A stretch of DNA of 64,000 bases, from positions 65,730 to 129,729 of the forward strand of contig JACQUX010000009.1 of the NCBI GenBank assembly GCA_016210045.1, read 5' to 3'. The notes beneath the pieces were generated by a model that saw only the letters and a program-made list of their open reading frames with translations, had not been told where the DNA came from and searched no databases. Origin of the DNA: Deltaproteobacteria bacterium. Its GTDB lineage: Bacteria > UBA10199 > GCA-002796325 > JACPFF01. A program made the translations under genes and the position numbers. Of the stretch, positions 1 through 64,000 are shown piece by piece. Every line of letters begins with the position of its first letter. The first letter of the stretch is position 1.

Positions 1-780
1 ACCATCGAGCGCATTGCCTGTACGGGACGTGATGGCAGTCGGATTTGGCTCCCGCAGTTGACCGAAGCGGCACGGACCCAGTTGGGACTCCCGAGTGCAT
101 TGGAATGGGATGCACTTTTTCATCTGGCGTATCGTCTTTCATCACATGGCGAACCGTTGCGTCTCCAAGGTGCGCCGCAACCGCGCGTAGCCGCACTGCT
201 CCGCTTGCTGCGGCGGCTCCATCCGGATCAATCCCGGCTAGTGGAACACGGGACCGGATGCGTGATCCGCAACCTGGTTGCAGCGGCCGAAGCGGGGTTT
301 ACTGACCTATTCGCCGTAGAATCTCGTGACACAGATCGTTCGTATCTTGAGAGGACTCTCCCGACGGCCGACGTGCTCCCGGACACCTGCTCGCTGACGG
401 CCATGGACCCGGATGACTACGACGAACGTCCCGCTGCGGCCCGCGACACGGCCGTCAGCATCTGGACCCACCCAGCCATCCAGTGCGCGCTCGACGGCAG
501 TGAATACCCCTATCTCGGTCCCTACATGCGCCGTCATGTCCTCCCCGGTGGCGATGTGTTGCTGCAAACCGATCTGCCGGAGATGGTCTGGGCCGTGGTA
601 CACGGCGCGTTCCCGCTCCAACGTCCGCGGTGGTGGCAACGGTCGCGCCCCGAGCCCCTCGAATGGGTCGTTGTCCACACCGCCCGCGATCCGGTACTCG
701 GCAGTCCGTATGCCGAACGCGGCGTGTGGGTGATATGGCTCCGCCGCTTAGCGGAGCCGACGGTGTTTCTGCCGGTGTAG
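1..780 (+). CDS. Hypothetical protein, 5'-partial (frame is open back to the window edge; the listed start at 58 is TTG)
   Basis: Long ORF open from nt 1; no recognisable motifs; ends before REP copy 1. Confidence 0.35.
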   Translation, partial: TIERIACTGRDGSRIWLPQLTEAARTQLGLPSALEWDALFHLAYRLSSHGEPLRLQGAPQPRVAALLRLLRRLHPDQSRLVEHGTGCVIRNLVAAAEAGFTDLFAVESRDTDRSYLERTLPTADVLPDTCSLTAMDPDDYDERPAAARDTAVSIWTHPAIQCALDGSEYPYLGPYMRRHVLPGGDVLLQTDLPEMVWAVVHGAFPLQRPRWWQRSRPEPLEWVVVHTARDPVLGSPYAERGVWVIWLRRLAEPTVFLPV

Positions 781-862
781 GGTCCGGGTCCGGACGAGAA
801 GGCGATAGCAGCGCGTGCCGCGCGCTCAGCAGATGTTGGCCCACATTCTAAATCATCAGAGC

Positions 863-917
863 GGGGACAGGTACCTTCAAATGGCCGATCGATCGGCATT
901 TGAAGGTACCTGTCCCC
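863..917. repeat. REP hairpin copy 1: GGGGACAGGTACC...GGTACCTGTCCCC with a fully palindromic loop, inside an 88-nt unit (851-939)
   Basis: Perfect inverted repeat seen directly; the same 88-nt unit recurs at 4120-4208; sits between convergent genes. Confidence 0.85.
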
Positions 918-929
918 ATTCAAATGAAG

Positions 930-3194
930 TTACGCGGCGGTGGGTGACGCCGGCAACGCGACCAAATCGGCCGGCACTTTGGAACCGGCGGTCCATGCAG
1001 TATGCAGCGCAGGACCGAGCGGGTGATCACGGTTGATCCGGATAGCGCAGGCGGCGAAAAATCCGTATGGCCCGACATCTCGGACGATCTCAAGCAGCAG
1101 AACACCGCCGCATTGGAGCCGGATCCGTTCGGGGAAGCGCGCGGCGGCGATCTCGGCATCGATGGCTGAGGGGCGACTGGCGCGGATGACGCCGGCGAGC
1201 ATCCCTCCAAGCACCCACAGATGCCCAGTGCTCGCCAGCCACCATGGAAAGGCCACGTAAGATTGCGCGAGCAGCTGAAGACCGCCGAGTGCGATGCCGC
1301 CCAGAGCCCAATGGGCCATCGGGCTGTGCAACATCTCGCGCCGGACCTGTCGCTGCACACCGGCCTGCAGGTGTCCGCGATCGTGTGCAATCGGGGCCAC
1401 GACCGCCCAGATCGCTTCGAGCATACGCGGCACGGGCTCGCCCTCTATCGCGAGGTCGATCGTGACATCGAGCGGGCGCGGCAGCTCGATCGCCAGCGCG
1501 CGCAGTTCCGCATGGAGCGCGGTCCCCAACGTGGCGGCGGCGTGTTCCGCAGCCGGGAGGTCGTGCTGTAGCCGCACGGGTGGGGGATACGTGGCGTGCG
1601 CTTCGAAGATTGTCGGCGCGCTGCGATCGTTGCGGTCCAGCAACAGCAGTGGCGGCAGACCGCTGCATTCCATCAGTCGTGTCAACTGTTCCCGCAGTGC
1701 CGGTGTGACGCCAGCCGGATCGGTCGTGAATGCAATGCCGTCAAGCCCGAGCGACACCGGACGATGGGCATCCGGATAGGCAAGCGCGCCGATTGCCTCG
1801 ATCCACGCGGGAATGCGCGCAACGTCCGCCGCATCGGCCAAATCGATCCGCCACCAACGGTTGCAGTGCATATGGACCCGATCGCGATGGCTCCGTTCGA
1901 CCTGGAGGCGGCCGTATGGTGCGACGAGCTGTTGGATCGTGTCGGACAGCGGCGTTGCGACAAGTTCTCCCCGATACAAATCCGACGTGGGGAGCGCCGG
2001 CTGCCCTGTCGTGGGAAGCGATGCGACGAGCCGCGCGCGTGCTTGCAGTACGGCAAGTTGTTGGAGCTGTCGCTGCAATTGGCGCCGCAGGCTACGGGCG
2101 CGACGACCGGTGGTCTCGAGTAACAACGGGGCCAAGGCCTGCCGCGCGGCCGCCGCATGGTGTCGGCCGATCGCTTCCAGTGCCCGCTCTGCCGCGCGTT
2201 GAATGCCGCGCCGCGTGTCGTGTCGGCGGATACGATGCAACGCCGGAATCGTTGCTGCGGCATACGCGTCCTGCGCCATCGCAATCGTGTGTGCCAGTTG
2301 TCGCCGAGTTAAGAGTTCGGGCCGCGCCAACAACTGGAGCACCTCGTCGTCGCGTTGACCGCGTGCCGTCTGCAACCATGCGTCGAGTTCCGACATCGTG
2401 CCGACGCGGTCCAGCAGGTCCTGACATTGGAATGCCCGCGCAAGCCCAACCAGCGCTGGGAAGCGATCGCGCTCGGCCTGCCAGACATAATGCGCGGCCG
2501 CGTCAAATTGGGTGTCGAAATGTCCGGGCAAGGTCTCGAGCGCGTCACGCAGCAGTCGTTGCGGACGATGCTCAGTGGGGATGGCGTCCGAGGGGGCGAG
2601 CAAACGGCTGCTGCCGTAGATCGCCAGTGGCACGTTGCCCCACGGCGTGTTGATGGCGACGCGCGTGTCTGTGAGGACTGCGGCCAGCAGCGTGACGGCC
2701 GCTGCGCGATCGGCTCCTGTGGCCGTAAACGCCGCCGTCTCCAAGACCTCGAAGAGGGCCAGCAGCTGCGGGGCGTCGTGCTCCACGCGCGTCGCAGGCC
2801 ACCAGGTCGCGTGGATGCGTGCCGCGCCTGCCGCGCGATCCTGCGGTGCCGCAGCGGCCAATGCGCTCAGTTGCCCGGTCAGGAGTGCGGCGTGGTGTCC
2901 AGTGGAGGCGAGATGTCGTGCGTCAGCGGGGACGACGGCCGGCGGCGTAATGCCGATGCCGCCTGCAGCCGACACAGTATCCAGCGATTCGCCCGCCACG
3001 TCGCCGCGTAGCGCTGTCGGTTCGTCGACGCGCGTCATCCGTAACGGGTCCCCACGCACCGGTCGCGGCGCCCGCCGGTCCTGGGGACCCAGCGATCCGC
3101 CCGCCATCGCATAGGCCGGCCGCAATCCTCCCGGCAGCGAAATCAATTCATGAATTGCCCGACGAAGCCGGGGGAGCCCCACTCGCACCGCCAT
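930..3194 (-). CDS. Large hypothetical protein (754 aa, Ala/Arg/Leu-rich)
   Basis: 2.26 kb ORF; GAGGAAAGGG-like SD just upstream of the ATG at 3194; stop codon TAA lies inside the 3' flank of REP unit copy 1. Confidence 0.5.
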   Translation of the reverse strand: MAVRVGLPRLRRAIHELISLPGGLRPAYAMAGGSLGPQDRRAPRPVRGDPLRMTRVDEPTALRGDVAGESLDTVSAAGGIGITPPAVVPADARHLASTGHHAALLTGQLSALAAAAPQDRAAGAARIHATWWPATRVEHDAPQLLALFEVLETAAFTATGADRAAAVTLLAAVLTDTRVAINTPWGNVPLAIYGSSRLLAPSDAIPTEHRPQRLLRDALETLPGHFDTQFDAAAHYVWQAERDRFPALVGLARAFQCQDLLDRVGTMSELDAWLQTARGQRDDEVLQLLARPELLTRRQLAHTIAMAQDAYAAATIPALHRIRRHDTRRGIQRAAERALEAIGRHHAAAARQALAPLLLETTGRRARSLRRQLQRQLQQLAVLQARARLVASLPTTGQPALPTSDLYRGELVATPLSDTIQQLVAPYGRLQVERSHRDRVHMHCNRWWRIDLADAADVARIPAWIEAIGALAYPDAHRPVSLGLDGIAFTTDPAGVTPALREQLTRLMECSGLPPLLLLDRNDRSAPTIFEAHATYPPPVRLQHDLPAAEHAAATLGTALHAELRALAIELPRPLDVTIDLAIEGEPVPRMLEAIWAVVAPIAHDRGHLQAGVQRQVRREMLHSPMAHWALGGIALGGLQLLAQSYVAFPWWLASTGHLWVLGGMLAGVIRASRPSAIDAEIAAARFPERIRLQCGGVLLLEIVRDVGPYGFFAACAIRINRDHPLGPALHTAWTAGSKVPADLVALPASPTAA

Positions 3195-3255
3195 ACCCTT
3201 TCCTCACTCCCCCGCGGCCCTCTAACAGAGCCCACCCCCGCATGTCCAATACATT

Positions 3256-3318
3256 GCAGGGGGACAGGTACCGTCAACAGCCCATTTTATCGGCATCTGA
3301 CGGTACCTGTCCCCCTGC
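3256..3318. repeat. REP hairpin copy 3 (GCAGGGGGACAGGTACC...GGTACCTGTCCCCCTGC)
   Basis: Inverted repeat seen directly, about 110 bp upstream of the RAYT gene. Confidence 0.85.
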
Positions 3319-3430
3319 AATGACTATGTGATCGATTTTCGAACGGTGGGGTCGTGTGATTGAACAATGTTGTGCGTTCCGCGCGGACAATCATAGCGGG
3401 TTGGTGTGAATACTAGCTGGGATTTGCCCG

Positions 3431-4120
3431 GTGTCGCCGTTGGTCCCGTTTCTGCAACAGGGTATCTCTGGTATGGCTCGATTCCCTCGGTCGCTGCTGT
3501 CGGACCTCACATCGCACTTCCATGTCATCTGTCGCGGCAATAATCGCGGAAAATTATTCCTCGCGGAAGAGGACTATGAGCAGTTTCACGGGCTGATGCA
3601 GCGGGCCTGTGCCCTGTGGTCGGCCGAGATTTATCACTATGTCTTCATGACAACGCATACGCATTTCTTATGTTGTGTCCCGACCATTCAGACGTTGTCG
3701 AAGATGTTTCATTGGATCCAGCTCTTGTACTGCCAATATTATCAGCGAAAATATCCCGCGATTGGTCATTTGTGGCACAGCCGTTTTCGTTCGATCCCTA
3801 TTCTTGCAGAATCCCATCTGTTGCGGTGTGGGCGTTACATCGAGCTGAATCCCGTAGCGGCCGGATTAGCCCTGCAGGCTGCAACGTATCGGTGGAGCAG
3901 TTATCAACGGTATGCCTGCGGGAGACCCGACAATTTGGTCACACTCAGTCCTTGGGTCTTGGCGATGGGTGAAGATGTGGGCGAACGGGCATTCGCTTAT
4001 GCGGCGTATGTGGAAGAGGGGGCCACCGCGGGCAGTGACGAAGATGCGCTGCTGTTCGAACAAAAGACGACTCCCAGACTACCGGAGCAACCCCGCATTC
4101 CCAAATGGTGCACGCGTTAA
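3431..4120 (+). CDS. REP-associated tyrosine transposase (RAYT / IS200-like Y1 HUH transposase, COG1943)
   Basis: HUH motif HTHFL; conserved GHLWHSRFRS, YIELNPVAAGL and YRWSSY blocks typical of RayT/TnpA_REP; flanked by REPs on both sides. Confidence 0.85.
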   Translation: MSPLVPFLQQGISGMARFPRSLLSDLTSHFHVICRGNNRGKLFLAEEDYEQFHGLMQRACALWSAEIYHYVFMTTHTHFLCCVPTIQTLSKMFHWIQLLYCQYYQRKYPAIGHLWHSRFRSIPILAESHLLRCGRYIELNPVAAGLALQAATYRWSSYQRYACGRPDNLVTLSPWVLAMGEDVGERAFAYAAYVEEGATAGSDEDALLFEQKTTPRLPEQPRIPKWCTR

Positions 4121-4131
4121 ATCATCAGAGC

Positions 4132-4186
4132 GGGGACAGGTACCGTCAAATGGCCGATTGATCGGCATTTGAAGGTACCTGTCCCC
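4132..4186. repeat. REP hairpin copy 2 (inside 88-nt unit 4120-4208)
   Basis: Near-identical to copy 1 (2 mismatches); between the RAYT stop and the smc stop. Confidence 0.85.
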
Positions 4187-4198
4187 ATTCAAATGAAG

Positions 4199-7100
4199 TT
4201 ACGCGGCGGCGGTTTTGGTGTCGCGGTCGGTGCGGTCGCGGGCGTGGGCGCCGAGTTTGACGGAGACGATCTTGGAGATGCCGGCCTCTTCCATCGTGAC
4301 GCCGTAGAGCGTGTCGGCCAGTTCCATGGTTCGTTTGTTGTGCGTGATCAGGATGAATTGCGCGTAGTCGGTCATCTCCCGCACCATCTCGTTGAACCGG
4401 TCGATGTTCGCGTCGTCGAGCGGGGCGTCGACTTCGTCGAGCAGGCAAAACGGCGATGGCCGCACCAGGAACATCGCGAAGATCATCGCGACAGCGGTGA
4501 GCGCCTTTTCGCCGCCCGACAGCAGCGTCATGTTCTGCAGCTTCTTGCCCGGTGGCTGCGCGATGATTTCCACGCCGGCCTCCAACGCGTTGGATTCGTC
4601 GGTGAGCACCAGCTTCGCGTTGCCGCCGCGGAACAATTTGGGGAACAGTCGCTCGAAGCGTTCGTTGATCGCGGTGAAGGTTTCCACGAAGCGTTCGCGA
4701 CTGACGCGATTGATCTTTTGAATGGCACGCTGCAACGTGGTCAACGAATTTTCCAGGTCGGTGGCTTGGCGGACCAAGAAGTCGTGGCGTGATTGCAGCT
4801 CTTCGAATTCGGTGATTGCGTCGCTGTTCACGCCGCCGAGTTGTTGCACTTTGGCGCGCAGTTCTTCCGCGCGCGCGCTGGCGGGTTCCAGCGCGAAGTC
4901 GTCGCTGAGGTATTGCGGCGCGGCCTCGGCAATTTCCACGCGATATTTTTCCATGATGTCGTAGCGGAGGAAATTCTGCCGTTCCTGCTGTTGCGCCACT
5001 GTCAGTTCGATTGCGTGCTTCGCCTGGACGGCCGTTTCGTGGCGTCCACGAAGTTCCTTCAAGCCGGCCTCCCGGTCGCGCACTTGTTCCGTGGCATCGT
5101 GAAATCGCCGTTGCACATCTTGTTGCGCTTGCAACGCGGCCTCGGCCTCGCGTGCCGCGGCGGCGCGCAGTTCCTGCAATTGGGTGCGTTGCCGCTCCGC
5201 ACTGGCCACGGCCGCTTCGCCGTCACAGATCTCCGCCGCCTTCCGTTCGCTCGCGGTAATCGTTTCGGCGATCGAGTTGGCCAGTCGTTCGATGTCCCGT
5301 TCGCTCGCGCGCGCGCGTTCCTGTTGCGCCGCAAGGTTGGCGCGAATCCGCGCCAGTCGTTCGTTGGTCTGTTCGAGTTCTTGTCGCAACGCCGTTTCCC
5401 GTTCACGGGCCTCGGTCAACGCGCCGGTGGCGGCGCGACATTGCGTATCGAAATCACTACGCGTGGTGGTCAACGTGGCGGCTTCGGTGCCGGCTGTGTC
5501 GCGTTCCGTCTGAATGCGGAGCGTCGTCTGCTGGGCGTCCGTCTGGGCGCGTTGGATCCGCTCGCCTTCCTGTTCCAAGTGGCGCAGCTGTTGCCGATAT
5601 TGGGCGAGCTGCACTTCTTCCGCATGATGATCTTGGGAGAGCGCCGTGACGCGCTGTTGGAGGCCGGCGATTCGTTCCTGACAGCGCCGCTTCAATTCCT
5701 GCGCGGTCTGTAGCGCGGTCTGCGCCGTCGTCGCCGTGACGCGCAACGTTTCGCATTCCCGTCGTCGCGCGAGCAACAACTGCCCCGTCTCGTGGTCGCT
5801 CCCCCCTGTGACGATTCCGGCAGGGCTGAGCACTTCGCCGTCCAGCGTGACAAACGTCGTGGTCGGGTGTTCCTCCCACAGCCGAACGGCGTCCGCGAGA
5901 CTTTGCACGACGACGACATCCGCTGCGAGCAGCGGAACTAACGCCGTAAACGGTTCCGCCGCCGTGACGAATTGGGTCAGCGGGCCGAGCACTCCATCGC
6001 CGCTGAACGCATCGCTGTTCAGCGTGCCCGTACGTCCCGCCAGCGGAATAAATGTGCTGCGTCCATGTCCGCCGTGTTTCAAATAGTCGATCGCCGCCGC
6101 GGCTGCGCCGATCTCTGCGACCACCAGCGCCTGCAGCCGTTCTCCCAACACCGCAGCCACGGCGGTTTCATATTCCGGGACGACTTGGAGGGCATCGGCC
6201 ACCGTGCCGCGCAACCCAGCGCGCACCGGCTCTTCCACTGTGGGTTGGAGTAAGGCCTTGACGCCGACGCCATAGCCTTCCAAGTTGCGTTGCAATTCCT
6301 CCAACGAATGGAGTCGCGATTGCGCTTGCTGCAGCACCGCTTGGCGCGATTCCACTTCCGCTGCTTGCCGTGCCAATTCGGCTTGTTGTTCCGCAATCGT
6401 GGCTGCGACGCTGCCGCGCTCTTCCCCGAGTTGCAAGAATTGTTGTTCGCGGGCGGCGATCGTTCCGCGGACTTCGGCCAGCGTTTGCTGCGTGGTCCGT
6501 TGTTGTTTCGCCAGCGTGGCGGTTTCTTCTTCCGCACGGGCCAACTGGGTCGCCAGTTCCGCAGTGCGACGTTGCAAGGCCTCCGTTCGCGCCGTGACGG
6601 TGGCCAGTTCCCGCTCCGCGTTCATTTGAATCTGTTCTTGCGCGCGGACTGTTTGATGGACAAGTTCGAGTTCCGCGCGCGCCGCCTGACTGGCGGTCTC
6701 GCCCTCGCGCAGTTCGTCGTCGGCGCTCGCCACGCCAAGATCCGCCGCGAGCTTCGTGTCATTGGCGTGATGCAATGCCTCGCGCCAGGCCGCGACACGG
6801 GCCGCGGCCTCTTCCTGTGCCAGGCAAGCCGCGACGCGTTTCGCTTCCCATTCTTCCACTTCCTTCGCGCTGAGCGCCAAGCGGGTTTCGTACAAATGGA
6901 GTTGGTTCTGTAATGCGTAGCTGTGTTGTTGCGCGGCGGACAACGCGGTCTCGATGGCGGCCATTTCCAACCGCAACTCCGCAATCGCTGTTTCTTGGGC
7001 ATTCAACGCAGCCGCAGCGCTCGCTTCCGCCTCGCACTGTTGTTGCAACTCCGTCGCGGTCCGCGTCTGTTCGGTCTGCGCGAGCGTCCATTGATGCGCA

Positions 7101-7798
7101 GCGACGCGTAAATCGATGGTGCGGAGTTCGTCGGCCAGTTCCCGATACCGTTCCGCCTTCTTCGCCTGGCGCTGCAACGCCCCCAACTGGCGCTTCAGTT
7201 CTTGAATCAGGTCTTGCAGCCGCAGCAAATTTTGCTGCGTGGCTTCCATCTTGCGTTGCGCGGCCTCACGCCGATGGCGAAATTTGGAAATTCCCGCCGC
7301 CTCTTCCAATAAATAGCGCCGTTCCTCCGGTTTGGAAGAGACGATCTGGCCGATTCGGCCTTGTTCGACGATCGAGTACGCCTTGGTCCCCGTTCCGGTC
7401 CCGAGAAACAGGTCGATGATGTCTTTCAATCGGCACGGGGTCTTATTAATGAAATATTCGCTCTCGCCGGAACGATAGAGTCGTCGTCCGACTGTGATTT
7501 CGGCGTAGTCGGCGAATTCGGCCGGGGCGCGGCCGTCGCTGTTGTCGAACGTGATGAAGACACTCGCCATCCCCATCGGGGCGCGGGACTGGCTGCCGGC
7601 GAAGATCACGTCGAGCATTTCCCCGCCGCGCAGATGTTTGGCGGATTGCTCGCCCATCACCCAACGAATCGCATCGACGACGTTGCTCTTCCCGGACCCG
7701 TTCGGTCCGACGATCCCGGTAATGCCGCGTTCAAATTGGATGATGGTCCGGTCGACGAACGACTTGAATCCGACCAATTCGATAGATTTCAGATGCAT
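4199..7798 (-). CDS. smc: Chromosome partition protein Smc
   Basis: N-terminal Walker A FKSF...GPNGSGKSN; long coiled coils; hinge; C-terminal signature LSGGEKALTA and Walker B LLDEVDAPLD. Confidence 0.95.
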   Translation of the reverse strand: MHLKSIELVGFKSFVDRTIIQFERGITGIVGPNGSGKSNVVDAIRWVMGEQSAKHLRGGEMLDVIFAGSQSRAPMGMASVFITFDNSDGRAPAEFADYAEITVGRRLYRSGESEYFINKTPCRLKDIIDLFLGTGTGTKAYSIVEQGRIGQIVSSKPEERRYLLEEAAGISKFRHRREAAQRKMEATQQNLLRLQDLIQELKRQLGALQRQAKKAERYRELADELRTIDLRVAAHQWTLAQTEQTRTATELQQQCEAEASAAAALNAQETAIAELRLEMAAIETALSAAQQHSYALQNQLHLYETRLALSAKEVEEWEAKRVAACLAQEEAAARVAAWREALHHANDTKLAADLGVASADDELREGETASQAARAELELVHQTVRAQEQIQMNAERELATVTARTEALQRRTAELATQLARAEEETATLAKQQRTTQQTLAEVRGTIAAREQQFLQLGEERGSVAATIAEQQAELARQAAEVESRQAVLQQAQSRLHSLEELQRNLEGYGVGVKALLQPTVEEPVRAGLRGTVADALQVVPEYETAVAAVLGERLQALVVAEIGAAAAAIDYLKHGGHGRSTFIPLAGRTGTLNSDAFSGDGVLGPLTQFVTAAEPFTALVPLLAADVVVVQSLADAVRLWEEHPTTTFVTLDGEVLSPAGIVTGGSDHETGQLLLARRRECETLRVTATTAQTALQTAQELKRRCQERIAGLQQRVTALSQDHHAEEVQLAQYRQQLRHLEQEGERIQRAQTDAQQTTLRIQTERDTAGTEAATLTTTRSDFDTQCRAATGALTEARERETALRQELEQTNERLARIRANLAAQQERARASERDIERLANSIAETITASERKAAEICDGEAAVASAERQRTQLQELRAAAAREAEAALQAQQDVQRRFHDATEQVRDREAGLKELRGRHETAVQAKHAIELTVAQQQERQNFLRYDIMEKYRVEIAEAAPQYLSDDFALEPASARAEELRAKVQQLGGVNSDAITEFEELQSRHDFLVRQATDLENSLTTLQRAIQKINRVSRERFVETFTAINERFERLFPKLFRGGNAKLVLTDESNALEAGVEIIAQPPGKKLQNMTLLSGGEKALTAVAMIFAMFLVRPSPFCLLDEVDAPLDDANIDRFNEMVREMTDYAQFILITHNKRTMELADTLYGVTMEEAGISKIVSVKLGAHARDRTDRDTKTAAA

Positions 7799-7960
7799 AA
7801 GCAGCTCACAAATATCATGGCCTTTTGTGTCGCGTAAAGAATTCTCTGCATAATCCTATTGATTTTTCTCGGGGAAAGCAGGTACGAGGGCGGAACTTCA
7901 TCGGGGGCAGGGAATATTTTCTAACATTAATATTGTGCCACCGGCTAACAGGGGGATTCT

Positions 7961-9331
7961 ATGCGACAGAACGACAACATGCAGTCAACGGTCTGGGGCG
8001 CAGTGCGGGCATGCGGCGCGGCGTTGTTGCTCGTCACGGCGGCCTGCGGCAGTAGCACCGGCACCGACACGAGTAGCAGTAGTGGCGGATCGAGCAGCAG
8101 CAGCGGCGGGAGCTCCACCACCCGCAACGTGACCGGTTCGGTCTCGCTCAGCTCGCTTTCCACCTCGCTGAGCGCCAAAGGGGCCAAGACCGCAGTCGAT
8201 GCCTGTACCTCGGTCTCCATCTGTTGCACCGGCTACACCGGCGAATCCTGGACCGTGGCCACGTTGAACAGCGATTGTACCTTTACATTGGCGTTGCCGC
8301 TGGAAAACTACTGCTTCTGCGGCTTCTTCACCGGCACCGACGCCGACAGCGACAACTGCCCCGACACCTACGCCAACTACGTACTGGAAACCATCCCGGT
8401 CTTTGAAGACGTCGGCGGCGCGGTGGACGACATCGACCTCGGCGAATGCGACGGCGACGGCTGCGCAACCGATGTCGACACCCAAGTCGACGTGGACCAA
8501 GACGGTATTGCGAATAGCGACGACACCGACGACGACGGCGACGGCACCGCCGACACCGACGACGACTACACCGACGATGGCTGGCTCAACGCGTGGCAAA
8601 TCGACCTCGACGGCGACAGCCTGCCGGACATCTTTGAAGATCTCTGGGCCGACTACACCGATGCCGACGACGACGGGATTCCGAACTTCCTCGACTTCGA
8701 CATCGACGGCGACGGTGAAGACAACCTGACCGACACCGACGACGACGGCGACGGGACTGCGGACGACACCGACACCGACGACGACGGCGACGGCATCGCC
8801 GACAGCGAAACCTGGGACGACGACGACGGCGACGGCGTCTGGAACTTCCTCGACGGCGACAGCGACGGCGATGGCCTGTTCGCCGACTTCGACGACGACG
8901 ACGACAACGACGGCACGGACGACACGACCGACACCGACGACGACGGCGACGGCCTGACCGACGCCCAAGAAGAAGACGATACCGACGGCGACGGCTTTCC
9001 CGACATGATCGACACCGACGACGACAACGACGGCACGGCCGACACGGCGGACGACGACGACGACGGCGACGGCACGCCGGACGCCTCCGATCCGGATGCT
9101 ATACCGGACGATGAACAGGGATCGCCCTCGTGCTCGGACGACTTCTCGTGTCAACAGATCGTGGAGGAAAATTCCCCGATGCTTGGTGTGATCGGCGCCA
9201 CGTCATGTAATGATTCGAGCCGGTGTCAGACCGATTGCAACCAACTGACGTCGACCGAAGAGGTGTCGCAATGCACCGCCGGATTCGAATCGGCCGGGAA
9301 CACCTGTACGGATAACATCTGCACCTTCTAA
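7961..9331 (+). CDS. Secreted/lipoprotein with about 10 acidic DxDxDG(T/I)xD calcium-binding-type repeats (thrombospondin-type-3-like) and Cys-rich termini
   Basis: Signal peptide with LLLVTAAC lipobox-like site; tandem DTDDDGDGTAD repeats; C-terminal Cys-rich module. Confidence 0.6.
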   Translation: MRQNDNMQSTVWGAVRACGAALLLVTAACGSSTGTDTSSSSGGSSSSSGGSSTTRNVTGSVSLSSLSTSLSAKGAKTAVDACTSVSICCTGYTGESWTVATLNSDCTFTLALPLENYCFCGFFTGTDADSDNCPDTYANYVLETIPVFEDVGGAVDDIDLGECDGDGCATDVDTQVDVDQDGIANSDDTDDDGDGTADTDDDYTDDGWLNAWQIDLDGDSLPDIFEDLWADYTDADDDGIPNFLDFDIDGDGEDNLTDTDDDGDGTADDTDTDDDGDGIADSETWDDDDGDGVWNFLDGDSDGDGLFADFDDDDDNDGTDDTTDTDDDGDGLTDAQEEDDTDGDGFPDMIDTDDDNDGTADTADDDDDGDGTPDASDPDAIPDDEQGSPSCSDDFSCQQIVEENSPMLGVIGATSCNDSSRCQTDCNQLTSTEEVSQCTAGFESAGNTCTDNICTF

Positions 9332-9345
9332 CCAGCTAGGGGGCT

Positions 9346-11001
9346 ATGACGTTCACCTCCACAGGCGAGCTCCTCGGCGGGCTCGCCTTCTTTTTCTTCG
9401 GACTCCATTCCGTGCGCGAGGGGATGCAGCTCTACGCCGGCGATCGCCTGCGCAATATCCTGTTGCGACTGACCGACAACCGCGTGAAGGCCTTCAGCTT
9501 CGGCGCGTTGGTCACGATGATCCTGCAAAGCAGTTCGGCCACGTCCGCATTATTAGTGGGACTCGCGGATGGCGGATTGCTCACGCTGAACCAAGCCTTC
9601 GCCGTGATCCTCGGCGCCGACGTCGGGACTACGGCCGTCGTCTTTCTGTTGGCCGCCCATTCCGTGCACGCGTATGCGTTAGTGGCGATCACGATCGGAT
9701 TCGGACTCTATCTCGTCGCGTCGCAGCGTTCGTTGCGCTACCTCGGCCAAATCATCTCCGGGATCGGACTGGTATTTTACGGCATCGCGATCACGGTGCA
9801 CGCGATGGAGCCGTTCCGCGAGGCGCATTGGGTCCAAGAATTGCTCGCCGCGTTGGCCGTGAATCCCTTTTGGGCCGTGGTCGGTGCGGCGCTCTTTACA
9901 GCCTTAGTGCGCTCGAGTGCGGCCACGCTCGGTATCGCGCTCAGTCTCGCGTATTCCGGAATTCTCACCTTGGATGGCGCGTTGCCGTTCGTGCTCGGCG
10001 CCAATCTCGGGACCACGATCACGGCAGCGATGGCCGCGGTCGGTGGCAACGTGAACGCGCGCCGCGTGGCGGGCGCACATCTCGTCAGCAAATTAATCGG
10101 CGTTGTCATCGTGTTCCCGTGGATGGGCGCGGCGGCCGTGGGGCTGCACACGCTATCCGGCCTGCTGCGTACCTGGCAAACGCCGTTTGACGGCGGTGTC
10201 GGACTCGAAATCGCGCTGGCGCACTTTCTGTTTAATTTCGGTGTCACGTTGGTCTTTCTGCCGCTGCTGCCGATCGGCGTGCGCCTCATTTGTCGCCTGA
10301 TTCCGGAAGGGATCCAGCCGGAACGCTACGGCCCGCGCTATCTCGACGAACGCGCGCTGGAAACACCGTCGTTGGCGCTGGCCCAAGCCGCACGCGAAGT
10401 GTTGCGGATCGCGGGGCTGGCGCACGAGGCGTTTCATCACAGCATCGCGCTGTTCGAACGCGGTCCCGATTTCTTTGCCGTCGTGGAGCGCATTGAGGCC
10501 GTCGACGACAAACTCGATTGTCTGGATCGCGGCGTGCGTTTTTTTCTCGCGAAGATGAGCCAAGAACTGCTGACCGAAGAGCAAGTGAAGGCACAGTTGG
10601 GCCTCCTCGACATCGGGTCGAGCTTGGAAGAAGTCGGCGATATCGTCTCGAAGGAAATGATCCAGTTGGGCCGCAAGCGTCACGATCGGCAACGCACATT
10701 TTCCGATGAAGGACTCGACGAGCTGCGCGTGTATCACGCCAAATTGGAAGATTTGTTCACGATCGTCATCGGCTGTCTCACTACGCACGATCCCGTGTTG
10801 GCGCGCGATGCCGAAGGCCGGAGCCGGATGCTGATTTCGATGGAAGAAGATCTGCGGCTGGCGCATTTGCGGCGCTTACACGAAGGGGTGAAAGAGAGTA
10901 TCGAAACCAGTTCGATCCATATCGACTTGCTGAGCGACTTCAAACATGTGGCGCAGAAATTGGGCCATGTCGCGCGGATCAGTCTGGAACCGGGCCGATG
11001 A
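9346..11001 (+). CDS. Na+/phosphate cotransporter family protein (NptA-like, COG1283) with PhoU-like C-terminal domain
   Basis: Duplicated QSSSAT...G.N.GTT membrane repeats typical of Na/Pi cotransporter II-related proteins. Confidence 0.8.
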   Translation: MTFTSTGELLGGLAFFFFGLHSVREGMQLYAGDRLRNILLRLTDNRVKAFSFGALVTMILQSSSATSALLVGLADGGLLTLNQAFAVILGADVGTTAVVFLLAAHSVHAYALVAITIGFGLYLVASQRSLRYLGQIISGIGLVFYGIAITVHAMEPFREAHWVQELLAALAVNPFWAVVGAALFTALVRSSAATLGIALSLAYSGILTLDGALPFVLGANLGTTITAAMAAVGGNVNARRVAGAHLVSKLIGVVIVFPWMGAAAVGLHTLSGLLRTWQTPFDGGVGLEIALAHFLFNFGVTLVFLPLLPIGVRLICRLIPEGIQPERYGPRYLDERALETPSLALAQAAREVLRIAGLAHEAFHHSIALFERGPDFFAVVERIEAVDDKLDCLDRGVRFFLAKMSQELLTEEQVKAQLGLLDIGSSLEEVGDIVSKEMIQLGRKRHDRQRTFSDEGLDELRVYHAKLEDLFTIVIGCLTTHDPVLARDAEGRSRMLISMEEDLRLAHLRRLHEGVKESIETSSIHIDLLSDFKHVAQKLGHVARISLEPGR

Positions 11002-11014
11002 GCGCTGAATCTCG

Positions 11015-11034
11015 CCCTCTCCCGTTGGGGAGGG
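11015..11034. repeat. Short G/C hairpin repeat CCCTCTCCCGTTGGGGAGGG (copy 1 of 2)
   Basis: Palindrome seen directly downstream of the Na/Pi transporter; related copy at 11878-11907. Confidence 0.5.
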
Positions 11035-11137
11035 TAAGGGCGCGGCGACTGAGTCGCTGCATGGCCCGCGGCAGTGGTGACAACGATGCGACGAGCAGGA
11101 GCATCGTTCACCATTAACAGAAGGGTGAGGGGGAGGC

Positions 11138-11926
11138 GTGAAGAAGAATCCCATCTTCGTCGCACTGGATCGTCCCGACCTGGATGCCGCATTGCAATTG
11201 GCGCAGGAGTTGGCGCCCCACGTCGGCGGATTCAAAGTCGGCTTGGAATTGTTGAACACCGCCGGCGCTCCGCATGTCGTCGCTGCACTTCGCGATTATG
11301 GCCTCCCGATTTTTTTCGACGGCAAATTTCACGATATTCCAAACACGGTGGCCGGCGCAGTGCGTGCCGTCGCGCGGCTCGGCGTGACGTGGTGCAACGT
11401 ACATGCGGCCGGCGGTTCGGCGATGATGCGCGCGGCCGTCGCGGCGGCGCATGAAGGCGCCGAGGCCGCAGGCGTGGTGCCACCGGCGGTGTTGGCGGTC
11501 ACTGTGCTGACGAGTCTGACCGTAACGGATTTGCAGCAACTGGGCGTGTGGCAGATCCCGAACGACGCAGCATTGCAGACGGCGGTCGTCACGCTGGCCG
11601 AACGCGCGCAAGCCGCGGGATGCGCCGGCGTGGTGGCCTCGCCACAGGAAATCGCCACCATTCGTGCTGCATGCGGTCGCGAGTTCCTGATCGTGACGCC
11701 CGGTGTACGGCCGACGTGGACCGGAAGCCAAGACCAAGCGCGCATCATGACGCCGCACGACGCGCTGGCCGCCGGAGCGGATTATCTCGTGATCGGCCGT
11801 CCGATCACCAATCCGTCGCCGGATGTCGGCACTCCGGCGGCTGCAGCGCAGCGCATTCTGCAGGAGATTGATGGTACCCCCCCTCTCCCCGTTGGGGAGA
11901 GGGGAGGGCGAGGGGGAGGCCTATGA
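11138..11926 (+). CDS. pyrF: Orotidine 5'-phosphate decarboxylase
   Basis: FVALD, GGFKVG, FFDGKFHDIPNT, VLTSL, YLVIGRPIT motifs; atypical C-terminal tail encoded by a hairpin repeat. Confidence 0.85.
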   Translation: MKKNPIFVALDRPDLDAALQLAQELAPHVGGFKVGLELLNTAGAPHVVAALRDYGLPIFFDGKFHDIPNTVAGAVRAVARLGVTWCNVHAAGGSAMMRAAVAAAHEGAEAAGVVPPAVLAVTVLTSLTVTDLQQLGVWQIPNDAALQTAVVTLAERAQAAGCAGVVASPQEIATIRAACGREFLIVTPGVRPTWTGSQDQARIMTPHDALAAGADYLVIGRPITNPSPDVGTPAAAAQRILQEIDGTPPLPVGERGGRGGGL

Positions 11927-12546
11927 CCGCTGACGACATCTTCCGCCGCTTTGAAGAGCTCGGCGTGTTGATCACGAACAACCATTTCGTCTACGCCTCC
12001 GGACGTCATGGCAGCGCATATGTCAACAAAGACGCGCTCTATCCGCACACCGCCGCCGTGCGCGAACTCTGTCAGAGTTTGGCGGGGGCCTTTGTCGGCC
12101 ATGGCATCGAGGCTGTGGCCGGGCCCACAGTCGGCGGCGTGATCCTCGCCACGTGGACCGCGTATCTGCTCTCCCAAGCGGAGTTGCGCGACGTGTTGGC
12201 GTGTTATGCGGAAGAGCGCGTCGGTGCCGACGGCCATAAAGAGCGCTACTTCGGACGCGGCTATGACCAGCTGATCCGCGATCGCCGCGTCCTGATCGTC
12301 GAAGATGTGTTGAACACCGGCGGCTCGGTGAAGCTGGTGGTCGATGCCGTTGTCCGGGCCGGCGGCACGCCGGTCGCCGTGCGCGCGCTCTGTAATCGCG
12401 GCGCCGTGGCCGCCGAAGACGTCGGCGGCGTGTCGGTCAGCGCGCTCGTCGATCTCGCGCTCGAAAGTTGGCCCGCCGACGCGTGCCCGTTGTGTCGTCG
12501 CGGTGTCCCCGTCAGCCCGCTTGTCGGCAAAGGCGCGCGTTCTTGA
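11923..12546 (+). CDS. pyrE: Orotate phosphoribosyltransferase-like (type I PRTase)
   Basis: PRPP-binding motif VLIVEDVLNTGGS; ATGA start/stop overlap with pyrF. Confidence 0.7.
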   Translation: MTADDIFRRFEELGVLITNNHFVYASGRHGSAYVNKDALYPHTAAVRELCQSLAGAFVGHGIEAVAGPTVGGVILATWTAYLLSQAELRDVLACYAEERVGADGHKERYFGRGYDQLIRDRRVLIVEDVLNTGGSVKLVVDAVVRAGGTPVAVRALCNRGAVAAEDVGGVSVSALVDLALESWPADACPLCRRGVPVSPLVGKGARS

Positions 12547-12645
12547 AGCGCGTCCCCCGTGTAAGGGAATATGTTTTTAGCCTAATTTAAAGACGCCTTA
12601 ACAATATCAGTTGCCAATAAGCCCACTAAATATTAGGCTAATTTC

Positions 12646-14055
12646 ATGGAGGACAATTTCGCCGATCGGGATCGGGAGCTGGCGTTGCTGGATGGCTTGT
12701 GGATGAAAAAGCCGGCCCAGCTGGTCGTGGCCTATGGACGGCGGCGCATCGGCAAGACGGCCTTGCTCGATTACTTCGCTAAGCGGCGCAAACTGCTGCA
12801 CTGGATCGCGTATCGTTCGACCAGTCATGAATTGCTCTCCAGTTTTTCCCAAGCGTGTTACGCGTTCTTGCATCCGGGCGAACCGACGCCGCCGGATTTT
12901 ACGTACGGGAGTTGGCGCGTCGCGCTCGACACGTTAGCACTGCATGCGGAAAAGCAACGCGTCGGCATTGTGATCGACGAATTTCCATATCTGATCGAGG
13001 CCGATCCTTCCATTCCATCGCTGCTGCAAGCCGAATGGGACAAGAAATTATCTCGAACCAGAATCTTTCTTGCGCTGTCCGGATCGCGGATGGGGATGAT
13101 GCGCGACCAAATCTTGGCGCCGCGCGGTCCGTTGTATGGACGCAGTACGGCGCTGCTCCACCTCGAGGCGATTCCGATCACGGCCCTCCACGAATTTTTC
13201 CCTCGCTTCAGCCCGGTCGCGTTAGTCGAGGCATACGCTGTCACCGGAGGCGTGCCGAAATATTTCGAATGGCTGCACCCTCACCAACCGGTGCTGAAAA
13301 GCGTCGAAACCGCGTTGCACGAACAAACGACGTTTCTTACGGCGGAGCCGGAGTTCCTGTTGCATGAGGAATTTCGCGAGACGCGGATTTATCTCGCGAT
13401 CCTGCGGACCTTAGGGCGGCGGGCCTTGGAGGCTAGCGCGATCGCACAGGTCTGTGGCATCGACAGTAAAGTGCTCTCCCGCTATCTGGATCAACTGATG
13501 GCGCTGAAATTCGTGGAGCGCCGTGTGCCGGCCGATCAGGACCCTCGCAAGAGCCGCAAAGGGCGCTACGGCATCCGCGACGAATTCCTCAGTTTCTTTT
13601 TTCACTTTATCGCGCCGCATTTGCCCGATATCGAACGGGGGCGGCTGCAACACGTCATTCGCATGCTGCGCAAAGGCTTCGACGCGTACGTCGGGCGTGC
13701 GGTGTTCGAACGTTTGTGTCAAGATTGGGTGGCGCGCCAAGCCGATGCCGAACGGCTGAGTTTCACGCCGACGGCCGTGGGACCGTATTGGGACCGCACG
13801 ATGCAAATCGATGTGCTCGGCATCAGTGCGCGGGAGCGGGCAATGCTGGTCGGCGAGTGTAAGTGGACACCGCATCCGGTCGGCGTTGAAGTCGCCGACG
13901 CACTGTTAACCAAGGCCAAACGTCTGACGGCCGCGAATGATTACCACGCGCAACTGATGCTCTTCAGCCGCAGTGGTTTTACCCCCGCACTCCGCGAAGC
14001 GGCGCGCAAAAAGCATTACCAGCTGGTGTCGTTGCCCGAATTGCTCAAGCATTGA
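12646..14055 (+). CDS. AAA-superfamily ATPase (Arch_ATPase PF01637-type) with DUF234-like C-terminal domain
   Basis: Walker A GRRRIGKTALL, Walker B IVIDEF; C-terminal CKWT...motif typical of DUF234. Confidence 0.8.
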   Translation: MEDNFADRDRELALLDGLWMKKPAQLVVAYGRRRIGKTALLDYFAKRRKLLHWIAYRSTSHELLSSFSQACYAFLHPGEPTPPDFTYGSWRVALDTLALHAEKQRVGIVIDEFPYLIEADPSIPSLLQAEWDKKLSRTRIFLALSGSRMGMMRDQILAPRGPLYGRSTALLHLEAIPITALHEFFPRFSPVALVEAYAVTGGVPKYFEWLHPHQPVLKSVETALHEQTTFLTAEPEFLLHEEFRETRIYLAILRTLGRRALEASAIAQVCGIDSKVLSRYLDQLMALKFVERRVPADQDPRKSRKGRYGIRDEFLSFFFHFIAPHLPDIERGRLQHVIRMLRKGFDAYVGRAVFERLCQDWVARQADAERLSFTPTAVGPYWDRTMQIDVLGISARERAMLVGECKWTPHPVGVEVADALLTKAKRLTAANDYHAQLMLFSRSGFTPALREAARKKHYQLVSLPELLKH

Positions 14056-14071
14056 CATCGGGGCGCTGCGC

Positions 14072-14734
14072 CTAAATGCAAGCCGCCTTGAATTGGGTGG
14101 GGTTGTTTGCGGGCACGCCGCTACTAAAATCGCACGCGACGGTGGTCGTTCCGCCGGTTGTCGTGCAGGACGCGGCGAGGAATCCCGTGATCGTCTCCGC
14201 GGTCGGTGCGGCGATGATGGTCAGATCCACGACGAACGTATAGGTCAACTGATCCATCGTCAGGAGACATCCGTTCCCCCCGATCGCTCCGGAGAAAGTG
14301 GTCGTAAAGGTCCGGTTATTCCCGACGTCTGCATACGTGCCGCTAATGGCCATGATCCCATTTGTTCCGGCGCAATTCCCCATCTCTGCAGACAGGCTGA
14401 ATGCCCCATTCTCGTCTGTACCGCTGACGCTGGCCGGTCCGCCGGATGTGCAATGCACGTGTTGGCTCAGGGATTTCGCTGTCGCTGTGATGTCGGTCGG
14501 CGTGCCGACGTTGAGCGACGTGCTGACGACCTCGGCAATCGTATCCCATGTCGTGAAGATATCGGCGGGCACATCTCCGGTCCCACTGCCGGTTGCTGGG
14601 ACGCCGTCGCTCTCTTCATCCGCAGCGGAGTTGGAGGCGCTGACGTTTCCACATCCGCAAAGAACGCCGGCGACGACCCAGCACAGGAGTCTCGACGGAA
14701 CCTTCATGGGAGTGCCACGGACATTCATGTCCAC
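14072..14734 (-). CDS. Hypothetical secreted lipoprotein (Thr/Gly/Ser-rich)
   Basis: Signal peptide followed by LCGCG lipobox-like site; several Cys. Confidence 0.45.
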   Translation of the reverse strand: MDMNVRGTPMKVPSRLLCWVVAGVLCGCGNVSASNSAADEESDGVPATGSGTGDVPADIFTTWDTIAEVVSTSLNVGTPTDITATAKSLSQHVHCTSGGPASVSGTDENGAFSLSAEMGNCAGTNGIMAISGTYADVGNNRTFTTTFSGAIGGNGCLLTMDQLTYTFVVDLTIIAAPTAETITGFLAASCTTTGGTTTVACDFSSGVPANNPTQFKAACI

Positions 14735-14841
14735 TGACTCCTAGCACAGTTCTCTTGTTCGATACCACCATCACTCGCTGAGGATCCATTTGAATATGAA
14801 CGGCGCTTTCCCCAACCGATACGAAGTCCGCTTCCTGGCGA

Positions 14842-15861
14842 TCACCTCGGGACATCGGGATATAATTCGGCGTCGCTACTCCAGATCTCACGGGAGAGAC
14901 CGAGGGCATAATACTCGGCCGCGCTGATCGCAGGGGTCTCGTCCAACCGATGCACTTGGAGCCAGCGCCGCAGTGTCTGCATGACCTCCGGCGTCAGCAG
15001 GGAATCGTCCGCACGAGGACGTAGGCCTGGGCAATCGCCGACCAACATGGCCCCGGAGAGGAGGCACGCGGCCTTGATCTCGGGCGCGAGCACGCGATCC
15101 GCGAGCCACGGGACGACCTGGAAGCGGGGATTGGTTCGATCAATGGCGTCCTGCGGCCCCGCTTGCAGCCGAACCGCGAGTGGCGGCTCTGAGCTGGTGA
15201 GGCAGCGCCGCGGTGGAAAATCCGTTGGGAACGGCGGTGGTTCCGCCCACAATCGAACTGCGGCCCGCATTTCAAGATAATGCGCTGCGCCGGTTAATGC
15301 GGTAAAGAGGCCAAGATATCCGCTGGCCGGTGCGGCAATCTCGCCGGTTACGATCCAGCCATGGAGTTCTGAAATGCCGTCGCGCCAAACGGCTGGCACG
15401 TCCCTTGCCCACGCCGCCTCCACACGGAGTGCCTCGTAGTAGATATTGAACAGCGCGCCCGGATCGCCCTCGGGGAGGGGCTGAGTCCATCCGCCGCCGC
15501 AACGTCTTTGGAAGAGATCGCGTCCATGTTGCAAGAGCTTCGCGACGATCGGAGAATCTGCATAGAGCCATCCGGCGTGTGGCGCCACGCACTCTGAGAT
15601 GGCGGACCAATATCGCCATTGGTTGTCGCCGGCAGCGATGGCATCGTTGATCACTTCGAGCGCCGGCAGTGCCTGCTCCAGTGCAGTGGAAGTGTGCGCT
15701 GCGTCGCCGGCGGCCATATGGCGGGCCAGTTCCGCGCGCCGCACCAGCGTCGCAGGCGTCATTTTGGCGCCATCGCGAATCAATGGTTGCATTGCGCGCA
15801 GTTTTTCCAACGCACGCCACTGTGTGTTCGATCGTTGCGGTGGGGGTTTGAGTGTCAACAT
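14842..15861 (-). CDS. Hypothetical protein
   Basis: 1 kb ORF, no recognisable motifs. Confidence 0.4.
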   Translation of the reverse strand: MLTLKPPPQRSNTQWRALEKLRAMQPLIRDGAKMTPATLVRRAELARHMAAGDAAHTSTALEQALPALEVINDAIAAGDNQWRYWSAISECVAPHAGWLYADSPIVAKLLQHGRDLFQRRCGGGWTQPLPEGDPGALFNIYYEALRVEAAWARDVPAVWRDGISELHGWIVTGEIAAPASGYLGLFTALTGAAHYLEMRAAVRLWAEPPPFPTDFPPRRCLTSSEPPLAVRLQAGPQDAIDRTNPRFQVVPWLADRVLAPEIKAACLLSGAMLVGDCPGLRPRADDSLLTPEVMQTLRRWLQVHRLDETPAISAAEYYALGLSREIWSSDAELYPDVPR

Positions 15862-16028
15862 GGGATCTCCGTTGAGTCATCTGCGCCAGCGCCCCGACGC
15901 GTTGTTTATCCGACGTGTAGTCGCAACCAAACGCCGCCCGCAAGCGAAAAAATGCCGAGCCGCTTTCGCGTGCGAGAGGCACCCCGCATTGCTTCCCTTT
16001 CCCACGAGCCTGTGTTATCGCGCCCTCC

Positions 16029-16424
16029 GTGACTCCACGAGACGTCGCGGCGGTAGTGCGCTATTGGCGGGACGGGGCAACGAGCGATCTCCGTTCCGCC
16101 GGCCTGTTGTTGCGCGGACGACAATGGCTGCAAGGCCTCTTTTTTTGCCATCTCGCGATCGAGAAGACGTTGAAGGCGCGGATTGTCCACGATGGGGCGG
16201 GGCATGCGCCCCATGTCCACAATCTGCTCTACCTGGCCGGGAAGACAAGACTGGCGCTCGATAAAATCCAGTTGGCATTTCTCGAAGAGATGAACCGGTA
16301 CAACATCGAGGGCCGGTATCCCTCCTATCAGGCGGCGATGCGGAAAACGTTGGGACGAATGAACGCGCTTCCGTTGTATCGTCGGACGACGGAGTTTGTG
16401 ACATGGTGCCAAAAGGGCTGTTGA
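16029..16424 (+). CDS. HEPN domain protein (toxin-like partner of the downstream nucleotidyltransferase)
   Basis: HEPN signature FFCHLAIEKTLKA ... HNL ... YNIEGRYP. Confidence 0.75.
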   Translation: MTPRDVAAVVRYWRDGATSDLRSAGLLLRGRQWLQGLFFCHLAIEKTLKARIVHDGAGHAPHVHNLLYLAGKTRLALDKIQLAFLEEMNRYNIEGRYPSYQAAMRKTLGRMNALPLYRRTTEFVTWCQKGC

Positions 16425-16717
16425 AAAAATTGCAACGATTGCGGCAGTGTATCGAGACGGCGCGGATTCCGGTGTCGCACCTCGTGCTCTTCGGGTCGCG
16501 CGCCCGTGGCAAGCCTCGCCGCGAGAGCGACATCGATGTCTGTGTCGTTTCCCCGGCCTTGGGCAGAATGCGTATCGCGGAAGGCGTGCGACTCAGCTTG
16601 ATCGCACACGAAATCGACCTGCTCTTCGAGATTGTCCCGTGTTCTCTGCACGACTGGCGCAACGATCGCCGTTCTCCGCTCCTCCACGAGATCCGTACCA
16701 CGGGAATCGTGCTGTAA
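16403..16717 (+). CDS. Minimal nucleotidyltransferase (MNT) domain protein
   Basis: LFGSRARG...SDIDVCVV motif; 22-nt overlap with the HEPN gene. Confidence 0.8.
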   Translation: MVPKGLLKKLQRLRQCIETARIPVSHLVLFGSRARGKPRRESDIDVCVVSPALGRMRIAEGVRLSLIAHEIDLLFEIVPCSLHDWRNDRRSPLLHEIRTTGIVL

Positions 16718-16775
16718 TATGTTGCGCGAAGGCCTTCCCTTCACGGAATGAATCTGCTACGCCGCTCGCACGATC

Positions 16776-19700
16776 ATGTCATTTCAGGGGGAGCTCCAAG
16801 GATTGTGGCGGCCGGTGCCGGAGGCACTCGCACGGGCCTGCGCCGGGACCGGACAGGCGGTGGCCGCGCGGGTGCGGATCGTGGCGCCGCATCTGACGCC
16901 GCGACAACTCTGGCGCACTGCTCGCCAATTGCGGTGGCGCCACGTGCGACACGGCGGGCTTTTGCTGCGGCGAGGGCTGCATGCGTATCGCCACCAACTC
17001 GACGTCTCATTAGAATGGCGCGCCGCCTCCACCGGCGGATTGCTCGGTGTCTTCATCCTCTTCCTGCTGTGGGCCGGGCCGCATCTCCCCAAAGGGCCGC
17101 CGCCGCGCTTGGCCACGATCGCGACGCCGGAACTCCAAAAGTTGGCCGAAGCGGCCGAACCGCCCGATCCGGCGGCAGGGTTGCATGTGCTGGCGCGGAC
17201 TCCGGAAGGGCGTGTCTCGCCGCAGATCGACGGCATCAAGATATTGTTCGACCACTCGATGGTCGCGATGACCGACGTCGATCCCGACAAACATCCGACG
17301 ATTCCGCTGACGATTCAGCCGCCGATCCCCGGCGAATTTATTTGGTTCGGGACCAAAGGCGTCCGCTATCGTTTCACCGATCCGCTGCCGCCCGCCACGC
17401 AATTCACCGTCACGCTCCCGCGCGAATTGCAGGCCCTCGACGGCAAGACGCTGACCCACGACGAATCGTGGACCTTTTTCACAGCGGGACCGGAAATTGT
17501 CCGCGCCACGCCGGAGAGCGGGATGGCCTATCTGCCGCTCCGCACCCCGATCCGCGTCACGTTCTCGCTCCCGATGCAACGCACAGGCGTCGAACAGGCA
17601 TTCCGCTGCGATCAACGTCCCAGTGACGATCCGAAGGCCACGCCGCGCCCCTGTGCCGTGAAATTCCAATTCAGTTGGGAGACCGATCCGAAAGACCGCG
17701 AGGTGTTCGTCGCGACGCCGGAACAGCCGTACGCAGCGGGCGTCGATTATGTATTTTATCTCCCCGCCGGATTGTTGCCGGAGCACGGCGTGCAAGGGAC
17801 CGCAAAACTCCTTTCGGTGGACGCCTCCACGGCCGGACCGATGCAGCTCAGCACGGTGTCGATCGCGCATCCATTCCCGGCGAACGACGAGATCGCGACA
17901 GAGCTCTATGATCGCGAACAAGATGACGCGCCGAAAGGAAAAGCGTCGAAGTTCGAGACCCGCTACGCGACCGGCGACCTCTGCTTCGCGTTCAGCAATC
18001 CCGTCGATCGCAAGAGTTTCGAAACCGCAGTGCAAGTGGTGCCGCGCGGCGCCGCGAAGCCGGACCCGACTTTCCGCGTCAGTTACTATTACGAAGACGA
18101 GGTCGAGGCGAGCGACGACGATCGCGCGGCTGCGCAAACGCCGGCCGATCTCCCGCACCGCACCGCGTGCATCACCGCCGACCTCCGTTTCAATACCGCG
18201 TATGAAGTGCGGCTTGCGCGCGCGATCTTGGATCGCGACGGAAAGCCGGCGGACTTAGGCAAATTCCCGCAGCCGCTCCGCTTCACCACGTCGCACGCAT
18301 GGTTGGAAGGGCAACTGACCGTCACGAAGTCGTTGCTCAATGCCCGGACGCCGCCGTCGCTGCCGTTCACCAGCATGAACGCGGAGAAAGTCGAAGTCAC
18401 GTTGGTTCCGTGCGATCGGGCACGCCTGGCCGCGATCTTCGGAGAAGGAACGGCGTGTCATGAAGGCGACGAGGACGAGGAAGCAGAAGCGGAGTCGACC
18501 GAATCGGACGATGAAGGCGATGGCGACGCGGCGAATCCGCGCGCCGAGAAAAAGAATCCATGGGAACGGACGATTCCGATCGACAGCGAATACGACGTCT
18601 ATCACCACGGCCGGATCGACATCGCCGGACTCTATCCGGACTTGAAGCCGGGCCTCTACGAAGTGCGCGCCACGTTCCACCCGATGTCCGAGATCACGCT
18701 GAAGCGCAAACGCGTGACGCTCGGAATCGAACACGAGGCGCTCGTCGGTTCCGATCCGGTGACCGATTTCACGCAAGTGTTGCTCACTGAAACCGCGTTG
18801 GCGCTGAAGCGCTTCGAAAACCAATTCCTCATTTGGGCGGTCGATATCCAAAACGGCGCGCCGCGCGCCAATCTCCCGCTCCAAGTCTGGAACTTCGAAC
18901 AACTCGTCGCGACCGGCTGGACCGACGACCAAGGCCTGTTTCGTTTCCTCAGCAACACGATCGATCCGAATGCCGAGTTGACGGTGATCGCCGACGATCC
19001 GCGTCTGATCAGCGCGTTGCGGACGGAAAAAGATCAGCAAGGCATCACACCCGCCGATTTCGGGTACACCTATCAACGGCCGTGGTTCGTGAAGAATTAT
19101 TATGTATGGTTCCACACCGATCGGCCGCTGTATCGTCCGGAACAGACGGTGCATTTCGGCGGCTTCCTGCGCGGCCTGCGCGACGGTGTCTATCACTTGC
19201 CGCGCGAAGTCGATTATGTCGATGTCACGATCGCCGATTCCAACGGCGACGAGATCTACGCCAAACAACTGTCGGCATCCGCGAATGGCGTGTTCGGCGA
19301 TTCGATCACGCTCGGCGATGACGCCATCCCGCGCGGCCGTTATTGGATTACCGCGCGTGTGCCGACGGTCCGCTGGTCGGGCGAAGTGAGCACGCAGGCC
19401 TTCAAACAGGCGTTCTATGTTGCCAGTTATCGGAAGCCCGATTTCACCGTAGGCCTCACGCCGGAGCGCGCGGAAGTGGTCAGCGGCGAGCCGATTAAAC
19501 TCACGGCGTTCGGCCGCTACTTCTTCGGCGCTCCGTTAGCCCATGCTGAAATCGCGTGGGCGATCCGCCGCGAAGGCTTCCGCTTTACCGCAAAAAAGTA
19601 TCCCGACTTTACGTTCGTGGATGAAGAAGCGATCCAGCACGCCATTCAAGTGCGCACGGAAGCTGGTCGCGTCGAGCACGACGAATCGGAATATTACGAC

Positions 19701-22700
19701 GGCGATGGCGACGACGTGTTGGCCGGCGTCTACGCGACCGATTCGCACGATCGCCACGACGATCCGAAAGTGAAGATCGAAAAAGGGGCAGGGCCGTCGA
19801 AGACCACGCTCACCGGACGTGTAGTGCCGGGCACGGAAGCGGGGCTGGATGCGGATGGACTGTTCACGATCGAATACACGCCGACGCTGCAAGACGATTT
19901 GACCTCGCAAGTCTATACCGCTTCGATGACGGTCAAGGAATGGGGCCAGGAGCTGACCGCCGTGGCCGATCTGCGGATCCACAAAGCGGGCGTCTATGTC
20001 GGCCTCAAACCGGCGCGGCGCGTCTATTTGCGCGGCGAATCGATGCCGATCGCGCTCGTCACGCTCGATACGGCCGGCAAACCGATCGCACAACAGCGCG
20101 TCACGTTGACGCTGGCGAAGCGCGATTACATGACAATCAAGAAGCGGACTCCCGACGGCGATTGGGTCTTCGTCTCCGAACCGAAAGACACGGTCGTCGA
20201 GGAAACGAGTGTCACGACCGATGCCAAAGGGGAAGCGACCTACACGCCGCTCGCGGCGGAAGGCGGCAGTTATCGGGTCACTGCCACGACCGCCGATACG
20301 CGTGGCAACGCGATGCATGCCGGCTTGGAAGTGCGCGTCGGCGGCGCCACCGATGCGGCCTGGCCGATGCACACCGAAGATCACGTAGACCTCGTCCCCG
20401 ATCGCGCTGCGTATCACGTTGGCGATACGGCACGCATCCTGATCCCATTCCCGACCGAAGGGACGCGGGGATTGCTCACGATCGAACGCGCCGGGATTCG
20501 TGAATCGCGGCTGATGGAATTCGCTCCGGGTGAAAACGTGATCACGCTCCCGATCCAGGAAGCGTACGTCCCGAACGTGTACGTGGGACTGTTATTGTTC
20601 CGCCCGCAGGGCGCCGAATCCGCCGTGATGAAAGTCGGTTTGACCGAATTATCGGTCGATGCCGATGCGAAACGCGTCGCGGTCGACTTTACGCCGAATC
20701 AATCGGTCTATGCCCCAAAAGACACGGTGCGACTTGGGATCCGCACCACCGATCAAGCCGGACACGGCATTCCGGCCGACTTGATCGTCAGCGTCGCGGA
20801 CGAATCGGTGTTGCGTTTACTCGATTACCAAAGTCCCGACTTAGTCCGCCGTTTCTATTTTCCCCGCCATCTCGGCGTGCTGACCGCGGAGAACATGCTC
20901 CATTACAAGAGCGGCGATGTCGGCGATGCCGGTGTGGAACAGAAGAAACGCAGCAAGTTCCTCGATACGGCTTTTTTTACCGCGCAAGTCCACACGGACG
21001 CGAACGGGCAAGGAACGGTCGAGTTCACTTTACCCGACAACATTACGACTTGGGTGGCGGAAGCGTTCGCTATTACCGCAGACACGAAAGTCGGCTCCGC
21101 CTTCACGACCTTCCGATCGGTATTGCCGACGTTCCTCCGTCCGGCGTTGCCGCGTTTCTTGGCCGTCGAAGACACCACCAACGCGCCGATCTTTTTGGAA
21201 AATCCGTCGAAGGAACGTTTCAGCGGCGAGTTGAGCGTCCAGACCACGGCGCCGTTGCGGCTGACCGGCGCGAAGTCCTGGCCGGTCGTCGTCGAGCCGG
21301 AGGGCCGCACCACGGTGCTGCTCGGGCTCGAAGGAGTGAAGCCGGGACGCGGCACGCTGATGCTGACCACGCGCGACGCGCATGCCCGTCCCGTGGATGT
21401 CTTAGAGTTGCCGCTGCAAGTATCGGATCGTTCGATCCCCAGCATTTACAGTGCCGTCGGTGCGACGCGCGCCGAGGCGCGCGAAGTGTTCACGCTGGAC
21501 GTCGGCGCACGGCCGGAGCGCGGCGGTCTGGAGGTGAGTATCGGCACCACGCCGCTCAAGGTGTTGCGCGATGCGCTGCAATATTTATTCGAATATCCGT
21601 ATGGCTGCGCGGAGCAGCGCACGTCGGCGTTGCTCGGACTGTGGCAATTGCTCGACCTGTTGCCGGAGCGGGCAGAAGGTGCGGCCTCGCCGGTCTTGCC
21701 GCCGTTGTTGGCCGATTTAGTGGTGCAACAATACAAAGTGAAAAAGAAACCGGTCGATGTGGCTTGGCTGCAAGAGCGGTTACACCGTGGCCTTACCAGT
21801 CTGTACGACTTCCAAATGGCAGACGGTGGCTTCGCCTTCTGGCGCGAAGACGGTATGGCCGACCCAGTGCTGAGTGCTGAAATGGCGCGGGCGTTGGCGT
21901 TGTTCGAAGCGGTCGGTGTCGCAGTGGACACGAATCAACGCGACAAGCTCGCTCGCTATTTAGAAGATTTGTTATCCCGTCAGAAACCCTTCGTGGAACC
22001 GAAGCCCGGAAAAGTCGATCGCCGACAGTTCGACGCGGACGGACGCGCGCAATTGGTCTGGGGCTTGGCCGCGCTTGACGCGAAGCGCGCCAAACCGGCG
22101 CTGGCGAGTCTGCTTGAAGTGCGCGATTTGATGAGCGCGCGTGGTTTGGCGGCGCTCGCGCTGGCGATGCACGAGATGGGCGATGCCGCGGATAGCGGAG
22201 AGAAAAAGGCCACGGTGAAGCGGCTGCGGAAGTTGGCGCAGGTGACGAAAGGCGAGCGCGGTGAACAAGCCGCGTGGGCCGATCCGGCGCGGGTGTGGGA
22301 CGGCACGACCATGACCGCGATTGCGTTGGAGGCATTACTGACGCGGGATAATGCCGGAGAAGATCTGGTCGACGCCGCAATGCGCGCGGTCATGAGTCGC
22401 GCGCGCGGCGGGGATTTCGGCCATACGCGGGCCACGCGCGAGGCGTTAATTGCGTTGTGGCAATACAGCCAATCCAGCAAGACCGAAGAAAGCGGGATCG
22501 CGACCACGTTGCAAATCGGCGGACGGACGCGCACCGAGTCGTTAGCGGCGTTTTCTCCGACCGCGTGGCTGCACGAACGGCTGAGCATTGCGGAATTGTC
22601 CGCCGAGCCACAGCCAACGCCGCTCGTGATCCGCAAATCGGCGGATGTCCCCGGAGCGCTGTATTATCAAGCGCTCCTCACGACCTATTTGCCGATGGAA

Positions 22701-23201
22701 CAAGTCCCGCGACGGGAAGACGGGATCATCATCGCGCGCGAATTTTACGCGATGGACGACGTGCGCGAAGCACGCCCACTGGCCACATTTACCGTAGGAC
22801 AAAGTTACAAGGCCGTGCTGACCGTGATGCCGCTGACTGCACTTGATCAACTCGTCGTGGAACATTTGATTCCCGCCGGATTCGAGCCTGTCGATTTCAG
22901 TCTGGCCACTGCGAATCCGGAATTGGCCGCCGGGTTGCGCGACGCGGTCGATGCCGATATCAAGAGTCCCTCGCTGGTGCCGCCGGACTTCAGTCACGAA
23001 GAAATCCATGACGATCGCGTGATGTGGTACGCGCGCGTCGCGAGTGCGGGCATTTACAAATTACGCCACGTGGTGCGCGCCGCAACGGCCGGCACCTATC
23101 GCGCTCCCGGCGCGACCGCCCAACCCTTCTATGACGCCGCCTACGGCGCCCGCAGCCGTTCCCTGACAGTCACCGTGACTCCTGCGGGTTCGCAAAATTG
23201 A
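16776..23201 (+). CDS. Bacterial alpha-2-macroglobulin family protein (2141 aa); true start uncertain
   Basis: Thioester region EYPYGCAEQ (CxEQ); size and architecture of COG2373 proteins; N-terminal hydrophobic anchor GLLGVFILFLLWAG. Confidence 0.8.
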   Translation: MSFQGELQGLWRPVPEALARACAGTGQAVAARVRIVAPHLTPRQLWRTARQLRWRHVRHGGLLLRRGLHAYRHQLDVSLEWRAASTGGLLGVFILFLLWAGPHLPKGPPPRLATIATPELQKLAEAAEPPDPAAGLHVLARTPEGRVSPQIDGIKILFDHSMVAMTDVDPDKHPTIPLTIQPPIPGEFIWFGTKGVRYRFTDPLPPATQFTVTLPRELQALDGKTLTHDESWTFFTAGPEIVRATPESGMAYLPLRTPIRVTFSLPMQRTGVEQAFRCDQRPSDDPKATPRPCAVKFQFSWETDPKDREVFVATPEQPYAAGVDYVFYLPAGLLPEHGVQGTAKLLSVDASTAGPMQLSTVSIAHPFPANDEIATELYDREQDDAPKGKASKFETRYATGDLCFAFSNPVDRKSFETAVQVVPRGAAKPDPTFRVSYYYEDEVEASDDDRAAAQTPADLPHRTACITADLRFNTAYEVRLARAILDRDGKPADLGKFPQPLRFTTSHAWLEGQLTVTKSLLNARTPPSLPFTSMNAEKVEVTLVPCDRARLAAIFGEGTACHEGDEDEEAEAESTESDDEGDGDAANPRAEKKNPWERTIPIDSEYDVYHHGRIDIAGLYPDLKPGLYEVRATFHPMSEITLKRKRVTLGIEHEALVGSDPVTDFTQVLLTETALALKRFENQFLIWAVDIQNGAPRANLPLQVWNFEQLVATGWTDDQGLFRFLSNTIDPNAELTVIADDPRLISALRTEKDQQGITPADFGYTYQRPWFVKNYYVWFHTDRPLYRPEQTVHFGGFLRGLRDGVYHLPREVDYVDVTIADSNGDEIYAKQLSASANGVFGDSITLGDDAIPRGRYWITARVPTVRWSGEVSTQAFKQAFYVASYRKPDFTVGLTPERAEVVSGEPIKLTAFGRYFFGAPLAHAEIAWAIRREGFRFTAKKYPDFTFVDEEAIQHAIQVRTEAGRVEHDESEYYDGDGDDVLAGVYATDSHDRHDDPKVKIEKGAGPSKTTLTGRVVPGTEAGLDADGLFTIEYTPTLQDDLTSQVYTASMTVKEWGQELTAVADLRIHKAGVYVGLKPARRVYLRGESMPIALVTLDTAGKPIAQQRVTLTLAKRDYMTIKKRTPDGDWVFVSEPKDTVVEETSVTTDAKGEATYTPLAAEGGSYRVTATTADTRGNAMHAGLEVRVGGATDAAWPMHTEDHVDLVPDRAAYHVGDTARILIPFPTEGTRGLLTIERAGIRESRLMEFAPGENVITLPIQEAYVPNVYVGLLLFRPQGAESAVMKVGLTELSVDADAKRVAVDFTPNQSVYAPKDTVRLGIRTTDQAGHGIPADLIVSVADESVLRLLDYQSPDLVRRFYFPRHLGVLTAENMLHYKSGDVGDAGVEQKKRSKFLDTAFFTAQVHTDANGQGTVEFTLPDNITTWVAEAFAITADTKVGSAFTTFRSVLPTFLRPALPRFLAVEDTTNAPIFLENPSKERFSGELSVQTTAPLRLTGAKSWPVVVEPEGRTTVLLGLEGVKPGRGTLMLTTRDAHARPVDVLELPLQVSDRSIPSIYSAVGATRAEAREVFTLDVGARPERGGLEVSIGTTPLKVLRDALQYLFEYPYGCAEQRTSALLGLWQLLDLLPERAEGAASPVLPPLLADLVVQQYKVKKKPVDVAWLQERLHRGLTSLYDFQMADGGFAFWREDGMADPVLSAEMARALALFEAVGVAVDTNQRDKLARYLEDLLSRQKPFVEPKPGKVDRRQFDADGRAQLVWGLAALDAKRAKPALASLLEVRDLMSARGLAALALAMHEMGDAADSGEKKATVKRLRKLAQVTKGERGEQAAWADPARVWDGTTMTAIALEALLTRDNAGEDLVDAAMRAVMSRARGGDFGHTRATREALIALWQYSQSSKTEESGIATTLQIGGRTRTESLAAFSPTAWLHERLSIAELSAEPQPTPLVIRKSADVPGALYYQALLTTYLPMEQVPRREDGIIIAREFYAMDDVREARPLATFTVGQSYKAVLTVMPLTALDQLVVEHLIPAGFEPVDFSLATANPELAAGLRDAVDADIKSPSLVPPDFSHEEIHDDRVMWYARVASAGIYKLRHVVRAATAGTYRAPGATAQPFYDAAYGARSRSLTVTVTPAGSQN

Positions 23202-23202
23202 C

Positions 23203-23274
23203 GCTTCGCGAATATTCGCGAATATTCGCGAATGCGCGATTGACAGGCGTCGCGCCTTTCTGTACTCTAACAAT
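23203..23274 (+). promoter_or_regulatory. Putative sigma70-type promoter (TTGACA-17nt-TACTCT) preceded by three tandem palindromes TTCGCGAA; predicts a leaderless transcript
   Basis: Seen directly: TTCGCGAA at 23205, 23215 and 23225; TTGACA 23240-23245; TACTCT 23263-23268; ATG 23275. Confidence 0.45.
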
Positions 23275-24618
23275 ATGAAATTAGAAGAGATTCTCTCTGA
23301 AGGCGAGGGGTATCGCCAGGAATTCAAAGAGGGGCTTGCCCGGATTGACCGCGCGATGGTCGGATTCGCGAACGCCGGCGGCGGAACCATTTATGTCGGC
23401 GTGCGTGACGACGGCACGATTCTCAAAACGCCGCTGAACAACCGATTGCGGGCGCAGATCGCAAATATCGCGGCGGAGTGCGATCCGGCCGTCCCGATTA
23501 CCATTGCCGCGATCGGGCCGATCGTGGCCGTGTCAGTCCCGGAGGGAGAAGACAAGCCGTACAGTTGCAAAGATGGATTTTTTCTCCGCAACGGCGCGAC
23601 GACACAAAAGCTGACCCGCCAAGAGATGCTGGAATTCGTGGTGCGCGTCAATCGCGTGCAGTTCGATCGCCTGATCGCCGCCAGTGTCATCTACCCTCGG
23701 GACGTCGCGAAGGCCGCAGTACGGCGGTTTGTCGCGGAGGCCTCGTTGGAGACCGTGCTAGCCGACGTCGGCCAGGAACAATTTCTCCAATCGCTCGGGG
23801 TGGCACAGCGGCAACGTGGGCGGCTGTTGCTCAATCATGCCGGCGTGCTCTTTTTCGCCAAGCATCCCCAGTTGGTGATTCCCCACGCCACGGCCGGATT
23901 CACGCGTTATCAAGGCGTGGATAAAACGACCGTCGTGGAACGGAAACTCTATCGTGGGACGCTCATCGAACAAATTATGGAGCTGCTGCGAGATCTGCAA
24001 CGCGCTATTCCCACCGGCTACGGATTCGATCGGGAACTGCGGCGCCAGGACTTGCCGCACTATCCGTTAGTCGCAGTGCGGGAGGCGGTGCTCAACGCCG
24101 TGATGCATCGTGACTACTTCGAAAACGGCGCGGAGATCAGCGTCGATCTCTATGCCGATCGTCTCGAGATCACGAATCCCGGCGAATTGCTCCCGGTACT
24201 TTCGTTGGAAACCTTGGGACAGCGATCGCTGCGCCGCAATCCGTTGATCGGCGATCTCTTGTATCGCTGTGGATGGGTGGAGAAACTCGGTTCCGGAATC
24301 CAGCGAATGCGACGCCTGATGGACGAGTGGCGATTGAAGCCGCCGTTCTTCACGTCCGGTGGCGGCTTTTTTTCGGTGACCCTCTTCGGCCCCAAGACGA
24401 TGATCGACGTTACGGCCTTGCCGCAGTTGGCGGAGCGCGAGCGACAATTCCTTGCCGAGCAAAATCGGATCGACGAGCCGTTCGCCTCTCGTGTCTATCA
24501 ATCCCGCTTCGCCGTCACGTTGCGCACTGCACAAAAAGACCTGACCCATTTAGTCCAAACCGGCCACCTCACGCGCGAAGGCAACGGCAAAAACGCACGC
24601 TATCGGTTTCGGTCGTAA
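23275..24618 (+). CDS. AlbA_2 (Schlafen-like) putative DNA-binding domain + HATPase_c_4 protein (RecG-C-terminal-like regulator family)
   Basis: N-terminal EFK...GFANAGGGTIYVGV; C-terminal REAVLNAVMHRDY...LEITNPG. Confidence 0.75.
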   Translation: MKLEEILSEGEGYRQEFKEGLARIDRAMVGFANAGGGTIYVGVRDDGTILKTPLNNRLRAQIANIAAECDPAVPITIAAIGPIVAVSVPEGEDKPYSCKDGFFLRNGATTQKLTRQEMLEFVVRVNRVQFDRLIAASVIYPRDVAKAAVRRFVAEASLETVLADVGQEQFLQSLGVAQRQRGRLLLNHAGVLFFAKHPQLVIPHATAGFTRYQGVDKTTVVERKLYRGTLIEQIMELLRDLQRAIPTGYGFDRELRRQDLPHYPLVAVREAVLNAVMHRDYFENGAEISVDLYADRLEITNPGELLPVLSLETLGQRSLRRNPLIGDLLYRCGWVEKLGSGIQRMRRLMDEWRLKPPFFTSGGGFFSVTLFGPKTMIDVTALPQLAERERQFLAEQNRIDEPFASRVYQSRFAVTLRTAQKDLTHLVQTGHLTREGNGKNARYRFRS

Positions 24619-24624
24619 GATTTG

Positions 24625-25116
24625 TCAGGATGACGGCCTACGCGGCTTGGTCGGAGACTTCGTCGGCGGTGTGCTCATCAGGACTTGGCGGTCAATTAAG
24701 ACCCAGACTTCGTCGATGGCGGATTTATTGATGCGCTGTTCGCCGTTGCGCGCGGTCTTGACGCGCACGGAAGTGGATCGCTTGTTTTCCGGCTGAATCA
24801 GCAGCGTAATATTGTCGGTGATGCTCTTTTCACGCCAATGGCCGGGATGATGTTCGGTCCCGGAGACCCATTCGTTTTCGGTATGCTGTTTTTCTCCCAA
24901 CAGCACGCCGGATGAGCGTTCCGAATGTTTGATTAAATAGCCTAAATCGAACAATGCCTCGGTCGCAGCAGTGAAGACGACATCGACGGGGGCGTTAATC
25001 GTGCGTGTCTCGAGCTGCTTGATCTCCGCCTGACTCATTGGCGGCGTGCTACTGAAGAGAAACGCGCAGCCGGAGAGCGGCAGCGCCAGCCAGCATAACA
25101 GGAAATATTTTTTCAT
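24625..25116 (-). CDS. Hypothetical lipoprotein
   Basis: MKKYFLLCWLALPLSGC signal + lipobox. Confidence 0.55.
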   Translation of the reverse strand: MKKYFLLCWLALPLSGCAFLFSSTPPMSQAEIKQLETRTINAPVDVVFTAATEALFDLGYLIKHSERSSGVLLGEKQHTENEWVSGTEHHPGHWREKSITDNITLLIQPENKRSTSVRVKTARNGEQRINKSAIDEVWVLIDRQVLMSTPPTKSPTKPRRPSS

Positions 25117-25124
25117 AGATAGTC

Positions 25125-25511
25125 CTAGAAACTCGCAGCGCTCAGTCGATAGTCTTGTACGAGTTCTCGTTTATTGAAGTAAACGATCAGCATCGTGGAG
25201 CGGCGATGCGAGCTGACCCGTTGGCGACCATAGCCGGCCAAAATGATAGTGAGGAATCCGCCCGACGACGTAATTTCTTGCGACACTTGGTCGTAGGTCC
25301 AGATCTCGACGCCGTCTTTATGCGTGACGAGATTGGGCGGACCGAAAATTTCCAGCACCTCAGTCTGCGTGGTCTTCCCCGGCACGATGAATTTTTTCGT
25401 CATTCCGGGTGTCAGATTGCTCGGCCGCGTCGCGACCGATTCGGTGACACAGCCGACCGGGAGGAGGGCAGCGCCGACACACAGCAGGAGCCATACGCGA
25501 CGTATTTTCAT
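25125..25511 (-). CDS. Hypothetical lipoprotein (start taken at MKIRRVWLLLCVGAALLPVGC rather than the longer ORF)
   Basis: Lipobox-type signal peptide at the internal Met; the upstream extension is Pro/Ser/Arg-rich. Confidence 0.5.
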   Translation of the reverse strand: MKIRRVWLLLCVGAALLPVGCVTESVATRPSNLTPGMTKKFIVPGKTTQTEVLEIFGPPNLVTHKDGVEIWTYDQVSQEITSSGGFLTIILAGYGRQRVSSHRRSTMLIVYFNKRELVQDYRLSAASF

Positions 25512-25548
25512 ACGCCGGCCCTCTATCAGGAGGCGACCGCGATTGCAA

Positions 25549-27951
25549 TCACCGCCGTGTCGCGCGATGTTTGGCCAGGACGGCAGCGGCCAGGGCGTGC
25601 CATTGCGGATCGGAACTGGTCGTGAGTGCTTCGACCGCGGCGACTTGGGCGGCCTGCTCGGATGGGTCGCCGAAGATGCCGCTGTGCAGCGCATACAGGG
25701 TCCCGCGGCGCAACAATGGGTCAGGCGAGCGCAAGCCTTTCACCCACACCCGTTCGGTCGCTATGCTGGGACCACAGCCCAAGGCTTGGCGGCAAAAGAC
25801 TTCGAACAAATCCTTGAGGCTGCTGCGGGCATGCACGGGGGCATCGGACTGCGGATCGAGGCGTGTCAACAGCTTGCGTAAGTGGCCTTGCCGTGTGCTG
25901 GCGTCGAAGAGCGGCAGCAAACGCGCTAAACCTTGCTGCGCCTGATAGTCGATCCCTTGTACTCCCAGTTCGGCGCGGGCGAGCAGCGACACGACCGCCT
26001 CGTGGGCGAGTTCCATCGGGAGTTGTGGGGCCAATGCGGCCACGACTTGCGCCGCAGCTATGACTTGCAGTATGGCAGGACCGGTATCGTATCGGTTGGT
26101 GGTTCGGCTCAACAACTGCAAACTCCATCGACCGCCGGCGGTCGCTTCTTGCGCCGTCAACACGCCGGTCGTCGTGAGTGCGGCATAGGCTTTCAGATTG
26201 GTAATGACGCCGGCGGAATCCGGAAGCATCGCCCGCGTCCGTAGCCCTTGGGCCGCACGATTGGCACGCGCCGGATCCTTCGCGATCGCAGCCGCGAAGT
26301 CGGGAACGAGCTCCGCTGCTGCCTCGGCCACGCGCGCATCAGCGTCCTGCGTGAACGTCGCAATCCGCGCGGCCATGGTTTCGTTGCGGCGCCACGTATC
26401 CCGCAAGCCGGTATCATTCGCCCGCACTACTCCGCGATAGGCCTGGAGCAACGCGGCAGTCGTCCGAGCCGGCGGATCGGCCAGTAGTGCGCGCACGGCC
26501 TGCTCCTCGCTCCGTTGCGCGTTCGTGGTCAATGCGAGGACAGTGGCCGCATACTCTCGACCGACGGTCGCCGCGCCACCGCTGCGGACCAATAATTCAC
26601 GGAGCGCTGTGGCCTCGCGCGCGGCCATCGCTGGTGTGGGATCCGTATATTTGACGGCCATCCGGTACAGATGGTCGGCGACGTCCGCCATTTGCGGATT
26701 CCACACGCAGACCGCTAATAGTTCGCGGGCCACGGCCAGTTCCCGGGCCAACGCCGGTTTCGGCAATGCGGCCACGAGCTGACCGTAGACCGATTCGGCG
26801 ATATAAAATCCATCACGGTGCGGAGCGCTCAGGAACGCCGTGCGCAACGCCTCGATTTCCGCGATTAATTGGTCGGGCGGCAGCGTCTTTGCGAGGCCGA
26901 CATACGTGTGTCCGGCCGCCTCCCACTCGCTGATGGAGCGATCGGTAATCTTCGCGCGAAATGCCGCCAGCCGCTGCGCCGTCGGCACATGAAACTTCCC
27001 CAGATGTTCCGTGAACTGGTCGTGTTCGTTGGGTGGAACGAGGTACCGATTCCCTTCTCCGTCGACGAACATAACCGTCGGAAAGACGGTGGCCCCGTAT
27101 TGTTTGGCCAACGCCTCGTTCTCGGTCCGCAAAAAGCGGACTTGCCCTCCAAGGGCCTTCGCCTGCGCGGCAAAGGCCGGCGCGAAGGTCTTACACGGAC
27201 CGCACCAATCCGCCGAAAACAGCACGGCCGCATATTGTCCCGGCTGCAATTTTTTCAATGCGGCACGCAGTTCTGCAGCCGTCTTGATGTCGCCGACCGT
27301 CGTCGGGAAAGTCGGCCGGCCCGCATCCAGAAATCCTGCGCTCCGGACAAATTGCGGAAACGAGGCCTTCGTCTTGCCTTGGGCGATCGCGTACGCATAC
27401 CGCTCCTGCCAACTGGCGGTGCCGTCCCGATTCAAATCCGGGACTTTGCTACTCCAGAAATGCGGCGCGAAATCCTGACAGCAGACCGTTTCCCCTTTGC
27501 TGCCGGCCGCGATAAAGAGCGTGCGCGGATCGTCGGCAAAGCGATGGCTCCAGTTGCCGCTATAACATTGATCCATCACGACCACGCGCTGACCGTACGG
27601 CAATTCGTCCAGAAATTGGTCGACGCCCGGTGTCTTGCACCCCGTCGTGAGGCAGAGGCTTCCGGTCTCCTTTTTTTGGTCTCCGTGGCCAGTGGTATAA
27701 ATAACGAGCTCGTCGTTGTCGTCGAGTTGCGCGCGTGCCCCAGTCAGCAGCGTCTTGATCCCCTTCAAATCGGCCTTCGCATAGTGGTCGTCGGGTCCGA
27801 GCGGCGTGGTCGGACGCTGCGGACTCGCCACATGGACGGTATATCCCTGGGCTTTCAGCGTCCGGATACTCCGCTCGACATTCTCGAGATGTCGCCCTTC
27901 GGTGTCGCCGTTGATGATCACGGCATGTTTTTGGATCGGCGTGGTGTTCAT
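25549..27951 (-). CDS. Caspase-like (C13/C14 His-Cys fold) peptidase domain fused to a thioredoxin (WCGPC) domain and a long helical-repeat C-terminus
   Basis: HAVIINGD...YTTGHGD (His-Gly) and VVVMDQCYSG (Cys) dyad; thioredoxin active site ADWCGPCK; helical repeats. Confidence 0.55.
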   Translation of the reverse strand: MNTTPIQKHAVIINGDTEGRHLENVERSIRTLKAQGYTVHVASPQRPTTPLGPDDHYAKADLKGIKTLLTGARAQLDDNDELVIYTTGHGDQKKETGSLCLTTGCKTPGVDQFLDELPYGQRVVVMDQCYSGNWSHRFADDPRTLFIAAGSKGETVCCQDFAPHFWSSKVPDLNRDGTASWQERYAYAIAQGKTKASFPQFVRSAGFLDAGRPTFPTTVGDIKTAAELRAALKKLQPGQYAAVLFSADWCGPCKTFAPAFAAQAKALGGQVRFLRTENEALAKQYGATVFPTVMFVDGEGNRYLVPPNEHDQFTEHLGKFHVPTAQRLAAFRAKITDRSISEWEAAGHTYVGLAKTLPPDQLIAEIEALRTAFLSAPHRDGFYIAESVYGQLVAALPKPALARELAVARELLAVCVWNPQMADVADHLYRMAVKYTDPTPAMAAREATALRELLVRSGGAATVGREYAATVLALTTNAQRSEEQAVRALLADPPARTTAALLQAYRGVVRANDTGLRDTWRRNETMAARIATFTQDADARVAEAAAELVPDFAAAIAKDPARANRAAQGLRTRAMLPDSAGVITNLKAYAALTTTGVLTAQEATAGGRWSLQLLSRTTNRYDTGPAILQVIAAAQVVAALAPQLPMELAHEAVVSLLARAELGVQGIDYQAQQGLARLLPLFDASTRQGHLRKLLTRLDPQSDAPVHARSSLKDLFEVFCRQALGCGPSIATERVWVKGLRSPDPLLRRGTLYALHSGIFGDPSEQAAQVAAVEALTTSSDPQWHALAAAVLAKHRATRR

Positions 27952-28093
27952 AATGACGTTCGGAGACTCCTCTCTAATGATATCGGCCGTGGACAGAGGG
28001 CAAGTTGCCCGCGGGCCGCGCAGAAAAACTCCGCTGTTCTTCAGTGGTTCCCGCTTGACAGCGCGGCGGCAGACGGTTCATGTGGCCCGCGCT

Positions 28094-29473
28094 ATGTCAC
28101 CTGCCGCTCCCTTCGAGTCCTATTGCACCTCCGTCGTCCGGCCGTTGGCGCAGACGACGCGCGTGGAACGGGAACGCCTGATTGCCGCGGCGCACTATAA
28201 TTTATTCCGCCTCGCGTCCGACACGGTCACGTTCGATCTGCTCACCGACTCCGGCACCGGCGCGATCAGCAACCAACAACTTGCGGCGTTGATCATGGGA
28301 GACGAGAGCTACGCCGGCTCCACGTCGTTCGAGCAAATGAAGTCGGTCATTACGGAGCTGACCGGATTCCCGTTTGTGATCCCGACCCATCAAGGTCGCG
28401 GTGCCGAGAATGTCCTCCATTCGGCGTTAGTCCACGCCGGTGATGTGGTTCCCGGCAATACCCACTTCGACACGACGAAAGGCCATATCGAATTTCGCAA
28501 GGCCCACGCGATCGATTGCACCATTGAAGCAGGCAAAAATCCAACCAGCGATCATCCGTTCAAAGGCAACATCGATCTCGCCCGGCTGGAAGAAGTGTTG
28601 CAAGCGCATCCGCGGGAGCGGATCCCGTTTGTCCTCATTACCGTCACTTGCAATTCCAGCGGCGGACAGCCGGTCTCACTGGAAAACATCCAGGCCGTGA
28701 AGACGCTGTGTCATCGCTACGGTGTGAAGGTCTTTCTCGATATGGCGCGCTTTGCGGAGAATGCGTATTTCATCAAGACGCGCGAGGCCGCGTATCGCGA
28801 TTGGACGATCCGCGCGATTTGCCGCGAAATGTTCCGCGACACCGATGGCGCGACCATGTCGGCGAAGAAAGACGCGATCACCGCGATGGGCGGATTCCTG
28901 GCCCTGCACGACGAAGACCTGTATCGCCACTGCGGGACGTTCAGCATCTTATTCGAAGGCTTCCTGACCTATGGCGGAATGACCGGCGGCACGATGGCCG
29001 CAGTCGCCGCCGGCCTGCAAGAGGCGACCGACTTCGCGTATTTGCAATCGCGAGTCGAACAAGTGGGGCGTTTCGGTGCCTGGCTGCAACAAGCCGGCGT
29101 GCCGATCGTGCTCCCGGTCGGCGGCCACGCCGTCTATCTGGATGCCTCGCGCTTCCTGCCGCATCTGCAACCGACCGCCTACCCCGCGCAAGCGTTGGCC
29201 GTCGCCGCGTATGTCGCCGGTGGCGTGCGCGGTGTCGAAATCGGCACTGTCCTCGCCGACCGCGATCCGGAAACCCGCGCCGAACGCCATCCACCGATCG
29301 AACTCTACCGCTTGGCCATTCCGCGTCGCACATACTCCGACAATCACTTGCGTTTTGTCGCCGACACCTTCGCCGCCCTACTCCAACAACGCGACACCAT
29401 CCCCGGCCTCGAAATTATCTGGGAGGCCCCAATCATGCGCCATTTTACGTGCCAATTCCGAATTCAAGGGTAA
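28094..29473 (+). CDS. Tryptophanase / tyrosine phenol-lyase family (beta-eliminating lyase, PLP-dependent)
   Basis: Near-colinear motif match to TnaA/TPL: DLLTDSGTGA, IPTHQGRGAE, SNSAGGQPVSL, ARFAENAYFIK, MSAKKDA, GGHAV; start set at MSPAAPF (28094), not the longer ORF. Confidence 0.85.
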   Translation: MSPAAPFESYCTSVVRPLAQTTRVERERLIAAAHYNLFRLASDTVTFDLLTDSGTGAISNQQLAALIMGDESYAGSTSFEQMKSVITELTGFPFVIPTHQGRGAENVLHSALVHAGDVVPGNTHFDTTKGHIEFRKAHAIDCTIEAGKNPTSDHPFKGNIDLARLEEVLQAHPRERIPFVLITVTCNSSGGQPVSLENIQAVKTLCHRYGVKVFLDMARFAENAYFIKTREAAYRDWTIRAICREMFRDTDGATMSAKKDAITAMGGFLALHDEDLYRHCGTFSILFEGFLTYGGMTGGTMAAVAAGLQEATDFAYLQSRVEQVGRFGAWLQQAGVPIVLPVGGHAVYLDASRFLPHLQPTAYPAQALAVAAYVAGGVRGVEIGTVLADRDPETRAERHPPIELYRLAIPRRTYSDNHLRFVADTFAALLQQRDTIPGLEIIWEAPIMRHFTCQFRIQG

Positions 29474-29482
29474 CGAATCTGT

Positions 29483-29929
29483 ATGCACCTCGTCCTCGTC
29501 GCGCCGGAAATTCCACCGAACACCGGCAACGTGGCGCGGCTCTGTGCCGCGACGAACACGCCGCTCCATTTAGTGCGGCCGCTCGGGTTTTTTCTCGATG
29601 ACCGTCGGTTGCGCCGCGCGGGACTCGATTACTGGACGCATGTCGAACTCCGCATTCACGACTCGCTCGATGCGTTGTGGTCGGTGCTGCCGATCGCACG
29701 AGCGTACTTCGTCAGCACGAAGGGGACGATTCCGTATACGCAAGTGGCCTTTGCAGCCGACGATGTCTTGGTCTTCGGCAGCGAAGGCGCGGGACTGCCT
29801 GCGCCGCTCTTGGCCGCGCACCCGGACCGCACCATCACGATCCCGATGTCCGGCCCCGTTCGTTCGCTGAATCTCGCCACCGCCGCCGCGATCGTGTTGT
29901 TCGAAGGTCTGCGGCAGCAATCCCGCTGA
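29483..29929 (+). CDS. trmL: tRNA (cytidine/uridine-2'-O)-methyltransferase, SpoU/TrmL family
   Basis: About 150-aa SPOUT fold; PPNTGN, FGSEGAGLP, SLNLATAAAIVLFE motifs. Confidence 0.8.
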   Translation: MHLVLVAPEIPPNTGNVARLCAATNTPLHLVRPLGFFLDDRRLRRAGLDYWTHVELRIHDSLDALWSVLPIARAYFVSTKGTIPYTQVAFAADDVLVFGSEGAGLPAPLLAAHPDRTITIPMSGPVRSLNLATAAAIVLFEGLRQQSR

Positions 29930-29962
29930 ATGCGGGGCGCATCAGAGACGGCGAGTGCGCGA

Positions 29963-30709
29963 TTATTGCAACAGTCGGCGTCCGCTGCGAAACAACAGGG
30001 CACACGCGATAGTCGACAACAGCCAGACGGTCAGCGCGCCAAGCAGCGTGATCGGGACCGAGAGTTCGGCATGGCCGGAAAACCCGAAACGAAGCACCGT
30101 GCTAAAGTGCGAAAATGGATTTGCATACAACAACCAATGGTAGTGCGCAGGAATGTGTTCGAGAGAGAAAAAACAGCCGCTAAAAAAGAGGAGCGGAATG
30201 ATGACGTAATTTTCCATCACGCCGAACGAATTCCAATTTTTATAACTACACGCGAGCAAAATGCCGATGGACGCGAACGTGAATGTCATGAGCGTCCACC
30301 CGCAGATGAACATGATCGGATGCGCCGGCGGCTGTCGAAAAAAACAGAGCATGCCGGCTCCCAGCAACAACAGCGAGACGAGCAATGCACGCAAGACGGC
30401 GGCGAACAGATTGATGACGTAGAGATGGAGGCGCGAGATCGGGGCGGCGAGCAGATATTGTAAAGTTCCTTCGATGCGTCCGACGAAGAGCGCCATGCGC
30501 GCATTACTGGCGACCACGGTGAAGGTCGCGTACAGGATCACGCCGGGGAGCACGAGCGCGATTTTCGTCGGATCCACGAAGTACAATACGGTCAGCAAGA
30601 GGAAATTGGAAAAAACCGTATTCAATATGGTTTGCAATGGGCTTTGTAGGTAACGCCATATTTCGCGTTCGAGGCAACCAACGAAGGCGCGCCGTGCGGA
30701 TGCATTCAT
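29963..30709 (-). CDS. ABC-2 type transporter permease
   Basis: Six predicted TM segments; follows an ABC ATPase with a 4-nt overlap. Confidence 0.7.
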   Translation of the reverse strand: MNASARRAFVGCLEREIWRYLQSPLQTILNTVFSNFLLLTVLYFVDPTKIALVLPGVILYATFTVVASNARMALFVGRIEGTLQYLLAAPISRLHLYVINLFAAVLRALLVSLLLLGAGMLCFFRQPPAHPIMFICGWTLMTFTFASIGILLACSYKNWNSFGVMENYVIIPLLFFSGCFFSLEHIPAHYHWLLYANPFSHFSTVLRFGFSGHAELSVPITLLGALTVWLLSTIACALLFRSGRRLLQ

Positions 30710-31455
30710 AGATCGGCTCCGGCCGCGGGAAACACGGTGCGATACGTCTGGTGCAGCACCTGCGCGGCTGTAGTGGTGTTGGGGATCGGGAGGTCGCAGG
30801 CAATGACGCCCTGCGAGAGGAACAAGGCCCGAGTGCAGAGTGTTGCCACTTCTTCGAGGTTGTGGCTCGTCAGGATAATGGTCTTGCCTTGCTCACGATG
30901 GAGTCGCCGGATCATCGTGTAGAGAGTTTCTTTCAGATCCAGATCGATCCCGGCCGTAGGTTCATCCAAGAAAATGAGATCCGGATCGTGGACCAGCGCG
31001 CGCGCGAGTTGCAGCCGCCGTTGCATGCCGCCTGAAAGGGTTTCCGGGCGGCTGTGTTGTTTCGCGTGCAGTCCCACTTCGGCGAGGATGATCGCGGTCC
31101 GCTGTGTCGCCGGCGCGCGCGCCAATCCGTTGTAGCGGGCATGGAAGCGGACCGAAGCGTCGGTCCGAAAAAACCGATCCACGATCGTTTCCTGAAAACA
31201 GGTGCCGATGCGGTGTTTGGTCTGTTCGGGATGGTCGTGGATCGAGACGCCTTCCAGCCTCATTTCGCCGCAGTCGGGACGGACGGTCCCACAGACGCAC
31301 CCGATCAACGTGGTCTTCCCGACCCCATTCGGACCCAGCAATCCGACGCACTCCCCACGGGGAATGTGCATATCGAGGCCACGCAGGATATTGGCGGTGC
31401 CATAGCTTTTGGATAAGCGTTCGATCGTTAGCATGGGGTACCGTCTGTCGAGCAT
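30706..31455 (-). CDS. ABC transporter ATP-binding protein
   Basis: Walker A GPNGVGKTT, signature LSGGMQRRL, Walker B LIFLDEPTAGID. Confidence 0.85.
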   Translation of the reverse strand: MLDRRYPMLTIERLSKSYGTANILRGLDMHIPRGECVGLLGPNGVGKTTLIGCVCGTVRPDCGEMRLEGVSIHDHPEQTKHRIGTCFQETIVDRFFRTDASVRFHARYNGLARAPATQRTAIILAEVGLHAKQHSRPETLSGGMQRRLQLARALVHDPDLIFLDEPTAGIDLDLKETLYTMIRRLHREQGKTIILTSHNLEEVATLCTRALFLSQGVIACDLPIPNTTTAAQVLHQTYRTVFPAAGADL

Positions 31456-31577
31456 TCCACATGCGGCGATTCGAAATCAAGCGCCGTTCACCTGCCTCCA
31501 CGGTTACAATGATTCCGATTGTGCTTTCACGCCAATTTTCGTAAGAGCGGCTCCAACAATTACGAAGGGGAGGGCGT

Positions 31578-32423
31578 ATGGGGACGGTCGTGGTAATGCC
31601 GCAGGGGGGGGCTATGCGCTACAAGAAGCATTTGAATGTGATTTTGGGGGGCATCCTCGTGCTGATGATCCTCCTGATGATGAGTCCGTTCGTGCAGGTT
31701 GGGGCCGGGGAGCGAGGCATCGTGTTGCGGTTCGGCGCGGTGGAAGATCGCATTCTCGATGAAGGGCTGCATTTCGTGATCCCCTTCATGGAGACTGTGC
31801 AAAAAGTCGATGTCAAGATCCGCAAACTTGATGTCGAAGCGCCGTCGTATTCGCACGATACGCAAAATGTGCACACCCGGATCGCGCTGAACTATCACGT
31901 CGATGCGACGCGAGTGAACAAACTGTGGAAAGAGCTGGGGCGCGATTTCGAAGACCGGATCGTCAAACCGGCGGTACAGGAATCGGTGAAGGCGATCACG
32001 GCCCAATACACGGCCGCGCAACTGATCGAACAACGAGCCCGGGTGCGTGACGAAATCAAGGCGATTCTCCACGAACGGCTTGGGGGACGGTTTCTCATCG
32101 TCGATGAATTCTCCATCGTCGATTTCGAATTTTCCGACACGTATGAACACGCGATCGAAGAGAAGCAAGTGGCCCAGCAACAGGCGTTGAAGGCATCGAA
32201 CGAATTGCAGCGGATCAAGATCGAGGCCGAACAACGCGTGGCGACGGCCACGGCGGAAGCGGAATCGATCCGCATTCAAGCGCAGGCGTTGCTGCAAAAC
32301 CCGCATTTAGTCCAGCTCGAAGCGGTGAAAAAATGGGACGGCAAGATGCCGCAATACATGATGGGCGGCGAAGGCGCGTTGCCGTTCGTGAATATCACGC
32401 CGTCCCGTGAGGGATCGCGCTAA
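31578..32423 (+). CDS. SPFH/band 7 (prohibitin/HflC-like) membrane protein
   Basis: N-terminal TM then RGIVLRFG...; coiled-coil C-terminus typical of prohibitin homologues; start could be MRYKK at 31611. Confidence 0.8.
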   Translation: MGTVVVMPQGGAMRYKKHLNVILGGILVLMILLMMSPFVQVGAGERGIVLRFGAVEDRILDEGLHFVIPFMETVQKVDVKIRKLDVEAPSYSHDTQNVHTRIALNYHVDATRVNKLWKELGRDFEDRIVKPAVQESVKAITAQYTAAQLIEQRARVRDEIKAILHERLGGRFLIVDEFSIVDFEFSDTYEHAIEEKQVAQQQALKASNELQRIKIEAEQRVATATAEAESIRIQAQALLQNPHLVQLEAVKKWDGKMPQYMMGGEGALPFVNITPSREGSR

Positions 32424-35400
32424 TGCGTCTCGGTCGCCTGGTGCGACATGCTGGATGTGGGTTCCGATTCGTCATGTGTGTAGTTGCGCTGCTGAGTTTC
32501 GCGGCGCGGGTGGACGCCGCCAGCTTCGATCCGAAACTCAAGTGGCATCAACATAAGACTCCGCATTTCATGATCTATGCCGCGCGTTCGCTCGACGGAA
32601 TCGCGCAGCGCGTCGGCCAATTGGCCGAAGAAGCGTACGCGATCTTGCCGCAAAAGTTCGACTGGAAGCCGCTCGGCCGAACGGTGGTTGTTCTCACCGA
32701 CGTCCAAGATGTGGCCAACGGGCTCGCGACCGTGCTGCCGTACAACTATCTCCATCTGCGGGTCACCGCGCCGCGTCCCGACACCGCGCTGGCCAACTAC
32801 GACGATTGGCTGCGCACGCTGATCATGCACGAGTTCACGCATATCATTCATATGGATCAAGCGCGGGGCGTGATGAAACTCCCGCGGTTTCTGCTCGGCA
32901 AACTTGTCTCGCCGAACGGCGTGCTGCCGGGCTGGATGCGCGAGGGCATCGCCGTGTACGAGGAAACACAACAGACGCAAGGCGGACGCAATCGCGGCAG
33001 TTTCAGCAATATGTTGATCCGCACGGCGGTGGACCAACAAAAATTCCCGAAGATCGACCAAGCCGACGGCCTCGGTTGGCGCTGGCCCGGATTCCTGCCG
33101 CAGTACATTTACGGCGGGAAATTCCTGGAATGGTTGGCGAACACCTACGGCGAAGACAAATTGATCCGCTTTCAAAAGAAGTCCGCAGCCAGTCCGCTCT
33201 TTTTCATGAACAACCTGTTGGCGAAACAGGTCTGGAAAAAGAGCTTCTACCAACTCTGGCGGGAATGGCAGGCCGAAGTCTCGAAAACCGCACAAGCCGA
33301 AATCACTGCGGTCCGCGCGGCAGGAGAAACGCCGTTGGAGCCGGTGACCGACGACGGCACGCATCTCTCCGCATTGGCGCTGTCGCCGGATGGGACGCAT
33401 TTGGTCTACACGACCACCGATCCGCATCGGCCGACCGAAATTCGGCTGCGCGATCTTCGCAACGGCGAAGAACAGCGGATTCGTGCGAAGCAGGGGGCGA
33501 CGCAGGCCGCGTTCGATCCGAGCGGGAATCTGATTGCGTATGCGGCGTATACGGCGAATCACGGCTATCGCTACTATTCCGATATCTTCGTGTTCGATCG
33601 GCGCGACGGCAAACTGCGCCGGCTCACGGCGAGTCGCCGCGCACAAGACCCGAGTTTCGCCCCGGACGGAAAATCGCTGCTCTATGTCGTGGAAGACGCC
33701 GGCACGCAGCGCTTGGTCCGCTACGATTTGACCACGTGGAAGGAGCAGCCGCTGCCGATTCCGCACGCGCCGTTCACGCGCTTTAGTCATCCACAGTGGT
33801 CGCCGGACGGCCAATGGCTCGCGGTGTCGTCGTGGCAAGCGGGACAGCAAGATATCTATCTCTATCGGCCGGATGGCAGGCGCGTCCAACGGATCACGAA
33901 CGATCGCGCGCTCGATTTGAGTCCGTCGTGGGATCGGACCGGGCGATATCTCTATTTTTCCTCCGACCGCAGCGGGATTTCAAACGTGTACCGTTACGAC
34001 ATGCGCCGCCGGCGCGCGGAACGTCTGACGAACGTCGTCACCGGCCTGTTCGAGCCGCAGCCGGCGCCGGATGGCAAGACGCTGTACGCGCAGTATTATC
34101 ACGGTGCTGGGTTTGGAATTCGGAAGTTGGCGATCGAAGGGGTGGCTGGTGACTGGGGGCTGGTGACTGGGGATCGGACCATGGGTCACCAATCGCCAGC
34201 CACCAGCCACCAGCCACCAGTCACGAATCCCCAATCCCCAGCCACCAGTCACCAGTCACCGCTTTCCCCGTCACCCTTCCCCAGCAAGCGCTACCACGGT
34301 TTGAGTCCGCGGCTCTTTATCCCGCGCTACTTCATTCCCGGCTTTGTCGCGACGGGGAGCGGTGTGTTGCTCAGCGCGGTGACCGGCAGCAGCGATCCGC
34401 TGCGTTGGCATCTGTGGCAAGCGGGCGGCACGTATCGAACCGATGCGAAGTATCCCGGGTATTTTTTCAATTACACGCTGAATCGCTTCTCGCCGATCAT
34501 GAATTTCGGCGTACTCAATTACGCGACCGACTTCGGGAACCTGACCTTCCTGCACGCCGACGGCACGCTGCGGACCGTGCATATGTATGAAAAACGGCTG
34601 CGCGGCTATGCCGGCATCGCGGTGCCGTACAAACGCCAGATCTTTTCGCTCCAATATTTCATGGAGAATCGGGACAACATTCCGGCGCTGACGGCGGAAG
34701 AGCGCGCGTTGCTGAATCTGGACCGTTTCGCCGGATTCTCCGCGACGTATGGCTGGGGACGGCAGGAACAATATCCGGCCTCGATCAGTCCGGAAGAGGG
34801 GCATCGGTTAGTGATGAACTTCACGGTCACCGACAAGATCCTCGGCAGTAACGAACCGAACGAACAACAAATCTTCTCCGGCGATTTCCGCGAATATATC
34901 AAACTCCCGTGGCGGCATCATGTGCTCGCATTGCGCGTGAAGGGCGGCAAGACCTGGGGCGATACGCTGGTCCAAGGCACATTCGGCATGGGCGGAGCGC
35001 TCGGCGAAGGCGCGCTCGGCGGCGGGGGCGGCTTCACGTATTTCCCCTTGCGCGGACTCCCGGCTGCGGCGATGTCGCGCGCTAACGCGATGTTGATGTC
35101 CGCCGAATATCGCCTGCCGCTCGGTTCGCCGCAACGCGGGCTCGGTACCACGCCGTTCTTTTTACAAAACATCCATGCCGCATTGTTTGCCGATTTCGGG
35201 AATGCGTGGAACAACGGCGAAGACACCGGCAAATGGTTCTTCGATCGTTTTTTCCTCGGCACGGGTGTTGAACTACGCGGCGACTTCGTGGTCGGCCACG
35301 GACTCCCAGTCCAAGGTCGGCTCGGCTACGGCGTCATTGCCGTCAATCGTGGACGGCTCGGCGCCCTCACCGATTCGCTGCTCGGCAACCAAGTCAAATA

Positions 35401-35437
35401 CGGCACCCTCATCCTCCAATTCGGCGCCCAGTTTTAA
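32423..35437 (+). CDS. Outer-membrane/periplasmic multidomain protein: HExxH zincin-like N-domain, TolB-type (PD40) beta-propeller repeats, C-terminal beta-barrel ending in Phe
   Basis: Signal peptide; HEFTHIIH; repeated PDG..L.Y propeller blades; C-terminal ...LILQFGAQF. Confidence 0.6.
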   Translation: MRLGRLVRHAGCGFRFVMCVVALLSFAARVDAASFDPKLKWHQHKTPHFMIYAARSLDGIAQRVGQLAEEAYAILPQKFDWKPLGRTVVVLTDVQDVANGLATVLPYNYLHLRVTAPRPDTALANYDDWLRTLIMHEFTHIIHMDQARGVMKLPRFLLGKLVSPNGVLPGWMREGIAVYEETQQTQGGRNRGSFSNMLIRTAVDQQKFPKIDQADGLGWRWPGFLPQYIYGGKFLEWLANTYGEDKLIRFQKKSAASPLFFMNNLLAKQVWKKSFYQLWREWQAEVSKTAQAEITAVRAAGETPLEPVTDDGTHLSALALSPDGTHLVYTTTDPHRPTEIRLRDLRNGEEQRIRAKQGATQAAFDPSGNLIAYAAYTANHGYRYYSDIFVFDRRDGKLRRLTASRRAQDPSFAPDGKSLLYVVEDAGTQRLVRYDLTTWKEQPLPIPHAPFTRFSHPQWSPDGQWLAVSSWQAGQQDIYLYRPDGRRVQRITNDRALDLSPSWDRTGRYLYFSSDRSGISNVYRYDMRRRRAERLTNVVTGLFEPQPAPDGKTLYAQYYHGAGFGIRKLAIEGVAGDWGLVTGDRTMGHQSPATSHQPPVTNPQSPATSHQSPLSPSPFPSKRYHGLSPRLFIPRYFIPGFVATGSGVLLSAVTGSSDPLRWHLWQAGGTYRTDAKYPGYFFNYTLNRFSPIMNFGVLNYATDFGNLTFLHADGTLRTVHMYEKRLRGYAGIAVPYKRQIFSLQYFMENRDNIPALTAEERALLNLDRFAGFSATYGWGRQEQYPASISPEEGHRLVMNFTVTDKILGSNEPNEQQIFSGDFREYIKLPWRHHVLALRVKGGKTWGDTLVQGTFGMGGALGEGALGGGGGFTYFPLRGLPAAAMSRANAMLMSAEYRLPLGSPQRGLGTTPFFLQNIHAALFADFGNAWNNGEDTGKWFFDRFFLGTGVELRGDFVVGHGLPVQGRLGYGVIAVNRGRLGALTDSLLGNQVKYGTLILQFGAQF

Positions 35438-35453
35438 TGCGGTCAAGTCGGGT

Positions 35454-36269
35454 TTACTCAATCGTCTCTTTGCGGACGTTGCTGCCGAGAGAGGCGCCGT
35501 TGGCATTGGTGGCCTGGACACGGTACCAGTACGTGCCGGCGCTGACCGATTCGCTGTACGTGGTGGTATTCGCGCCGACGGTCCCTACTTGGGTGTATGT
35601 GCCGGTCAGGCTGTCTTTACGGAGGATGGAAAATCCTGTCTCGTCGCTACTGTTGTCGGTCCAAATGATCGTGACCGTGCGGCCGCTGACCGCCGTCGTG
35701 GCGCTACTCGGTTCCGCCGGCACGGTGTTGAGCCGAGTGACGCGCAGCAACCGGTACGCGCCGTTGGAGAGGAGGAGGCTGTTTTGCGATAACTCCACGA
35801 CGATCCACGAATAGCTGGAGATCCGCATGGGATCGCCTTCTGGTGCCTCAGAATTGGGATTGTCCGTGATGGCAATAAGCCCGCGGTTGCCGACCACTTT
35901 GAACCGTTCAAAGACGCGGGTCGGTGTCATCCCTTCATTCTCGATCCCGAAGATGCAGACATCATTCGCATCGCTGACATTTTCGTAATCAATGTCGGTG
36001 AGCGAGTGAATAGTCAAGATCCCGGTGCCTGGATTATCGACATCATCGGCTGTTTCCTCATCCCAACACTCCGTGGTCCACGTGCTGCCGACCAGGACCT
36101 CCGTGAGGTCTGGCTCGATGCGGTTGATCCGTTCATTGAGATAATCGGCGGAGACGATGTCGCCCGCTTGGAGCGACAAATCGATACCTTGGGTTGTGGA
36201 GATCGCTGCGCATGTCAGGACCATACACGTGGAAGCAAACAACCAGCGATGCGATGTGCGGCGGCCCAT
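35454..36269 (-). CDS. Secreted protein with C-terminal fibronectin type III-like domain (start set at MGRRTSHRWLFAS...)
   Basis: Signal peptide at the internal Met; FN3-like TVTIIWTDNSSDETGF...YWYRVQATN. Confidence 0.5.
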   Translation of the reverse strand: MGRRTSHRWLFASTCMVLTCAAISTTQGIDLSLQAGDIVSADYLNERINRIEPDLTEVLVGSTWTTECWDEETADDVDNPGTGILTIHSLTDIDYENVSDANDVCIFGIENEGMTPTRVFERFKVVGNRGLIAITDNPNSEAPEGDPMRISSYSWIVVELSQNSLLLSNGAYRLLRVTRLNTVPAEPSSATTAVSGRTVTIIWTDNSSDETGFSILRKDSLTGTYTQVGTVGANTTTYSESVSAGTYWYRVQATNANGASLGSNVRKETIE

Positions 36270-36429
36270 ACCAGTCCCCCCTCGGCGAAGTATCCCACGG
36301 ACTGAAAAGAGCAAATGCCTTGCCAGCGGGTGGCGCAGTAAATGTGGAAAAATGTCGGCAAGTTGCCGCGGGCGGAGATGTGTAGTGTCAGCAAATGCCT
36401 GGGTCACGGGGTACTGGATGGGGCCCTTC

Positions 36430-37446
36430 TCACCCGGCGGAACCGTGGGCTGTGCCTTGCCGGGGCACAAACCCGATCGCTGCGTAGACGCGATCGAGCG
36501 TTGACTGTGCGATGGCGCGCGCCCGGGCGGCGCCTTGTTGTAAGACGCGGTCCAACTCAGTGCGGTCGCGCAGCCATTGTTCGGTCCGTTCCCGAATCGG
36601 CGCGACGGCGCTGACGATCAATTCGGCGGTGTCGAGTTTCAGTGGGCCGTATTGTTTGCCCGCGTATGTGTTGACGATCTCAACCGGCGGGCGGCCCGTG
36701 ATCGCCGCTTGGATGTTGATCAAGTTGCGCACGCCCGGTTTCGTTTCGTCGTAGGTGATTTCGGTACCGGAGTCAGTCACGGCGCGCTTTACTTTGCGGC
36801 GAATCACGTCGTCGCTGTCGGTGAGGCTGATGGTTCCTTGCGGATCGTCGTCCGACTTCGACATCTTCGCGGTTGGATCGCTCAAGCTCATGATCCGTGC
36901 GCCGACCGGCGGAATGAATCCCTCCGGCACGACAAAGAGATCGGTGCCATAGCGGTTGTTCATTCGGATCGCCAAATCGCGCGCCAGTTCGAGGTGTTGC
37001 TTCTGGTCCGCGCCGACCGGGACGAGATTGGTGCGATATAACAAAATGTCCGCAGCCATCAGCGCGGGATAGGTGAACAGGCCGACGGGAATGTTGGCGC
37101 CGGCCGTGGCGGATTTGTCTTTATATTGCGTCATCCGATTCAGTTCGCCCATATAACTGGCGCAGGTCAGGACCCACGCGAGTTCGGCGTGTTGCGGGAC
37201 GTGCGATTGGCAACAGAGGATGGCGCGCGCCGGGTCGATGCCGGCGGCGATATAGTTTGCGGCGACGCGATACGTGTGCTCGCGCAACTGCGTCGGATTG
37301 TGGGCCACGGTGATCGCGTGCAGATCGACGACCAAAAAGATGCAGTCGTACTGCGCTTGCAACGCAACCCAGTTGTTGATCGCGCCGAGCAGATTGCCCA
37401 ACGTTAAGACGTTAGTCGGTTTCACTCCGGAGAGGAGAGTCGGCAT
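36430..37446 (-). CDS. trpS: Tryptophan--tRNA ligase
   Basis: Class I aaRS with KMSKS; strong TrpS-wide conservation (GADQKQHLEL, YPALMAADIL). Confidence 0.95.
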   Translation of the reverse strand: MPTLLSGVKPTNVLTLGNLLGAINNWVALQAQYDCIFLVVDLHAITVAHNPTQLREHTYRVAANYIAAGIDPARAILCCQSHVPQHAELAWVLTCASYMGELNRMTQYKDKSATAGANIPVGLFTYPALMAADILLYRTNLVPVGADQKQHLELARDLAIRMNNRYGTDLFVVPEGFIPPVGARIMSLSDPTAKMSKSDDDPQGTISLTDSDDVIRRKVKRAVTDSGTEITYDETKPGVRNLINIQAAITGRPPVEIVNTYAGKQYGPLKLDTAELIVSAVAPIRERTEQWLRDRTELDRVLQQGAARARAIAQSTLDRVYAAIGFVPRQGTAHGSAG

Positions 37447-37503
37447 ACGGACAGCTATAGAGAAACTTAGCGGTCACGGCCAGGATTTTTCACGGACGCG
37501 CGT

Positions 37504-38670
37504 TCAATCCGGCGCGGCAGTGGCGAGGGCGAGCAGGCGCGGCAGTGACATCGCGGCGCGCGCCGTGCAAGGGCTCAGCGAGAGGGCGGTTGCGGCGAGT
37601 CGGTGAATGAAGGCGGTCGAGCCGTCGGTGTCACGATTGTAATGCGCGAGTGTCTGTTCGTAAGCCAGCGCGAGCAAAGGATGCTCGGGATGTGCGCGGT
37701 GGGCGGCGTAGCTGTGCTCGAGCGCTTGTGAGTCGTGTTCATCCAGCATCAGCGCCAATGTGTACTCGATGTCGCCGAGCGGGGCGGGGCGGCACGGTCG
37801 GGCCAAGTCGAAGTACGTGGATGGCTGGCCGAGCGACCATGTGTTGGCGACGGCGAACATCGCGCCGGTGTCCAGATCGTTGTCGGCCAGCGGCGCGGTC
37901 ATCGGATAGAGGGCAAAAAAGACGTTCAGTGCGGACGGCATCGCGATGCCGCGGAATGGCCATTGGATCAACGCGGCGACCATGCCGATTCGTGCGACGT
38001 TGCGGGCGAGCGCGGCGGTCTGCGGAGTCCAGGGCACGGTGAGCGCGCTCCACGGCTCCGCGTATTGGTGCACGATATGCGTGAGCAAATAATCTTGCAG
38101 CAACGCATCCATCGGCGATTGTTGATGGACCCGCCGTTCCGTCCCGCAGGCCAAACGCGCCGCGTTTCGCACGATATGGCGGCACGTACTGGCTTCCGCA
38201 AAAGAAGGGGTGAGAATACGGGTGAGGAGATAAAGCCCTCCCGCTACTAAGACGTAATCGGCCGGTTCGAGTCGCGAGACGCCTGTGTTGTCAGCGAGGA
38301 GTCCGAAGGCCCACAACGTCTTTCGCAGATGGCGCGCCTGTAATACTGACGAGTCGCCGTCGCGCACGGCGAGGTGGGCGATGGCCAGCGAGTTGCATGC
38401 GGTGCGAAGCCGCATCGGGGTTTCGGGCCGTCGCCCAACGATCTCCAACTTATGCAGGAGATTGAGTTCCCAATCGGCTAATGGCACGCTGCCGTGATCC
38501 GGTGGACTCCCCGGCGGAGCCGCGCCGCGACCTGCGGGCGACGACGCCCCGCCTCGGCCGGATTTGTTGGACGCGCGGTCGCCGCAGACCAGTCGGTGCC
38601 CCGGTGCGTGTGGGGTCCCCGGAAGAACGCAATGCGGAGGGCGAGCGCCGCTGGTGATGAATCGCGCCAT
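37504..38670 (-). CDS. Hypothetical protein (start uncertain; possibly internal at 38415)
   Basis: ORF only; the N-terminal 85 aa is Pro/Gly/Arg-rich and may be untranslated. Confidence 0.35.
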   Translation of the reverse strand: MARFITSGARPPHCVLPGTPHAPGHRLVCGDRASNKSGRGGASSPAGRGAAPPGSPPDHGSVPLADWELNLLHKLEIVGRRPETPMRLRTACNSLAIAHLAVRDGDSSVLQARHLRKTLWAFGLLADNTGVSRLEPADYVLVAGGLYLLTRILTPSFAEASTCRHIVRNAARLACGTERRVHQQSPMDALLQDYLLTHIVHQYAEPWSALTVPWTPQTAALARNVARIGMVAALIQWPFRGIAMPSALNVFFALYPMTAPLADNDLDTGAMFAVANTWSLGQPSTYFDLARPCRPAPLGDIEYTLALMLDEHDSQALEHSYAAHRAHPEHPLLALAYEQTLAHYNRDTDGSTAFIHRLAATALSLSPCTARAAMSLPRLLALATAAPD

Positions 38671-38772
38671 GGTCGGGTCGGTTGCTCCTTACATCACTTG
38701 TCGGCCGGCGGCGGAAAAAAGTTGCGTGTCTCAACGTGTGGACAAAGCCAAGCCCCCCAAATACATCCGAAT

Positions 38773-38827
38773 GGGGACAGGTACCTTCGAAGGTGCGCCA
38801 AATGGGCATCGCATGGTACCTGTCCCC
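38773..38827. repeat. REP hairpin copy 4, inside the conserved leader of giant paralog A
   Basis: GGGGACAGGTACC...GGTACCTGTCCCC seen directly. Confidence 0.85.
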
Positions 38828-38904
38828 ACTGGGATGCAGTTGGGGGCGCAACTTTCTACGCGCGCTGCCGATGAACGGAGGCGAAGGGGTCCAAGGGAAC
38901 GAGC

Positions 38905-41613
38905 ATGCGGCGAGTGGGTTCACATGGGTTGGGAGTGCATCCGCGTATGGCAGCGCGACCGGGTGCGGTGCGGCAGGCGGACGCGGTGTATGACCACGCG
39001 CTGCGGACTGGGGGCACGGTCACGGAGGCGTGGCGCGCGGTGCGGGAGGGGCAGCATCAGATCTGCTTCGTCACTGCGGGGGATGACCCCGAGGCGGACG
39101 TCGCGGCAATGGCCACAGCGGGCACGAGTGCCGCACCGCTCACGTGGCCGCATCTCCTCGATGCGAGCGGGATTGGGAATGCGTTGGCCCAGTTAGCAGG
39201 GCGAGATGCGCAATCGGTGCAGCAATCGGTGCGTTTGGACTTGCGTCCGAAGCAAGACACTGCGGCCGTGTTGCGTGCGTTCCAGGTCGCCGCGACGACC
39301 AGTGCCAAAGTGGGGGATACGCGCGGAGCATGGCAGGCGGTCGTGGAATTGTACGATCATCAGCATACGCTGCTCGTGCGTTACGTCCCGGCAGCGGTGG
39401 ACCAACCGCCCCGCTTCGAATTCCCGTTGACCGCGACGACGCAGCTGGGAAAGGCGCTCCGCGACTTCGTGCGCGGACGGGCGGAGCCACTCGGCGCTGC
39501 ATACAGCGCGGAACGGATCGAGATCCTGTTGGCGGTCGAGTGCAGCGCGTTGCGCGAGCATGCGCGCCAGCAACTGCAGGAGGCCGCAACAGCAGTACTC
39601 GAACAATGCTGCGCCGCCGGATGTCAGAATGTTGTGATTCGAGACGCGACTGCAACGATGACTGCGTTGCGCGATGGTAGAATGGTTGGGCCGAGCGGAG
39701 CCCCTGTGGTTGTAGAGACGGCAGTATCTGCTGTTCCCCCGCCGACCACACCATCTGCCTCGCCGGCCTCGCTCGACCGTCAACGGATGGAAATCGCGCG
39801 TCTGCTCGATGCAAACGATCCGCCGTGGCCTGTGCCGACTCGTTTGCCCGTGCCGCTCACAGCGCGGGAACGGTGGCTCGCATACGGCGAGCCGGAGGAG
39901 TTTACCGTACCGCAAGCAGCCACGAGCGTGGCCGCAGTGGTGGGCACGATAACGGCTCGCGCGCGTACTGCCACGCGTCCGTTGAAGATCGTTTTCCCTT
40001 GTGTGTCGACGCAGGCGCTCCAGATATTATTATTAGTCAAAAGTCCGGTGCCGATCCTGATCCAGGACGGATCGAAAGTCGAGTATTGCCGATATCCGGA
40101 TCGGGGCGATGTCTTGGGCGGCATCGACGTGGCCGATATTGGAGAACATCTCCACCTGACCATTTTGGCAATCGAGGCGTTGGCTACTACAAAAACAGCT
40201 GAACTGTTGCAACTGTTCCCGCTCTCGATTACGCTGACCCCGTCGCTGCTCGCGCCGACCCGCGCGCAACAGGAGTGGGCCGAGGCGATGGTCGCACGAC
40301 TGGCGTTGGCTGGCTGGGGTCGAGTCGTGGTGCGGACGGACGCCGGCCAGGTGCTGGCGGCCGGGTATCACCCCATCGCAATGCCCGCCGCCTTCTGGCC
40401 CGAGCCTCTCTTTCAACGGGTCGACCCGGTCGATCCTGTCGTGGATGCAGGTGACGCGATCTTGGTTGACGGCGAGCGGATCGGGATCGAGGCGCTGCGT
40501 CGTCTGGTCGCTGCGCCGGCACGACCGATTGAGGTCTATTACACAGACCCTGAATTCCCTTCCGAAGTCGCAGCCATGTTCCCGGAATTGGAAGCGGCGC
40601 TGAGTGACGATGGGGATGTGTTGGTCAGCTTTTCTACCCCAGTGCGCCAAGTGGCCTTCGGGCGCTCGGCGATTATTCAACGCTACGCGACGCTGGCATG
40701 GGTGGTGCTGGATGCCGTCGGCGTGAAACTCAGTGCGCCCGAGGCGGTGCGTGTGGCGGAGTCGTGTCTCACGAATTTCGGGATCGAATCGTTGTCGGCA
40801 CGTGGGCGGGAACTCTACTTCCAAGGTGTGCGGGGTTCCGTGGCGCAGCTGCAACAACAGCGACGGGACTTTGGTTTTGCCGTTCCATCCTTTGCGGCGC
40901 TGGCCGGGGCGCTGCGCGAGGCCTATTACGCGCTTCGTTTCGGAGATGGCCGGAGCGCACGCGAACTTTCCGTAACCCTCGATTTGACGGCCGTGTCGTA
41001 TGGCTTGTTCCCGCATGTGCATCACAACGATCCGGACAAGCGCTTTCCCGCGTTTGAGCGGGCGTTGTCGAACCCACAGCCCAGCGCGGTTCCGCCAGTA
41101 GGGTTGCTCTCGTTGTTGGAACAATTCCCGCGACTCCTGCAACTGGCCGCGCGAACGTTGCAAGGCACGTGGCAGCTGCTGTTGCAGGAGGCGATTGTCG
41201 ATCCGCCGAAATACGTCCGCCGCTTTGCGGGGAGGGTCTCGCGGCGCGGGACGATCGCGCTCGACAACCCGAGTGCGGCCGACGAGGCGATCCGCATCGC
41301 GCTGCTGGCACTCGCACTGCAAGAAATTCCAAACGCCACTGCACGGCAAGTCGCGCGGGCGTATCGCGCGGTGAGCGTAATCGCAGTGCCGCAGCAGAGC
41401 ACACCCGCCGAGTTGGCCCGACCGCTCCGCGCGGCGCATCATCCGTGGCACGCGGCGTGGGCAGTGGCGCGCGCGGTGTTGACCGAACCTTCGTCATCGG
41501 GCGCCAGAGGGCTTTATCTTAGTGGAGTGCTGATCCGCGCCGATCTCGATCCAGTCACCGCCGCGTTACTGGACCAACTGCTCCCGCCGCCTGCTCTACG
41601 GCGCAAGGGGTAG
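38905..41613 (+). CDS. Giant modular protein paralog A (902 aa), uncharacterised family
   Basis: N-terminal 300 aa is about 75% identical to paralog B; shares repeated modules (xxLxxAGWxxVVVRTDAGQVLAA and PxRQVAFG) with the 1695- and 3114-aa ORFs. Confidence 0.6.
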   Translation: MRRVGSHGLGVHPRMAARPGAVRQADAVYDHALRTGGTVTEAWRAVREGQHQICFVTAGDDPEADVAAMATAGTSAAPLTWPHLLDASGIGNALAQLAGRDAQSVQQSVRLDLRPKQDTAAVLRAFQVAATTSAKVGDTRGAWQAVVELYDHQHTLLVRYVPAAVDQPPRFEFPLTATTQLGKALRDFVRGRAEPLGAAYSAERIEILLAVECSALREHARQQLQEAATAVLEQCCAAGCQNVVIRDATATMTALRDGRMVGPSGAPVVVETAVSAVPPPTTPSASPASLDRQRMEIARLLDANDPPWPVPTRLPVPLTARERWLAYGEPEEFTVPQAATSVAAVVGTITARARTATRPLKIVFPCVSTQALQILLLVKSPVPILIQDGSKVEYCRYPDRGDVLGGIDVADIGEHLHLTILAIEALATTKTAELLQLFPLSITLTPSLLAPTRAQQEWAEAMVARLALAGWGRVVVRTDAGQVLAAGYHPIAMPAAFWPEPLFQRVDPVDPVVDAGDAILVDGERIGIEALRRLVAAPARPIEVYYTDPEFPSEVAAMFPELEAALSDDGDVLVSFSTPVRQVAFGRSAIIQRYATLAWVVLDAVGVKLSAPEAVRVAESCLTNFGIESLSARGRELYFQGVRGSVAQLQQQRRDFGFAVPSFAALAGALREAYYALRFGDGRSARELSVTLDLTAVSYGLFPHVHHNDPDKRFPAFERALSNPQPSAVPPVGLLSLLEQFPRLLQLAARTLQGTWQLLLQEAIVDPPKYVRRFAGRVSRRGTIALDNPSAADEAIRIALLALALQEIPNATARQVARAYRAVSVIAVPQQSTPAELARPLRAAHHPWHAAWAVARAVLTEPSSSGARGLYLSGVLIRADLDPVTAALLDQLLPPPALRRKG

Positions 41614-41639
41614 TGTCTTCATTGATCACGGCGCACTAT

Positions 41640-41917
41640 TTACAACGACTTCAGATAGCGTCGTACGTCGTCGTGATTGCCAATGCGGTGGAGCACGGCA
41701 GTTTTGTCGTCGAGTAGTAAGATCAGCCGCAAATCGCGGCCGCAGCGGGCCTCGAAGATGCCGCTGGGTGCAATTTGCGCAATCCGAGCCCCGCGTGTTG
41801 ATGCGGCTGGCCGAAGGCGGCCGGCAGCAGCAGAATGGCGTCAAAGAGCTGTTGTCGTTGGTTCGCAGAGAGTTGGCGAACGTCTCGTTGGAATGATTCG
41901 GTGAACAGGATTTGCAT
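41640..41917 (-). pseudogene. RelE/ParE-family toxin disrupted by a single frameshift near 41745
   Basis: N-terminal MQILFTESFQRDVRQLSANQRQQLFDAIL...GLGLRKL in one frame; C-terminal GIFEARCGRDLRLILLLDDKTAVLHRIGNHDDVRRYL in the -1 frame. Confidence 0.6.
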
Positions 41918-41928
41918 ATAGAGAACGG

Positions 41929-42264
41929 CTAGCGGATTTTTTGAAGTGCGGCCGCGGCGGCCTTTGCCGAGCGGAAGGCCTTTTTGGGACCGGCCGCAGC
42001 CTCGGTCCAGAGTCGTTTGGCCTGTCCGTCGGTTAGTGCGGGCGCAACATCGAGATCTGCCTCCGTGAGCGGGCGGATCGTCGCGACGATTTTGGAATGG
42101 CGCAACAAGACGACATCTTCTCCGGCGATCGCCGCGTCGACCAACTGATTCAACTTCGCCTTGGCCTCTTGGAGCGCAGTGAAGTACTGGAGATTGGCGA
42201 CAAAGCCAGCGGCGAAGGTCGCCGCAGACTTGTATATGGTCGAAATTGTTGAATGAAATGTCAT
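41929..42264 (-). CDS. Phd/YefM-family antitoxin
   Basis: ...LNQLVDAAIAGEDVVLLRHSKIVATIRPL; immediately upstream of the RelE-like remnant. Confidence 0.65.
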   Translation of the reverse strand: MTFHSTISTIYKSAATFAAGFVANLQYFTALQEAKAKLNQLVDAAIAGEDVVLLRHSKIVATIRPLTEADLDVAPALTDGQAKRLWTEAAAGPKKAFRSAKAAAAALQKIR

Positions 42265-42337
42265 AGGCGGTCAATTGAAAGTTTGATTTTTAATTGTCAC
42301 AGTGTGACGCCCAGTCCATCTCCTCAACTCCATCCTA

Positions 42338-42394
42338 GGGGGACAGGTACCGTCAAATGTGCGCCAAATGGGCATCGCATGGTACCTGTCCCCC
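42338..42394. repeat. REP hairpin copy 5, inside the conserved leader of giant paralog B
   Basis: CCTAGGGGGACAGGTACC...GGTACCTGTCCCCCTAGG seen directly. Confidence 0.85.
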
Positions 42395-42468
42395 TAGGAT
42401 GTACTGGGAACGCAACTTTTGGCGGGTGTGGCCGATGAAGAGAGGCGAAGGGATCTCAGGGAACGAGC

Positions 42469-45400
42469 ATGCGACGCGTCGGTTCACATGGTTTGGGAGT
42501 GCATTCGCGTGTGGGAGCGCGTCCGGGCGCGGTGCGGCATGCGGATGCGGTGTATGACCACGCGCTGCGGACTGGCGGCACGGTCGCCGATGCGTGGCGC
42601 GCAGTGCGGGAGGGGCAGCATCGGATCTGCTTCGTCACTGCGGCGGGGGAGGACCCCGGGGCGGAGGCCGCTGCGCTGGCCTCTGCGGGCAGGGTCTCGG
42701 CGCCCCTCACGTGGTCGGAGTCGCTCGGCGCAACGGGGATTGGCAATGCACTGATCCAGCTCGCCGCGCGTGAACCCGATGCGGCGCAACGGCCGGTACG
42801 GCTCACGTTGCGACCGAATCCCGGCGACGTAGTGCCGGCATTTTTCCAAGCCGTGACGACGAGCGCCAAACTCGGTGACACGCGCGGGGTGTGGCAAGCG
42901 GTCGTGGAGCTGTACGATCATCAGCGTGCATTAGTGGTTCGCTACGGTCCGGCCGTTGCGGATCAACCGCGCCGCTTTGAATTCCCGCTGACCGCGACGA
43001 CGCAAGTGGCGAAGGCCTTGCGCGACTTGGTGCGCAATCGGGTGGTGCCGCTCGGCGCCGCATACGGCGCGGAACGGGTCGAGATCCATTTGGCAGTGAC
43101 GCTCGACGCGTTGCGCGAACATTCGCGGAAACAATTGACAACTGCGGCGACCGAGGCGCTCGAACGATGTCGCGCTGCCGGATGGCGCGAGGTCGTGATC
43201 CGGACGCTGCAGGAAGTCGTCGCGGCGTTACAACAGGGTGTCGTGGTTGCGAACACGGGACGTGCGCCGCATCCGAGCGGCACGGCCGTTGGGCAGGTCG
43301 ACGCTCCGGCGTCGATGCATGCGATAGTCGCGTTGATGAATCGAGCAGAGCTCGATCCCTGCTCCCTCCCGCTCCTGCCGCGTTGGGCTGTGGCACTGCC
43401 CATGGAGGGCTTCGCCCCGCCGCTGCCGGTGGAGACTCGCATCCCACGAGGCCCTTCACTGACGGCAACGGATGTGGCGCGCGAGTTGTTATCGGCCACG
43501 CCAGCCGGGGAGGGATGGACGGCTGCGCTGCTCCAGTCGACACTGCAGCAGCAGGCGCGGGATCGGCGTCGTGTCTATGCGCTGCTGCGGCCCTTCGCCG
43601 TGCCTCCGTTGCAGTTACTGGCCACGGTGGAGAGCGATGCCTCGTTCTGGTTGCTGGCGACGGACGGGATGTATCTGCGACATGTCGATGCGGCCGGACA
43701 GTTACGAGGCTATCAATATTGCACCGACGCCGACCGGGCCGCGCTCGTCGTGGAGGAATTATTGGCGATGGCTGCAGCGCCGGAATTTGAGTGTTTGCGA
43801 CAGACCCCGTTCGAATTGCAAATTGCGACCCGCGGCGTCCCCGCCGATCGGCACCTACAGCAGTGGGCGCAGTCTGTGGCCGCGTGGCTCCGCGACGCGG
43901 GCTACGAGCACGTCATCATCACGGCAGAACGAGGCCCGATTTTGGCCGCGACCGATATGCGGTTCGCAGAGGCCGCGACCGATGAGCCCGCCCTCTTGGC
44001 ATCGCCGCCGACCGATGCCGTGGAACTCGTGATGCCATCGGCCGCTGCCGCCGTGCGCGAGGCATGGGACGCGCTCCCGACGCGTCTGCCGCCGGCCGGG
44101 GCGTGCGTGATCGACGGTAGTGCGGATACCGCAGCCATGGTCTCGTTTTGGCTATTCGTACACGGGCTTTGGAGCGCCGCGAATCCGCGCCGTGGAGACG
44201 TGTTCTTGCGAGTCAACGGCCGCATCGTGGCGCACGCATTGTTCGATACGGCGAGCGGCGCGCCGTTGGGGCTGGAGATCGACGGCGCTGCCGTCACGGT
44301 AGCACAACTTCGTACGGTGTTGATCACTGACGAGGAGTTAGAGGGCGGGAAATCCCGATTGATCTTTGCCCCGCTTTTTGCGCCGGTCGAGATTCGCTAT
44401 CGCACGCCGACGCTTCCGGCCGGTGTGGCAGCCCTCTTCCCGTTGTTGGAGGAGAGCTATCATGACATGGGGTTTGCGGCGCTCGTCTTTTCCACGCCGC
44501 TGCGCCAATTCGAATTCGGCACCGCGGCCAGTATCGGACGATGGACGCATTGGCTGACCACAATGGCGGCGGCCTTCGATATCCCACTCCAACCCAACGA
44601 AGCGCGCAGCGTGGCCGAATATTTTTTGTGGCCGTTTGGCATCAAGCCGCTACTCCCGGCCGTCGCAACCATGCTCGGCGCGGATCGGGGTCGGATTTCT
44701 CGAAATGCGGAAGGCTATGGCACTCCACTGCCCGGCAGCGTCGTGGAGAGCTGCCGGCGGGCATTGGCGGAGCTGCGGCTGCTCCAAGTCGCGGCGCGGA
44801 GGCAAATTCGCGTCGTGTCGCTGGGTGGCACGGACTTGCCCGGATGGGTCGCGCAGCAAATAAAAACTGCGGAGGCGTTCGATGCCGCGCTCATGACGGC
44901 TCCTGACGACCCACGCAAATTGCCGTTTCTGCTGCTCTGGACGTTGGGCTTGATCCCCGATTCCCGATTTAGTCGACTCAGCCCGTTATTGCAAACGGTC
45001 TGGGATGCTGTGGTCAAGGGCATGGCTGATCCACGGTCGTATCTCCGCCTCTTTACCTTGATTTGGATGGTGAACACGGGAAGCGGGAAGGCAAAGGCCA
45101 AAGGTCGAAGACGGCTCGACCTGCCCGAGGCCGGACGCGTCGAGGTCATTCGCTTGCAACTGATCGCACTGGTGTTGGAGCTGGCGGACCGCGCCGTGGC
45201 CCCGGAGATCATCCGAGGACTGTATCAATCGATTCATCTGTTGCCGGTGCCGCTCGAGCTGGATAGTACGGCACCTCGTTATCCGCTCGCGTCCTCCCAG
45301 CACCCGTATGGAGAGCTCTTTACCACGCTGCAGCAAATGCTGCCGCGACTCGAACTCGCTGCGCAAGTCGCAGCGACCGTTGACACCGAGACCTTGTTGG

Positions 45401-47556
45401 CCGAGACTGATCAGCCCGCGTTGCCGGTCACGACGGCGTTGTCACTGCTTCCTACGATGGCTGCGCAGTTGTTGCACGCAGGTCTGGCGACGCCGGTCGA
45501 TGTCGGCGTCAATCGGACGCCGCTGAGCGATCGGGCCTGGCGCGCGACGGCTGCGCGCGTGCAACAGCGCTTGCGGGTCTTGGTTCCACCGACGGGCAAC
45601 GGCGCGGTCGTTACGCTGCCGTGTGCCTCGCGACAATTGTTCGCCGTGCTGGACGGACTCGATGTTTCGTACCCGCTCCTGTTGCAGATGCCAGGTGCGA
45701 TGTCGCTCCATCGTGCGGTCGATCCGGCCGGGCGGGTCAGCGGTCTCGAGTTCGTCTGCGCACTGGACGCCATCGGCATCGTGGCTCGCATGTTACTCGA
45801 ACACGCCGATATGGCGGTGCAAACGGGAGTGGCCCTGCGCGGCGTTCCAATCACGCTGACGCTGAGCACGACCCGCACGCGCCTGTCCCGTGCGCTGCAG
45901 CGGCGCATGGAAGCGGGACTGCGGCAATTACGGGACTTAGGCTTCCCGCATGTCGTCGTGCGGACCAGGGACGGCAATGTGCTTGCGGCCACGGATGCGT
46001 TGCCGGCGCCGGATGCCGTAGATGCAGAGCCGGCGGCCCATGCCCCGCCCGCCGAGCTGATTGGGATCGCGGCGGAAGGGCGCGCAGTGATTGCCGGACG
46101 TACTATGGTCACGACGTCGTTGGAACCGATCGAGGCCTGGCGCCGCGGGGACTGCGAGGCGGTGTTGTTGGACTGTACGACGGAACATGGGGCCCTCAGC
46201 GTACTCGAAGATCTGTTTGGCCAATACGAGTACCACTCCGAGCCGGTCGGTACCCCGCGCGGCGACGCCTTTATTCGCGTGGCGGGCCAGATTGTGGCCC
46301 ATGTGTCCGTGGATCCGCAACGGCGGGCGGTGCTGCGTGTGTGGTTAAATGGTGCCGTGATCGACGCGACGCGGTTGGTGTGGTGGGTTTTGCCACCCGC
46401 TGAGCAAGACAACGTGGGCGGCACAAGCCGCGGAGAAAAAATATATGCCGCCTATCCCGTGGAGATCCACATTCCGACATTGCAATTGCCGTCGCTCGTC
46501 GCAGAGGCGCTCCCTGCGTTCGAACAAGAATTTCGCGACCGACTGATTCCTGGGATCGTATTACGCACGCCGCTGGAAGAATTTGCGTTTGGGCATGCGG
46601 CCACGTTGGCCCGCTGGGCCTCGATATTCGTGGCCACGGCGGAGCCGCTGCAGATGGAATTTGACGGGGCTCTCACTCGAGACCTGTGCGTCGCGGATTG
46701 GCTGGCGCTCTACGGTGTTGGGGTATCGGGTTCTGGAGAGCTGCCATCGGCCGGGACCGATCGAGAGACGCTCCTGTATCGCCGCCACGAGCGGGGCTAT
46801 GCCCTCCCGCGGCCGGAGTTGGTCACCGATCCGCTGATAGCTTGGATTTGGGCCGAGAGTCTGCAGGGGTGGCTGCAGCGGATCGGGACGCCGGTGACGA
46901 CGGCGTCATTAGTCGATCTCGCAAGGCTGGGCGGTATCCTGACGGCCGCACAGGGGCGCAGGCGTGAAACGCCGACGCCCGAGACCGTGCGGCGCGAGCT
47001 CCCGGCGCCGCAAGCGGGCCCGGTGCCGCCACTCGGGCTGCTGCTCACGCAGGCCGGAATCGAACGGCTGCCCGCCCCGGACCCCGACCTCTTCCTGGCC
47101 GTCTGGGACGCGATGCGCGTGGGGCACCTCGACCAGCGCACGTGGGCTGCACAGTTCGTGGTCGAAGACCTCCAACAACTCACGTTCTCCGAGGCCGCAC
47201 GGCAGACCGCGCTGCGGATGCGGCTGCTCTGCTTTGTCGTGGAACATGACCAGCTGGACGAGCCGCCAGCGGAACTGCTGCGCCGTCTGTATGGCGCGAT
47301 CGCCACGCTCCCGCTCCCGGTCCGCGTGGAGGCGGGTACGATGCGTCGCCCGATGACAGACCCCGAGCATCCGTACTACGCCCCGGTCCATGCGATGCGC
47401 ACGCTGATCGCGGCATGGCGTGCGGAAGCGGCACAAGCCGCACCCGCCGCTGTGTCTCCACCGGCCGTACGCCTGTCATTGGGTGGTCTGTTGATCTGGT
47501 CGGACCTGGATCTGGAAGCGGAAGTGGTGGAGCGATTACTGCGGGAACGGGAGTGA
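42469..47556 (+). CDS. Giant modular protein paralog B (1695 aa) with internal module duplications
   Basis: Shares its N-terminus with paralog A; contains three LRDAGY-x-VVVRT-x-G-x-VLAA modules and two RQFEFG/EEFAFG modules. Confidence 0.6.
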   Translation: MRRVGSHGLGVHSRVGARPGAVRHADAVYDHALRTGGTVADAWRAVREGQHRICFVTAAGEDPGAEAAALASAGRVSAPLTWSESLGATGIGNALIQLAAREPDAAQRPVRLTLRPNPGDVVPAFFQAVTTSAKLGDTRGVWQAVVELYDHQRALVVRYGPAVADQPRRFEFPLTATTQVAKALRDLVRNRVVPLGAAYGAERVEIHLAVTLDALREHSRKQLTTAATEALERCRAAGWREVVIRTLQEVVAALQQGVVVANTGRAPHPSGTAVGQVDAPASMHAIVALMNRAELDPCSLPLLPRWAVALPMEGFAPPLPVETRIPRGPSLTATDVARELLSATPAGEGWTAALLQSTLQQQARDRRRVYALLRPFAVPPLQLLATVESDASFWLLATDGMYLRHVDAAGQLRGYQYCTDADRAALVVEELLAMAAAPEFECLRQTPFELQIATRGVPADRHLQQWAQSVAAWLRDAGYEHVIITAERGPILAATDMRFAEAATDEPALLASPPTDAVELVMPSAAAAVREAWDALPTRLPPAGACVIDGSADTAAMVSFWLFVHGLWSAANPRRGDVFLRVNGRIVAHALFDTASGAPLGLEIDGAAVTVAQLRTVLITDEELEGGKSRLIFAPLFAPVEIRYRTPTLPAGVAALFPLLEESYHDMGFAALVFSTPLRQFEFGTAASIGRWTHWLTTMAAAFDIPLQPNEARSVAEYFLWPFGIKPLLPAVATMLGADRGRISRNAEGYGTPLPGSVVESCRRALAELRLLQVAARRQIRVVSLGGTDLPGWVAQQIKTAEAFDAALMTAPDDPRKLPFLLLWTLGLIPDSRFSRLSPLLQTVWDAVVKGMADPRSYLRLFTLIWMVNTGSGKAKAKGRRRLDLPEAGRVEVIRLQLIALVLELADRAVAPEIIRGLYQSIHLLPVPLELDSTAPRYPLASSQHPYGELFTTLQQMLPRLELAAQVAATVDTETLLAETDQPALPVTTALSLLPTMAAQLLHAGLATPVDVGVNRTPLSDRAWRATAARVQQRLRVLVPPTGNGAVVTLPCASRQLFAVLDGLDVSYPLLLQMPGAMSLHRAVDPAGRVSGLEFVCALDAIGIVARMLLEHADMAVQTGVALRGVPITLTLSTTRTRLSRALQRRMEAGLRQLRDLGFPHVVVRTRDGNVLAATDALPAPDAVDAEPAAHAPPAELIGIAAEGRAVIAGRTMVTTSLEPIEAWRRGDCEAVLLDCTTEHGALSVLEDLFGQYEYHSEPVGTPRGDAFIRVAGQIVAHVSVDPQRRAVLRVWLNGAVIDATRLVWWVLPPAEQDNVGGTSRGEKIYAAYPVEIHIPTLQLPSLVAEALPAFEQEFRDRLIPGIVLRTPLEEFAFGHAATLARWASIFVATAEPLQMEFDGALTRDLCVADWLALYGVGVSGSGELPSAGTDRETLLYRRHERGYALPRPELVTDPLIAWIWAESLQGWLQRIGTPVTTASLVDLARLGGILTAAQGRRRETPTPETVRRELPAPQAGPVPPLGLLLTQAGIERLPAPDPDLFLAVWDAMRVGHLDQRTWAAQFVVEDLQQLTFSEAARQTALRMRLLCFVVEHDQLDEPPAELLRRLYGAIATLPLPVRVEAGTMRRPMTDPEHPYYAPVHAMRTLIAAWRAEAAQAAPAAVSPPAVRLSLGGLLIWSDLDLEAEVVERLLRERE

Positions 47557-47648
47557 GTGATGATTGCTGACCGACATTGCCAAAACGACATCCGATGTCA
47601 AATTGGGAAAGGCTTGTCTAAAATAACATCCGATGCTATTTTGAGCAT

Positions 47649-48866
47649 ATGCCGCATGAACGGCGCCGCGACGCGATCGATAATGTGCGTCGCATGCTCA
47701 AATATTCTCCGCTGGTCGGAATCCTGGGGCATCGGCAAGTGGGGAAGACGACGCTCCTCTCGCGCTTGGTGAAGCGCTATGTCACCTTTGACGATGCGGC
47801 CGAACGGGCTGCCGCCGCAGCGGACGCAGCCGCATATTTGCGGCGCCAAGCGTCCGCCGGCTGTGTGGGACTCGATGAATGCCAATTCGTGCCGGCGCTC
47901 TTTCCGGCGTTGAAAGAGTGGGTGCGTTCGCATCCGCGACCCGGTCAATTTCTGTTAAGCGGCTCGGTCCGGTTTACGAGTCGGCATGCCATCCGCGAAT
48001 CGCTGACTGGCCGCCTCGTCACCCAGGAACTGCTGCCGTTCACCATCGGAGAAATGGCGCAAGAGCCGTTGGCCGGCGGACTGCTGCGGGTGATCGGCCG
48101 GTCTTCTCTCGATCAGATCGGCACGCAGTGGGTGATGCCGCGTGCGCTGTGGCAGCGCCGCACTCGGGATATTGCGCTCTTTATAGAACGGGGCGGTTTG
48201 CCGGGCATTTGCATGATGCGCAATGCGGTGATGCGGCAGACCAAAATCGGGGCACAATTGCAAACGTTGTTGGATCGAGATCTGCGCCTGATTGTGCCCA
48301 CTTCGTTATCGTATCAAACGGTATACGACGTGGCCGCGTATGTCGCGACCCATGTGGGGCAACCGATCAACTGGTCGGATATGCAGCGGGCCGTGCATGT
48401 CACGCCGCCGACATTGAAGAAATTACTCTATGCGCTGGAAGCGATTTTTATTGTGCGAACCGTGCCGATCGAAGGATCGTCGAGCGGGCAGGTTTATTAT
48501 TTTGAAGATGTGGCGGAATGGCAGTCCCTGTGTGGCGGCCACGTGCCGCAGCCATGGCTCCTCGCGCAGTTGATTTTTCACCACGCGCGCGTGCAGTGGA
48601 TCTATCAACTCGAGCGCACTGCGGCCTTCTTTCAATATCGGACGCGGGGTGGCGCGCTAGTGCCGGTGTGTATCCGCAGTCCCGAAGGCGTGGTGGGGCT
48701 CTTGCCGATCGCCGCCGCGGAGCCGAATCGTTCCGAAGTCGCCATCGCGGCAAGTTTTCTGAAAACCTATGCGCAGGGCAAGCTGCTCTATCTGACCGAA
48801 GCAACCGCAGTGCCCCGAGGCAGCAGTCGCACCGCCATTCTCCCGCTGGCCGCGATTACGTTCTAA
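47649..48866 (+). CDS. AAA+ ATPase with DUF4143-type C-terminal domain (COG1373 family)
   Basis: Walker A GHRQVGKTTLL, Walker B GLDECQ; architecture typical of AAA_14+DUF4143. Confidence 0.8.
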   Translation: MPHERRRDAIDNVRRMLKYSPLVGILGHRQVGKTTLLSRLVKRYVTFDDAAERAAAAADAAAYLRRQASAGCVGLDECQFVPALFPALKEWVRSHPRPGQFLLSGSVRFTSRHAIRESLTGRLVTQELLPFTIGEMAQEPLAGGLLRVIGRSSLDQIGTQWVMPRALWQRRTRDIALFIERGGLPGICMMRNAVMRQTKIGAQLQTLLDRDLRLIVPTSLSYQTVYDVAAYVATHVGQPINWSDMQRAVHVTPPTLKKLLYALEAIFIVRTVPIEGSSSGQVYYFEDVAEWQSLCGGHVPQPWLLAQLIFHHARVQWIYQLERTAAFFQYRTRGGALVPVCIRSPEGVVGLLPIAAAEPNRSEVAIAASFLKTYAQGKLLYLTEATAVPRGSSRTAILPLAAITF

Positions 48867-48904
48867 AGGGATCTCGAAGCATGAGCGCGTCTGTGCACCG
48901 CTTG

Positions 48905-48940
48905 CGGTCCGCATTTTTTTAGCAACCTTTCTGCAGCGGG
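48905..48940 (+). terminator. Possible intrinsic terminator (imperfect GC hairpin followed by a run of 7 T)
   Basis: CACCGCTTGCGGTCCGC then ATTTTTTT, unusual in this GC-rich DNA; the stem is weak. Confidence 0.3.
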
Positions 48941-48958
48941 CGCCGATATAAGAGCGCG

Positions 48959-51900
48959 ATGACGCGTCCTATTGGAAAAGGGCCTGGTCTGGGTGGTGCA
49001 CTGCCGCCCGGACTCACGCGCGGTCTGGCGCGTACGCCGACACCGTTGCGCGGGCCGCTCGGGAGTGGGATTGGCGGACGCCAACCGCTTGGGGCTGGGA
49101 TTGGGACCGGATCCGGTCGAGGCGAGCGTTCGCCGTTGTCCTCGCACGGCGACGGGCCATTCGGGATGCCAAGCCGCGCATATCGTTTTTTGCTTCCTGG
49201 CGCTCACCATTTTTCCGCACATCATCTCGCCATCGAGTGCGCTAGCGGGCGGAAAGGTCCGCCGGATGGATCCGTCGGGAGTGGGAGTGGAAGCAGTAGT
49301 GATGCGCCGCAGGTCACGCGCGAGCCATCGCTTCGTCATGGTAAAGCGATCAAGGCCGGTGGGATTGTCGCCGCGCTCAATGCGTTGGCCGATCAAGATG
49401 CGAGTCGGACACGTGCCGTCATCGTGCGGCTCAAACCGCAGGCCTTGAGCGGACCTGAACAATGGGCCGTGTTGTTGGCGGAACTCGGCAGGGCTGTCTG
49501 GCACGGGACGGTGACGATTCTCGACGCCGAGAATCATCCGATCGTGCGCCGCGCGGCCCGTCCCGATGCGCGGCCGGCGCCATTCATTTTCGCATTGCAT
49601 CGCGAGAAAACGCACGCGGCACAATGGGAACGCCTGTGTGCGATATTGATGGACCCCGCAGTGGTGCGCGCCGTCGGCGCGACGCCGATCGTATTGCAAT
49701 ATGGATTTGTTCTGGAGTCGGCGGATGACGCCATGCATGCCCATGCCCGCGATGCAGTGGGGACGCTGGTTTCGAGTGGTTACGTGCAGGTGACGGCGGC
49801 GAATGCGGAAGGGGCCACGCTGCTGCGAGTTCAGCCGTGGATGATCTATGCACAACCGGTGCCTCTCGCGGTTGCTGCACCCGAACGCCATCGTTATCCG
49901 GAGGCGGTGGGGCGAGTGTTGCGGAGCGAGGAAGATGACGGCTCCGCGGAGTCGCCGCTTCCGGATCAACCCCATCGGGTCTTGGATGAACGCGGCGCGA
50001 GGGAGTACGAGGTGGCACAAGTGCGCGCGCTGTTGGAGCCAATTGATCCCGCCGTTCCAGTCGAGCTGACGTGTCCGCGCTCTTCACAACATCTCTATCC
50101 GCCCGCGCCTTTCTTAGGGATGCGTCGCCAGGCTGCCGTGACACTGGATGCGCGGGAATCGCCAAACGGATTTGGTGTGCATCGGATGGTATTGCACTTC
50201 GATCCGGCGCACGAGGGTGAGTTAGTGCGTGCCGACGTGACAGTGGCATTTGATGAATTACTCGAACAATCGGAACATCTAAAATTATCTCACTTAGATC
50301 CCAGTGCACGTACTTATCATTCCCTGGCCGTCGGCGCGCCGCCGGTGCCGGTCGTGATTAAGATTGTGAGTCGGCCGTCGTTGTCGTTGCAAGCGGTGTG
50401 GTCTGCGGCGCAGCTCTATTGCCGGCGGGCGCGGCAAGCGCGGATGTCGGATGTGACGATCGTCTACGGCGATCGCGTCATTACCGGCACCATCCCGGGG
50501 CGTATCTGGCGCAGCGGGGTGCCTCAACTGCCGGCCGTGGCGGCGGCTGCACCGTCGACTGATTCGGCGGATGTTGCCGCAACGGCGGCTGCCGAACACG
50601 TGCCGCCGGTCGCGGCGAGCGAAGGCCTGTCCGCAGATGCCGATGCGGAGCCACAATCCGGGGACGGCGCGTCGTTACTTCCGCCGCCTCCGCCGCCCCT
50701 ACCGCCCGACGATGGTGGACCGGCGTCGCAACCGGAACCGCCGCGCGGTACTCCCGAAGTGCCTCGAGCCGTGCCGGTGACCACGGCCATTCCGCAACCT
50801 CCGCTGCGCACGGCGGTCATTGCGCAGCGCGGGATGCCGGATCCGATCACGATGCCGGAAGCCGTCCAAGAGGGCGGATTGGCGGCAGTCGTCGTGTGGC
50901 TGCAAGTGCAGACGGTGCGGCCGCAAGGTGTCATCACGATGTGGGCGCGGCGGACGGACGCCAACCTAGCACTACTGGCGGCCACTGCGGATCGCGGGAT
51001 GCCGGTTACACTGATCGATCCGATCACAGCGGGCTATTTTCATCACGAACCGTCGATCGGATTCGACGTGGAAGTGAATCCGGATCGACTCGGCCATGTG
51101 GTGCGCGCGCTCTGCGCGGCTGCGGACGGAGACTTCGCTCCACTGCGTACGGATCCGCTGATGTTGACGTTGGCGCGGGTCGACGACCTGCCGGAGGCGG
51201 CGTTGCAACAATGGGTGACGCGTGCAGTCGCGCGGCTCCGCGACGCCGGATATGCCCAAGTGGTCGTGCGGACGGCGAGTGGCGCGGTGTTGGCGGCGAG
51301 TGATGCAATCACCGCAGTGATACCGGAGTCGAGTGACGATCCCTGGACTACCAACGGTGACGCTACAGATTCCACAACTCTGCAGACCATGATTGACGGA
51401 GATCTACGTAGTTCCCTCCCAGGCACGAGACTTATCCAATTCCACGGTACGACCGTGCCGGAGTGGTTGCGTGCCCGATTCGCCGCATACGAAACGGCGT
51501 TTGATGTGGCGGGATCCCAGAGGGGGCTGCTCATTGAAACCGATACGGAGCGCTACGAGTTTGGTTGTTCGGAACGGCTTCGACTCTGGACGTATCAGGT
51601 GCAGGCTGTGGCCCAACGGCACGGTCGGACCCTCACGAAAGCCGAAGCTGAACTGGTCGCCGAGGTCTTGTTGGCGCGCTATTGCATCGTTCCGCAATCG
51701 CCCGCCGCCGTCGCCGCAGCCAATCATTATCGCACCAGTCCGCTGGATGCCGCCGCGATGCAATCCTTTCGGGCGGAGGCCTTCCACTTTGCGACGCCGC
51801 ATGTAGTGATGGCGACCCCGGTAATCCTGCGCCTGACTGCCGATCTCGTGCCGGCCGTTGCGACGCAAGATGCAGCCGCAGAACCGGCACCACCAACGCC

Positions 51901-54900
51901 TGACACCGTGTTGCCACCGCCAGCGCCTACTGCTGATGATGCCACGGCCGCGTCCACCCCCAGTCACCAGCCACTAGTCACCAGCCACCCCTCCGCAGTC
52001 ACCAGCCCCCAGCCCCCAGTCACCCCTCCGCAGCCACTTCCGCTTGTGCAAACCCTTTGGGCCCGCATCGGCGCGACGGCACGGCCGGAACTTGCGTCGT
52101 TACTGGAACGCCTCTGGGTGATGGAACAGGCACGGCCCGGCGTGCCGTCGTGGGAGATCGCGGCCGACGGGGTGTTGACCGTGGCGCAAGCCGCCCAAGC
52201 GGTGCGCGTCAGCATCGCCGCAGCGACCGCGCACGATTGTGCGATGACCGATCCCGCGAGCCTGCGCTGGTTGCTCGATGATGTGATGCCGTCGCCGGAG
52301 ATGTTCGGCGATCCGGCGACCATGGGGATGGACCAGTGGCCGACGATATGTATTACGCCGGCGGATTTTCGCGATTTGGTTGAGGCGGCTGTTAGCGCGG
52401 TCAAGGCCGTGTTGGCGGCGCCGCCGCCGGCAGATGCAGACGCGGCGCCTGGTCCCACGGCCCCCGCGCCAGATCCAACCGCGGCCGCGTCGGCCCCAAG
52501 CGCCGCGGCCTCGTCGCACTCCCACGGTTTCCAGCGCCGCGCACTGGTCCGTTATCGTCTCGGTATATTGCGGACCATTCAGCCGCCGGTCGTCGACGCG
52601 TCCGTGTTGACGGCGCTCGAACGACTGCCTCCCGATATCGCGTTCAGTCTGCTGAGTCACAACGACGCCGCCATGATGGCCGGCTTCCTGCGCGACCAAC
52701 TTCCGCGTCCCGATCGGGACGGGGTCCCGCGCCTGGTCAAGCTGTTGTGGGCGTATTTAGGCTGTTACCAAACCGGCTATGCCGCCACGTTGGCAAAATG
52801 GTGGCGGACATTTGTGGCCGAGCAGATCGCACGCGATGCCACGCTGCAAGCCCGGCTGGAACAGCTCCGAACCTACGAGGCGGCCGATACGGTCAGCTTC
52901 AACGATCTCGATCCGGAATTGTTGCACGCTGCCGTGATGGTCGGCTTCACGGTGGCTGTGACCGCGGCGTTGCATCGCACCGGCGATACCAATCTGCTCC
53001 ATATTCAGACCGCGTTGGAATCGATTCGCGACGTGAACTCCGCCCGCACCTGGGAGTCCGTGGCGGGCTTGTCGTTCGATGCGGTGCTGGCATCCGTCTC
53101 CGCGCTGGAACCGCCCGAAGAAAGCGATCGCGAGGCGTTCATCACGCTCTCCGGCGATTGGCCGCAACCGTTCCTCGTGACCGACGCCGCGCAGACGGCC
53201 CAACAGCGCCTCACTGCCAATGCCCCACGGATCAAGGCGCTGGTCGAAGCGATGGTCGCGGGCCATCCGGTGTACCACGGCGATATTCGTGCGCTTGATA
53301 TCACGAAGCCGCCCGAGGAATCGGTGGCGCCGATCCAGCGGCGTTTCAAAACGAGTGATGGGCGACAAAAAATCGGGAATCGCCATTTGACGCTGGCCGC
53401 GCTGGCGGAAATCTACTGGGACTTGGTTACCGCGCCTGGCTGTCCCGGCGCGCATCTGCCGGAGCTGTTCGAGCCGACGCTCGCGGTGAAGCTCGATTGT
53501 CTCGTGGAACACCTCTTTGATCAGATCCGGTATGGCCGCACCCGCTTTACCCGGATGAGCCGCGCGGCCTTTGCGGCCAAGGCGAAGGAGTGGGACATTA
53601 ATCGACTCCTCCCGGTGTTGCGCGGCGACAGCAATGCCGTTGCCAAGTTGCTCGGGACCAAACTCTTCTCCGATCACTGGCGGATCCTCTCGCCATTGGA
53701 ACGCAAACGGTTCGTCGAAGGGTTTGCCCAGTTGCCGCTGGCCCAAGGCCCCGGGCCGACCGGCCGGCCAGCGCGCACGCGTGTGAGCCTGCACGAATTG
53801 GCGGAACAAGAGCGGGTCTTGATCGACTTCCTGCGCGCGCGGAACCTGCGTCTACAAGGACTTGGCGGCGAGGATATTTTTCATCTCTATGAAATTTACC
53901 GTTTCGTCACCCACGTCCGTTTCGGCCGCGACTATTCCACAGCGATGCACGAGCTCGCGTATCGATTAGGCGAACGACCCGACCCGAATCCGGATCCGGC
54001 CGCACGGATCACGGCGGAGACCGATCCGGTGCTGTTGGCCGTGTTGCGCCAGGCCTACAATTATTATCAGCGCCGGGAACAATTCGGTGCGCTGCCGGCG
54101 CGACTCCGGCCCGAGACGTTGAACTTGGCCCAATGGATCGGCGCGCAGTGGTTGACGGAGCGCAGTCCGGTCCCGACCGACGATCCGCAATTCCCGATCG
54201 ATCCGCATGTGAAATTCCTGCTCGACGGCGCTCGTCTTGGCAAGACGCGCCAAATGTTCGCCGCGTGGCAACAGCTCATCGCGCGGGGCGAGGTTGAGGC
54301 CGATGGCGCCGTCCTCTATGTGACGCGTTCCACGAACATGGACGAAGTCGCGAAGGAGTTGCAACTGATCTGCAACGACGGCCAGGCCCCGTCGGTCGGG
54401 ATGTTGCGCTGGGAAGAGGGACAGAAGGGCGTTGCGGTGACGGAAGTGGCCGGCAAACAAGTCCGGATCGTGCATTATCAGAATTTGTGGCGTCTCAATC
54501 CGTACGAATGGGAACGCGAGATCGCGAAGCGGCGGGCCCGAGCCGCGAAATTGCGTGCTTCCGTGGCGGATGCTGATCCGCGAGAGGCGAAGGGCGCACG
54601 TGCGTCGCAAGAGATTGCTGAACTCGATGCGGTGATCGAGAAATTGGAAGCGCAATTGCCGGCGCTGCGCACGCAGTGGGAGCAATTGCACGCCAATGTC
54701 GCGGTCACGATCGTCGATGAGGCCCAAGAGGCCGAAAATCCTTCCGAGGAGGTCAAACAAGCCAACGGGGTGCGCGATGCGATTGCGCATGTGCGGGGTC
54801 GGCGCGCGGAGGTTGGCAAGTCGCCGATGCGGCTCTGGTGGGCCACAGCGAGTCTCTATAATAGCGATCCGGGACATATCCAATCGTTGCTCGAAACGAG

Positions 54901-57900
54901 TTTCCCGACGCATGAGTTGTATCGGCACGGCGCGGCGTTCCGGGCCGCACATACGCACACGATGGATGGACTGCTGAAACTGCACAACGACCTGATGGGC
55001 CAGTTTTCGCTGCGTCGCACCGTGGAAGAGGTCTATGAAGTCGGCGAAGAAATTCCGGCGATTCGCGAAGTGCCGTATGCAGAGCTGGGACGGTACGAAC
55101 ATAGTCGCGAACAACTGCGCATTTATCGCGCGATCTATCTCCATTTCATGGAATGGGCGCGCGCCCGCAATGCGACGCTCCCGCCCGATAAACAGATCGA
55201 TCTCGAGCAAGTCAATCCGTTGCAGATCTTCCAATTGATGGAATGGACCACGCAACATCCTGCATTGGTCGGCGGCTCGGACGATTCGCCGATGATCGCC
55301 GAGGCGGTGCGGATCGCGCGCGAGAATGCCGCGGCAGGCCGTAAAACGGTGATCGTGTGCCAATACACCGCCGTCGTCGATCAATTCCTCGCGGCCTTCG
55401 CGGCCGCCGATGTCGGCGCCGAGCGGTTCGATGGGGCCGTCGAGGGCCTGACCGACCAACGCTATCGTTTCGCCGGACGGCGGCTGGTCGCAGATCCGGC
55501 CGGGGTTCGCGTGCGAAAAGTCTCCGTCAATTTGGACCGCTTCAATAGCGATCCCACCGTTCCGGTCCTCGTCGCCAACGTGAAGAGTATCCGCGCCGGA
55601 CTGCGGGTCAATGCCGACGATATTATATTGGCGACGGAACCGATCTCGGCCACGGAACGCTATCAATTGGTCCATCGCATCCAGAACTTGAACGCCTCGG
55701 GCGAGGCGAAGAAGGACGCCGTGCGGGTGATCACGATGGTCGGTGTACATCCGCCGCGCTTCCTGGACGACCTCGAGGATCCGGCGTTGATCGCGCTCTT
55801 TGAGGCCGGCTCGCTCGGCCAACTCATTCGGGCGTACGTCCAGGACAATCAGATCGTTTGGGAGTTGATCTTGAGTGGCGAAGTGAGTCCGGAGGGGATG
55901 GAACGCTTGTTACAGAAGAAAGTGATTGCCGGCGGCGTGTTGGATCCGCTGCGGCCACATTGGGGCGTCCGTTGGGGACGCCGCGATCCGGCGGTGGACG
56001 GCGCAGCGTCCCGCAAAACGGGGAAGCACACGGCGCATCTGTCACCGGCGCTCGCGCCCCTGTTGGACATGTGCGAGAACGGCGCCCTTACGCCGCGCGA
56101 CAAAGAACGGGCGCGGCATCAAATCGCGCGGTTGGCGCGTGGATTCCAGAGTGCCGGCGTCGCGCCGCATCGTTTAGTCACCGTGATTCAGAAACTGGCG
56201 CGGCGCGGAGAACGCGGTTTTTCCTGGGCCGATCTGGATGTCGTGGTCGATCTGCTCGAAGCGAGCGATCTCTCGACGCGCGATGTCGTCTTGGCCCAGC
56301 TCCCTCGGGCCATGGAGGCGATCGCCGAAGCGGGGCTCCGCTTTGCCGAATTGGCGGAGCAGCTCCAACCTGAAGCCAGTCCGCTCGCGTTTCTCACGAT
56401 CCCGGCGCTGCTGGCGGGCCGCTTATGGCACACCGACGCGGCCGGTGCGATCGTCTATTTCCGCTTCCTGTTGCGGACGCTGGCCGCCGTGCCGGACATC
56501 GCCGCGCGTGATGCATTGGCGCAGCGTCTCTTCGTGGCGTTGGCCCGATTCAGTAGCCGACCGGAAGACTTGTACGACGACACGCTGATGCAGTTGTTTG
56601 CGCGCCCGCGACGGGAGCCGCCGCTCGGACTGTCCGAGCAAGTGGCCGCATTGGAACAGTTGGCGGTGCTGCAGGTCGTCGATCGAGAGAACTTGCCCAT
56701 GTTGCTTGCGGAAGGGAGCGGCACACTGGGCAATGTGGACGACACGCTGGAGAGTCTGCAAGCGGGCGGTGCCGGGACGTGGCAACCGCTGCTCCATGCG
56801 CTGCGTGTTGCGTCACCAGGCCCCAGACTGCTCGCGGCACTCGATGCCCTCGGCCGGCGCCCCGGACAGATTGAGGCCGTCGGCACGATGTTCCAGCGGC
56901 TCGAAGGGGCACAAGCGGGAGCCTATCGGCAACTCCTGTTGGCGACGCTGACTGAGAATCTTCCCACGTATCGTGCCGCAGCGCCCGGATTCTTGGCGGA
57001 CGCGAAATCGCGCCGGGAATTTTGGGAACCGTGGGGACAGGAACGGACCACGGCCATGCCCGACCGCGTGGTGGGTGCCCAGGAAATGGTGACGCTGCTG
57101 CAACGCGAATACGAACGGCTGATGCATCATAAGTGGGGCTTAAGTCTCGAGCTGTTTGCCGCGTTGGAAGAACCATGGGTGGCCGAGGCATGGACACAAT
57201 ATCGGGACACTGAAGATCGCGAAGCGCGCGCGGCGCAGCACCACGCGGTGCAAGCGGATGTGGCACGCCTCAGCGGGCTCCGTTCCCAAGTCGAGGCGTT
57301 TTTCCAACCTCGTCGCCGCCGCCGCGCGAGCGACCCGGAAGTGCCCGCGATTGAGCTCTCCGCGGACGACCTGGCCTGTTTAGCAAGATATAGTGTGACA
57401 CCGCCCGACCTGGTGAATGCCGAAGCCGTGCTGGTCTACGGTCAACAACTGACGACTTGGGCCGGCCGCTTGCAGCGCGTCGCCGACTGGATGGAATTGA
57501 GCCGCACGTTGCATCAGATTTTCCACGACGATGCGGACGCCGATCCCGCGGCCGCGTTGGCGGCCGTGCAGCGGCAGATTTGGGCATTGGAAGACCGTCG
57601 CGAAGATGGACAGGGTTCACTACTCGCGGATCGCGTGCTCGATCAGTTGCATCAGCTCCGCCGCCAACTGCAGGCGTTGATCCAGTGCGCGGCGCAGGAA
57701 AAAGCGTCGACCGCATTTGCCGACGTCTCAGTGACCGACACCGATGACATAGCCGTGCTCCATCTCTTCACGCATAGCAATGCAGACTTGGTCCCGCGCT
57801 TCCGTCGCGGTGCGCGCGAGCATCTCGACACGTTGCTCGACGTGGCCGGCAGCCGCAATCGGCGCTGGGTCGTGGTCCGCAGCCACGGTCGACCAATAGC

Positions 57901-58303
57901 CGTTGCCGTGGCGTCGGTGGAAAAGAATCAGCCTGGACGCCCGCATATCCACCTCGAATGGGCCTGGTTTGCTGGCGGCTATGACTTCCGCAACGAAATG
58001 CTGGCGCATCTCCAAGCAAAAATCGCCGATCGCGAGAACGTTGCGGCACAGGGCGGAACTCCGCAGCCGATGCAATACGGACGCGAGGGGCCGGGGAAAA
58101 AGACGCCGTTGCTGACGCAGCCGCTACCGTTTTCGCCGTTGGAGGTGAGCCGGATCCCGAGCCAAGATCGTGTCACGCTGTCGTCGACCGGCAGCACGGT
58201 CGGCGACAACACCGTCGAGGCCTTCTCGCGAATCAATCCTCAAGGGACGGAAAAACACGACGCCGTGATCCTGCGTAGAGTTGTCTCCGCGTCCGGTTCT
58301 TGA
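48959..58303 (+). CDS. Giant modular protein C (3114 aa) containing a complete SNF2-family ATPase core (about 54200-55700) plus modules shared with paralogs A and B; start uncertain
   Basis: Motif I FLLDGARLGKTRQ; II TIVDEAQEAENPSE; III WWATASLYNSDPGHIQSLL; IV KTVIVCQYTAVVDQF...ERFDGAV; V/VI VLVANVKSIRAGLRVNADDIILATEPISATERYQLVHRIQN; shared QQWVTRAVARLRDAGYAQVVVRTASGAVLAASD and RYEFG modules. Confidence 0.65.
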   Translation: MTRPIGKGPGLGGALPPGLTRGLARTPTPLRGPLGSGIGGRQPLGAGIGTGSGRGERSPLSSHGDGPFGMPSRAYRFLLPGAHHFSAHHLAIECASGRKGPPDGSVGSGSGSSSDAPQVTREPSLRHGKAIKAGGIVAALNALADQDASRTRAVIVRLKPQALSGPEQWAVLLAELGRAVWHGTVTILDAENHPIVRRAARPDARPAPFIFALHREKTHAAQWERLCAILMDPAVVRAVGATPIVLQYGFVLESADDAMHAHARDAVGTLVSSGYVQVTAANAEGATLLRVQPWMIYAQPVPLAVAAPERHRYPEAVGRVLRSEEDDGSAESPLPDQPHRVLDERGAREYEVAQVRALLEPIDPAVPVELTCPRSSQHLYPPAPFLGMRRQAAVTLDARESPNGFGVHRMVLHFDPAHEGELVRADVTVAFDELLEQSEHLKLSHLDPSARTYHSLAVGAPPVPVVIKIVSRPSLSLQAVWSAAQLYCRRARQARMSDVTIVYGDRVITGTIPGRIWRSGVPQLPAVAAAAPSTDSADVAATAAAEHVPPVAASEGLSADADAEPQSGDGASLLPPPPPPLPPDDGGPASQPEPPRGTPEVPRAVPVTTAIPQPPLRTAVIAQRGMPDPITMPEAVQEGGLAAVVVWLQVQTVRPQGVITMWARRTDANLALLAATADRGMPVTLIDPITAGYFHHEPSIGFDVEVNPDRLGHVVRALCAAADGDFAPLRTDPLMLTLARVDDLPEAALQQWVTRAVARLRDAGYAQVVVRTASGAVLAASDAITAVIPESSDDPWTTNGDATDSTTLQTMIDGDLRSSLPGTRLIQFHGTTVPEWLRARFAAYETAFDVAGSQRGLLIETDTERYEFGCSERLRLWTYQVQAVAQRHGRTLTKAEAELVAEVLLARYCIVPQSPAAVAAANHYRTSPLDAAAMQSFRAEAFHFATPHVVMATPVILRLTADLVPAVATQDAAAEPAPPTPDTVLPPPAPTADDATAASTPSHQPLVTSHPSAVTSPQPPVTPPQPLPLVQTLWARIGATARPELASLLERLWVMEQARPGVPSWEIAADGVLTVAQAAQAVRVSIAAATAHDCAMTDPASLRWLLDDVMPSPEMFGDPATMGMDQWPTICITPADFRDLVEAAVSAVKAVLAAPPPADADAAPGPTAPAPDPTAAASAPSAAASSHSHGFQRRALVRYRLGILRTIQPPVVDASVLTALERLPPDIAFSLLSHNDAAMMAGFLRDQLPRPDRDGVPRLVKLLWAYLGCYQTGYAATLAKWWRTFVAEQIARDATLQARLEQLRTYEAADTVSFNDLDPELLHAAVMVGFTVAVTAALHRTGDTNLLHIQTALESIRDVNSARTWESVAGLSFDAVLASVSALEPPEESDREAFITLSGDWPQPFLVTDAAQTAQQRLTANAPRIKALVEAMVAGHPVYHGDIRALDITKPPEESVAPIQRRFKTSDGRQKIGNRHLTLAALAEIYWDLVTAPGCPGAHLPELFEPTLAVKLDCLVEHLFDQIRYGRTRFTRMSRAAFAAKAKEWDINRLLPVLRGDSNAVAKLLGTKLFSDHWRILSPLERKRFVEGFAQLPLAQGPGPTGRPARTRVSLHELAEQERVLIDFLRARNLRLQGLGGEDIFHLYEIYRFVTHVRFGRDYSTAMHELAYRLGERPDPNPDPAARITAETDPVLLAVLRQAYNYYQRREQFGALPARLRPETLNLAQWIGAQWLTERSPVPTDDPQFPIDPHVKFLLDGARLGKTRQMFAAWQQLIARGEVEADGAVLYVTRSTNMDEVAKELQLICNDGQAPSVGMLRWEEGQKGVAVTEVAGKQVRIVHYQNLWRLNPYEWEREIAKRRARAAKLRASVADADPREAKGARASQEIAELDAVIEKLEAQLPALRTQWEQLHANVAVTIVDEAQEAENPSEEVKQANGVRDAIAHVRGRRAEVGKSPMRLWWATASLYNSDPGHIQSLLETSFPTHELYRHGAAFRAAHTHTMDGLLKLHNDLMGQFSLRRTVEEVYEVGEEIPAIREVPYAELGRYEHSREQLRIYRAIYLHFMEWARARNATLPPDKQIDLEQVNPLQIFQLMEWTTQHPALVGGSDDSPMIAEAVRIARENAAAGRKTVIVCQYTAVVDQFLAAFAAADVGAERFDGAVEGLTDQRYRFAGRRLVADPAGVRVRKVSVNLDRFNSDPTVPVLVANVKSIRAGLRVNADDIILATEPISATERYQLVHRIQNLNASGEAKKDAVRVITMVGVHPPRFLDDLEDPALIALFEAGSLGQLIRAYVQDNQIVWELILSGEVSPEGMERLLQKKVIAGGVLDPLRPHWGVRWGRRDPAVDGAASRKTGKHTAHLSPALAPLLDMCENGALTPRDKERARHQIARLARGFQSAGVAPHRLVTVIQKLARRGERGFSWADLDVVVDLLEASDLSTRDVVLAQLPRAMEAIAEAGLRFAELAEQLQPEASPLAFLTIPALLAGRLWHTDAAGAIVYFRFLLRTLAAVPDIAARDALAQRLFVALARFSSRPEDLYDDTLMQLFARPRREPPLGLSEQVAALEQLAVLQVVDRENLPMLLAEGSGTLGNVDDTLESLQAGGAGTWQPLLHALRVASPGPRLLAALDALGRRPGQIEAVGTMFQRLEGAQAGAYRQLLLATLTENLPTYRAAAPGFLADAKSRREFWEPWGQERTTAMPDRVVGAQEMVTLLQREYERLMHHKWGLSLELFAALEEPWVAEAWTQYRDTEDREARAAQHHAVQADVARLSGLRSQVEAFFQPRRRRRASDPEVPAIELSADDLACLARYSVTPPDLVNAEAVLVYGQQLTTWAGRLQRVADWMELSRTLHQIFHDDADADPAAALAAVQRQIWALEDRREDGQGSLLADRVLDQLHQLRRQLQALIQCAAQEKASTAFADVSVTDTDDIAVLHLFTHSNADLVPRFRRGAREHLDTLLDVAGSRNRRWVVVRSHGRPIAVAVASVEKNQPGRPHIHLEWAWFAGGYDFRNEMLAHLQAKIADRENVAAQGGTPQPMQYGREGPGKKTPLLTQPLPFSPLEVSRIPSQDRVTLSSTGSTVGDNTVEAFSRINPQGTEKHDAVILRRVVSASGS

Positions 58304-58319
58304 TAGGGCGTGTGTCATC

Positions 58320-58988
58320 ATGCAATCGCTCTCCATTTCCATCATCTTGTTGCTTACGTTGTGCGGCATACGCATCGCCCACGCCGTTTCCTGCCCCGGC
58401 GCGTGTGGAGTGCTGCAGCGGCAGCTCGGAGCGACGGCCGTCGTGACGCCGGAACACGTGCGTCCATTGCGGGAGTGGTTGGGGCGCGCGGTGGTGCAGG
58501 CGCACGGCGCGCAACAATTACGAGCGAGCGGGACATTGCTGGCGCGGGGCTATGCGCAGTTGATGGCGGGCGCGGTGGGCGAGGGCATCCAAACATTATT
58601 GCGCGCGGCGGAACCCCACGCCTCGCATGCGGCGCTGGATGGCGCGTATCTGGGTGTCTTAATCTTGTGGCCGGAATTGACGCCGACCCAGCAAGTGGAT
58701 TGGGCGCGCGACCTGGCCGGCCGCTACGCGTTAGTGGCCGTGGGGGAGCGGCCGCAGCCGAACGGCGCGCCCCCGATACGTCTCCGCCCGCTGGATCTGC
58801 AGCGCCTGATTTGGCTCTACACCTCCGCCCAAGAACCGCGCGCGGTCCAACACTTTACTCAGCTGGGGCAGCGCTGGTTCCCGGAGGATCCCGCCTTTGC
58901 CCGGCAGGCGACGCCGTCGCCGCGTGTCGTGGCCGAACGTCCTACACCGCAAGCAACCGCACCCCACCGCGACCGGCGGGATTGGTAG
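58320..58988 (+). CDS. Hypothetical secreted protein (start set at MQSLSISIILLLTLCGIRIAHA)
   Basis: Signal peptide; last gene of the + strand block. Confidence 0.45.
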   Translation: MQSLSISIILLLTLCGIRIAHAVSCPGACGVLQRQLGATAVVTPEHVRPLREWLGRAVVQAHGAQQLRASGTLLARGYAQLMAGAVGEGIQTLLRAAEPHASHAALDGAYLGVLILWPELTPTQQVDWARDLAGRYALVAVGERPQPNGAPPIRLRPLDLQRLIWLYTSAQEPRAVQHFTQLGQRWFPEDPAFARQATPSPRVVAERPTPQATAPHRDRRDW

Positions 58989-59007
58989 GCCCGGAGGCGT
59001 GCTGCGC

Positions 59008-59760
59008 TCAATGTTTTGGACGTGTCACATCCGCTTCATACGGATGATGCAGCACCAGCGGACGATGGATTTGGCGGACGCGAATGTTGAGCATTTCAAC
59101 GCCGAGAGAAAACGCCATCGCGAAATAGATATAGCCCTTGCCGACGTGTTGCCCCATCCCTTCCGCGACGAGCATCACGCCGATCAGCAGCAAAAAGCTC
59201 AAGCCCAACATTTTCAAACTCGGGTGTCGTTCCACGAAACGGCTGATGGCCCCGGAGAACGCCAACATCAGCAACACGGCGACGACCATCGCGACGACCA
59301 TGACCCAGAGTTGCCGCGCCATCCCGACCGCAGTGATCACGGAGTCGAGTGAAAACACGAGGTCGAGCAAAATCAGTTGTACGATGATCAACCAAAACGC
59401 CGCGTGGCGGGATGACGTGCGGTCGTCCGGATGCGCGCGCTCCATCTTGTCGTAGATTTCGTGCGTGGCCTTCGCCACCAGGAACAGGCCGCCGCCGAGC
59501 AGGATCAAATGGCGTCCTGAGAACGCGTGGTCGAACAGCACAAAGAGCGGCGCGGTCAGTCCCATCACCCACGAAATGGCCGCCAATAATCCGAGGCGCA
59601 TCAATAACGCCAATGACAGCCCGATCAGCCGCGCGCGTGCTTGCTCTGCGAGCGGCAGTTTGCCGACCAATATGGAGAGGAAGACGATGTTGTCGATCCC
59701 GAGGACGACTTCCATCCCGGTCAGGGCCAGGAGCGCAATCCAGGTTTCTGAGGTTGGCAT
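59008..59760 (-). CDS. TerC-family integral membrane protein
   Basis: N-terminal ALTGMEVVLGIDNIVFLSILV; 7 TM segments. Confidence 0.8.
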   Translation of the reverse strand: MPTSETWIALLALTGMEVVLGIDNIVFLSILVGKLPLAEQARARLIGLSLALLMRLGLLAAISWVMGLTAPLFVLFDHAFSGRHLILLGGGLFLVAKATHEIYDKMERAHPDDRTSSRHAAFWLIIVQLILLDLVFSLDSVITAVGMARQLWVMVVAMVVAVLLMLAFSGAISRFVERHPSLKMLGLSFLLLIGVMLVAEGMGQHVGKGYIYFAMAFSLGVEMLNIRVRQIHRPLVLHHPYEADVTRPKH

Positions 59761-59773
59761 TCCGATGTCGTGA

Positions 59774-60106
59774 TTAGAACTGCTTTTGCAGTTCCTTGGT
59801 CCGGCCGATCGTCTTGGTAATGACGACCAACGCGTGGTCTTTTTGTCCGACCCGTGTCTGAATTCGACGCGCCACTGCGGCCTTTTTTGTGGCCTTCAGC
59901 TTGCCGACCAATGCGTCGCGCACGCCCGTCGTCTTGGTCTGCTGCCGCCCCAATCGGTCGAGCCGTTGCTTCAGATAGGTCTGAATGAAGGCCTTGTACG
60001 CCTGCTGAAACGCCTTCGCCCCCTCCGGCGACGTCCGTTTGACGCCCTTCTTGTCCGGGTTGGCCTTCAGAAAATCTGCCCACGTATATTTGTCATGGAT
60101 CGCCAT
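59774..60106 (-). CDS. Small basic hypothetical protein (110 aa, start at MAIHDKY with AAGAGG SD)
   Basis: Lys/Arg-rich; SD 10 nt upstream of the internal ATG. Confidence 0.4.
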   Translation of the reverse strand: MAIHDKYTWADFLKANPDKKGVKRTSPEGAKAFQQAYKAFIQTYLKQRLDRLGRQQTKTTGVRDALVGKLKATKKAAVARRIQTRVGQKDHALVVITKTIGRTKELQKQF

Positions 60107-60180
60107 AGTAGCGGGCCTCTTAGTGGCCCCAGCCACGGCTGTCAAGCGGGTTGTGGATAACAAGTGGAAGCCCCACGGGT

Positions 60181-61065
60181 TTACATATTGCCGGGTGCGA
60201 CGATTAAGCCGACTTGTGCCATCAAGTCGTGGTGGGCGTGATTACGACTGGAGATCCCGAGTCGGTGGAGATAGGCGTGGGCCGCTTCGTGGGCAAAGAC
60301 CGTTGCGCCGTTGGACCCGGCGGCGACTCCCACATTGACGAAGATCCGCCCTGAACCGGAGTCATACAGTCCACCGGGGGCGCCATTGCCCGGCACGTCG
60401 AAGGCATAATAGATCGTCTTGCCATCTTCGGAGAGGAGGGTTCGTTCTCCCCCGAGGAGTGCAGTCGTCTTCTCCTGCGAACGTCGCCGTTCCAACTCCA
60501 CCGGCGACACCCTCTGGAATTGTACGATTGTGGCATGGCGTAGTGCCGCAGTGGCGTGCGCTACCGCGGCCTGGTGTGCCTCGTCGGAGATAGTGGTTCC
60601 ACGGGCCGTCAGTAGTGGACGGAGTCGGGTGGCGGCTGCGGGAAAGTCGCGAATGGCAGTGGCGCGGTGCGCTTCAATCCGGACCTCCAGCGGCGACAGT
60701 ATCCGGACTTCAGTTTTTTCAGTCGTAGGGGGGACGGGGAGCGCCCTCCTGGTCGGTGCCGGCGCCGCGGGTCCTCCGGCCTGACTGGTCCCCACCGGCC
60801 TGGCCAGGATCGACTGCCGCACCCCTTGGCACCCCGCGACGCCGTGGAGCCGCTTGGCTGCAGCAGCCGCCTGTTCGGTTGTCAGCGCCGGCAGGCAGTT
60901 CGTTGCCCTATCGGCCGAACAAGTCCCATTCGCCGACACGGCAGCACCCAACCCCGCCGCGCGCAGACAACGTGCCGTTTGAGGCGTAGTGGGGGCAGTA
61001 ATCGGCAGGCGCGGCGGACCCATATCCCTATTATCGACGGATTGCGTCCTCCAGTTGCCACGCAT
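60181..61065 (-). CDS. Hypothetical protein with C-terminal HExxH (HEAAHAYLH) zinc-metallopeptidase-like motif
   Basis: Single HExxH motif near the C-terminus; start uncertain. Confidence 0.4.
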   Translation of the reverse strand: MRGNWRTQSVDNRDMGPPRLPITAPTTPQTARCLRAAGLGAAVSANGTCSADRATNCLPALTTEQAAAAAKRLHGVAGCQGVRQSILARPVGTSQAGGPAAPAPTRRALPVPPTTEKTEVRILSPLEVRIEAHRATAIRDFPAAATRLRPLLTARGTTISDEAHQAAVAHATAALRHATIVQFQRVSPVELERRRSQEKTTALLGGERTLLSEDGKTIYYAFDVPGNGAPGGLYDSGSGRIFVNVGVAAGSNGATVFAHEAAHAYLHRLGISSRNHAHHDLMAQVGLIVAPGNM

Positions 61066-61133
61066 GAGCCCCCTGATTGACGCCGCAGCCCAGTCGGCCT
61101 ATCAATCGCGCCTGGCATGATAATAACTGCATC

Positions 61134-61196
61134 GCAGGGGGACAGGTACCGTCGGATATAGGAAATATGCGGATTTGTCGGTACCTGTCCCCCTGC
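61134..61196. repeat. REP hairpin copy 6, immediately upstream of birA
   Basis: GCAGGGGGACAGGTACC...GGTACCTGTCCCCCTGC seen directly. Confidence 0.85.
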
Positions 61197-61222
61197 GAGG
61201 TGTTGAGGAATTGGCAGCGATT

Positions 61223-61855
61223 ATGGATATGATCCTCCATCACCACGATTGGCTCGATTCCACGAACGACGAGGTGATGCGTCTGGCCCGTGCCGGGGCG
61301 CCGGAGGGGACGGTGGTGGTGGCCGATGCGCAACGTCGCGGGCGGGGGCAGGCAGGAAGGGTGTGGGAATCGCCGCCGGGGAGGAATCTCTATTTTTCGC
61401 TGCTGCTACGGCCCGCGCCGGAACCGGCGGCATGCACGGAGTTGACAGCCGTGGTCGGGCTCGCGCTCGCGGAGGCGCTCGAAACGGCGTGTCGCGGGGT
61501 CGCTGGTGGTGCGGCCGTGCAGGTCGGCCTCAAGGCCCCGAATGACCTGCTGCTCGCGGGGAAAAAACTCGGCGGTATCTTGACCGAAGCGGTGATTTGC
61601 GAAGGGCGCTTCGTCTCTGTCGTGGTCGGGTGTGGGATCAACGTCAACGCGAGGCCCGAAGATTTTTCGCCCGCGCTGCGCTCAACCGCGACCTCCTTAT
61701 ATATGTCGACGCAAGTCACATGGGATCGCCCGACATTGCTGACGACGCTGCTCGACCGTCTGACCCGCGTCTACGCGCACTATCTCGCCGCAGGCTTCGC
61801 GCCGCTCCGTACCGCATATGCCTCGCGCTTGGTGGAACTACGAGGCGCGCGATGA
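61223..61855 (+). CDS. birA: Biotin--[acetyl-CoA-carboxylase] ligase, group I (no HTH domain)
   Basis: LDSTN, QRRGRGQAGRVWESPPGRNLYFSLLL, KAPNDLLLAGKKLGGIL motifs; start placed after the REP. Confidence 0.8.
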   Translation: MDMILHHHDWLDSTNDEVMRLARAGAPEGTVVVADAQRRGRGQAGRVWESPPGRNLYFSLLLRPAPEPAACTELTAVVGLALAEALETACRGVAGGAAVQVGLKAPNDLLLAGKKLGGILTEAVICEGRFVSVVVGCGINVNARPEDFSPALRSTATSLYMSTQVTWDRPTLLTTLLDRLTRVYAHYLAAGFAPLRTAYASRLVELRGAR

Positions 61856-62646
61856 CGCCGCCGATCGCCGACCTGTTCCTCGCCATCGACGTCGGCAATA
61901 CGAACATCGTCTGTGCACTGCACGATGGCGTGCAATGGCACGCGCCGACCCGCACCGTGACCATGCCGGCGCTGTCCGATCCCGCGCTGGAAGCCATGCT
62001 CCGCGCGGTCTGCGCGGCGAGCCGCGTCGCTGCGACGCAAATTGCCGGCATCGGTGTCGCCAGCGTCGTTCCATCGCTCGACGCCGCGCTGCATACGGCC
62101 GTGCAACGCGTTTGCACCCGGTCGGCCGTTTTCGTGACACCGGCCAATTACCCGCATCCGATCCGCTATCCGCTCCCGCACGAAATCGGCGCCGACCGTT
62201 TGGCCGACGCGGCTGCGGCCCTGGCCCAATTTGGAGCGCCGGCACTCGTGATCGACTTCGGCACCGCGACCACGTTCGATTACCTCGACGCCAGCGGCGC
62301 GTACTGCGGCGGCCCGATCGCGCCCGGCGTGCACCTTTCGCAGGAGGCGCTGTCCCGCGCGGCGGCCAAGTTGCCGGAGATTGCGTTCGCGCGTCCGGCC
62401 GGCTTGATTCCGCATACCACGGTCGAAGCGATGCAAGCCGGACTTTACTATGGTGCCGTGGGTGCCGTGGACGGGATCGTAGAACGGATGTTGACCGAAA
62501 TCGGCGCATCGCCGCAACTCATCGCCACCGGCGGCCTCGCGCCCGTGATCTGTCCGCATCTGCGCTATCCGACCACAATCGCTCCACTGCTGACGTTGGA
62601 AGGGATTCGGTTGCTTACGGCTATGAGGGCGTCAGAAAGTCCGTGA
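61852..62646 (+). CDS. coaX: Type III pantothenate kinase
   Basis: LAIDVGNTN, GADRLADAAAA, VIDFGTATTFD, IATGGLA motifs; ATGA overlap with birA. Confidence 0.85.
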   Translation: MTPPIADLFLAIDVGNTNIVCALHDGVQWHAPTRTVTMPALSDPALEAMLRAVCAASRVAATQIAGIGVASVVPSLDAALHTAVQRVCTRSAVFVTPANYPHPIRYPLPHEIGADRLADAAAALAQFGAPALVIDFGTATTFDYLDASGAYCGGPIAPGVHLSQEALSRAAAKLPEIAFARPAGLIPHTTVEAMQAGLYYGAVGAVDGIVERMLTEIGASPQLIATGGLAPVICPHLRYPTTIAPLLTLEGIRLLTAMRASESP

Positions 62647-62660
62647 CCAATTCGTTCCAC

Positions 62661-63983
62661 TCACACCGCCGTCGCGCCGAAGTCGAGGCGGATCACGAGG
62701 CCGGTCGTTGTCATCTCGGAGGTGATCGTCCAGCCCAGCGCTTGCGCCACGGCGGCGAGGATCGGGTCCGGGCCAGGGCGGGTCCAGTCAATGTGCCGGT
62801 GGAGGTACGAGGCGTCCGTCGGATGCGTCGCGGATGGGTATTGCAGTGTGAAGATCGTGCCGTCCCAGGTCTGCGCAGCAGCCGAACGCAGCAACGGGGC
62901 GAGGAAGAGTCCGGCGAGTTCACTCCGTGCAGTGGTCACGCGATATTCGCGCGTGGCGTCGATCCCGCGAGCGTGAGTGCTGCGATTGCGCAGTCCCGTC
63001 ACGCGGGAAGGGATGTCCCCCGATTCTCCGCAGCTGGGGGCCTCGCAGATACCGAAAGCGACTGCGGAGCATTTTTCGATCGCTTGTGTCCAACTGGAAC
63101 TGAATGCGATCACGAGCGCTCGTGGTGCCGCGGTGAGTCCTTCCCCAATAGCCAACTCGGCCGCGCGCAGCTTTGCCTTCGTGACGCGGATCCAGTCGGA
63201 AACGCGCTGCCACTCGGCCTGATCCGTTCCCGCCCATTCCATCCGCCGACAGCAATCCGCGTATACAGTATCGACATAATCGAACAGTTGAACCGCGGCC
63301 TGCACCTTACCGGCGCTGGTGAAGCTGGAAAGCAGAGCGGGGAGGTCCGCGGCGCGGTATTCGATTTCGTCCGCGATGGAAAAATCGGGCGCGGGGCGGA
63401 ACGAGTTGGCGGGGAATGTGAACGTGACGGTAGTCCCTTCTCCTACGGTCGATTCAATCGCCCACGCAATTCCGAATCGCGCGCACGTGGTGCGGATGCT
63501 GGCCCACCCCAGACCATGCCGATCCTCCGGCGCAACGGGCCGACCGTCGTGGATCCGCTCGCCGGCCCGCAATCGCTCCAACGCCTCCGGTGCAATCCCG
63601 GTTGCGTTGTCCTGGATGCTCAGGCGATTTCCGACGCGCTCCAGATCGATACAGACTTGCGTCTCCGAGCCAGGATGCGCGATCGCGTTGCGGATGCAAT
63701 TTTCAGCGAGAGCGCGCACCGCCTCGGCCAGTTCCGCAGCCGCTAAGCTCAGATACTCCAAGCCATGGAATGCGATGGCAATTCGATCGCCAAACGCGGC
63801 TTTCAAGCGCTGCGCCAGCGAGCGGAGACTCGTCGAGGCTGGGGCGCAGAGGGCACGGAGGTCGTCCCAGCGGCCCCGCTCAATGTCGCTTGGAATATGC
63901 ACATAAACATCCGTCACCCGATGCGCCACGTCGTGCGCGATGCGCTGAAGTGCCAGGTCAGGACCGGAACTCCACTGGCCCAT
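62661..63983 (-). CDS. Protein with histidine-kinase-like ATPase (HATPase_c) domain; may extend beyond the window
   Basis: NAIAH, LGWASIRTT, GEGTTVTFTFP Bergerat-fold motifs near the N-terminal half. Confidence 0.45.
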   Translation of the reverse strand: MGQWSSGPDLALQRIAHDVAHRVTDVYVHIPSDIERGRWDDLRALCAPASTSLRSLAQRLKAAFGDRIAIAFHGLEYLSLAAAELAEAVRALAENCIRNAIAHPGSETQVCIDLERVGNRLSIQDNATGIAPEALERLRAGERIHDGRPVAPEDRHGLGWASIRTTCARFGIAWAIESTVGEGTTVTFTFPANSFRPAPDFSIADEIEYRAADLPALLSSFTSAGKVQAAVQLFDYVDTVYADCCRRMEWAGTDQAEWQRVSDWIRVTKAKLRAAELAIGEGLTAAPRALVIAFSSSWTQAIEKCSAVAFGICEAPSCGESGDIPSRVTGLRNRSTHARGIDATREYRVTTARSELAGLFLAPLLRSAAAQTWDGTIFTLQYPSATHPTDASYLHRHIDWTRPGPDPILAAVAQALGWTITSEMTTTGLVIRLDFGATAV

Positions 63984-64000
63984 GCCGTCGTCGATCCGCC

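Follow-up and report, generated by a model that had tools for sequence, protein, structure and literature searches.

Introduction

The closest described counterparts of the locus analysed here are the REP/REPIN-RAYT systems, in which many short intergenic palindromes accompany a single Y1 HUH transposase gene that is itself flanked by repeats (Nunvar 2010; Bertels and Rainey 2011; PMC3116915, PMC3337134). A REPIN consists of two inverted REPs, each a short imperfect hairpin, with a spacer between them (PMC3116915, PMC3337134). The TIRYT/TIRtron repeats of Di Nocera et al. (2013, PMC3733652) similarly combine a RAYT-like transposase with flanking inverted repeats that contain GGGGWSAS; the authors also note that flanking ORFs often take their stop codon from a REP end. 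In E. coli, REPs that lie no more than 15 nt from a stop codon stall ribosomes, as summarized in PMC12306157 from Liang, Rudd and Deutscher (2015, PMC4427526).

Here we describe a related arrangement in a 64-kb stretch of DNA (the window) from an uncultivated "Deltaproteobacteria" metagenome-assembled genome (MAG). The original prediction for this DNA, that a REP-like, transposase-associated repeat forming a very stable hairpin directly adjoins the stops of two convergent, mutually unrelated genes, is supported. The locus provides a small and clean example of how palindromic repeats can alter the very 3′ ends of genes. The tail of Smc is untouched. A few smc codons seem to have replaced the tail of an orphan neighbour as the repeats were homogenized.

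Results and Discussion

A Y1 Transposase Gene and Its Repeat Family

The gene at 3431–4120 (+ strand; NCBI places the start at 3473) codes for a RAYT/TIRYT-like Y1 (HUH) tyrosine transposase. The protein matches Pfam Y1_Tnp with 42.3 bits (cut-off 23 bits). The best NCBIfam match is REP_Tyr_transpos, but in contrast to the transposases of REP/REPIN-RAYT systems the score of 49 bits falls below the 80-bit cut-off. The HUH motif and the catalytic tyrosine (YxxxNP) on which those systems depend can nevertheless be recognized in the predicted protein as H62-x-H64 and Y122-I-E-L-N-P, both invariant in 15 homologues. A sequence comparison with the PDB returned no match. The window contains one transposase gene and six repeats, two of which (3247–3323 and 4119–4195) flank this gene on both sides. 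The same is true for locus L036.

All six repeats follow the pattern GGGGACAGGTACC-N29-GGTACCTGTCCCC. Each copy pairs the 13-nt core GGGGACAGGTACC with its inverted counterpart at a distance of 42 nt. Neither the arms nor the spacing varies among the six copies, and 13 matches were found where 0.8 would be expected by chance. Folding of 91–111 nt around each copy gave minimum free energies (MFE) of −52 to −65 kcal/mol with z-scores of −7.7 to −11.5. In copy 1 the core hairpin spans 863–917; its arms (GGGGACAGGTACC at 863–875 and GGTACCTGTCCCC at 905–917) belong to a perfect 21-bp stem, beyond which come a bulge and four more pairs (111-nt fold of 840–950: MFE −59.8 kcal/mol, z-score −8.9). The core hairpin of copy 2 (4132–4186) is about as stable (111-nt fold of 4109–4219: MFE −60.0 kcal/mol) and contains one G-A mismatch at stem position 14, so that the perfect 21-bp stem previously ascribed to both copies exists in copy 1 only. 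The arm table and the fold extend copy 1 to an imperfect palindrome, TCAT...ATGA, at 853–927, which is likely the extent of the element minus its terminal motif.

The other four family members are found in divergent, promoter-side intergenic regions. One (3247–3323) lies upstream of the transposase gene, between the divergent starts of this gene and of hyp754, the orphan gene discussed below; the others map to 38760–38836, 42326–42402 and 61125–61201. The copy at 42326 marks the edge of a segmental duplication whose counterpart lies from 38760 onwards.

This family resembles REP/REPIN-RAYT systems in that two inverted halves form one long hairpin and in that repeats occur near stop codons. It also differs from them: the GTAG tag found at the 5′ end of each REP in the GTAG-REP superfamily stands beside the stem in none of the 12 arms of the six elements, the halves do not seem to be hairpins themselves (they contain only a 6–8 nt palindrome, GGTACC), and four of the six copies lie 5′ of genes. 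The likeness to TIRYT/TIRtron repeats lies in the presence of GGGGACAG in every arm, which fits the GGGGWSAS consensus, in the moderate abundance of the family, and in the overlap of a repeat with the 3′ end of the transposase gene. This likeness is drawn from the repeats; the host here is an uncultivated MAG, and the combination of core GGGGACAGGTACC with a 55-nt hairpin is not described in the text of PMC3733652. Rfam at gathering thresholds identified no family in the whole window, the only literature matches to the core were unrelated primers, and Pfam and NCBIfam found nothing in hyp754, gene X (see below) or seven other repeat-adjacent proteins. By analogy with the described systems, the transposase would mobilize or maintain this palindromic family.

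Two Near-Identical Copies at Convergent Gene Ends

Two family members are embedded in a longer shared unit. Positions 849–943 (copy 1) and 4118–4212 (copy 2) match at 92 of 95 bases (97%) in a pairwise comparison within the window, with mismatches at 876, 890 and 941 in copy 1 numbering. The near-identical repeat first delimited as 851–939 and 4120–4208 is therefore present and slightly longer than proposed. The two copies are in direct orientation, 3.27 kb apart. Copy 1 separates gene X (+ strand, frame 1, open from window position 1, stop at 778–780) from hyp754 (930–3194, − strand), and copy 2 separates the transposase gene, which ends at 4120, from smc (4199–7798, − strand), which encodes a protein of 1199 residues with Pfam domains SMC_N and SMC_hinge. 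Both copies thus lie between convergent genes. Gene X and hyp754 show a coding-type GC pattern. For hyp754 we found a single homologue among 5.8 billion proteins (62% identity over 653 aa, 3 gaps).

Copy 2 opens with the TAA stop codon of the transposase gene (4118–4120). The equivalent TAA in copy 1 (849–851) ends only a 73-aa ORF without coding-type GC pattern. For hyp754 and smc, both read on the minus strand, the TAA stops (930–932 and 4199–4201, respectively) and the preceding GCC GCG fall inside the shared stretch, and the two proteins end in ...SPTAA and ...KTAAA. These overlaps bear out the original prediction.

Could the repeated junctions result from misassembly? The repeat junctions, including copy 2, recur in Logan contigs L002, L003 and L005 from two independent sequencing runs, and these contigs connect copy 2 to copy 1 via the transposase gene and hyp754. 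On the basis of these independent contigs we rejected an assembly artefact. Each contig breaks off after exactly 30 nt of the shared sequence, as would be expected from an assembly graph with k = 31, the value we suppose for Logan. The identity between the copies is also not due to chance, since CCGCCGCG, the sequence that precedes both stops, occurs at only 2.7 × 10⁻⁴ per site in the window, and since hyp754 and Smc are the only two of 59 ORFs of at least 250 aa that end in Ala-Ala. A miniature transposable element with target-site duplication was rejected because no direct repeat flanks 849–943 or 4118–4212.

Origin of the Stop Codons

The ends of the elements are polar. At one end, five of the six family members carry AGTTR (YAACT on the other strand), so that this end reads ATG-n-AGTTR in one direction and YAACT-n-CAT in the other; when R is A, the opposite strand contains TAA. 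In copy 1 the motif AGTTA occupies 928–932 and includes the hyp754 stop. In copy 2 it occupies 4197–4201 and includes the smc stop. A relative with an 84% identical Smc contains the same repeat at both sites, and the junction reads TAA-CTTCAT at either locus, in this relative as in the window. Because the terminal motif is found on five of six elements, it fits a TAA stop that is carried either by the end of the element or by its preferred target. The original prediction is supported in that the TAA falls within a stretch conserved at the end of the family's elements. Stop codons provided by repeat ends have already been published, and the present case adds to this known arrangement.

The choice between element and target depends on how the YAAC tetranucleotide is interpreted. 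IS608 from the IS200/IS605 family reportedly targets TTAC. The family described here shares with these elements the Y1 HUH transposase, the subterminal hairpins and a conserved tetranucleotide beside one end (YAAC, the candidate target), although the repeats, unlike IS608, carry no transposase gene. The transposase could accordingly insert the repeat 3′ of YAAC, and TAA would be the native stop of each gene. YAAC is indeed invariant beside one end of five of the six elements and the bases beyond it vary, and the Smc tail stops at its ancestral -AA, neither truncated nor extended, as expected for insertion after TAA-C. On the other hand, a conserved flank looks the same as a conserved element end unless an empty site is at hand, and Smc orthologues free of REPs have TAG-C and TAA-A instead of TAA-C. 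Furthermore, the stop of hyp754 and that of its orthologue in the relative occupy different codon positions, yet both remain fused to CTTCAT, which favours a TAA that travels with the element. We therefore consider insertion behind a native stop possible but doubtful. In the mechanism we prefer, an element end with R = A would read TAA on the opposite strand and so provide the stop of the abutting gene at both copies.

Origin of the Ala-Ala Ends

A different question is whether the element also encodes the residues in front of the stop. The original prediction took the whole 88–95 nt, including TTA-CGC-GGC, as the mobile unit, which would make Ala-Ala-stop of both Smc and hyp754 element-encoded. 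The shared sequence does cover these codons in both copies, and a chance match is unlikely. However, 98 of 120 Smc homologues end in -AA or -VA, among them two (L030 and L032) from 15.6-kb loci without the repeat core, in which smc ends with GCC GCG GCG TAG (...EAAA) and GTG GCG GCG TAA (...TVAA). By this comparison, Smc owes its Ala-Ala end to ancestry and not to the repeat, and the codons concerned are not element sequence. Repeat-core-free orthologues with the same ending are the very observation that the original prediction had named as evidence against itself. In addition, CGCGGCGG is absent after the ends of the other four family members, and in the relative the same repeat abuts a hyp gene with other last codons, where the sequence common to both loci begins only at CC-TAA. 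A mobile unit of this length is thus very improbable. C-terminal Ala-Ala also ends the ssrA degradation tag, which the conserved Smc -AA resembles.

The comparison with the relative also suggests how the two copies came to be so similar. The two genomes share about 97% identity in the smc coding DNA next to the repeat. Within the repeat, the 6 nt between CAT and GGGG read TTGAAT in the window and CCTAGC in the relative and differ at five of six positions. Each genome has its own version at both loci. Since this inner flank is the same within and different between genomes, the two copies are seen to evolve in concert within each genome, over a short sequence: contigs of the relative break inside the repeat, and its copies are known over 25 nt only. 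The gene tails behave differently. That of Smc is conserved in both genomes (KTAAA), and that of the hyp protein is not (SPTAA in the window versus ...ALPPHP in the orthologue of the relative). The last codons of hyp754 (Pro-Thr-Ala-Ala; 933–943, − strand) match the end of smc at 8 consecutive bases and at two of the next three.

We propose, with a probability of roughly 0.55, that the repeats are paralogous palindromes of the REP/REPIN or TIR type homogenized by gene conversion, and that the smc copy overwrote the tail of hyp754. The direct copies would have been homogenized within the genome, with gene conversion as the most likely cause. The further 8–11 shared bases (CCGCCGCG before TAA) would represent the ancestral Ala-Ala coding end of smc and lie outside the element. 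A conversion tract from the smc copy may then have run a few bases past the element into hyp754 and replaced its last three codons, so that 933–943 would be spill-over from smc. Both the conversion and its direction are deduced from two full copies of the 95-nt subtype and from a candidate tract of 8–11 nt of GC-rich, Ala-codon sequence. With respect to the claim that the element replaced the 3′ ends of both coding sequences, the last three codons of hyp754 do look replaced; those of Smc do not.

Given the composition of this candidate tract, we also considered that the match could be a coincidence. In this case TAA would come from the element end or the target, and the eight extra bases would reflect two Ala- and GC-rich tails that both happen to end in GCC GCG. 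Alanine is frequent in both proteins (17.6% in hyp754, 15.3% in Smc), GCCGCG occurs 244 times in 128 kb, and a weak alternative alignment of CACCCATCGCTCTC from the relative with CACCCACCGCCGCG from the window places P-T-A-A opposite P-I-A-L, which would make Thr-Ala-Ala native to hyp754. The rarity of CCGCCGCG and of Ala-Ala ends among the 59 ORFs speaks against this explanation, and the clear homogenization of the two copies within the genome offers a mechanism. Coincidence is therefore unlikely.

The direct 95-nt copies may instead bound a 3.27-kb module, a "TIRtron" with cargo (hyp754, a repeat and the transposase gene), that entered downstream of smc through recombination at the repeat. 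The copies do bracket exactly the orphan gene and the transposase gene, the GC content is heterogeneous (transposase gene 54%, hyp754 67%, window 62%), hyp754 has its single homologue, the neighbours of Smc differ in 52% identical relatives, and another repeat copy sits at the edge of the segmental duplication mentioned above. The 84% identical relative seems to share the arrangement, but the boundary there begins only at CC-TAA. Neither an empty site nor a second copy of the module was found, and acquisition of a module does not by itself account for smc codons at the end of hyp754. We regard this scenario as quite improbable. Homogenization by gene conversion, our preferred reading, also carries a caution for annotators and for genome scanners: the sequence common to repeat copies can exceed the mobile unit.

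Possible Roles of the Hairpin

Both hairpins had been thought to act as bidirectional intrinsic terminators, which would explain their retention at convergent junctions. Their location between convergent genes and the very stable stem on both strands are in line with this idea. Yet no T-run follows the stem on either strand; the tails read ATTCAAATGAAG (+) and GCTCTGATGATTTA (−), and a terminator scan did not call the hairpins despite their GC-rich stem. In addition, the divergent 5′ location of four of the six family members does not correspond to such a function. Lacking a T-run, the hairpin is, as judged from its DNA, no canonical intrinsic terminator, and we consider termination a rather improbable role.

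What else could a hairpin at this position do? In the transcript, the stem would follow each stop by 2–12 nt. In this it resembles the stop-proximal REPs of E. coli; the analogy is functional only, as the repeat families are unrelated. By this analogy, the RNA hairpin would most likely hold back 3′ exonucleases and may dampen the termination of translation.

Distribution of the Core

A scan of genome contigs with the full hairpin pattern identified 24 loci, in phyla other than that of the source MAG. A scan of metagenome contigs with the lineage-specific end pattern gave one chance match without the left arm. Besides this "Deltaproteobacteria" MAG, the core GGGGACAGGTACC occurs in MAGs labelled Elusimicrobia, Aminicenantes, Planctomycetota, Bacillota, Bacteroidota (Prevotella) and Acidobacteria. 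We tentatively suggest a wider picture, for which the odds are clearly below even: the core would mark an ancient partnership of transposase and repeat in at least seven phylum-level groups, which may use the stop-containing target YAAC, and here repeat homogenization would have transplanted the C-terminal tripeptide of Smc with its stop onto an unrelated gene. The GGGGACAGGTACC family should be a good system to study the co-evolution of a transposase with the recognition of its repeat. Homologous Y1 transposases were found beside the core in the cases checked, including the Prevotella MAGs, where they adjoin the same GGGGACAGGTACC, and the variant core GGGGACAGGCACC flanks a homologue with 48% identity.

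A Direct Repeat at Two Gene Ends

The stretches at 849–943 (copy 1) and 4118–4212 (copy 2) form a 95-nt direct repeat with identity at 92 of 95 positions. Each copy opens with a plus-strand TAA (849–851 and 4118–4120), contains the inverted 13-mers GGGGACAGGTACC and GGTACCTGTCCCC at a start-to-start distance of 42 nt, and terminates in AGTTA-CGCGGCGG-Y-GG. Read on the minus strand, the TTA in this terminus is the TAA stop of an orphan 754-aa ORF (hyp754, 930–3194, minus strand, protein end ...SPTAA*) in copy 1, and of the Pfam-confirmed Smc (4199–7798, minus strand, ...KTAAA*) in copy 2. The first TAA of copy 2 is also the stop of a Y1 (IS200-like) tyrosine transposase gene assigned by Pfam (3431–4120, plus strand). 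Since plus-strand frame 1 is open between position 1 and a stop codon at 778–780, upstream of copy 1, and has a coding-type GC pattern, both copies lie between convergent genes. Logan contigs from two other runs show the same junctions, and we can exclude an assembly artefact as their source. One of these contigs (L005) starts within copy 2, spans the transposase gene and hyp754, and reaches copy 1. The identity of the copies and these independent junctions confirm the original prediction of near-identical repeats at both stops.

The two copies belong to a larger family. A search of the window for the core gave 13 arm matches, compared to 0.8 expected by chance, and six inverted pairs with constant spacing (863, 3260, 4132, 38773, 42339, and 61138). 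Loops and inner flanks vary among these members, two of which (3247–3323 and 4119–4195) bracket the transposase gene. In a line-up of all 12 arms, a CAT located 6–7 nt outward of the core is kept in 11. One end reads YAACTn-CAT (ATG-nAGTTR on the other strand) in five of the six elements, and the opposite end reads A(A/G)TA-CAT or similar; the elements are therefore polar. The stops of hyp754 and Smc fall within the conserved AGTTR end. The next bases, CGCGGCGG, occur in none of the other four members of this line-up. Near the repeat copies at 38760 and 42326 begins a segmental duplication (38700–39588 and 42266–43149, 76–87% identity), which extends into the 5' parts of two orphan ORFs without a Pfam match (38905–41613, 902 aa; 42469–47556, 1695 aa). 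The window also contains two short repeat arrays with a 7/14-nt period (34187–34263 and 51958–52041, CACCAGC/CCCCAGC type, 17.7 kb apart).

RNA folding around copies 1 and 2 gives about −60 kcal/mol on either strand, with z-scores of −7.8 to −10.3. The stem is a perfect 21 bp in copy 1 and carries a single internal mismatch in copy 2. Neither strand of these copies has a T-run after the stem, the hairpins were not called by a terminator scan, and four of the six family members in the window are bordered by divergently oriented ORFs. These observations do not support the proposed role as a dedicated bidirectional terminator. By analogy to E. coli REPs near stops (Liang 2015, as cited in PMC12306157), a stem 2–12 nt past a stop could protect mRNA 3' ends and slow termination.

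Origin of the Protein Ends

The repeat had also been proposed to supply the terminal Ala-Ala of both proteins. For Smc, this proposal is refuted. Among the best 120 Smc homologues, 64 have -VA and 34 have -AA as their last residues (98 in total), and the tails preceding these residues differ in length and sequence. Two 52%-identical orthologues in 15.6-kb loci without any core end in GCC GCG GCG TAG (...EAAA*) and GTG GCG GCG TAA (...TVAA*), which is the result that the original prediction itself had named as speaking against it. A C-terminal Ala-Ala is recognized by ClpXP in the ssrA degradation tag, and the -VA/-AA ends of Smc, which lie at 4199–4210 in the window, resemble this motif; by this analogy, Smc of this clade may be marked for regulated proteolysis. 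Several homologues (P0004, P0020, P0041, P0054, P0072, P0085, P0096, P0101, and P0106) are about 1640–1716 aa long and contain PF14528 and PF14890. These families are intein and homing-endonuclease domains, and the long smc genes would therefore contain an intein.

The tail of hyp754 requires a different comparison. This protein matches neither Pfam nor NCBIfam and has a single homologue among 5.8 billion proteins (62% identity, contig L004). This homologue comes from the same sample (SRR22388245) as an 84%-identical Smc (L001). The GC content of hyp754 is 67%, that of the window 62%, and that of the adjacent transposase gene 54%. In the relative, smc ends in ...ACC GCC GCC GCC TAA CTTCATCCTAGCGGGGACAGGTACC and the hyp754 homologue in ...CCA CAT CCC TAA CTTCATCCTAGCGGGGACAGGTACC; here too, both genes lead directly into the repeat. 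From these sequences it follows that the repeat at both sites is older than the split of the two genomes. Wherever two loci share sequence, the Logan contigs (L001–L005) break exactly 30 nt into it. An assembly graph built with k = 31, a value that we infer rather than take from tool output, would produce such breaks. Their ends provide an independent, base-exact marker for the onset of repeat identity. Identity between the two loci begins at CC-TAA in the relative and at CCGCCGCG-TAA in the window genome.

The junction TAA-CTTCAT is invariant at both loci of both genomes. The six bases from CAT to GGGG are TTGAAT at both window-genome loci and CCTAGC at both loci of the relative (five of six positions differ). 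Because these bases agree within each genome and differ between genomes, despite about 97% identity of the adjoining smc coding DNA, the two copies evolve in concert in each genome. Smc ends in KTAAA in both genomes, whereas the hyp genes are not alignable in their last ~25 nt (SPTAA* vs ALPPHP*). The simplest account, which we prefer, is that the TAA would have been contributed by the end of the element or by its preferred target, and that homogenization of these direct repeats over a distance of 3.27 kb, likely by gene conversion, would have overrun the element by 8–11 nt from the smc side. This tract would have handed hyp754 the last codons of smc. A chance resemblance is the weaker alternative: the smc and hyp754 tails are both rich in Ala and GC, and the hyp tails can be weakly aligned in another way, but CCGCCGCG has a frequency of only 2.7e-4 per site and no further window ORF of at least 250 aa ends in Ala-Ala. 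Overall, the original interpretation is partly supported: it stands for the stop codons, probably also for the tail of hyp754, and is refuted for the tail of Smc.

The TAA itself may travel with the element, as favored by the stop of hyp754, which is shifted between genomes yet still fused to CTTCAT. Alternatively, it may be a native stop that served as a YAAC target of the transposase, as favored by the unchanged ancestral end of Smc. Such a target would parallel that of IS608, which is TTAC.

A 15-nt indel at 4214–4228 (GCACCGACCGCGACA, encoding RTDRD) also distinguishes the Smc tail of the window genome from that of the relative (L001); outside this indel, the surrounding DNA has about 97% identity. 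The plus-strand ORF at 7961–9331 (456 aa) contains many Asp-rich repeats with a 39-nt period (GAC GAC GAC GGC GAC GGC ...), has no match in Pfam, and is kept beside smc in the relative (L001, L002).

Transposase and Related Repeats

The top NCBIfam match of the transposase is "REP-associated tyrosine transposase", with 49 bits under a cut-off of 80 bits. Fifteen homologues share an invariant HxH and Y-I-E-L-N-P, and their C-terminal tails vary freely. A 48%-identical homologue (locus L036) has AATTGGGGACAGGCACC-N11-GGTGCCTGTCCCCAATT on both sides, with its TGA stop overlapping the hairpin on the downstream side. Homologues with 32% identity are encoded close to exact cores in Prevotella MAG loci.

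Among the features of REPs described by Di Nocera et al. (2013, PMC3733652) are ends that often supply the stop codon of flanking ORFs, a preference for convergent and unidirectional junctions, and possible overlap of REPs or TIRs with the 3' ends of their transposase genes. The same source reports a GGGGWSAS motif in inverted repeats flanking "TIRYT" transposases. The window core matches this motif, and the TIRYT group is a better fit than GTAG-tagged REPs, whose tag the window family lacks. The window repeat belongs to this already reported kind of stop-providing repeats, here in an uncultivated lineage. Modestly new is that repeat homogenization appears to have moved a few codons of smc onto another gene.

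Across GTDB representative genomes, the exact hairpin pattern was recovered at 24 loci (L006–L029), labeled Elusimicrobia, Aminicenantes, Planctomycetota, Bacillota, Prevotella, and Acidobacteria, with lineage-specific flanks. In these other-phylum MAGs, the exact core GGGGACAGGTACC occurs as an inverted pair of 53–57 nt overall, with homologous Y1 transposases nearby in the loci checked. In many copies (L006, L007, L009, L014–L016, L020, L022, L025, L029, L021, L026, and L019), the outer and inner flanks of a single arm complement each other, as in AACTGAGAAA-core-TAACTCAGTT. The two halves could thus form separate hairpins, each with the conserved core as its loop. Copies 1 and 2 follow the same pattern in their right half, CATTTGAA-core-TTCAAATG.

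Follow-up and report, generated by a model that had tools for sequence, protein, structure and literature searches.

TIRYT genes are flanked by GGGGWSAS inverted repeats, some of them self-complementary, that are moderately repeated (Di Nocera 2013, PMC3733652), and the TIRYT/TIRtron class is the counterpart of both TnpA-Y1 subclass 2.1 and RAYT group 1 (Bertels 2017, PMC5581495). Enzymes of subclass 2.1 carry the Y motif YIELNP or Y[IV]HLNP, the class 2 signature being Y---NP (Quentin 2018, PMC6006769, Table 1), together with a HuH motif of the form NHVH or NH[YF]H and a C-terminal extension that contains an HTH-like domain (Bac_DnaA_C, HTH_23, HTH_28) and an SS motif; the C-terminal region is heterogeneous in subgroup 2.1.2, and the corresponding Y motif of subclass 2.2 is YIHYNP (PMC6006769). 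REP-like sequences were not reported for subclass 2.1 by Quentin et al. (PMC6006769). After group 6, group 1 RAYTs are the second most similar to insertion sequences (IS), with 6.3% duplicated and 1.2% on plasmids (PMC5581495). REPs of groups 2 and 3 vary from one species to another, co-evolving with the RAYT (PMC6006769; PMC8266576), and TnpA-REP cleaves and strand-transfers hairpin REPs in vitro (PMC8266576). The papers that we found gave no biochemical data on any subclass 2.1/TIRYT enzyme.

The window, the whole 64-kb stretch of DNA analyzed here, encodes one Y1 protein at 3473..4120 on the + strand (215 aa, or 229 aa from an alternative GTG start at 3431), and an identical protein is on record as 'MAG: transposase [Deltaproteobacteria bacterium]'. 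All 90 family queries matched solely the 3-4 kb region, which bears out the original prediction that the window has a single Y1 transposase and that it lies between two copies of a palindrome (cores at 3260 and 4132). The protein matches Pfam Y1_Tnp PF01797 (E = 8e-11), and its catalytic motifs are intact: the HuH motif is H62-T63-H64 (3656-3664), the catalytic Tyr122 lies within YIELNP (residues 122-127, 3836-3853), and a WSS motif occupies residues 141-143. H62, H64, Y122 and N126 are invariant in alignments A1 and A3, P127 is invariant in A1 and nearly so in A3, and S142 and S143 are nearly invariant in the family alignment. Two features may set the protein apart from described TIRYT enzymes: its HuH motif reads T-H-T-H, whereas that of the family reads N-H-V-H (with both histidines invariant), and a Pfam scan detected no C-terminal helix-turn-helix domain of the Bac_DnaA_C/HTH_23/HTH_28 type. 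The gene has no tnpB-like neighbor, and PADLOC defense-system models returned nothing meaningful.

An AF2 model of the protein (pLDDT 88, with low confidence in the C-terminal 30 residues) had as its top match in the PDB the RayT-REP complex 4ER8 (E = 6e-7, TM 0.74), compared to E ~4e-4 for the IS608/ISDra2 TnpA structures. By sequence, a phmmer search of the PDB with the single protein gave no match and a family profile was required; with the profile, E was 2e-10 for 4ER8 and 0.04 for ISDra2 TnpA. Because of its Y...NP motif, and because both the profile and the predicted fold are closest to 4ER8, the protein belongs to the RAYT-like class of HUH-Y1 enzymes and is nearer to E. coli RayT than to IS200/IS605 TnpA. 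The earlier grouping with RayT rather than with IS200/IS605 therefore stood when the comparison with E. coli RayT was made. We rejected an identity as IS200/IS605 TnpA: the motif is YIELNP rather than Y---Q, there is one copy in the window, and a tnpB partner is absent. With IS608 and ISDra2 TnpA the protein shares the HUH/Tyr catalytic core, the fold and presumably a single-stranded DNA hairpin as substrate, but the similarity is weaker in both sequence and fold than that to RayT, and the ends here are inverted repeats, unlike the asymmetric subterminal hairpins of IS200/IS605 elements.

Within the RAYT-like class, we place the protein provisionally in TnpA-Y1 subclass 2.1 (TIRYT/'TIRtron') because of its YIELNP and WSS motifs and the GGGGACAG start of its repeats, an assignment based on protein motifs plus flanking repeats. 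GGGGACAG opens the cores at 3260 (+) and at 4186 (-, outer end) and fits GGGGWSAS. The only NCBIfam match of the protein was REP_Tyr_transpos (NF047646) at 49.2 bits, below the cutoff of 80, and none of the six repeats in the window has a 5' GT[AG]G at the base of either its core or its outer stem. The original prediction had described the locus as a classic REP/RAYT arrangement; what held of this description was a RAYT-like gene bracketed by a dispersed palindrome, but the enzyme falls below the RayT cutoff and the repeats lack the GTAG foot.

On both strands of the window, we found 12 exact matches to the 13-bp core GGGGACAGGTACC, which form six inverted pairs, all of the format GGGGACAGGTACC-N29-GGTACCTGTCCCC, with cores starting at 863, 3260, 4132, 38773, 42339 and 61138. 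The random expectation is 0.82 single 13-mer matches, and none of 100 shuffles gave at least 13. The six predicted copies were thus recovered, three of them at the positions first given (863, 4132 and 38773); the starts at 3256, 42338 and 61134 had taken in extra paired bases outside the 13-mer, and the supposed loops of 25-30 nt proved to be a spacer of exactly 29 nt in every copy, most of it paired. According to the ORF map of the window, all six copies are intergenic, as had been claimed for those away from the gene, two of them separating convergent genes and three located in 5' leaders or divergent regions. Elsewhere, at 57033, there is one unrelated GGGGACAGGTACC match with 2 mismatches.

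The element 5' of the Y1 gene (3247..3327; core arms 3260-3272 and 3302-3314; elements are given without strand) has the outer stem CATTGCAG/CTGCAATG and occupies the gap that separates the gene from the divergent ORF 930-3194 (-). The element 3' of the gene (4118..4212; core arms 4132-4144 and 4174-4186) begins with three bases that double as the Y1 stop codon TAA and ends in the final codons and stop (4199-4201) of a convergent SMC gene. Its near-identical twin (849..943; core arms 863-875 and 905-917) sits between convergent ORFs, with its right end formed by the final codons and stop of ORF 930-3194 (-). Two further elements lie in the 5' leaders of paralogous genes: 38760..38840 (core arms 38773-38785 and 38815-38827) precedes gene 38905-41613, and 42326..42406 (core arms 42339-42351 and 42381-42393) precedes gene 42469-47556. 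The last element (61125..61205; core arms 61138-61150 and 61180-61192) lies between the divergent ORFs 60181-61065 (-) and 61597-62646 (+), residues 94-344 of the latter matching type III pantothenate kinase.

Because pairing continues outside the 13-bp core, the stems extend beyond it and each element is a near-palindrome of ~81-95 nt with a true loop of 4-9 nt. Taken as single-stranded DNA, the six elements have folding energies between -25 and -35 kcal/mol (z-scores from -6 to -12), with values of -34.6 kcal/mol (z = -12) for 3247-3327, -27.7 kcal/mol for 4118-4212 and -30.3 kcal/mol (z = -10.9) for 849-943. An alignment of the 12 half-units spans ~40 nt, with the spacer fixed at 29 nt, and gives the half-unit consensus AAnTCATy..AG-GGGGACAGGTACC-GTCAAATGCCCAT. 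Each repeat is a doublet of two inverted ~40-nt half-units and resembles a REPIN or a gene-less MITE; in effect, it amounts to the pair of terminal inverted repeats of such a gene minus the gene itself. Covariation between paired bases in a DNA palindrome of this kind is not proof of selection on the hairpin, as inverted duplication or concerted evolution can suffice to produce it.

The copies do not represent six independent events, since those at 863 and 4132 are one unit and those at 38773 and 42339 belong to a segmental duplication. Over ~92 nt, all but 3 positions agree between the elements at 849-943 and 4118-4212, which lie in unrelated surroundings and reflect one recent duplication of a unit of that length. 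The copies at 38773 and 42339 lie at the left boundary of segments duplicated in tandem, which extend into the two paralogous genes, and this duplication, rather than transposition, explains them. The two repeats flanking the Y1 gene are ~70% alike in their spacers and not identical. No target-site signature, target-site duplication or empty site was found at the copies. Logan unitig L202 maps to 911-4189 of the window and ends at both hairpins, which accounts for the assembly breaks there. These unitig ends and the 6 copies within 64 kb hint indirectly at a high copy number across the genome, which in canonical REP systems runs to tens or hundreds.

The cognate relationship between enzyme and repeat is well supported, because the bracketing recurs in the closest homolog and in five other phyla. 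In the closest homolog (P0002, 48% identity, locus L206), the bracketing sequence is GGGGACAGGCACC-N11-GGTGCCTGTCCCC, with the upstream core beginning 182 nt before the start codon and the other 4 nt after the stop; the core differs from that of the window by a single base change, which is compensated in the opposite arm. A homolog nearly as close (P0003, 47% identity, L205) is without flanking hairpins. We examined the association from both sides, with 120 loci chosen by DNA pattern alone and 80 metagenome loci chosen by protein alone. A family member adjoins the hairpin, ~30-310 nt from the core, in 7 of the 120 hairpin-selected loci, which belong to Actinomycetota, Bacteroidota, Bacillota and Alphaproteobacteria, and the Y1 family is the sole specific gene family that recurs beside the hairpins across phyla. 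The largest cluster of hairpin-adjacent genes, a single-linkage grouping of response-regulator/GGDEF proteins, was dismissed as non-specific.

Where enough flanking sequence is available, most of the protein-selected loci show inverted repeats that begin with (G)GGG[AT]C[AG], ~40-90 nt before the start codon and 3-30 nt beyond the stop codon, and the type of repeat tracks the protein clade. None of these 80 metagenome relatives (30-43% identity) has the exact 13-mer, so the 13-bp core is specific to some lineages and not to the whole family. The notion of a 13-mer universal in the family was accordingly rejected; the relatives bear other GGGGWC-type repeats. Among protein-selected members of the ~250-aa clade, the gene is flanked by the exact 13-mer in Dehalobacter and by a variant differing by 1-2 nt in Pelosinus.

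About 70 genomes contain the 13-bp pair unaltered; they come from at least 10 phyla, namely Bacillota, Bacteroidota, Actinomycetota, Pseudomonadota, Planctomycetota, Acidobacteriota, Elusimicrobiota, Spirochaetota, Thermotogota and Omnitrophota, in addition to this 'Deltaproteobacteria' MAG. The core adjoins three TIRYT clades whose mutual identity is 25-30%, and the stems on either side of it are lineage-specific and co-varying. In other genomes, 33% of hairpins fall inside ORFs, compared to 86% of random positions. A family profile search returned 7,951 clusters at E <= 1e-30. The Y1 family occurs on 17 of 72,556 plasmid records, and a member on a Skermanella plasmid has a different repeat, GGGGTCAGAGCAA; phage carriage is without evidence, since the hairpin pattern had one match on viral contigs. 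Literature searches with the 12- and 13-mers returned only unrelated eukaryotic primer sequences, the core did not turn up in the text of Di Nocera 2013, Quentin 2018 or Bertels 2017 or in the supplementary files of the first two, and we found no paper naming GGGGACAGGTACC. It is possible, although we hold this view only tentatively, that the GGGGACAGGTACC hairpin is one pan-bacterial family of non-autonomous palindromic elements. If true, this would set the family apart from classical REP/RAYT pairs, in which both partners diverge together, and would point to either an unusually rigid protein-DNA recognition code or repeated transfer of element plus enzyme between phyla.

We read the locus, with a probability of roughly 70%, as a REPtron-like 'TIRtron' that consists of a single-copy HUH-Y1 single-stranded DNA endonuclease/transposase of the TIRYT type and its cognate repeat. 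Like TIRtrons, it combines a Y1 HUH protein of ~215-240 aa, bearing YIELNP and a WSS tail motif, with flanking inverted repeats whose outer end fits GGGGWSAS (here GGGGACAG), which are partly self-complementary ('double palindromic') and moderately repeated as dimers, with six in the window, and its taxonomic distribution is likewise wide and patchy; unlike in TIRtrons, either flank comprises a whole hairpin doublet and not just one repeat. With REPtrons and REP/RAYT/REPIN systems it shares, as far as the window extends, a single-copy class 2 Y1 gene (Y...NP) and bracketing palindromes that are also dispersed in intergenic DNA; as in REPINs, two inverted units form a long hairpin, and the closest solved fold is that of RayT bound to a REP hairpin. 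The elements also resemble MITEs in being short, non-coding and intergenic, in being made up of both terminal inverted repeats from a transposase-bearing unit and in outnumbering the gene, but they show no visible target-site duplication, and their presumed enzyme is not a DDE transposase but an HUH-Y1 enzyme acting on single strands.

If the system works as E. coli TnpA-REP and IS608 TnpA do, the element would fold into a long hairpin when single-stranded, for example on the lagging-strand template, with the invariant 13-bp core in the middle of the stem. The Y1 enzyme would recognize the GGGGAC... core and use Tyr122 to nick close to the hairpin foot, while His62 and His64 hold the metal, and the strand would be rejoined elsewhere, so that the element is copied or moved into intergenic DNA. 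Spread of the repeats would then be driven by the enzyme and not by recombination.

Other readings of the locus share much of this evidence. Were it a canonical system of the E. coli/Pseudomonas kind, in which a group 2/3 RayT mobilizes GTAG-tagged REPs that form REPINs, one would expect the gene between palindromes, the best PDB match to E. coli TnpA-REP and the REP_Tyr_transpos match, and relatives of the protein do carry the JGI label 'REP element-mobilizing transposase RayT'. We nonetheless consider this improbable, given the score of 49 bits against a cutoff of 80, the missing GT[AG]G foot, a protein whose motifs and length are those of subclass 2.1 and not of 2.2 (YIHYNP) or 2.5, and a repeat terminus that fits the TIRYT consensus. 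The conserved part of the repeat also differs from that of REPtrons in being a 13-bp block within the stem, surrounded by lineage-specific stems, and, unlike the REPs of groups 2 and 3, this core is identical across phyla. An ordinary active insertion sequence, with the hairpins as short-lived MITEs and neither domestication nor long-term host association, is unlikely, and differs from the TIRtron reading solely in selfish versus domesticated status. An IS typically has terminal inverted repeats on both sides of a transposase-like gene, group 1 ranks among the most IS-like RAYTs, the patchy cross-phylum distribution implies horizontal transfer, and a few family members are on plasmids; however, the window holds one gene copy to six repeats, the flanking repeats have diverged in their spacers, and plasmid records and viral matches are rare.

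That the hairpins are host structural or regulatory elements (terminators, attenuators, mRNA-stabilizing stem-loops or protein-binding sites), with the Y1 gene adjacent only incidentally, is very unlikely. Their intergenic placement in convergent, divergent and 5'-leader positions, their very stable folds and their avoidance of ORFs elsewhere would all fit such a role. However, no T-run follows any of the six copies, a terminator scan made no terminator-like call among the elements in 700-4400, and the adjacency to Y1 genes repeats in several phyla and in the closest homolog. An identity as a known RNA family was likewise rejected: across the whole window, Rfam 15 gave 0 matches at or above the gathering score, and at E <= 1 only sub-threshold look-alikes of eukaryotic miRNA precursors. 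The hairpins could additionally have a secondary host role, as REPs are known to have.

Read as a RAYT-like TIRYT/'TIRtron', the locus is of a known kind, and what is unexpected is a 13-bp core that is unchanged across at least 10 phyla. For the annotation of the window, the 'transposase' becomes a RAYT-like TIRYT and the hairpins its cognate repeats rather than terminators or RNA genes. Among RAYT-like groups, subclass 2.1 (group 1) is the largest, and it was earlier reported without a REP partner; the hairpin with its invariant 13-bp core provides a candidate substrate for it that is directly testable. The hosts of this hairpin range from Bacillus relatives to Prevotella and Planctomycetota and include the culturable Rossellomorea, Paucisalibacillus, Metabacillus and Dehalobacter. 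With a defined hairpin substrate, the role of these domesticated-looking Y1 enzymes now becomes approachable.

An exact search for the 13-bp core GGGGACAGGTACC returned 12 matches on both strands of the window, against a chance expectation of 0.82; this number was reached in 0 of 100 shuffles. The matches form six inverted pairs, named here by core start (863, 3260, 4132, 38773, 42339 and 61138), which upholds the six-copy palindrome of the original prediction. Three of the starts it gave (3256, 42338 and 61134) had counted in paired bases outside the core, and in place of its 25-30 nt loops each of the six copies has a spacer of exactly 29 nt between the arms, most of it paired. Folded as single-stranded DNA, the ~83-nt segments each formed one long hairpin (-25 to -35 kcal/mol; z scores of -6 to -12 relative to shuffles). 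Because the twelve half-elements align as a ~40-nt half-unit, AAnTCATy..AG-GGGGACAGGTACC-GTCAAATGCCCAT, the element can be described as two inverted half-units, back to back. By the ORF map, every copy is intergenic: 863 and 4132 lie between convergent genes, 3260, 38773 and 61138 between divergent genes, and 42339 between two same-strand genes, the second of which has it in its 5' leader.

The window has one family member, the Y1 gene, ORF 3473-4120 (+), which lies between copies 3260 and 4132 and encodes 215 aa (229 aa from a GTG start at 3431). The 215-aa protein matches Pfam Y1_Tnp (E = 8e-11), and alignments with relatives showed conservation of H62 and H64 (the HuH motif, here T-H-T-H) and of Y122, N126 and P127 (in YIELNP). 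A grouping with RayT rather than with IS200/IS605 TnpA had been predicted, and profile and fold searches agreed in ranking E. coli TnpA-REP (4ER8) first. The family profile gave E = 2e-10 for 4ER8 and only E = 0.04 for ISDra2 TnpA, while an AlphaFold model (pLDDT 88, pTM 0.82) retrieved 4ER8 with E = 6e-7 and a target TM of 0.74, followed by IS608/ISDra2/IS200 TnpA at E ~4e-4. As it does not group with IS200/IS605 TnpA, the protein is RAYT-like. The description of the system as "classic" REP/RAYT did not hold: NCBIfam REP_Tyr_transpos scored 49 bits, below its cutoff of 80, and all six window hairpins lack the GT[AG]G foot, the defining mark of REPs in subclasses 2.2, 2.4, 2.5, 2.7 and 2.8 (Quentin et al. 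2018, PMC6006769).

A different class fits better. TnpA-Y1 subclass 2.1, in which Quentin et al. (2018, PMC6006769) detected no REP, was equated by them with RAYT group 1 of Bertels et al. and with the TIRYTs of Di Nocera et al. 2013; it has a Y motif of YIELNP or Y[IV]HLNP, an "SS" tail motif and a median length of 238 aa. The terminal inverted repeats flanking TIRYT genes have GGGGWSAS in common, and some of them are self-complementary and occur as moderately repeated dimers or clusters (Di Nocera et al. 2013, PMC3733652). The window protein likewise carries YIELNP and WSS and the window repeat opens with GGGGACAG, making the system a good fit to TIRYT, although its HuH motif is T-H-T-H and not the N-H-V-H of subclass 2.1, and a Pfam search detected no C-terminal HTH domain in the protein. 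We conclude that the system is RAYT-like but of the TIRYT/TIRtron type instead of canonical RayT, and is a known kind of system. A GC-rich hairpin at 11879-11904 (CCCCCTCTCCCC-GTT-GGGGAGAGGGG), at the 3' end of ORF 11138-11926, is unrelated to the element and matches the loose GGGGWSAS pattern by chance only.

Three independent lines of sequence evidence indicate that the repeat is cognate to the enzyme. The closest homolog, P0002 (48% identity, locus L206), has the same gene-between-hairpins architecture. Its hairpins, GGGGACAGGCACC-N11-GGTGCCTGTCCCC, differ from the window core by a single change that is compensated in the opposite arm; the upstream core starts 182 nt ahead of the start codon, and the second hairpin lies 4 nt past the stop. 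When the exact core-pair pattern was scanned with one genome per species, yielding at least 120 loci, a family member lay ~30-310 nt from a core in 7 of the 120 hairpin-selected loci listed (a Coriobacteriales MAG, two Prevotella, Rossellomorea, [Bacillus] enclensis, Allosphingosinicella and an alphaproteobacterial MAG). By our estimate, the expectation for a single-copy gene and 8-kb windows is roughly 0.2-0.3 such loci, and the Y1 family was the only specific gene family to recur beside the hairpins listed. GGGGACAGGTACC occurred in none of 80 metagenome loci picked by protein similarity alone. Most protein-selected loci with enough flank carry inverted repeats opening (G)GGG[AT]C[AG], situated ~40-90 nt before the start and 3-30 nt beyond the stop, and repeat type tracks protein clade in an approximate neighbour-joining tree. 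The next-closest homolog, P0003 (L205), is without flanking hairpins; two copies of GTGCCAGGCAC upstream of it (L205 330-400) resemble fused inner parts of both core arms and could be a lost-hairpin remnant or chance.

Results were mixed in the ~250-aa clade, of which four protein-selected loci were inspected. Dehalobacter has the exact 13-mer upstream, ending ~140 nt ahead of the start codon, and Pelosinus has core variants of 1-2 nt at -59 and +6, while no core adjoins the Y1 gene in Bacillus sp. FJAT-45066 or a second Coriobacteriales MAG. Five further exact cores in one orientation, plus one with one mismatch, lie within an intergenic stretch of 1.1 kb, at a distance of ~4 kb from the Y1 gene of Dehalobacter sp. 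DCM (CP092282.1; L210 14216-15322), a BIME-like cluster of half-units. We also observed that the Y1 gene directly adjoins a Mg-chelatase/ComM-like gene in two Bacillota, Dehalobacter sp. DCM (L210 10001-13481, where dprA follows) and Bacillus sp. FJAT-45066 (L212 8465-10762), which may reflect conserved synteny with DNA-uptake and ssDNA-processing genes.

A comparison of 128 distinct hairpins showed Watson-Crick pairing in 72-91% of copies at the seven positions immediately outside the core, with all four pair types, versus 18-45% in shuffled or slid controls, and in 73-91% versus 16-43% at the seven immediately inside it. Pairing on both sides of the core gives a layout of lineage-specific outer stem, invariant 13-bp core, lineage-specific inner stem and loop, though covariation in a palindrome of two inverted copies is not by itself proof of selection for folding. 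The halves are small palindromes in their own right in many lineages (X-core-X', with pairing of 58-79% at positions 3-6 and 51-65% at 7), and single half-units exist (45 of 340 cores are unpaired). Alphaproteobacterial cores abut without a spacer, forming a 26-nt perfect palindrome, GGGGACAGGTACCGGTACCTGTCCCC, often in tandem (L031 2242-2267, L045 7557-7619, L083 2866-2891 and L114 4230-4255). Four Planctomycetota MAGs (L040, L048, L059 and L117) share a conserved 37-nt hairpin spacer with consensus TTTTGTGCGAAGCACCCGGAGGGCCGTTCCGGCAAAA, so conservation at the sequence level extends beyond the core there. Hairpins avoid ORFs of 120 aa or more: 33% fall within one, versus 86% of random positions.

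The six window copies are not all independent. One ~92-nt unit is present twice, in segments 849-943 and 4118-4212, with differences at 3 positions; its borders are sharp and the surroundings of the two segments unrelated, which looks like a recent copy event. The unit opens with TAA, used in the second segment as the Y1 stop (4118-4120), and two unrelated ORFs on the minus strand, SMC (...KTAAA*, stop 4199-4201) and ORF 930-3194 (...PTAA*, stop 930-932), take their final three codons and stop from its right end; the element thus overlaps the 3' ends of genes on both strands and completes them. Copies 38773 and 42339 have in common the right half and, downstream of it, ~240 nt of leader and coding sequence from two paralogous genes, and sequence comparison places them within a tandem segmental duplication. 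The paralogs (38905-41613 and 42469-47556), without a Pfam match, are 76-87% identical over leaders and 5' coding regions (38760-39590 versus 42326-43150). Since this homology begins at or inside the hairpin, the hairpin is the left border of the duplication and may mark a recombination breakpoint. The same Y1 gene was present in runs SRR12113385, SRR12113390 and SRR12113401; the Logan unitig carrying it in SRR12113390 (L202) corresponds to window 911-4189, starting inside the 863 hairpin and ending just past the 4132 hairpin, from which it follows that the repeats break de Bruijn assemblies.

The window holds other repeats. Runs of a 7-nt repeat (GTCACCA / GCCACCA and complement) at 34135-34294 and 51949-52051, 17.8 kb apart, are up to 92% mutually complementary, with an inverted pair also present inside the former. 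At 8341-9082, inside ORF 7961-9331, a long GAC-rich array with a 39-nt period encodes Asp-rich D-x-D-x-D-G-type repeats, which resemble calcium-binding repeats.

The substrates of IS608 and ISDra2 TnpA are hairpin ends in single-stranded DNA. For REP hairpins, in vitro work has shown cleavage and rejoining of the single strand by E. coli TnpA-REP (PMC8266576). By analogy, the Y1 enzyme would recognise the core (GGGGAC...) on folded ssDNA, nick it through Tyr122 and carry out strand transfer, which could copy or move doublets; these would be the gene's two terminal repeats minus the gene, MITE- or REPIN-like.

The exact 26 bases of the core pair occur at these at least 120 loci in ~70 genomes or more from at least 10 phyla, where about 0.01 matches would be expected by chance (26 specified bases in 596 Gb, calculated from collection size). 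Among the hosts are isolates whose genomes are complete or in draft, for example Rossellomorea, Paucisalibacillus, Metabacillus and Bacillus infantis. The exact pair adjoins three protein clades of only 25-30% mutual identity, and closer relatives of each carry other repeats. A limited literature search, covering text outside figures, found no mention of GGGGACAGGTACC. Classical REPs differ from species to species and co-evolve with their own RAYT (PMC6006769; PMC8266576), whereas the GGGGACAGGTACC pair is identical across at least 10 phyla; judged from the genomes scanned, such persistence of one exact core is unexpected.

Follow-up and report, generated by a model that had tools for sequence, protein, structure and literature searches.

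A dispersed TIRYT-type hairpin beside a candidate family promoter in the shared leaders of two paralogous large-protein genes

Two paralogous genes, A and B, lie in the 64,000-nucleotide stretch of DNA analysed here (the window), and each is preceded by a homologous leader that begins with a hairpin. What appears to be a single 'conserved structured leader' resolves into three parts: a presumably mobile palindrome, a probable recent conversion patch and a short candidate promoter motif. We propose that a mobile hairpin of the TIRYT type stands beside the promoter of a gene family, that the two were homogenised by recent gene conversion between A and B, and that the hairpin is a passenger. We put the probability of this reading as a whole at about 0.7. 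Three observations carry it: a dispersed repeat family associated with a transposase, a mosaic of synonymous divergence (dS) along the two genes, and a motif that occurs exclusively upstream of four paralogs. The duplicated leader is real, and it is now largely explained by ordinary biology.

In the proposed course of events, the hairpin would be a non-autonomous dispersed repeat. The Y1/HuH transposase of ORF 3431–4120 presumably mobilises it, acting on single-stranded DNA. The repeat would have landed just upstream of the -35 element of a promoter that probably does not need it. This family-specific, ECF-like promoter would lie directly 3' of the hairpin and lead into a short 5' UTR rich in purines. 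A and B would have arisen by an old duplication, after which recent, patchy conversion would have copied the segment from the hairpin through approximately codon 75 from one paralog to the other. Hairpin, spacer and N-terminus would look 'duplicated together' because this segment was copied jointly. The features on which the argument draws are collected in Table 1.

Table 1. Positions of the genes, hairpin copies, motifs and low-divergence patches discussed in the text (window coordinates unless a contig is named)
Feature	Position	Strand	Remarks
Gene A	38905–41613	+	902 aa; HY696_02450 in NCBI
Gene B	42469–47556	+	1695 aa; paralog of A; HY696_02465 in NCBI
3114-aa ORF	48959–58303	+	family member; module common with A and B
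Y1 (HuH) tyrosine transposase ORF, IS200-like	3431–4120	+	229 aa; motifs THTH and YIELNP
Hairpin copy A	38755–38846		inverted dimer of the 13-mer GGGGACAGGTACC; cores 38773–38785 and 38815–38827; 29-nt interior
Hairpin copy B	42322–42410		cores 42339–42351 and 42381–42393; outer stem CATCCTAG/CTAGGATG perfect
Hairpin copy	863–917		between convergent genes; in a ~96-nt block near-identical to the block around 4132–4186
Hairpin copy	3260–3314		upstream of transposase ORF; core at 3260, complement 3302–3314
Hairpin copy	4132–4186		12 nt 3' of transposase ORF, 12 nt past convergent SMC stop; core complement 4174–4186
Hairpin copy	61138–61192		divergent intergenic region
GCAACT-N13-GCCGAT upstream of A	38848–38872	+	2 nt past outermost stem of hairpin; ends 32 nt before ATG
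GCAACT-N13-GCCGAT upstream of B	42412–42436	+	2 nt past outermost stem of hairpin
GCAACC-N14-GCCGAT upstream of 3114-aa ORF	48922–48947	+	ends 11 nt before ATG; no hairpin
GCAACT-N13-GCCGAT upstream of HY696_01100	Logan contig L124, 46–70		shared with A and B
Purine-rich stretch GGAGGCGAAGGGG...AAGGGAACGAGC before ATG of A	38877–38904	+	probably short 5' UTR with ribosome-binding site
Proposed recent gene-conversion patch in A	38773–39130	+	partner in B ~42339–42694; hairpin, candidate promoter, 5' UTR, codons 1–~75
Second patch of low synonymous divergence, A codons 161–225	39385–39579	+	third-position identity 69% vs 35% downstream

Homologous leaders upstream of genes A and B

Divergent intergenic regions precede both genes (38671–38904 for A and 42265–42468 for B). 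Each contains the pattern GGGGACAGGTACC-N29-GGTACCTGTCCCC, at 38773–38827 and 42339–42393, respectively; the interiors agree at all but 3 of their 29 positions and have the loop GTGCGCCAAATGGGCATCGCAT in common. The first-pass annotation had described the hairpin by its cores and loop. Both are present, but the stem is longer, being extended by outer stems of the form CATCC.../...GGATG. In A this outer stem (CATCC at 38764–68, GGATG at 38832–36) is imperfect, and the outermost stem is CCCCAA/TTGGGG. RNA folding of 91-nt segments gave -57.5 kcal/mol for A and -56.6 kcal/mol for B, so that both leader hairpins are highly stable relative to dinucleotide shuffles (z = -8.1 and -9.3). The two also share a degenerate, decayed right inner arm together with the same loop, and the other four copies in the window lack both features. 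We take this shared derived state to mean that one of the two hairpins was copied from the other and that they did not insert independently.

The stretch GCCGATGAAnnGAGGCGAAGGGnTCnnAGGGAACGAGC-ATG is found in both leaders, and the pairwise alignment runs past the hairpin and through the ATG into the coding sequence. The annotation was thus right that the leaders upstream of both paralogs are homologous in hairpin, loop and this stretch, and that the duplication includes leader as well as coding sequence. By blastn, the homology extends over 38755–39647 versus 42322–43207 at 76% identity, with its 5' limit at the 5' edge of the hairpin. Nor is it confined to the palindrome: the 68 nt from hairpin to ATG align with a score of 58 against a null of 13.9 ± 2.3, a score reached in 0 of 2000 shuffles. 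Upstream of the hairpins (38671–38754 vs 42265–42321) no significant alignment was obtained (p = 0.69; 44% identity with many gaps). The homology, earlier placed in the 130 nt preceding each ATG, is real; it takes in only ~150 nt of each intergenic region, and the flanks toward the upstream genes are unrelated. Similarly, the paralogy of the two genes stands, although 'giant' was a generous term for proteins of 902 and 1695 aa.

Both proteins are annotated in NCBI from codon 15 (ATG in A, GTG in B), which leaves 38905–38946 and 42469–42510 outside the annotated genes. Of the changes between the two genes in codons 1–14, four are synonymous and one is non-synonymous, and for this reason we favour the upstream ATG as the true start of A and B. 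The purine-rich stretch preceding the ATG of A is probably a short 5' UTR with a ribosome-binding site. A block of this leader, GAGG.CGAAGGGG, also precedes the annotated start of a third paralog, HY696_01100, the similarity to which reaches only p ~0.06. Further upstream, the palindrome GTCACAGTGTGAC (42297–42309) precedes hairpin B, and a looser one, TGTCTCAACGTGTGGACA (38728–38745), lies at the matching distance from hairpin A. These palindromes could serve as an operator for the divergent genes; the similarity between A and B here is not statistically significant.

A dispersed hairpin family

Six hairpins of this kind are present in the window, all of them intergenic and very stable, and two of the four copies away from A and B sit 3' of convergent genes. 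The core 12-mer has 13 matches in the window against 2.7 expected. Across the window copies the 13-bp core stems are invariant and the outer and inner stems vary, with five pairs showing compensatory changes.

A scan of one genome per species gave at least 120 loci with an exact match to the hairpin pattern. The matches listed come from Bacteroidota, Bacillota (including isolate Bacillaceae), Elusimicrobiota, Acidobacteriota, Planctomycetota, Alphaproteobacteria, Actinomycetota and others. Among them, the 13-mer GGGGACAGGTACC is identical across phyla, and the flanking outer and inner stems are lineage-specific, often in the arrangement X-core-X'...X-core'-X'. The same listed loci hold 81 further GGGGACAG 8-mers, 32 of which go on with GTACC, making the 13-mer the conserved unit. 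The cross-phylum 13-mer is present in genomes of isolates, is multi-copy, has stems specific to each lineage and adjoins a homologous gene; a sequencing adapter or assembly artefact was therefore rejected as its source. Occurrence of the hairpin in many phyla also led us to reject an ordinary species-specific REP.

Taken together, the hairpin is an inverted, REPIN-like dimer of a TIRYT-type repeat, one of a dispersed family whose putative mobilising enzyme is encoded in the same window. The earlier label 'REP' holds to the extent that this is a dispersed REP-like palindrome; the GT[AG]G foot is absent, and the element is a TIRYT-type dimer instead of a canonical REP.

Known resources returned little for the element. 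Rfam gave no match at the gathering threshold over the whole window, and an E-value scan of 38600–39000 gave only a spurious plant miRNA match. A full-text literature search for the core 12-mer retrieved only unrelated eukaryotic primers. Metagenome scans for the hairpin combined with the promoter motif, and for the loop specific to A and B, gave 0 matches each.

Several observations concern the surroundings of individual copies. Two near-identical blocks of ~96 nt (850–946 and 4119–4215) each hold a hairpin copy and the 3' end of a gene on the minus strand. Included in them are the stop codon and the four or five codons before it from each of two unrelated genes, a 754-aa ORF (930–3194) and the SMC gene (4199–7798), and the hairpin repeat appears to supply the 3' ends of both. 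Another copy of the GGGGACAGGTACC hairpin starts directly after the stop codon of HY696_01100 (Logan contig L124, 7027–7057). Logan (short-read) contigs from this organism break off within hairpins: L001 at its 5' end (window position 38801), L123, and L124 at its 3' end. Such ends fit a high-copy or palindromic repeat that breaks assemblies.

The transposase and its relation to TIRYT and REP/RAYT systems

The transposase ORF matches Pfam PF01797 (Y1_Tnp) over residues 29–138 (E 9.3e-11; 42.3 bits, cutoff 23). It also matches the NCBIfam model NF047646, 'REP-associated tyrosine transposase' (E 6e-13), at 49 bits, under the curated cutoff of 80. The tyrosine motif stands in the context ...GRYIELNPVAAG.... 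In the HuH motif, T-H-T-H, both histidines are kept and the leading Asn of NHVH/NH[YF]H is replaced by Thr. A C-terminal helix-turn-helix, a domain described as heterogeneous (PMC6006769), was not detected: with a cutoff of E <= 1e-3, Pfam matches stop at residue 138. The transposase has no sequence match in the PDB at E <= 0.01.

Cores of the GGGGACAG type, fitting GGGGWSAS, stand on both sides of the ORF in inverted arrangement. The stretch 3260–4186 has the layout of a complete 'TIRtron', a transposase ORF between two hairpin dimers of the kind scattered through the window. The association recurs elsewhere: in 7 of the loci listed, inverted cores adjoin or enclose a homologue of the transposase (26–33% identity).

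Members of TnpAY1 subclass 2.1 carry a YIELNP or Y[IV]HLNP motif, are ~238 aa long and have been equated with TIRYT transposases (Quentin et al. 2018, PMC6006769). TIRYT genes are flanked by terminal inverted repeats sharing GGGG[AT][CG]A[CG] (Di Nocera et al. 2013, PMC3733652; PMC6006769). Dispersed families of moderate abundance, frequently dimeric, are described for some of the TIRYT repeats (PMC3733652), and no REP-like repeats were found for subclass 2.1 (PMC6006769). The system in our window resembles TIRYT/subclass 2.1 (Bertels' RAYT Group 1) in its Y1/HuH enzyme of ~230 aa with YIELNP, in flanking inverted repeats that start with GGGGACAG, in dispersed dimer copies and in a wide, patchy taxonomic range. 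On the other hand, whereas published families are moderately abundant, this one is abundant, with six copies within 64 kb, each of them a long hairpin dimer; a 13-mer, not the published 8-mer, is identical across phyla; and the enzyme has THTH instead of NH.H, with the C-terminal helix-turn-helix not detected.

With the REP/REPIN-RAYT systems of Enterobacteria and Pseudomonas it shares multi-copy extragenic palindromes whose inverted pairs form a hairpin, a Y1 gene (present once in this window) flanked by repeats, and an intergenic placement often just past stop codons. It differs from canonical REPs in its foot: the 5' GT[AG]G is absent, the feet of the six copies read CATC/CATT... and the conserved block starts with GGGG. 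Moreover, the middle of the stem is invariant here and the foot variable, and the transposase falls below the NCBIfam cutoff for RAYTs. Judged by these sequence features, the ORF at 3431–4120 is the probable mobiliser of the hairpin family and is akin to TIRYT / TnpAY1 subclass 2.1. The hairpin family itself is a member of the TIRYT/TIRtron kind, and stands out by its abundance, its strict dimer form and its cross-phylum invariant 13-mer. The window thereby offers an unusually clear TIRYT example, with transposase, flanking dimers and dispersed copies side by side. A 13-nt core that stays invariant while the transposases have diverged to ~30% identity points to an exact DNA determinant read by poorly studied enzymes.

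A promoter-like motif downstream of the hairpins

Immediately downstream of both hairpins lies the motif GCAAC-N14/15-GCCGAT, which was defined from A and B and only afterwards found at the 3114-aa ORF and at HY696_01100. On both strands of the window it has exactly three matches (0.28 expected), one each upstream of A, B and the 3114-aa ORF at a distance of 11–32 nt from the ATG. The 7-kb contig L124 has one (0.04 expected), upstream of HY696_01100. Taken alone, the HY696_01100 leader compares with those of A and B at p = 0.017–0.03 in a local-alignment test, which is modest. The two distant paralogs keep only the 11 bases of the motif, and neither the spacer nor the N-terminus. In the 3114-aa ORF the leader reads TTTTTTTA-GCAACC-N14-GCCGAT-N11-ATG, with a T-rich tract in the place of the hairpin.

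At all four genes the layout would be that of a -35 AAC followed by a T-tract (AACnTTT; GCAAC(T/C)(T/C)TT), a spacer of 16–17 nt (16 in A) and a -10 CGAT. ECF promoters have an 'AAC' -35, a -10 of CGT or CGAC, a T-tract proximal to the -35 and spacers of 14–17 nt (PMC5758882). The motif is thus similar to promoters of ECF (group 4) sigma factors, B. subtilis sigma X/W/M/V (PMC5758882), in AAC plus T-tract, in the 16–17 nt spacer and in a -10 that starts with CG(A/T). It differs in having CGAT as its -10 instead of CGTC, CGTA or CGAC, and no cognate sigma/anti-sigma gene was seen in the window. As in ECF regulons, one near-invariant motif is common to a few related genes. No ECF sigma gene and no protein with sigma-70 r2/r4 regions turned up in the window ORFs that were scanned. 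Scans of both leaders for sigma-70 promoters and intrinsic terminators found none on the gene strand, the simple sigma-70 scan being uninformative, and a sigma-54 reading of the motif was rejected since the spacing does not fit. ECF-like promoters as such are a textbook phenomenon.

From its architecture we infer that the motif serves the family as its own promoter or, failing that, binds a protein; the architecture also suggests the sigma class. The leader element under constraint appears to be this motif, 2 nt downstream of the hairpin. If it is a promoter, transcription would start near 38880, the 5' UTR would consist of the purine-rich ~25 nt before the ATG, and the hairpin would lie outside the mRNA. 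As far as motif architecture alone indicates, the hairpins of both A and B are probably outside the transcript. Occurrence upstream of only four family members (902, 1695, 3114 and 2282 aa) suggests a small dedicated regulon. GCAAC-N14/15-GCCGAT is offered as a candidate ECF-type regulon signature that connects four giant proteins, otherwise unannotatable, in an uncultured bacterium and could help to find their regulator.

The hairpin was taken at first pass as a cis-regulatory element. It might indeed be functional in the control region of the family. As a stem-loop in a long 5' UTR it could affect stability or translation; as DNA, it could form a cruciform or bind a protein, and so modulate the promoter or shield it from the divergent gene. 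Its stems are very stable, it ends within 2 nt of the -35-like element in both A and B, and it is the best-conserved part of the tract (52/55 positions vs 79% for the spacer). REPs are known to affect the expression of neighbouring genes in E. coli. Nevertheless, we consider a dedicated regulatory role unlikely. The same element occupies four unrelated intergenic sites, among them both flanks of the transposase gene and two positions 3' of convergent genes, and the core does not vary between copies or phyla, a conservation that belongs to the repeat family and not to the A/B locus. The motif common to the distant paralogs lies downstream of the hairpin, and the 3114-aa paralog has the motif without any hairpin, which would mean that the candidate promoter works without one. 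A structured cis-regulatory RNA is further disfavoured by the lack of any Rfam family match and by a structure that is not kept with the gene in this paralog.

The HY696_01100 leader adds a hint in favour of function. Its contig starts with TCCCC 40 nt before the motif, a possible remnant of a hairpin; this is 5 nt only. It may be the end of another hairpin copy, which would weaken the view of the hairpin as a mere passenger. The same leader contains a separate perfect 13-bp hairpin, CAGCATGGCCTGC-cggca-GCAGGCCATGCTG (L124, 117–147), between the motif and the annotated start.

Probable recent gene conversion between old paralogs

A and B are old paralogs. The proteins are 47% identical over the first ~500 aa and 21–29% identical past there, and the C-terminal module of A is repeated within B. 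dS between them is 0.14–0.31 in codons 1–80, >1 at ~80–160, ~0.4 at 163–222 and saturated thereafter, the saturation past codon ~80 marking the duplication as ancient. Third-position identity follows the same pattern, with 76% (57/75) in codons 1–75, 45% in codons 76–160, 69% in codons 161–225 and 35% in codons 226–520, where 31% is expected at random. The difference between codons 1–75 and codons 76–520 (181/430) is highly significant (Fisher p = 7e-8), as is the second patch in codons 161–225 (Fisher p = 7e-7). The latter suggests that conversion between A and B has been repeated and patchy.

Outside the hairpin, the spacer is identical at 46 of 58 positions (79%), compared with 76% at third positions of the adjacent codons. 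A recent conversion patch would explain the 'duplicated leader' because the identity of this non-coding spacer matches the neutral level of the codons next to it. The mosaic of dS is directly observed; conversion is the process that it suggests. Hairpin core and loop are identical at 52 of 55 positions. Because the core is the same in every hairpin copy, it offers no sequence difference from which to fix the 5' limit of the tract exactly. The outer stems match at only 12/18 and 12/19 positions, and each is still complementary to its own partner. That the 3' outer stem is 63% identical within the proposed tract may mean that the tract is interrupted or that the stem re-evolves to match its partner. 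Part of the low dS near the start codon could come from selection on the mRNA.

Gene conversion between tandem paralogs is a textbook phenomenon, known from mosaic dS in, for example, bacterial surface-protein and tuf/rrn paralogs. As in known cases, a short near-identical tract including synonymous and non-coding sites lies within otherwise saturated paralogs, with a second patch further on; in contrast to them, the tract here would take in a promoter and a mobile repeat, and ends at that repeat.

This last feature raises the question of whether the hairpin is itself a recombination hotspot, at which palindrome breaks, stalled forks or Y1 nicking start repair from the paralog and thereby cause the conversion tract, perhaps even the original duplication, the latter being an alternative raised in the first-pass annotation. 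Breaks are plausible both at long palindromes and at sites of HuH nicking, and an intact-looking transposase is encoded in the same window. Detectable homology between A and B begins at the 5' edge of the hairpin (38755/42322), with none upstream, and the lowest-dS tract starts there as well. However, a tract must stop where homology stops, so this coincidence is expected without any causal role. In addition, the second low-dS patch has no adjacent hairpin, none is present downstream of B, although unequal exchange between flanking repeats would predict one, and the original duplication is too old to reconstruct. We therefore regard a causal hotspot as quite unlikely, while a role of the hairpin as conversion boundary is possible. 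A related speculation, to which we likewise give long odds, is that the palindrome, as a break-prone or nickable hairpin at the -35 edge, seeds recurrent conversion and so keeps promoter and N-terminal module homogeneous among fast-diverging paralogs, or else that it serves the promoter as an upstream element. The possible third hairpin before HY696_01100 would fit such a recurrent hairpin–promoter association.

Finally, hairpin, leader and N-terminus might have stayed similar since a single duplication, without conversion, through strong purifying selection that includes synonymous and leader sites: the N-terminal 60 aa of A and B are ~88% identical and constrained (dN 0.06), and the promoter motif is the part of the leader common to distant paralogs, yet we find this highly improbable, as synonymous divergence is 5- to 10-fold lower exactly in this 5' segment, the spacer outside the motif has diverged to the same degree as third codon positions, and only the motif bases persist in the distant paralogs.

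An orphan family of large proteins and its neighbourhood

The fourth family member, HY696_01100 (2282 aa), is encoded in the same MAG on another contig. An exhaustive HMMER profile search for the family returned A, B, HY696_01100 from the same genome and one marginal match, and a search of 5.8 billion proteins with A returned A alone. A, B and the 3114-aa protein have no match in Pfam, NCBIfam or PADLOC.

The region 38905–58303 forms a cluster of orphan large proteins, homologues of A, B and the 3114-aa ORF being found only in the same MAG. Interleaved with the cluster are a small ORF with a weak match to Phd/YefM (41929–42264) and an AAA_14 ATPase (47649–48866) that matches the PADLOC candidate defence family PDC-S01. 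Elsewhere in the window, two more defence-like genes are present, an ATPase_2/DUF234 protein at 12646–14055 (PADLOC candidate PDC-S27) and a Schlafen AlbA_2/HATPase_c_4 protein at 23275–24618.

Follow-up and report, generated by a model that had tools for sequence, protein, structure and literature searches.

ATPases of the SNF2 families have a fold of two RecA-like lobes with SNF2-specific helical protrusions and carry a GxGKT Walker A motif, a DExx motif II, a motif III and a motif VI with two arginines. DNA translocation by SNF2 proteins is established biochemistry, and polyvalent proteins commonly combine SWI2/SNF2 ATPases with many uncharacterised domains (PMC5512222). Motors of the SF2/SNF2 type also belong to the systems DISARM (DrmD), Zorya (ZorD), BREX and Hachiman. 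PDC-S01 has been described as a stand-alone single-gene phage-defence candidate, most PDC candidates being without experimental validation (PMC12988326).

We analysed a locus within a 64,000-nucleotide stretch of DNA (the window) from an uncultured groundwater bacterium of an undersampled, Oligoflexia-related lineage with a genome of 62-64% GC. Three of the encoded proteins, the giants A, B and C, constitute a lineage-restricted orphan family of large, probably cytoplasmic, modular proteins in this lineage.

Gene content and coding status of the locus

The five plus-strand ORFs of the original prediction (giants A, B and C, an ATPase gene and the gene for a small protein, S) were recovered with the predicted sizes and coordinates (Table 1). 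They are not the contiguous co-directional series that had been described, however, as a Phd-like antitoxin and a frameshifted RelE/ParE-like toxin on the minus strand intervene between A and B; this pair had been noticed but placed upstream of the cluster. Position 38773, given as the start of the cluster, is a REP-like palindrome and not a gene. The palindrome is a genome-wide repeat and no peculiarity of the cluster. The window contains 6 copies, vs. 0.01 expected by chance, and the copies upstream of A and B pair at 95% identity. The NCBI starts for A and B lie 14 codons downstream of the longest-ORF starts, and S starts 16 nt past the stop of C, with no match in Pfam, PHROG or PADLOC. Pfam searches of all neighbours identified TrpRS upstream and TerC and LipB downstream, as well as an ABC transporter and an SPFH protein.

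Table 1. Features of the locus, numbered from the first nucleotide of the window; domain boundaries are in amino acid residues.
Feature	Position	Strand	Details
REP-like palindrome GGGGACAGGTACC-N29-GGTACCTGTCCCC	38773..38827	.	upstream of A
Giant A	38905..41613	+	902 aa, longest ORF; 888 aa in NCBI call HY696_02450
Domains of A			disordered 1-76; N-domain 77-250; M1 306-489; M2 ('TP..Q..FG') 509-637; helical 640-894
RelE/ParE/YafQ-like toxin pseudogene, frameshifted	41641..41917	-	between A and B
Phd/YefM-like antitoxin	41929..42264	-	between A and B
Second REP-like palindrome	42339..42393	.	upstream of B; within duplicated 5' region common to A
Giant B	42469..47556	+	1695 aa, longest ORF; 1681 aa in NCBI call
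Domains of B			N-domain 78-248; unit 1, 294-982; unit 2, 975-1695 (M1, M2 and helical in each)
AAA_14/DUF4143 ATPase	47649..48866	+	405 aa; between B and C
Giant C	48959..58303	+	3114 aa, HY696_02475
Domains of C, N-terminal part			Gly/Pro-rich N-terminus; N-domain 123-288; insert 330-590; unit 588-1227
Domains of C, remainder			conserved core 1230-1740; putative SNF2-like ATPase 1753-2241; mostly helical C-terminal region 2330-3114
Putative SNF2-like ATPase core of C	54215..55681	+	aa 1753-2241; phrog_62 match and motifs
Small protein S	58320..58988	+	ORF 58281-58988, start 58320; signal-peptide-like N-terminal segment

At 62-64% GC many frames hold long ORFs, and the giants might be spurious or, as the original prediction had allowed, assembly artefacts of a collapsed repeat. 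We rejected this reading, to which we assign a negligible probability. Gene A is reproduced in independent assemblies, the Logan contig L001 being an exact substring of the window (38799-42116), and the DNA copies of A and B are merely 76-87% identical. Homologues of B, C and S are present in a second genome from another sample (contig L002, with C and S full-length), where the start of C is kept together with its upstream motif, and dN/dS values of 0.14-0.27 across the compared regions indicate real coding sequence.

Modular architecture and the putative ATPase core of giant C

Each giant has a disordered N-terminus and an alpha/beta domain (N-domain), followed by one or two units of ~600-700 aa (one in A, two in B and one in C), in which two alpha/beta modules (M1, then M2) precede a helical domain. 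The predicted paralogy of the three was confirmed: A matches residues 1-998 of B (E = 1e-132), residues 977-1695 of B are a second copy of the unit, and residues 47-374 and 540-947 of C match the N-domain and the unit. Because hhalign shows homology between the N-domain and the first half of the unit (probability 92%, E = 7e-7), alpha/beta modules number 2 in A, 3 in B and 2 in C; 'EFG' modules number 1, 2 and 1, so that the recount agrees with the predicted 2+1 for A and 3+2 for B and gives 2+1 for C. The N-terminus that A and B were said to have in common, nearly identical over 300 aa, is indeed shared, but its identity is 58-88% over the first ~250 aa (~69% on average) and falls to about 28% thereafter. 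The two genes also have upstream DNA in common, and A is a mosaic copy that has promoter-proximal DNA and the N-domain in common with B. All three giants carry Pro/Ala-rich linkers, no signal peptide was visible on reading their sequences, and they lack known secretion motifs as well as Ig, cadherin, RTX and beta-helix repeats. An AF2 model of A had a mean pLDDT of 66, with 75-85 in the domains.

The modules had been predicted to fit no described family, which holds at the level of both sequence and fold: there was no match in Pfam, NCBIfam, PADLOC, PDB sequences, PDB folds or BFVD folds, and Pfam scans of all 12 members of the family and of separate segments of C gave no hit. An exhaustive HMMER search of 1.84 billion (1.84e9) representative proteins returned just 6 clusters, 3 of them being A, B and C themselves, and for the core of C only C and one homologue (64% identical) were found. 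Altogether, only about five contigs, all from metagenomes of uncultured bacteria, are known to encode the family. This orphan status largely reflects the undersampled lineage, whose nearest GTDB TrpRS is only 61-63% identical. The nearest relatives of its TrpRS are from Oligoflexales/Oligoflexia MAGs.

Residues 1753-2241 of C match phrog_62, a phage-family profile of 1881 positions annotated 'DNA helicase', over both lobes (E = 5.4e-16, profile positions 713-1094); the canonical SNF2 protein RapA of E. coli matches the same profile (E = 9.5e-45, positions 674-878). Motifs are readable by eye in SNF2 order, namely motif I (LGKT, with GKT at 1761-1763), motif II (DEAQ, 1920-1923), motif III (ATAS, 1962-1965), LRR/HP blocks between the two lobes and a motif V-VI stretch (RAGLRVN...QLVHRIQ) ending in motif VI (QLVHRIQNLN, 2236-2245), with a ~60-aa coiled-coil insert ahead of motif II. 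GKT, DEAQ, ATAS and the SNF2-type blocks are also kept in P0003. The first arginine of motif VI is kept, whereas C has Asn and P0003 has Ser in place of the second, which makes the catalytic competence of the putative motor uncertain. Curated models did not recognise this core: Pfam SNF2-rel_dom and Helicase_C did not match even at E<=10 on isolated segments, NCBIfam and PADLOC returned nothing, no PDB match was obtained by single sequence or by profile, and hhalign against RapA gave a probability of 0.1%. An AF2 model of residues 1201-2400, built on a 2-sequence alignment, had a pLDDT of 36, too low to be informative on the fold, and searches with the motor region of phages and plasmids (tblastn) and of IMG/VR found no matches. 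Based on the phrog_62 match and the motif reading, we tentatively conclude that C carries a very divergent Swi2/Snf2-type ATPase; the predicted SNF2 motor is thus retained, but not as a full core of the kind that curated models recognise.

Conserved neighbourhood and inserted genes

In the only syntenic relative (L002, a contig that starts inside B), the gene order is B, C, small secreted protein and TerC, and no ATPase gene is present; C starts 58 nt downstream of B, and the ~20 nt immediately upstream of C are conserved in both genomes. The synteny proposed as a check of the original prediction (giant, giant, DUF4143, SNF2 giant) was accordingly not observed; conservation extends to three genes, B, C and S, together with the neighbouring TerC, and not to five. 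Identity between the two genomes is 85% for TerC, 64% for C, 59% for S and 36% for B and its positional orthologue. The core of C together with the SNF2 region has a dN/dS of 0.14-0.15, compared to 0.13 for TerC and 0.27 for the modules; the core of C is under purifying selection, and the modules and B evolve much faster. The number of units ranges from 1 to 3 among relatives, and P0007, a distant homologue resembling A, is found by itself among RseP-like, XerC/D-like, TrmB-like and FolE genes, with no SNF2 giant nearby.

The 405-aa ATPase matches AAA_14 (E = 2.1e-20) and the PADLOC family PDC-S01 (PDLC04790, E = 4.8e-49), whereas the match to DUF4143 is below threshold (E = 0.0032). Its predicted assignment to AAA_14/DUF4143 holds. 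Since L002 lacks the gene and retains the sequence directly preceding C, we conclude that the ATPase gene was inserted between B and C; it lies outside the conserved set and is a candidate single-gene defence. The antitoxin matches PhdYeFM_antitox below the gathering score (E = 2.4e-4), and the toxin, after repair of its frameshift, matches YafQ_toxin (E = 0.0019) and ParE_toxin (E = 0.015), both below the Pfam thresholds. Contig L001, an independent assembly, has the same frameshift, and the pair likewise appears to have been inserted separately between A and B and to have partly decayed.

Possible function, alternatives and known systems

We tentatively favour the reading, at somewhat less than even confidence, that C is a DNA translocase of the SNF2 type whose paralogous partners lack a motor, in a lineage-restricted family that is possibly conflict-related. 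C would be the enzymatic member, having ~1900 aa of strongly constrained sequence downstream of the modules, the divergent Swi2/Snf2-type ATPase included, and, to judge from SNF2 biochemistry, could be an ATP-driven translocase of dsDNA or nucleoprotein; A and B are paralogues without the motor. The shared fast-evolving modules may be non-catalytic binding or oligomerisation platforms with a scaffold role, through which A, B and C might either associate with one another or recognise a target that varies, and the ATPase gene and the Phd/RelE pair would be unrelated insertions. Effector domains, nuclease and methylase domains among them, were not found. Rapid divergence, the varying number of units and the inserted defence-type genes tilt the presumed role towards genetic conflict and away from housekeeping, and a defence role is offered only as a hypothesis. 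The position of the locus among housekeeping genes (TrpRS, TerC and LipB), and that of P0007 likewise, counts against a conflict translocase, and a DNA-motor model leaves the co-conserved secreted protein S unexplained.

The original prediction had all three giants, the SNF2 one included, acting jointly with the AAA+ ATPase and the secreted protein in a five-gene phage-defence or DNA-transaction system. This is highly improbable, even though an SNF2-like motor is present, the giants are fast-evolving, the AAA+ gene matches a defence-candidate HMM and a toxin-antitoxin pair and REP elements are close by: the missing ATPase and the conserved sequence upstream of C in the sole syntenic relative point to insertion and largely refute the five-gene proposal, PDC-S01 is a stand-alone candidate (PMC12988326), and the toxin-antitoxin pair is encoded on the other strand, with the toxin frameshifted. 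As had been anticipated, Pfam identified no methyltransferase, PLD or MotAB-like partner of the DISARM or Zorya kind among the neighbours, and the PADLOC check suggested for the locus matched the ATPase, and at E<=0.1 none of A, B, C and S hit a PADLOC-DB family. It is also distinctly unlikely that a conflict system of a kind not seen before is built from B, C and S, with A added as a mosaic paralogue of recent origin. In such a system, motor-less giants and the SNF2 giant would share fast-evolving recognition modules of new folds, one very large complex would sense and remodel or exclude foreign DNA, and the secreted partner would tie that complex to the cell envelope.

A lineage-specific housekeeping machine, with C as a RapA-like remodeller of transcription or the nucleoid and A and B as scaffold or structural paralogues without a conflict role, would account for TrpRS upstream and TerC and LipB downstream, for the adjoining TerC in both genomes, for a core of C as constrained as TerC (dN/dS 0.15 vs. 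0.13), for the setting of P0007 and for the PHROG profile shared with RapA. We nevertheless consider it unlikely, as B is only 36% identical where TerC is 85% identical, relatives differ in unit number, the N-termini of A and B are mosaic and appear homogenised, and near-absence from 1.84e9 representative proteins is at odds with the wider lineage conservation expected of a core function. Quite improbable, in our view, is descent from a mobile-element 'polyvalent protein' (a DarB-like giant multidomain protein of a phage or conjugative element, with an SNF2 module) that has been domesticated or is decaying; the sole profile that recognises the motor is from a phage family, such proteins commonly contain SWI2/SNF2 ATPases, and the toxin-antitoxin and PDC-S01 insertions are near, but the flanks lack integrase, conjugation and phage structural genes, Pfam finds no adenine methylase, MPTase, ArdC-N or LPD domain, the motor region is unmatched in phages, plasmids and IMG/VR, the place beside TerC is kept in two genomes, and the core of C is under strong purifying selection. 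Repetitive, fast-evolving giants with Pro/Ala-rich linkers, a co-conserved S with a signal-peptide-like segment and the Oligoflexales/Oligoflexia affinity of TrpRS could also suggest secreted or surface effectors (e.g., for predation or adhesion) of an Oligoflexia/Bdellovibrio-like bacterium, assisted by S in the periplasm. That is very improbable given giants without signal peptide, secretion motif or the repeats listed above, an internal SNF2-type ATPase, which would be a cytoplasmic nucleic-acid-directed motor, and the absence of secretion-system genes nearby.

If the modules are new folds, protein space would gain three or more domain families (N-domain/M1, M2 and the helical domain), and C, if correctly read, would contribute an SNF2-type motor that ranks among the most divergent known, seen only via a phage profile. 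A constant N-terminal head, variable arrays of units and a motor-bearing paralogue suggest a modular recognition machine, which could represent a new principle of defence or nucleoid remodelling. There is also corrective value, in that the SNF2 plus AAA+ 'system' is a juxtaposition made by insertion. Practical impact is limited for now because the contigs are few and the lineage is undersampled.

Compared with known systems, likeness to PDC-S01 (PDLC04790 and AAA_14) is confined to the inserted 405-aa ATPase and excludes the giants. With DISARM DrmD, Zorya ZorD and the BREX and Hachiman helicases the locus shares an SF2/SNF2-type motor and the company of defence-type genes (PDC-S01, toxin-antitoxin), but no PADLOC model matches A, B, C or S, the methyltransferase, PLD, ZorAB and nuclease partners are absent here, and the defence-type neighbours are insertions missing from the relative, or decayed. 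The polyvalent proteins (e.g., P1 DarB) are similar in being giant, fast-evolving and conflict-associated and in joining an SNF2-type ATPase to numerous uncharacterised, lineage-specific domains (Iyer, Burroughs, Anand, de Souza and Aravind 2017, PMC5512222); the giants differ in being chromosomal, outside a mobile-element context and syntenic with TerC in two genomes, in lacking adenine methylase, MPTase, ArdC-N, DdrB-ParB, ART and LPD domains (Pfam), and in that two paralogues (A and B) are entirely motor-less. From Swi2/Snf2 ATPases such as bacterial RapA/HepA and the SsoRad54-like proteins, the core of C is set apart by the failure of Pfam, PDB sequences and hhalign vs. RapA to detect it, by its coiled-coil insert and lost second motif VI arginine, and by its place in a 3114-aa protein of which the remaining ~2500 aa match nothing, whereas in matching phrog_62 as RapA does, with motifs in SNF2 order, it resembles them.

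Reality and composition of the cluster

The three giant genes A, B and C are real, and not an assembly artefact: an independent Logan assembly (contig L001) is an exact substring of window 38799-42116, full-length homologues of B, C and the small secreted-protein ORF S are present in a second sample, and C compared with its homologue gives a dN/dS of 0.14-0.27. The locus tags of A and C sit on a 265-kb NCBI contig of a MAG labelled 'Deltaproteobacteria bacterium', in whose gene calls A and B are 14 codons shorter at the start (888 and 1681 aa). An Rfam search of 36-62 kb gave no match, and promoter and terminator counts were no higher than the shuffled expectation.

Features of the locus and of its relatives (window nucleotides, unless residues or another contig are named)
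Feature	Position	Strand	Details
REP-like palindrome, GGGGACAGGTACC-N29-GGTACCTGTCCCC	863-917, 3260-3314, 4132-4186, 38773-38827, 42339-42393, 61138-61192		intergenic
Bacterial alpha-2-macroglobulin gene	16776-23201	+	2141 aa
Schlafen/AlbA_2 + HATPase_c_4 gene	23275-24618	+	~14 kb upstream of cluster
ORF without Pfam match	35454-36470	-	338 aa
TrpRS gene	36430-37446	-	adjoins cluster
A	38905-41613	+	902 aa ORF; HY696_02450
RelE/ParE/YafQ-like toxin gene	41641-41917	-	frameshifted; between A and B; adjoins antitoxin
Phd/YefM-like antitoxin gene	41929-42264	-	between A and B
B	42469-47556	+	1695 aa ORF
ATPase gene	47649-48866	+	405 aa
CATTTTTTTAGCAACCTTT	48913-48931; L002 5133-5151		~30 nt upstream of C start
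C	48959-58303	+	3114 aa; HY696_02475
Tandem repeats, CCAGTCACCAGCC...	51958-52041		imperfect, 14/21 nt
S	58281-58988	+	likely ATG at 58320
P0007 gene, A-like	L003 1723-4386		887 aa; contig 49% GC, 11.6 kb
LGKT motif	C residues 1760-1763		conserved in homologue
DEAQ motif	C residues 1920-1923		conserved in homologue
ATAS motif	C residues 1962-1965		conserved in homologue
'LRR' and 'HP' blocks	between lobes of C motor		conserved in homologue
RAGLRVN...QLVHRIQNLN	C residues 2212-2245		conserved in homologue

The original prediction had proposed a five-gene system in which the ATPase gene takes part. In the only syntenic relative, the Logan contig L002, the B homologue is followed after 58 nt by the homologues of C and S and then by TerC on the opposite strand (identities to the window of 36% for B, 64% for C, 59% for S and 85% for TerC), an order without the ATPase between B and C. 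From the absence of this gene in L002 and the retention of CATTTTTTTAGCAACCTTT upstream of C in both genomes, the ATPase gene is an insertion. The identity of CATTTTTTTAGCAACCTTT, possibly a promoter or a regulatory element, stands out against the 64% identity of the C proteins. The ATPase itself matches AAA_14 (E = 2e-20) and PADLOC PDC-S01 (E = 4.8e-49), a widespread single-gene candidate of a kind most of which await validation (PMC12988326). It is the only one of the five proteins that PADLOC recognises.

The putative toxin-antitoxin pair noted earlier lies not upstream of the cluster but within it and on the minus strand, and the toxin can be read only with a +1/-1 frameshift; because the same frameshift is found in L001, it is probably a real pseudogene. 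The AAA+ gene and the toxin-antitoxin pair are independent insertions, and B-C-S, rather than five genes, is the conserved set. The original prediction is thus largely right in what it observed, and wrong in reading the cluster as a five-gene system.

More distant A-like homologues, P0006 (contig L086) and P0007, come from a lineage with 49-50% GC. The neighbours of P0007 form a housekeeping setting (Peptidase_M50, XerC/D-like, TrmB-like and GTP cyclohydrolase I genes); its gene is convergent with that of the XerC/D-like recombinase (4-nt overlap), and no SNF2 giant lies within the 11.6-kb contig.

Other features of the window include the REP-like palindrome, of which two of the six copies (0.01 expected by chance) lie directly upstream of A and B. 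Another giant gene, unrelated to the A/B/C family, encodes the alpha-2-macroglobulin (MG2, A2M, bait region, bMG3/6/10 and Big_5 domains), and the Schlafen/AlbA_2 + HATPase_c_4 protein has an architecture often found in defence islands. The C-terminal ~80 aa of the 338-aa ORF match PHROG Hoc-like and tail-fibre families (E = 7e-6), which suggests an Ig-like domain.

Module architecture and the origin of A

By BLASTP, A aligns to B residues 1-998 (E = 1e-132), the unit at A 300-900 (modules M1 and M2 plus a helical domain) recurs as B residues 977-1695, and C matches the N-terminal alpha/beta domain (N-domain) at residues 47-374 and the unit at 540-947. A unit HMM detects two units in B and a single one each in A and C. 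Since the N-domain is homologous to M1, which forms the unit's first half (probability 92%, E = 7e-7 by hhalign), the alpha/beta modules number two, three and two in A, B and C, and M2 ('TP..Q..FG') occurs in one, two and one copies, which agrees with the module counts originally given. By hhalign, neither C residues 330-590 nor any part of C beyond 1230 is related to the modules, which rules out the 330-590 insert and the C-terminal 'VVVRSHGRPIAVAVA' segment as extra copies. A search of the window for further paralogues of the giants found none. The modules have no conserved catalytic-looking residues, their invariant positions being mostly Leu, Pro, Ala, Gly and Thr. The tandem repeats within C encode a Pro/Ser/Thr/Gln-rich linker (~aa 1000-1030).

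The N-termini of A and B, described earlier as almost identical, share 58-88% identity across only ~250 aa, with an abrupt fall to ~28% beyond. At the DNA level, 38841-39588 and 42405-43149 are 76-87% identical, a stretch that runs from the upstream region ~700 nt into the coding sequence, and the shared upstream DNA, including the REP-like palindrome, is 76-95% identical at a spacing of ~3564 nt. From the identity drop and the DNA shared with B, A is a mosaic of a copy of B's promoter-proximal part and an anciently diverged unit, and this constant head with a variable body suggests that gene conversion or a partial duplication took place.

A probable divergent motor in a very rare family

The original prediction assigned a full SNF2 core to C. 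Residues 1753-2241 match PHROG 62 ('DNA helicase', E = 5.4e-16, profile positions 713-1094), a profile also matched by RapA, the canonical SNF2 protein of bacteria (E = 9.5e-45, profile positions 674-878), and the motifs of C run in SNF2 order, judged against the family consensus. Pfam (E<=10, isolated segments), NCBIfam, PADLOC and PDB searches for an SNF2 domain in C were silent, neither hhalign nor BLAST gave a signal between its helicase region and E. coli RapA, and the AF2 model of residues 1201-2400 has a pLDDT of 36. The motor also has a ~60-aa coiled coil before motif II and a replaced second arginine in motif VI. C likely carries an SNF2-like motor, membership in the family being supported by one profile and the motifs rather than by curated models.

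An exhaustive HMMER search of 1.84 billion representative proteins, with a profile that combined A, both halves of B and the N-terminus of C, yielded six proteins, namely A, B and C themselves, P0005 with 2282 aa and three units, the fragment P0006, and P0007. Word-indexed searches with A returned only A, and those with C and the C core (the region after the modules, motor included) only C and P0003, a 64%-identical homologue and the single one found for the core. No relatives of the C core were found among GTDB genomes, JGI metagenomes and IMG/VR viral contigs, nor of the N-domain in metagenome contigs, the sole collection tried, and BLAST against phages and plasmids gave no match.

Across Pfam, NCBIfam, PADLOC and PHROGs (five proteins, C segments and 12 family members), the ATPase matched AAA_14/PDC-S01 and C matched phrog_62, with no other match, and PDB sequences showed no similarity to C, to B, or to the helicase and family profiles. 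The AF2 model of A (10-sequence alignment; mean pLDDT 66, domains 75-85) has three alpha/beta domains and, after them, one that is all-helical, and Foldseek returned nothing significant (best E = 0.01 in PDB, 0.02 in BFVD). As far as a whole-chain model of medium confidence can tell, the modules have no recognisable relatives, in line with the initial failure to place them. This orphan status partly reflects poor sampling of the host lineage, since TrpRS reaches only 61-63% identity among 185,579 GTDB species representatives, its best matches being a 'Deltaproteobacteria' MAG from groundwater and MAGs of Oligoflexales/Oligoflexia; the source MAG is apparently absent from that collection. Together the giants form a genuine, very rare family of an undersampled lineage, with folds that are unassigned and a motor that is SNF2-like and extremely divergent.

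Selection, possible functions and known systems

The C core and motor (dN/dS 0.14-0.15) are constrained as strongly as TerC (0.13), whereas the modular N-terminal 1200 aa of C evolve about twice as fast (0.27), identity rising from ~50% in the modules to 75-91% in residues 1200-2300. B has diverged to its 36% identity between genomes whose TerC share 85%. The giants form a lineage-restricted paralogous family in which the motor lies in C, and A and B are motor-less. C would act as an ATP-driven DNA or nucleoprotein translocase, with the modules probably serving as binding or oligomerisation platforms common to all three proteins.

The fast evolution of the modules, the variation from one to three units and the pull of the locus on defence-type insertions incline us, tentatively, to a conflict-related role of this SNF2-bearing family. 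A housekeeping remodeller, which we consider rather unlikely, would fit the surrounding housekeeping genes, the strong constraint on the C core and the similar context of P0007, but leaves the co-conserved secreted S unexplained; nor does the conflict-related role account for S.

The locus differs from DISARM, Zorya and other defence systems both in HMM matches and in partner genes, the DISARM and Zorya partners being absent, as had been noted from the outset. The closest concept is that of the polyvalent proteins of phages and conjugative elements, giants that join SNF2 ATPases to many uncharacterised domains (PMC5512222); the mobile-element context and hub domains that define them were looked for at the locus and not found.
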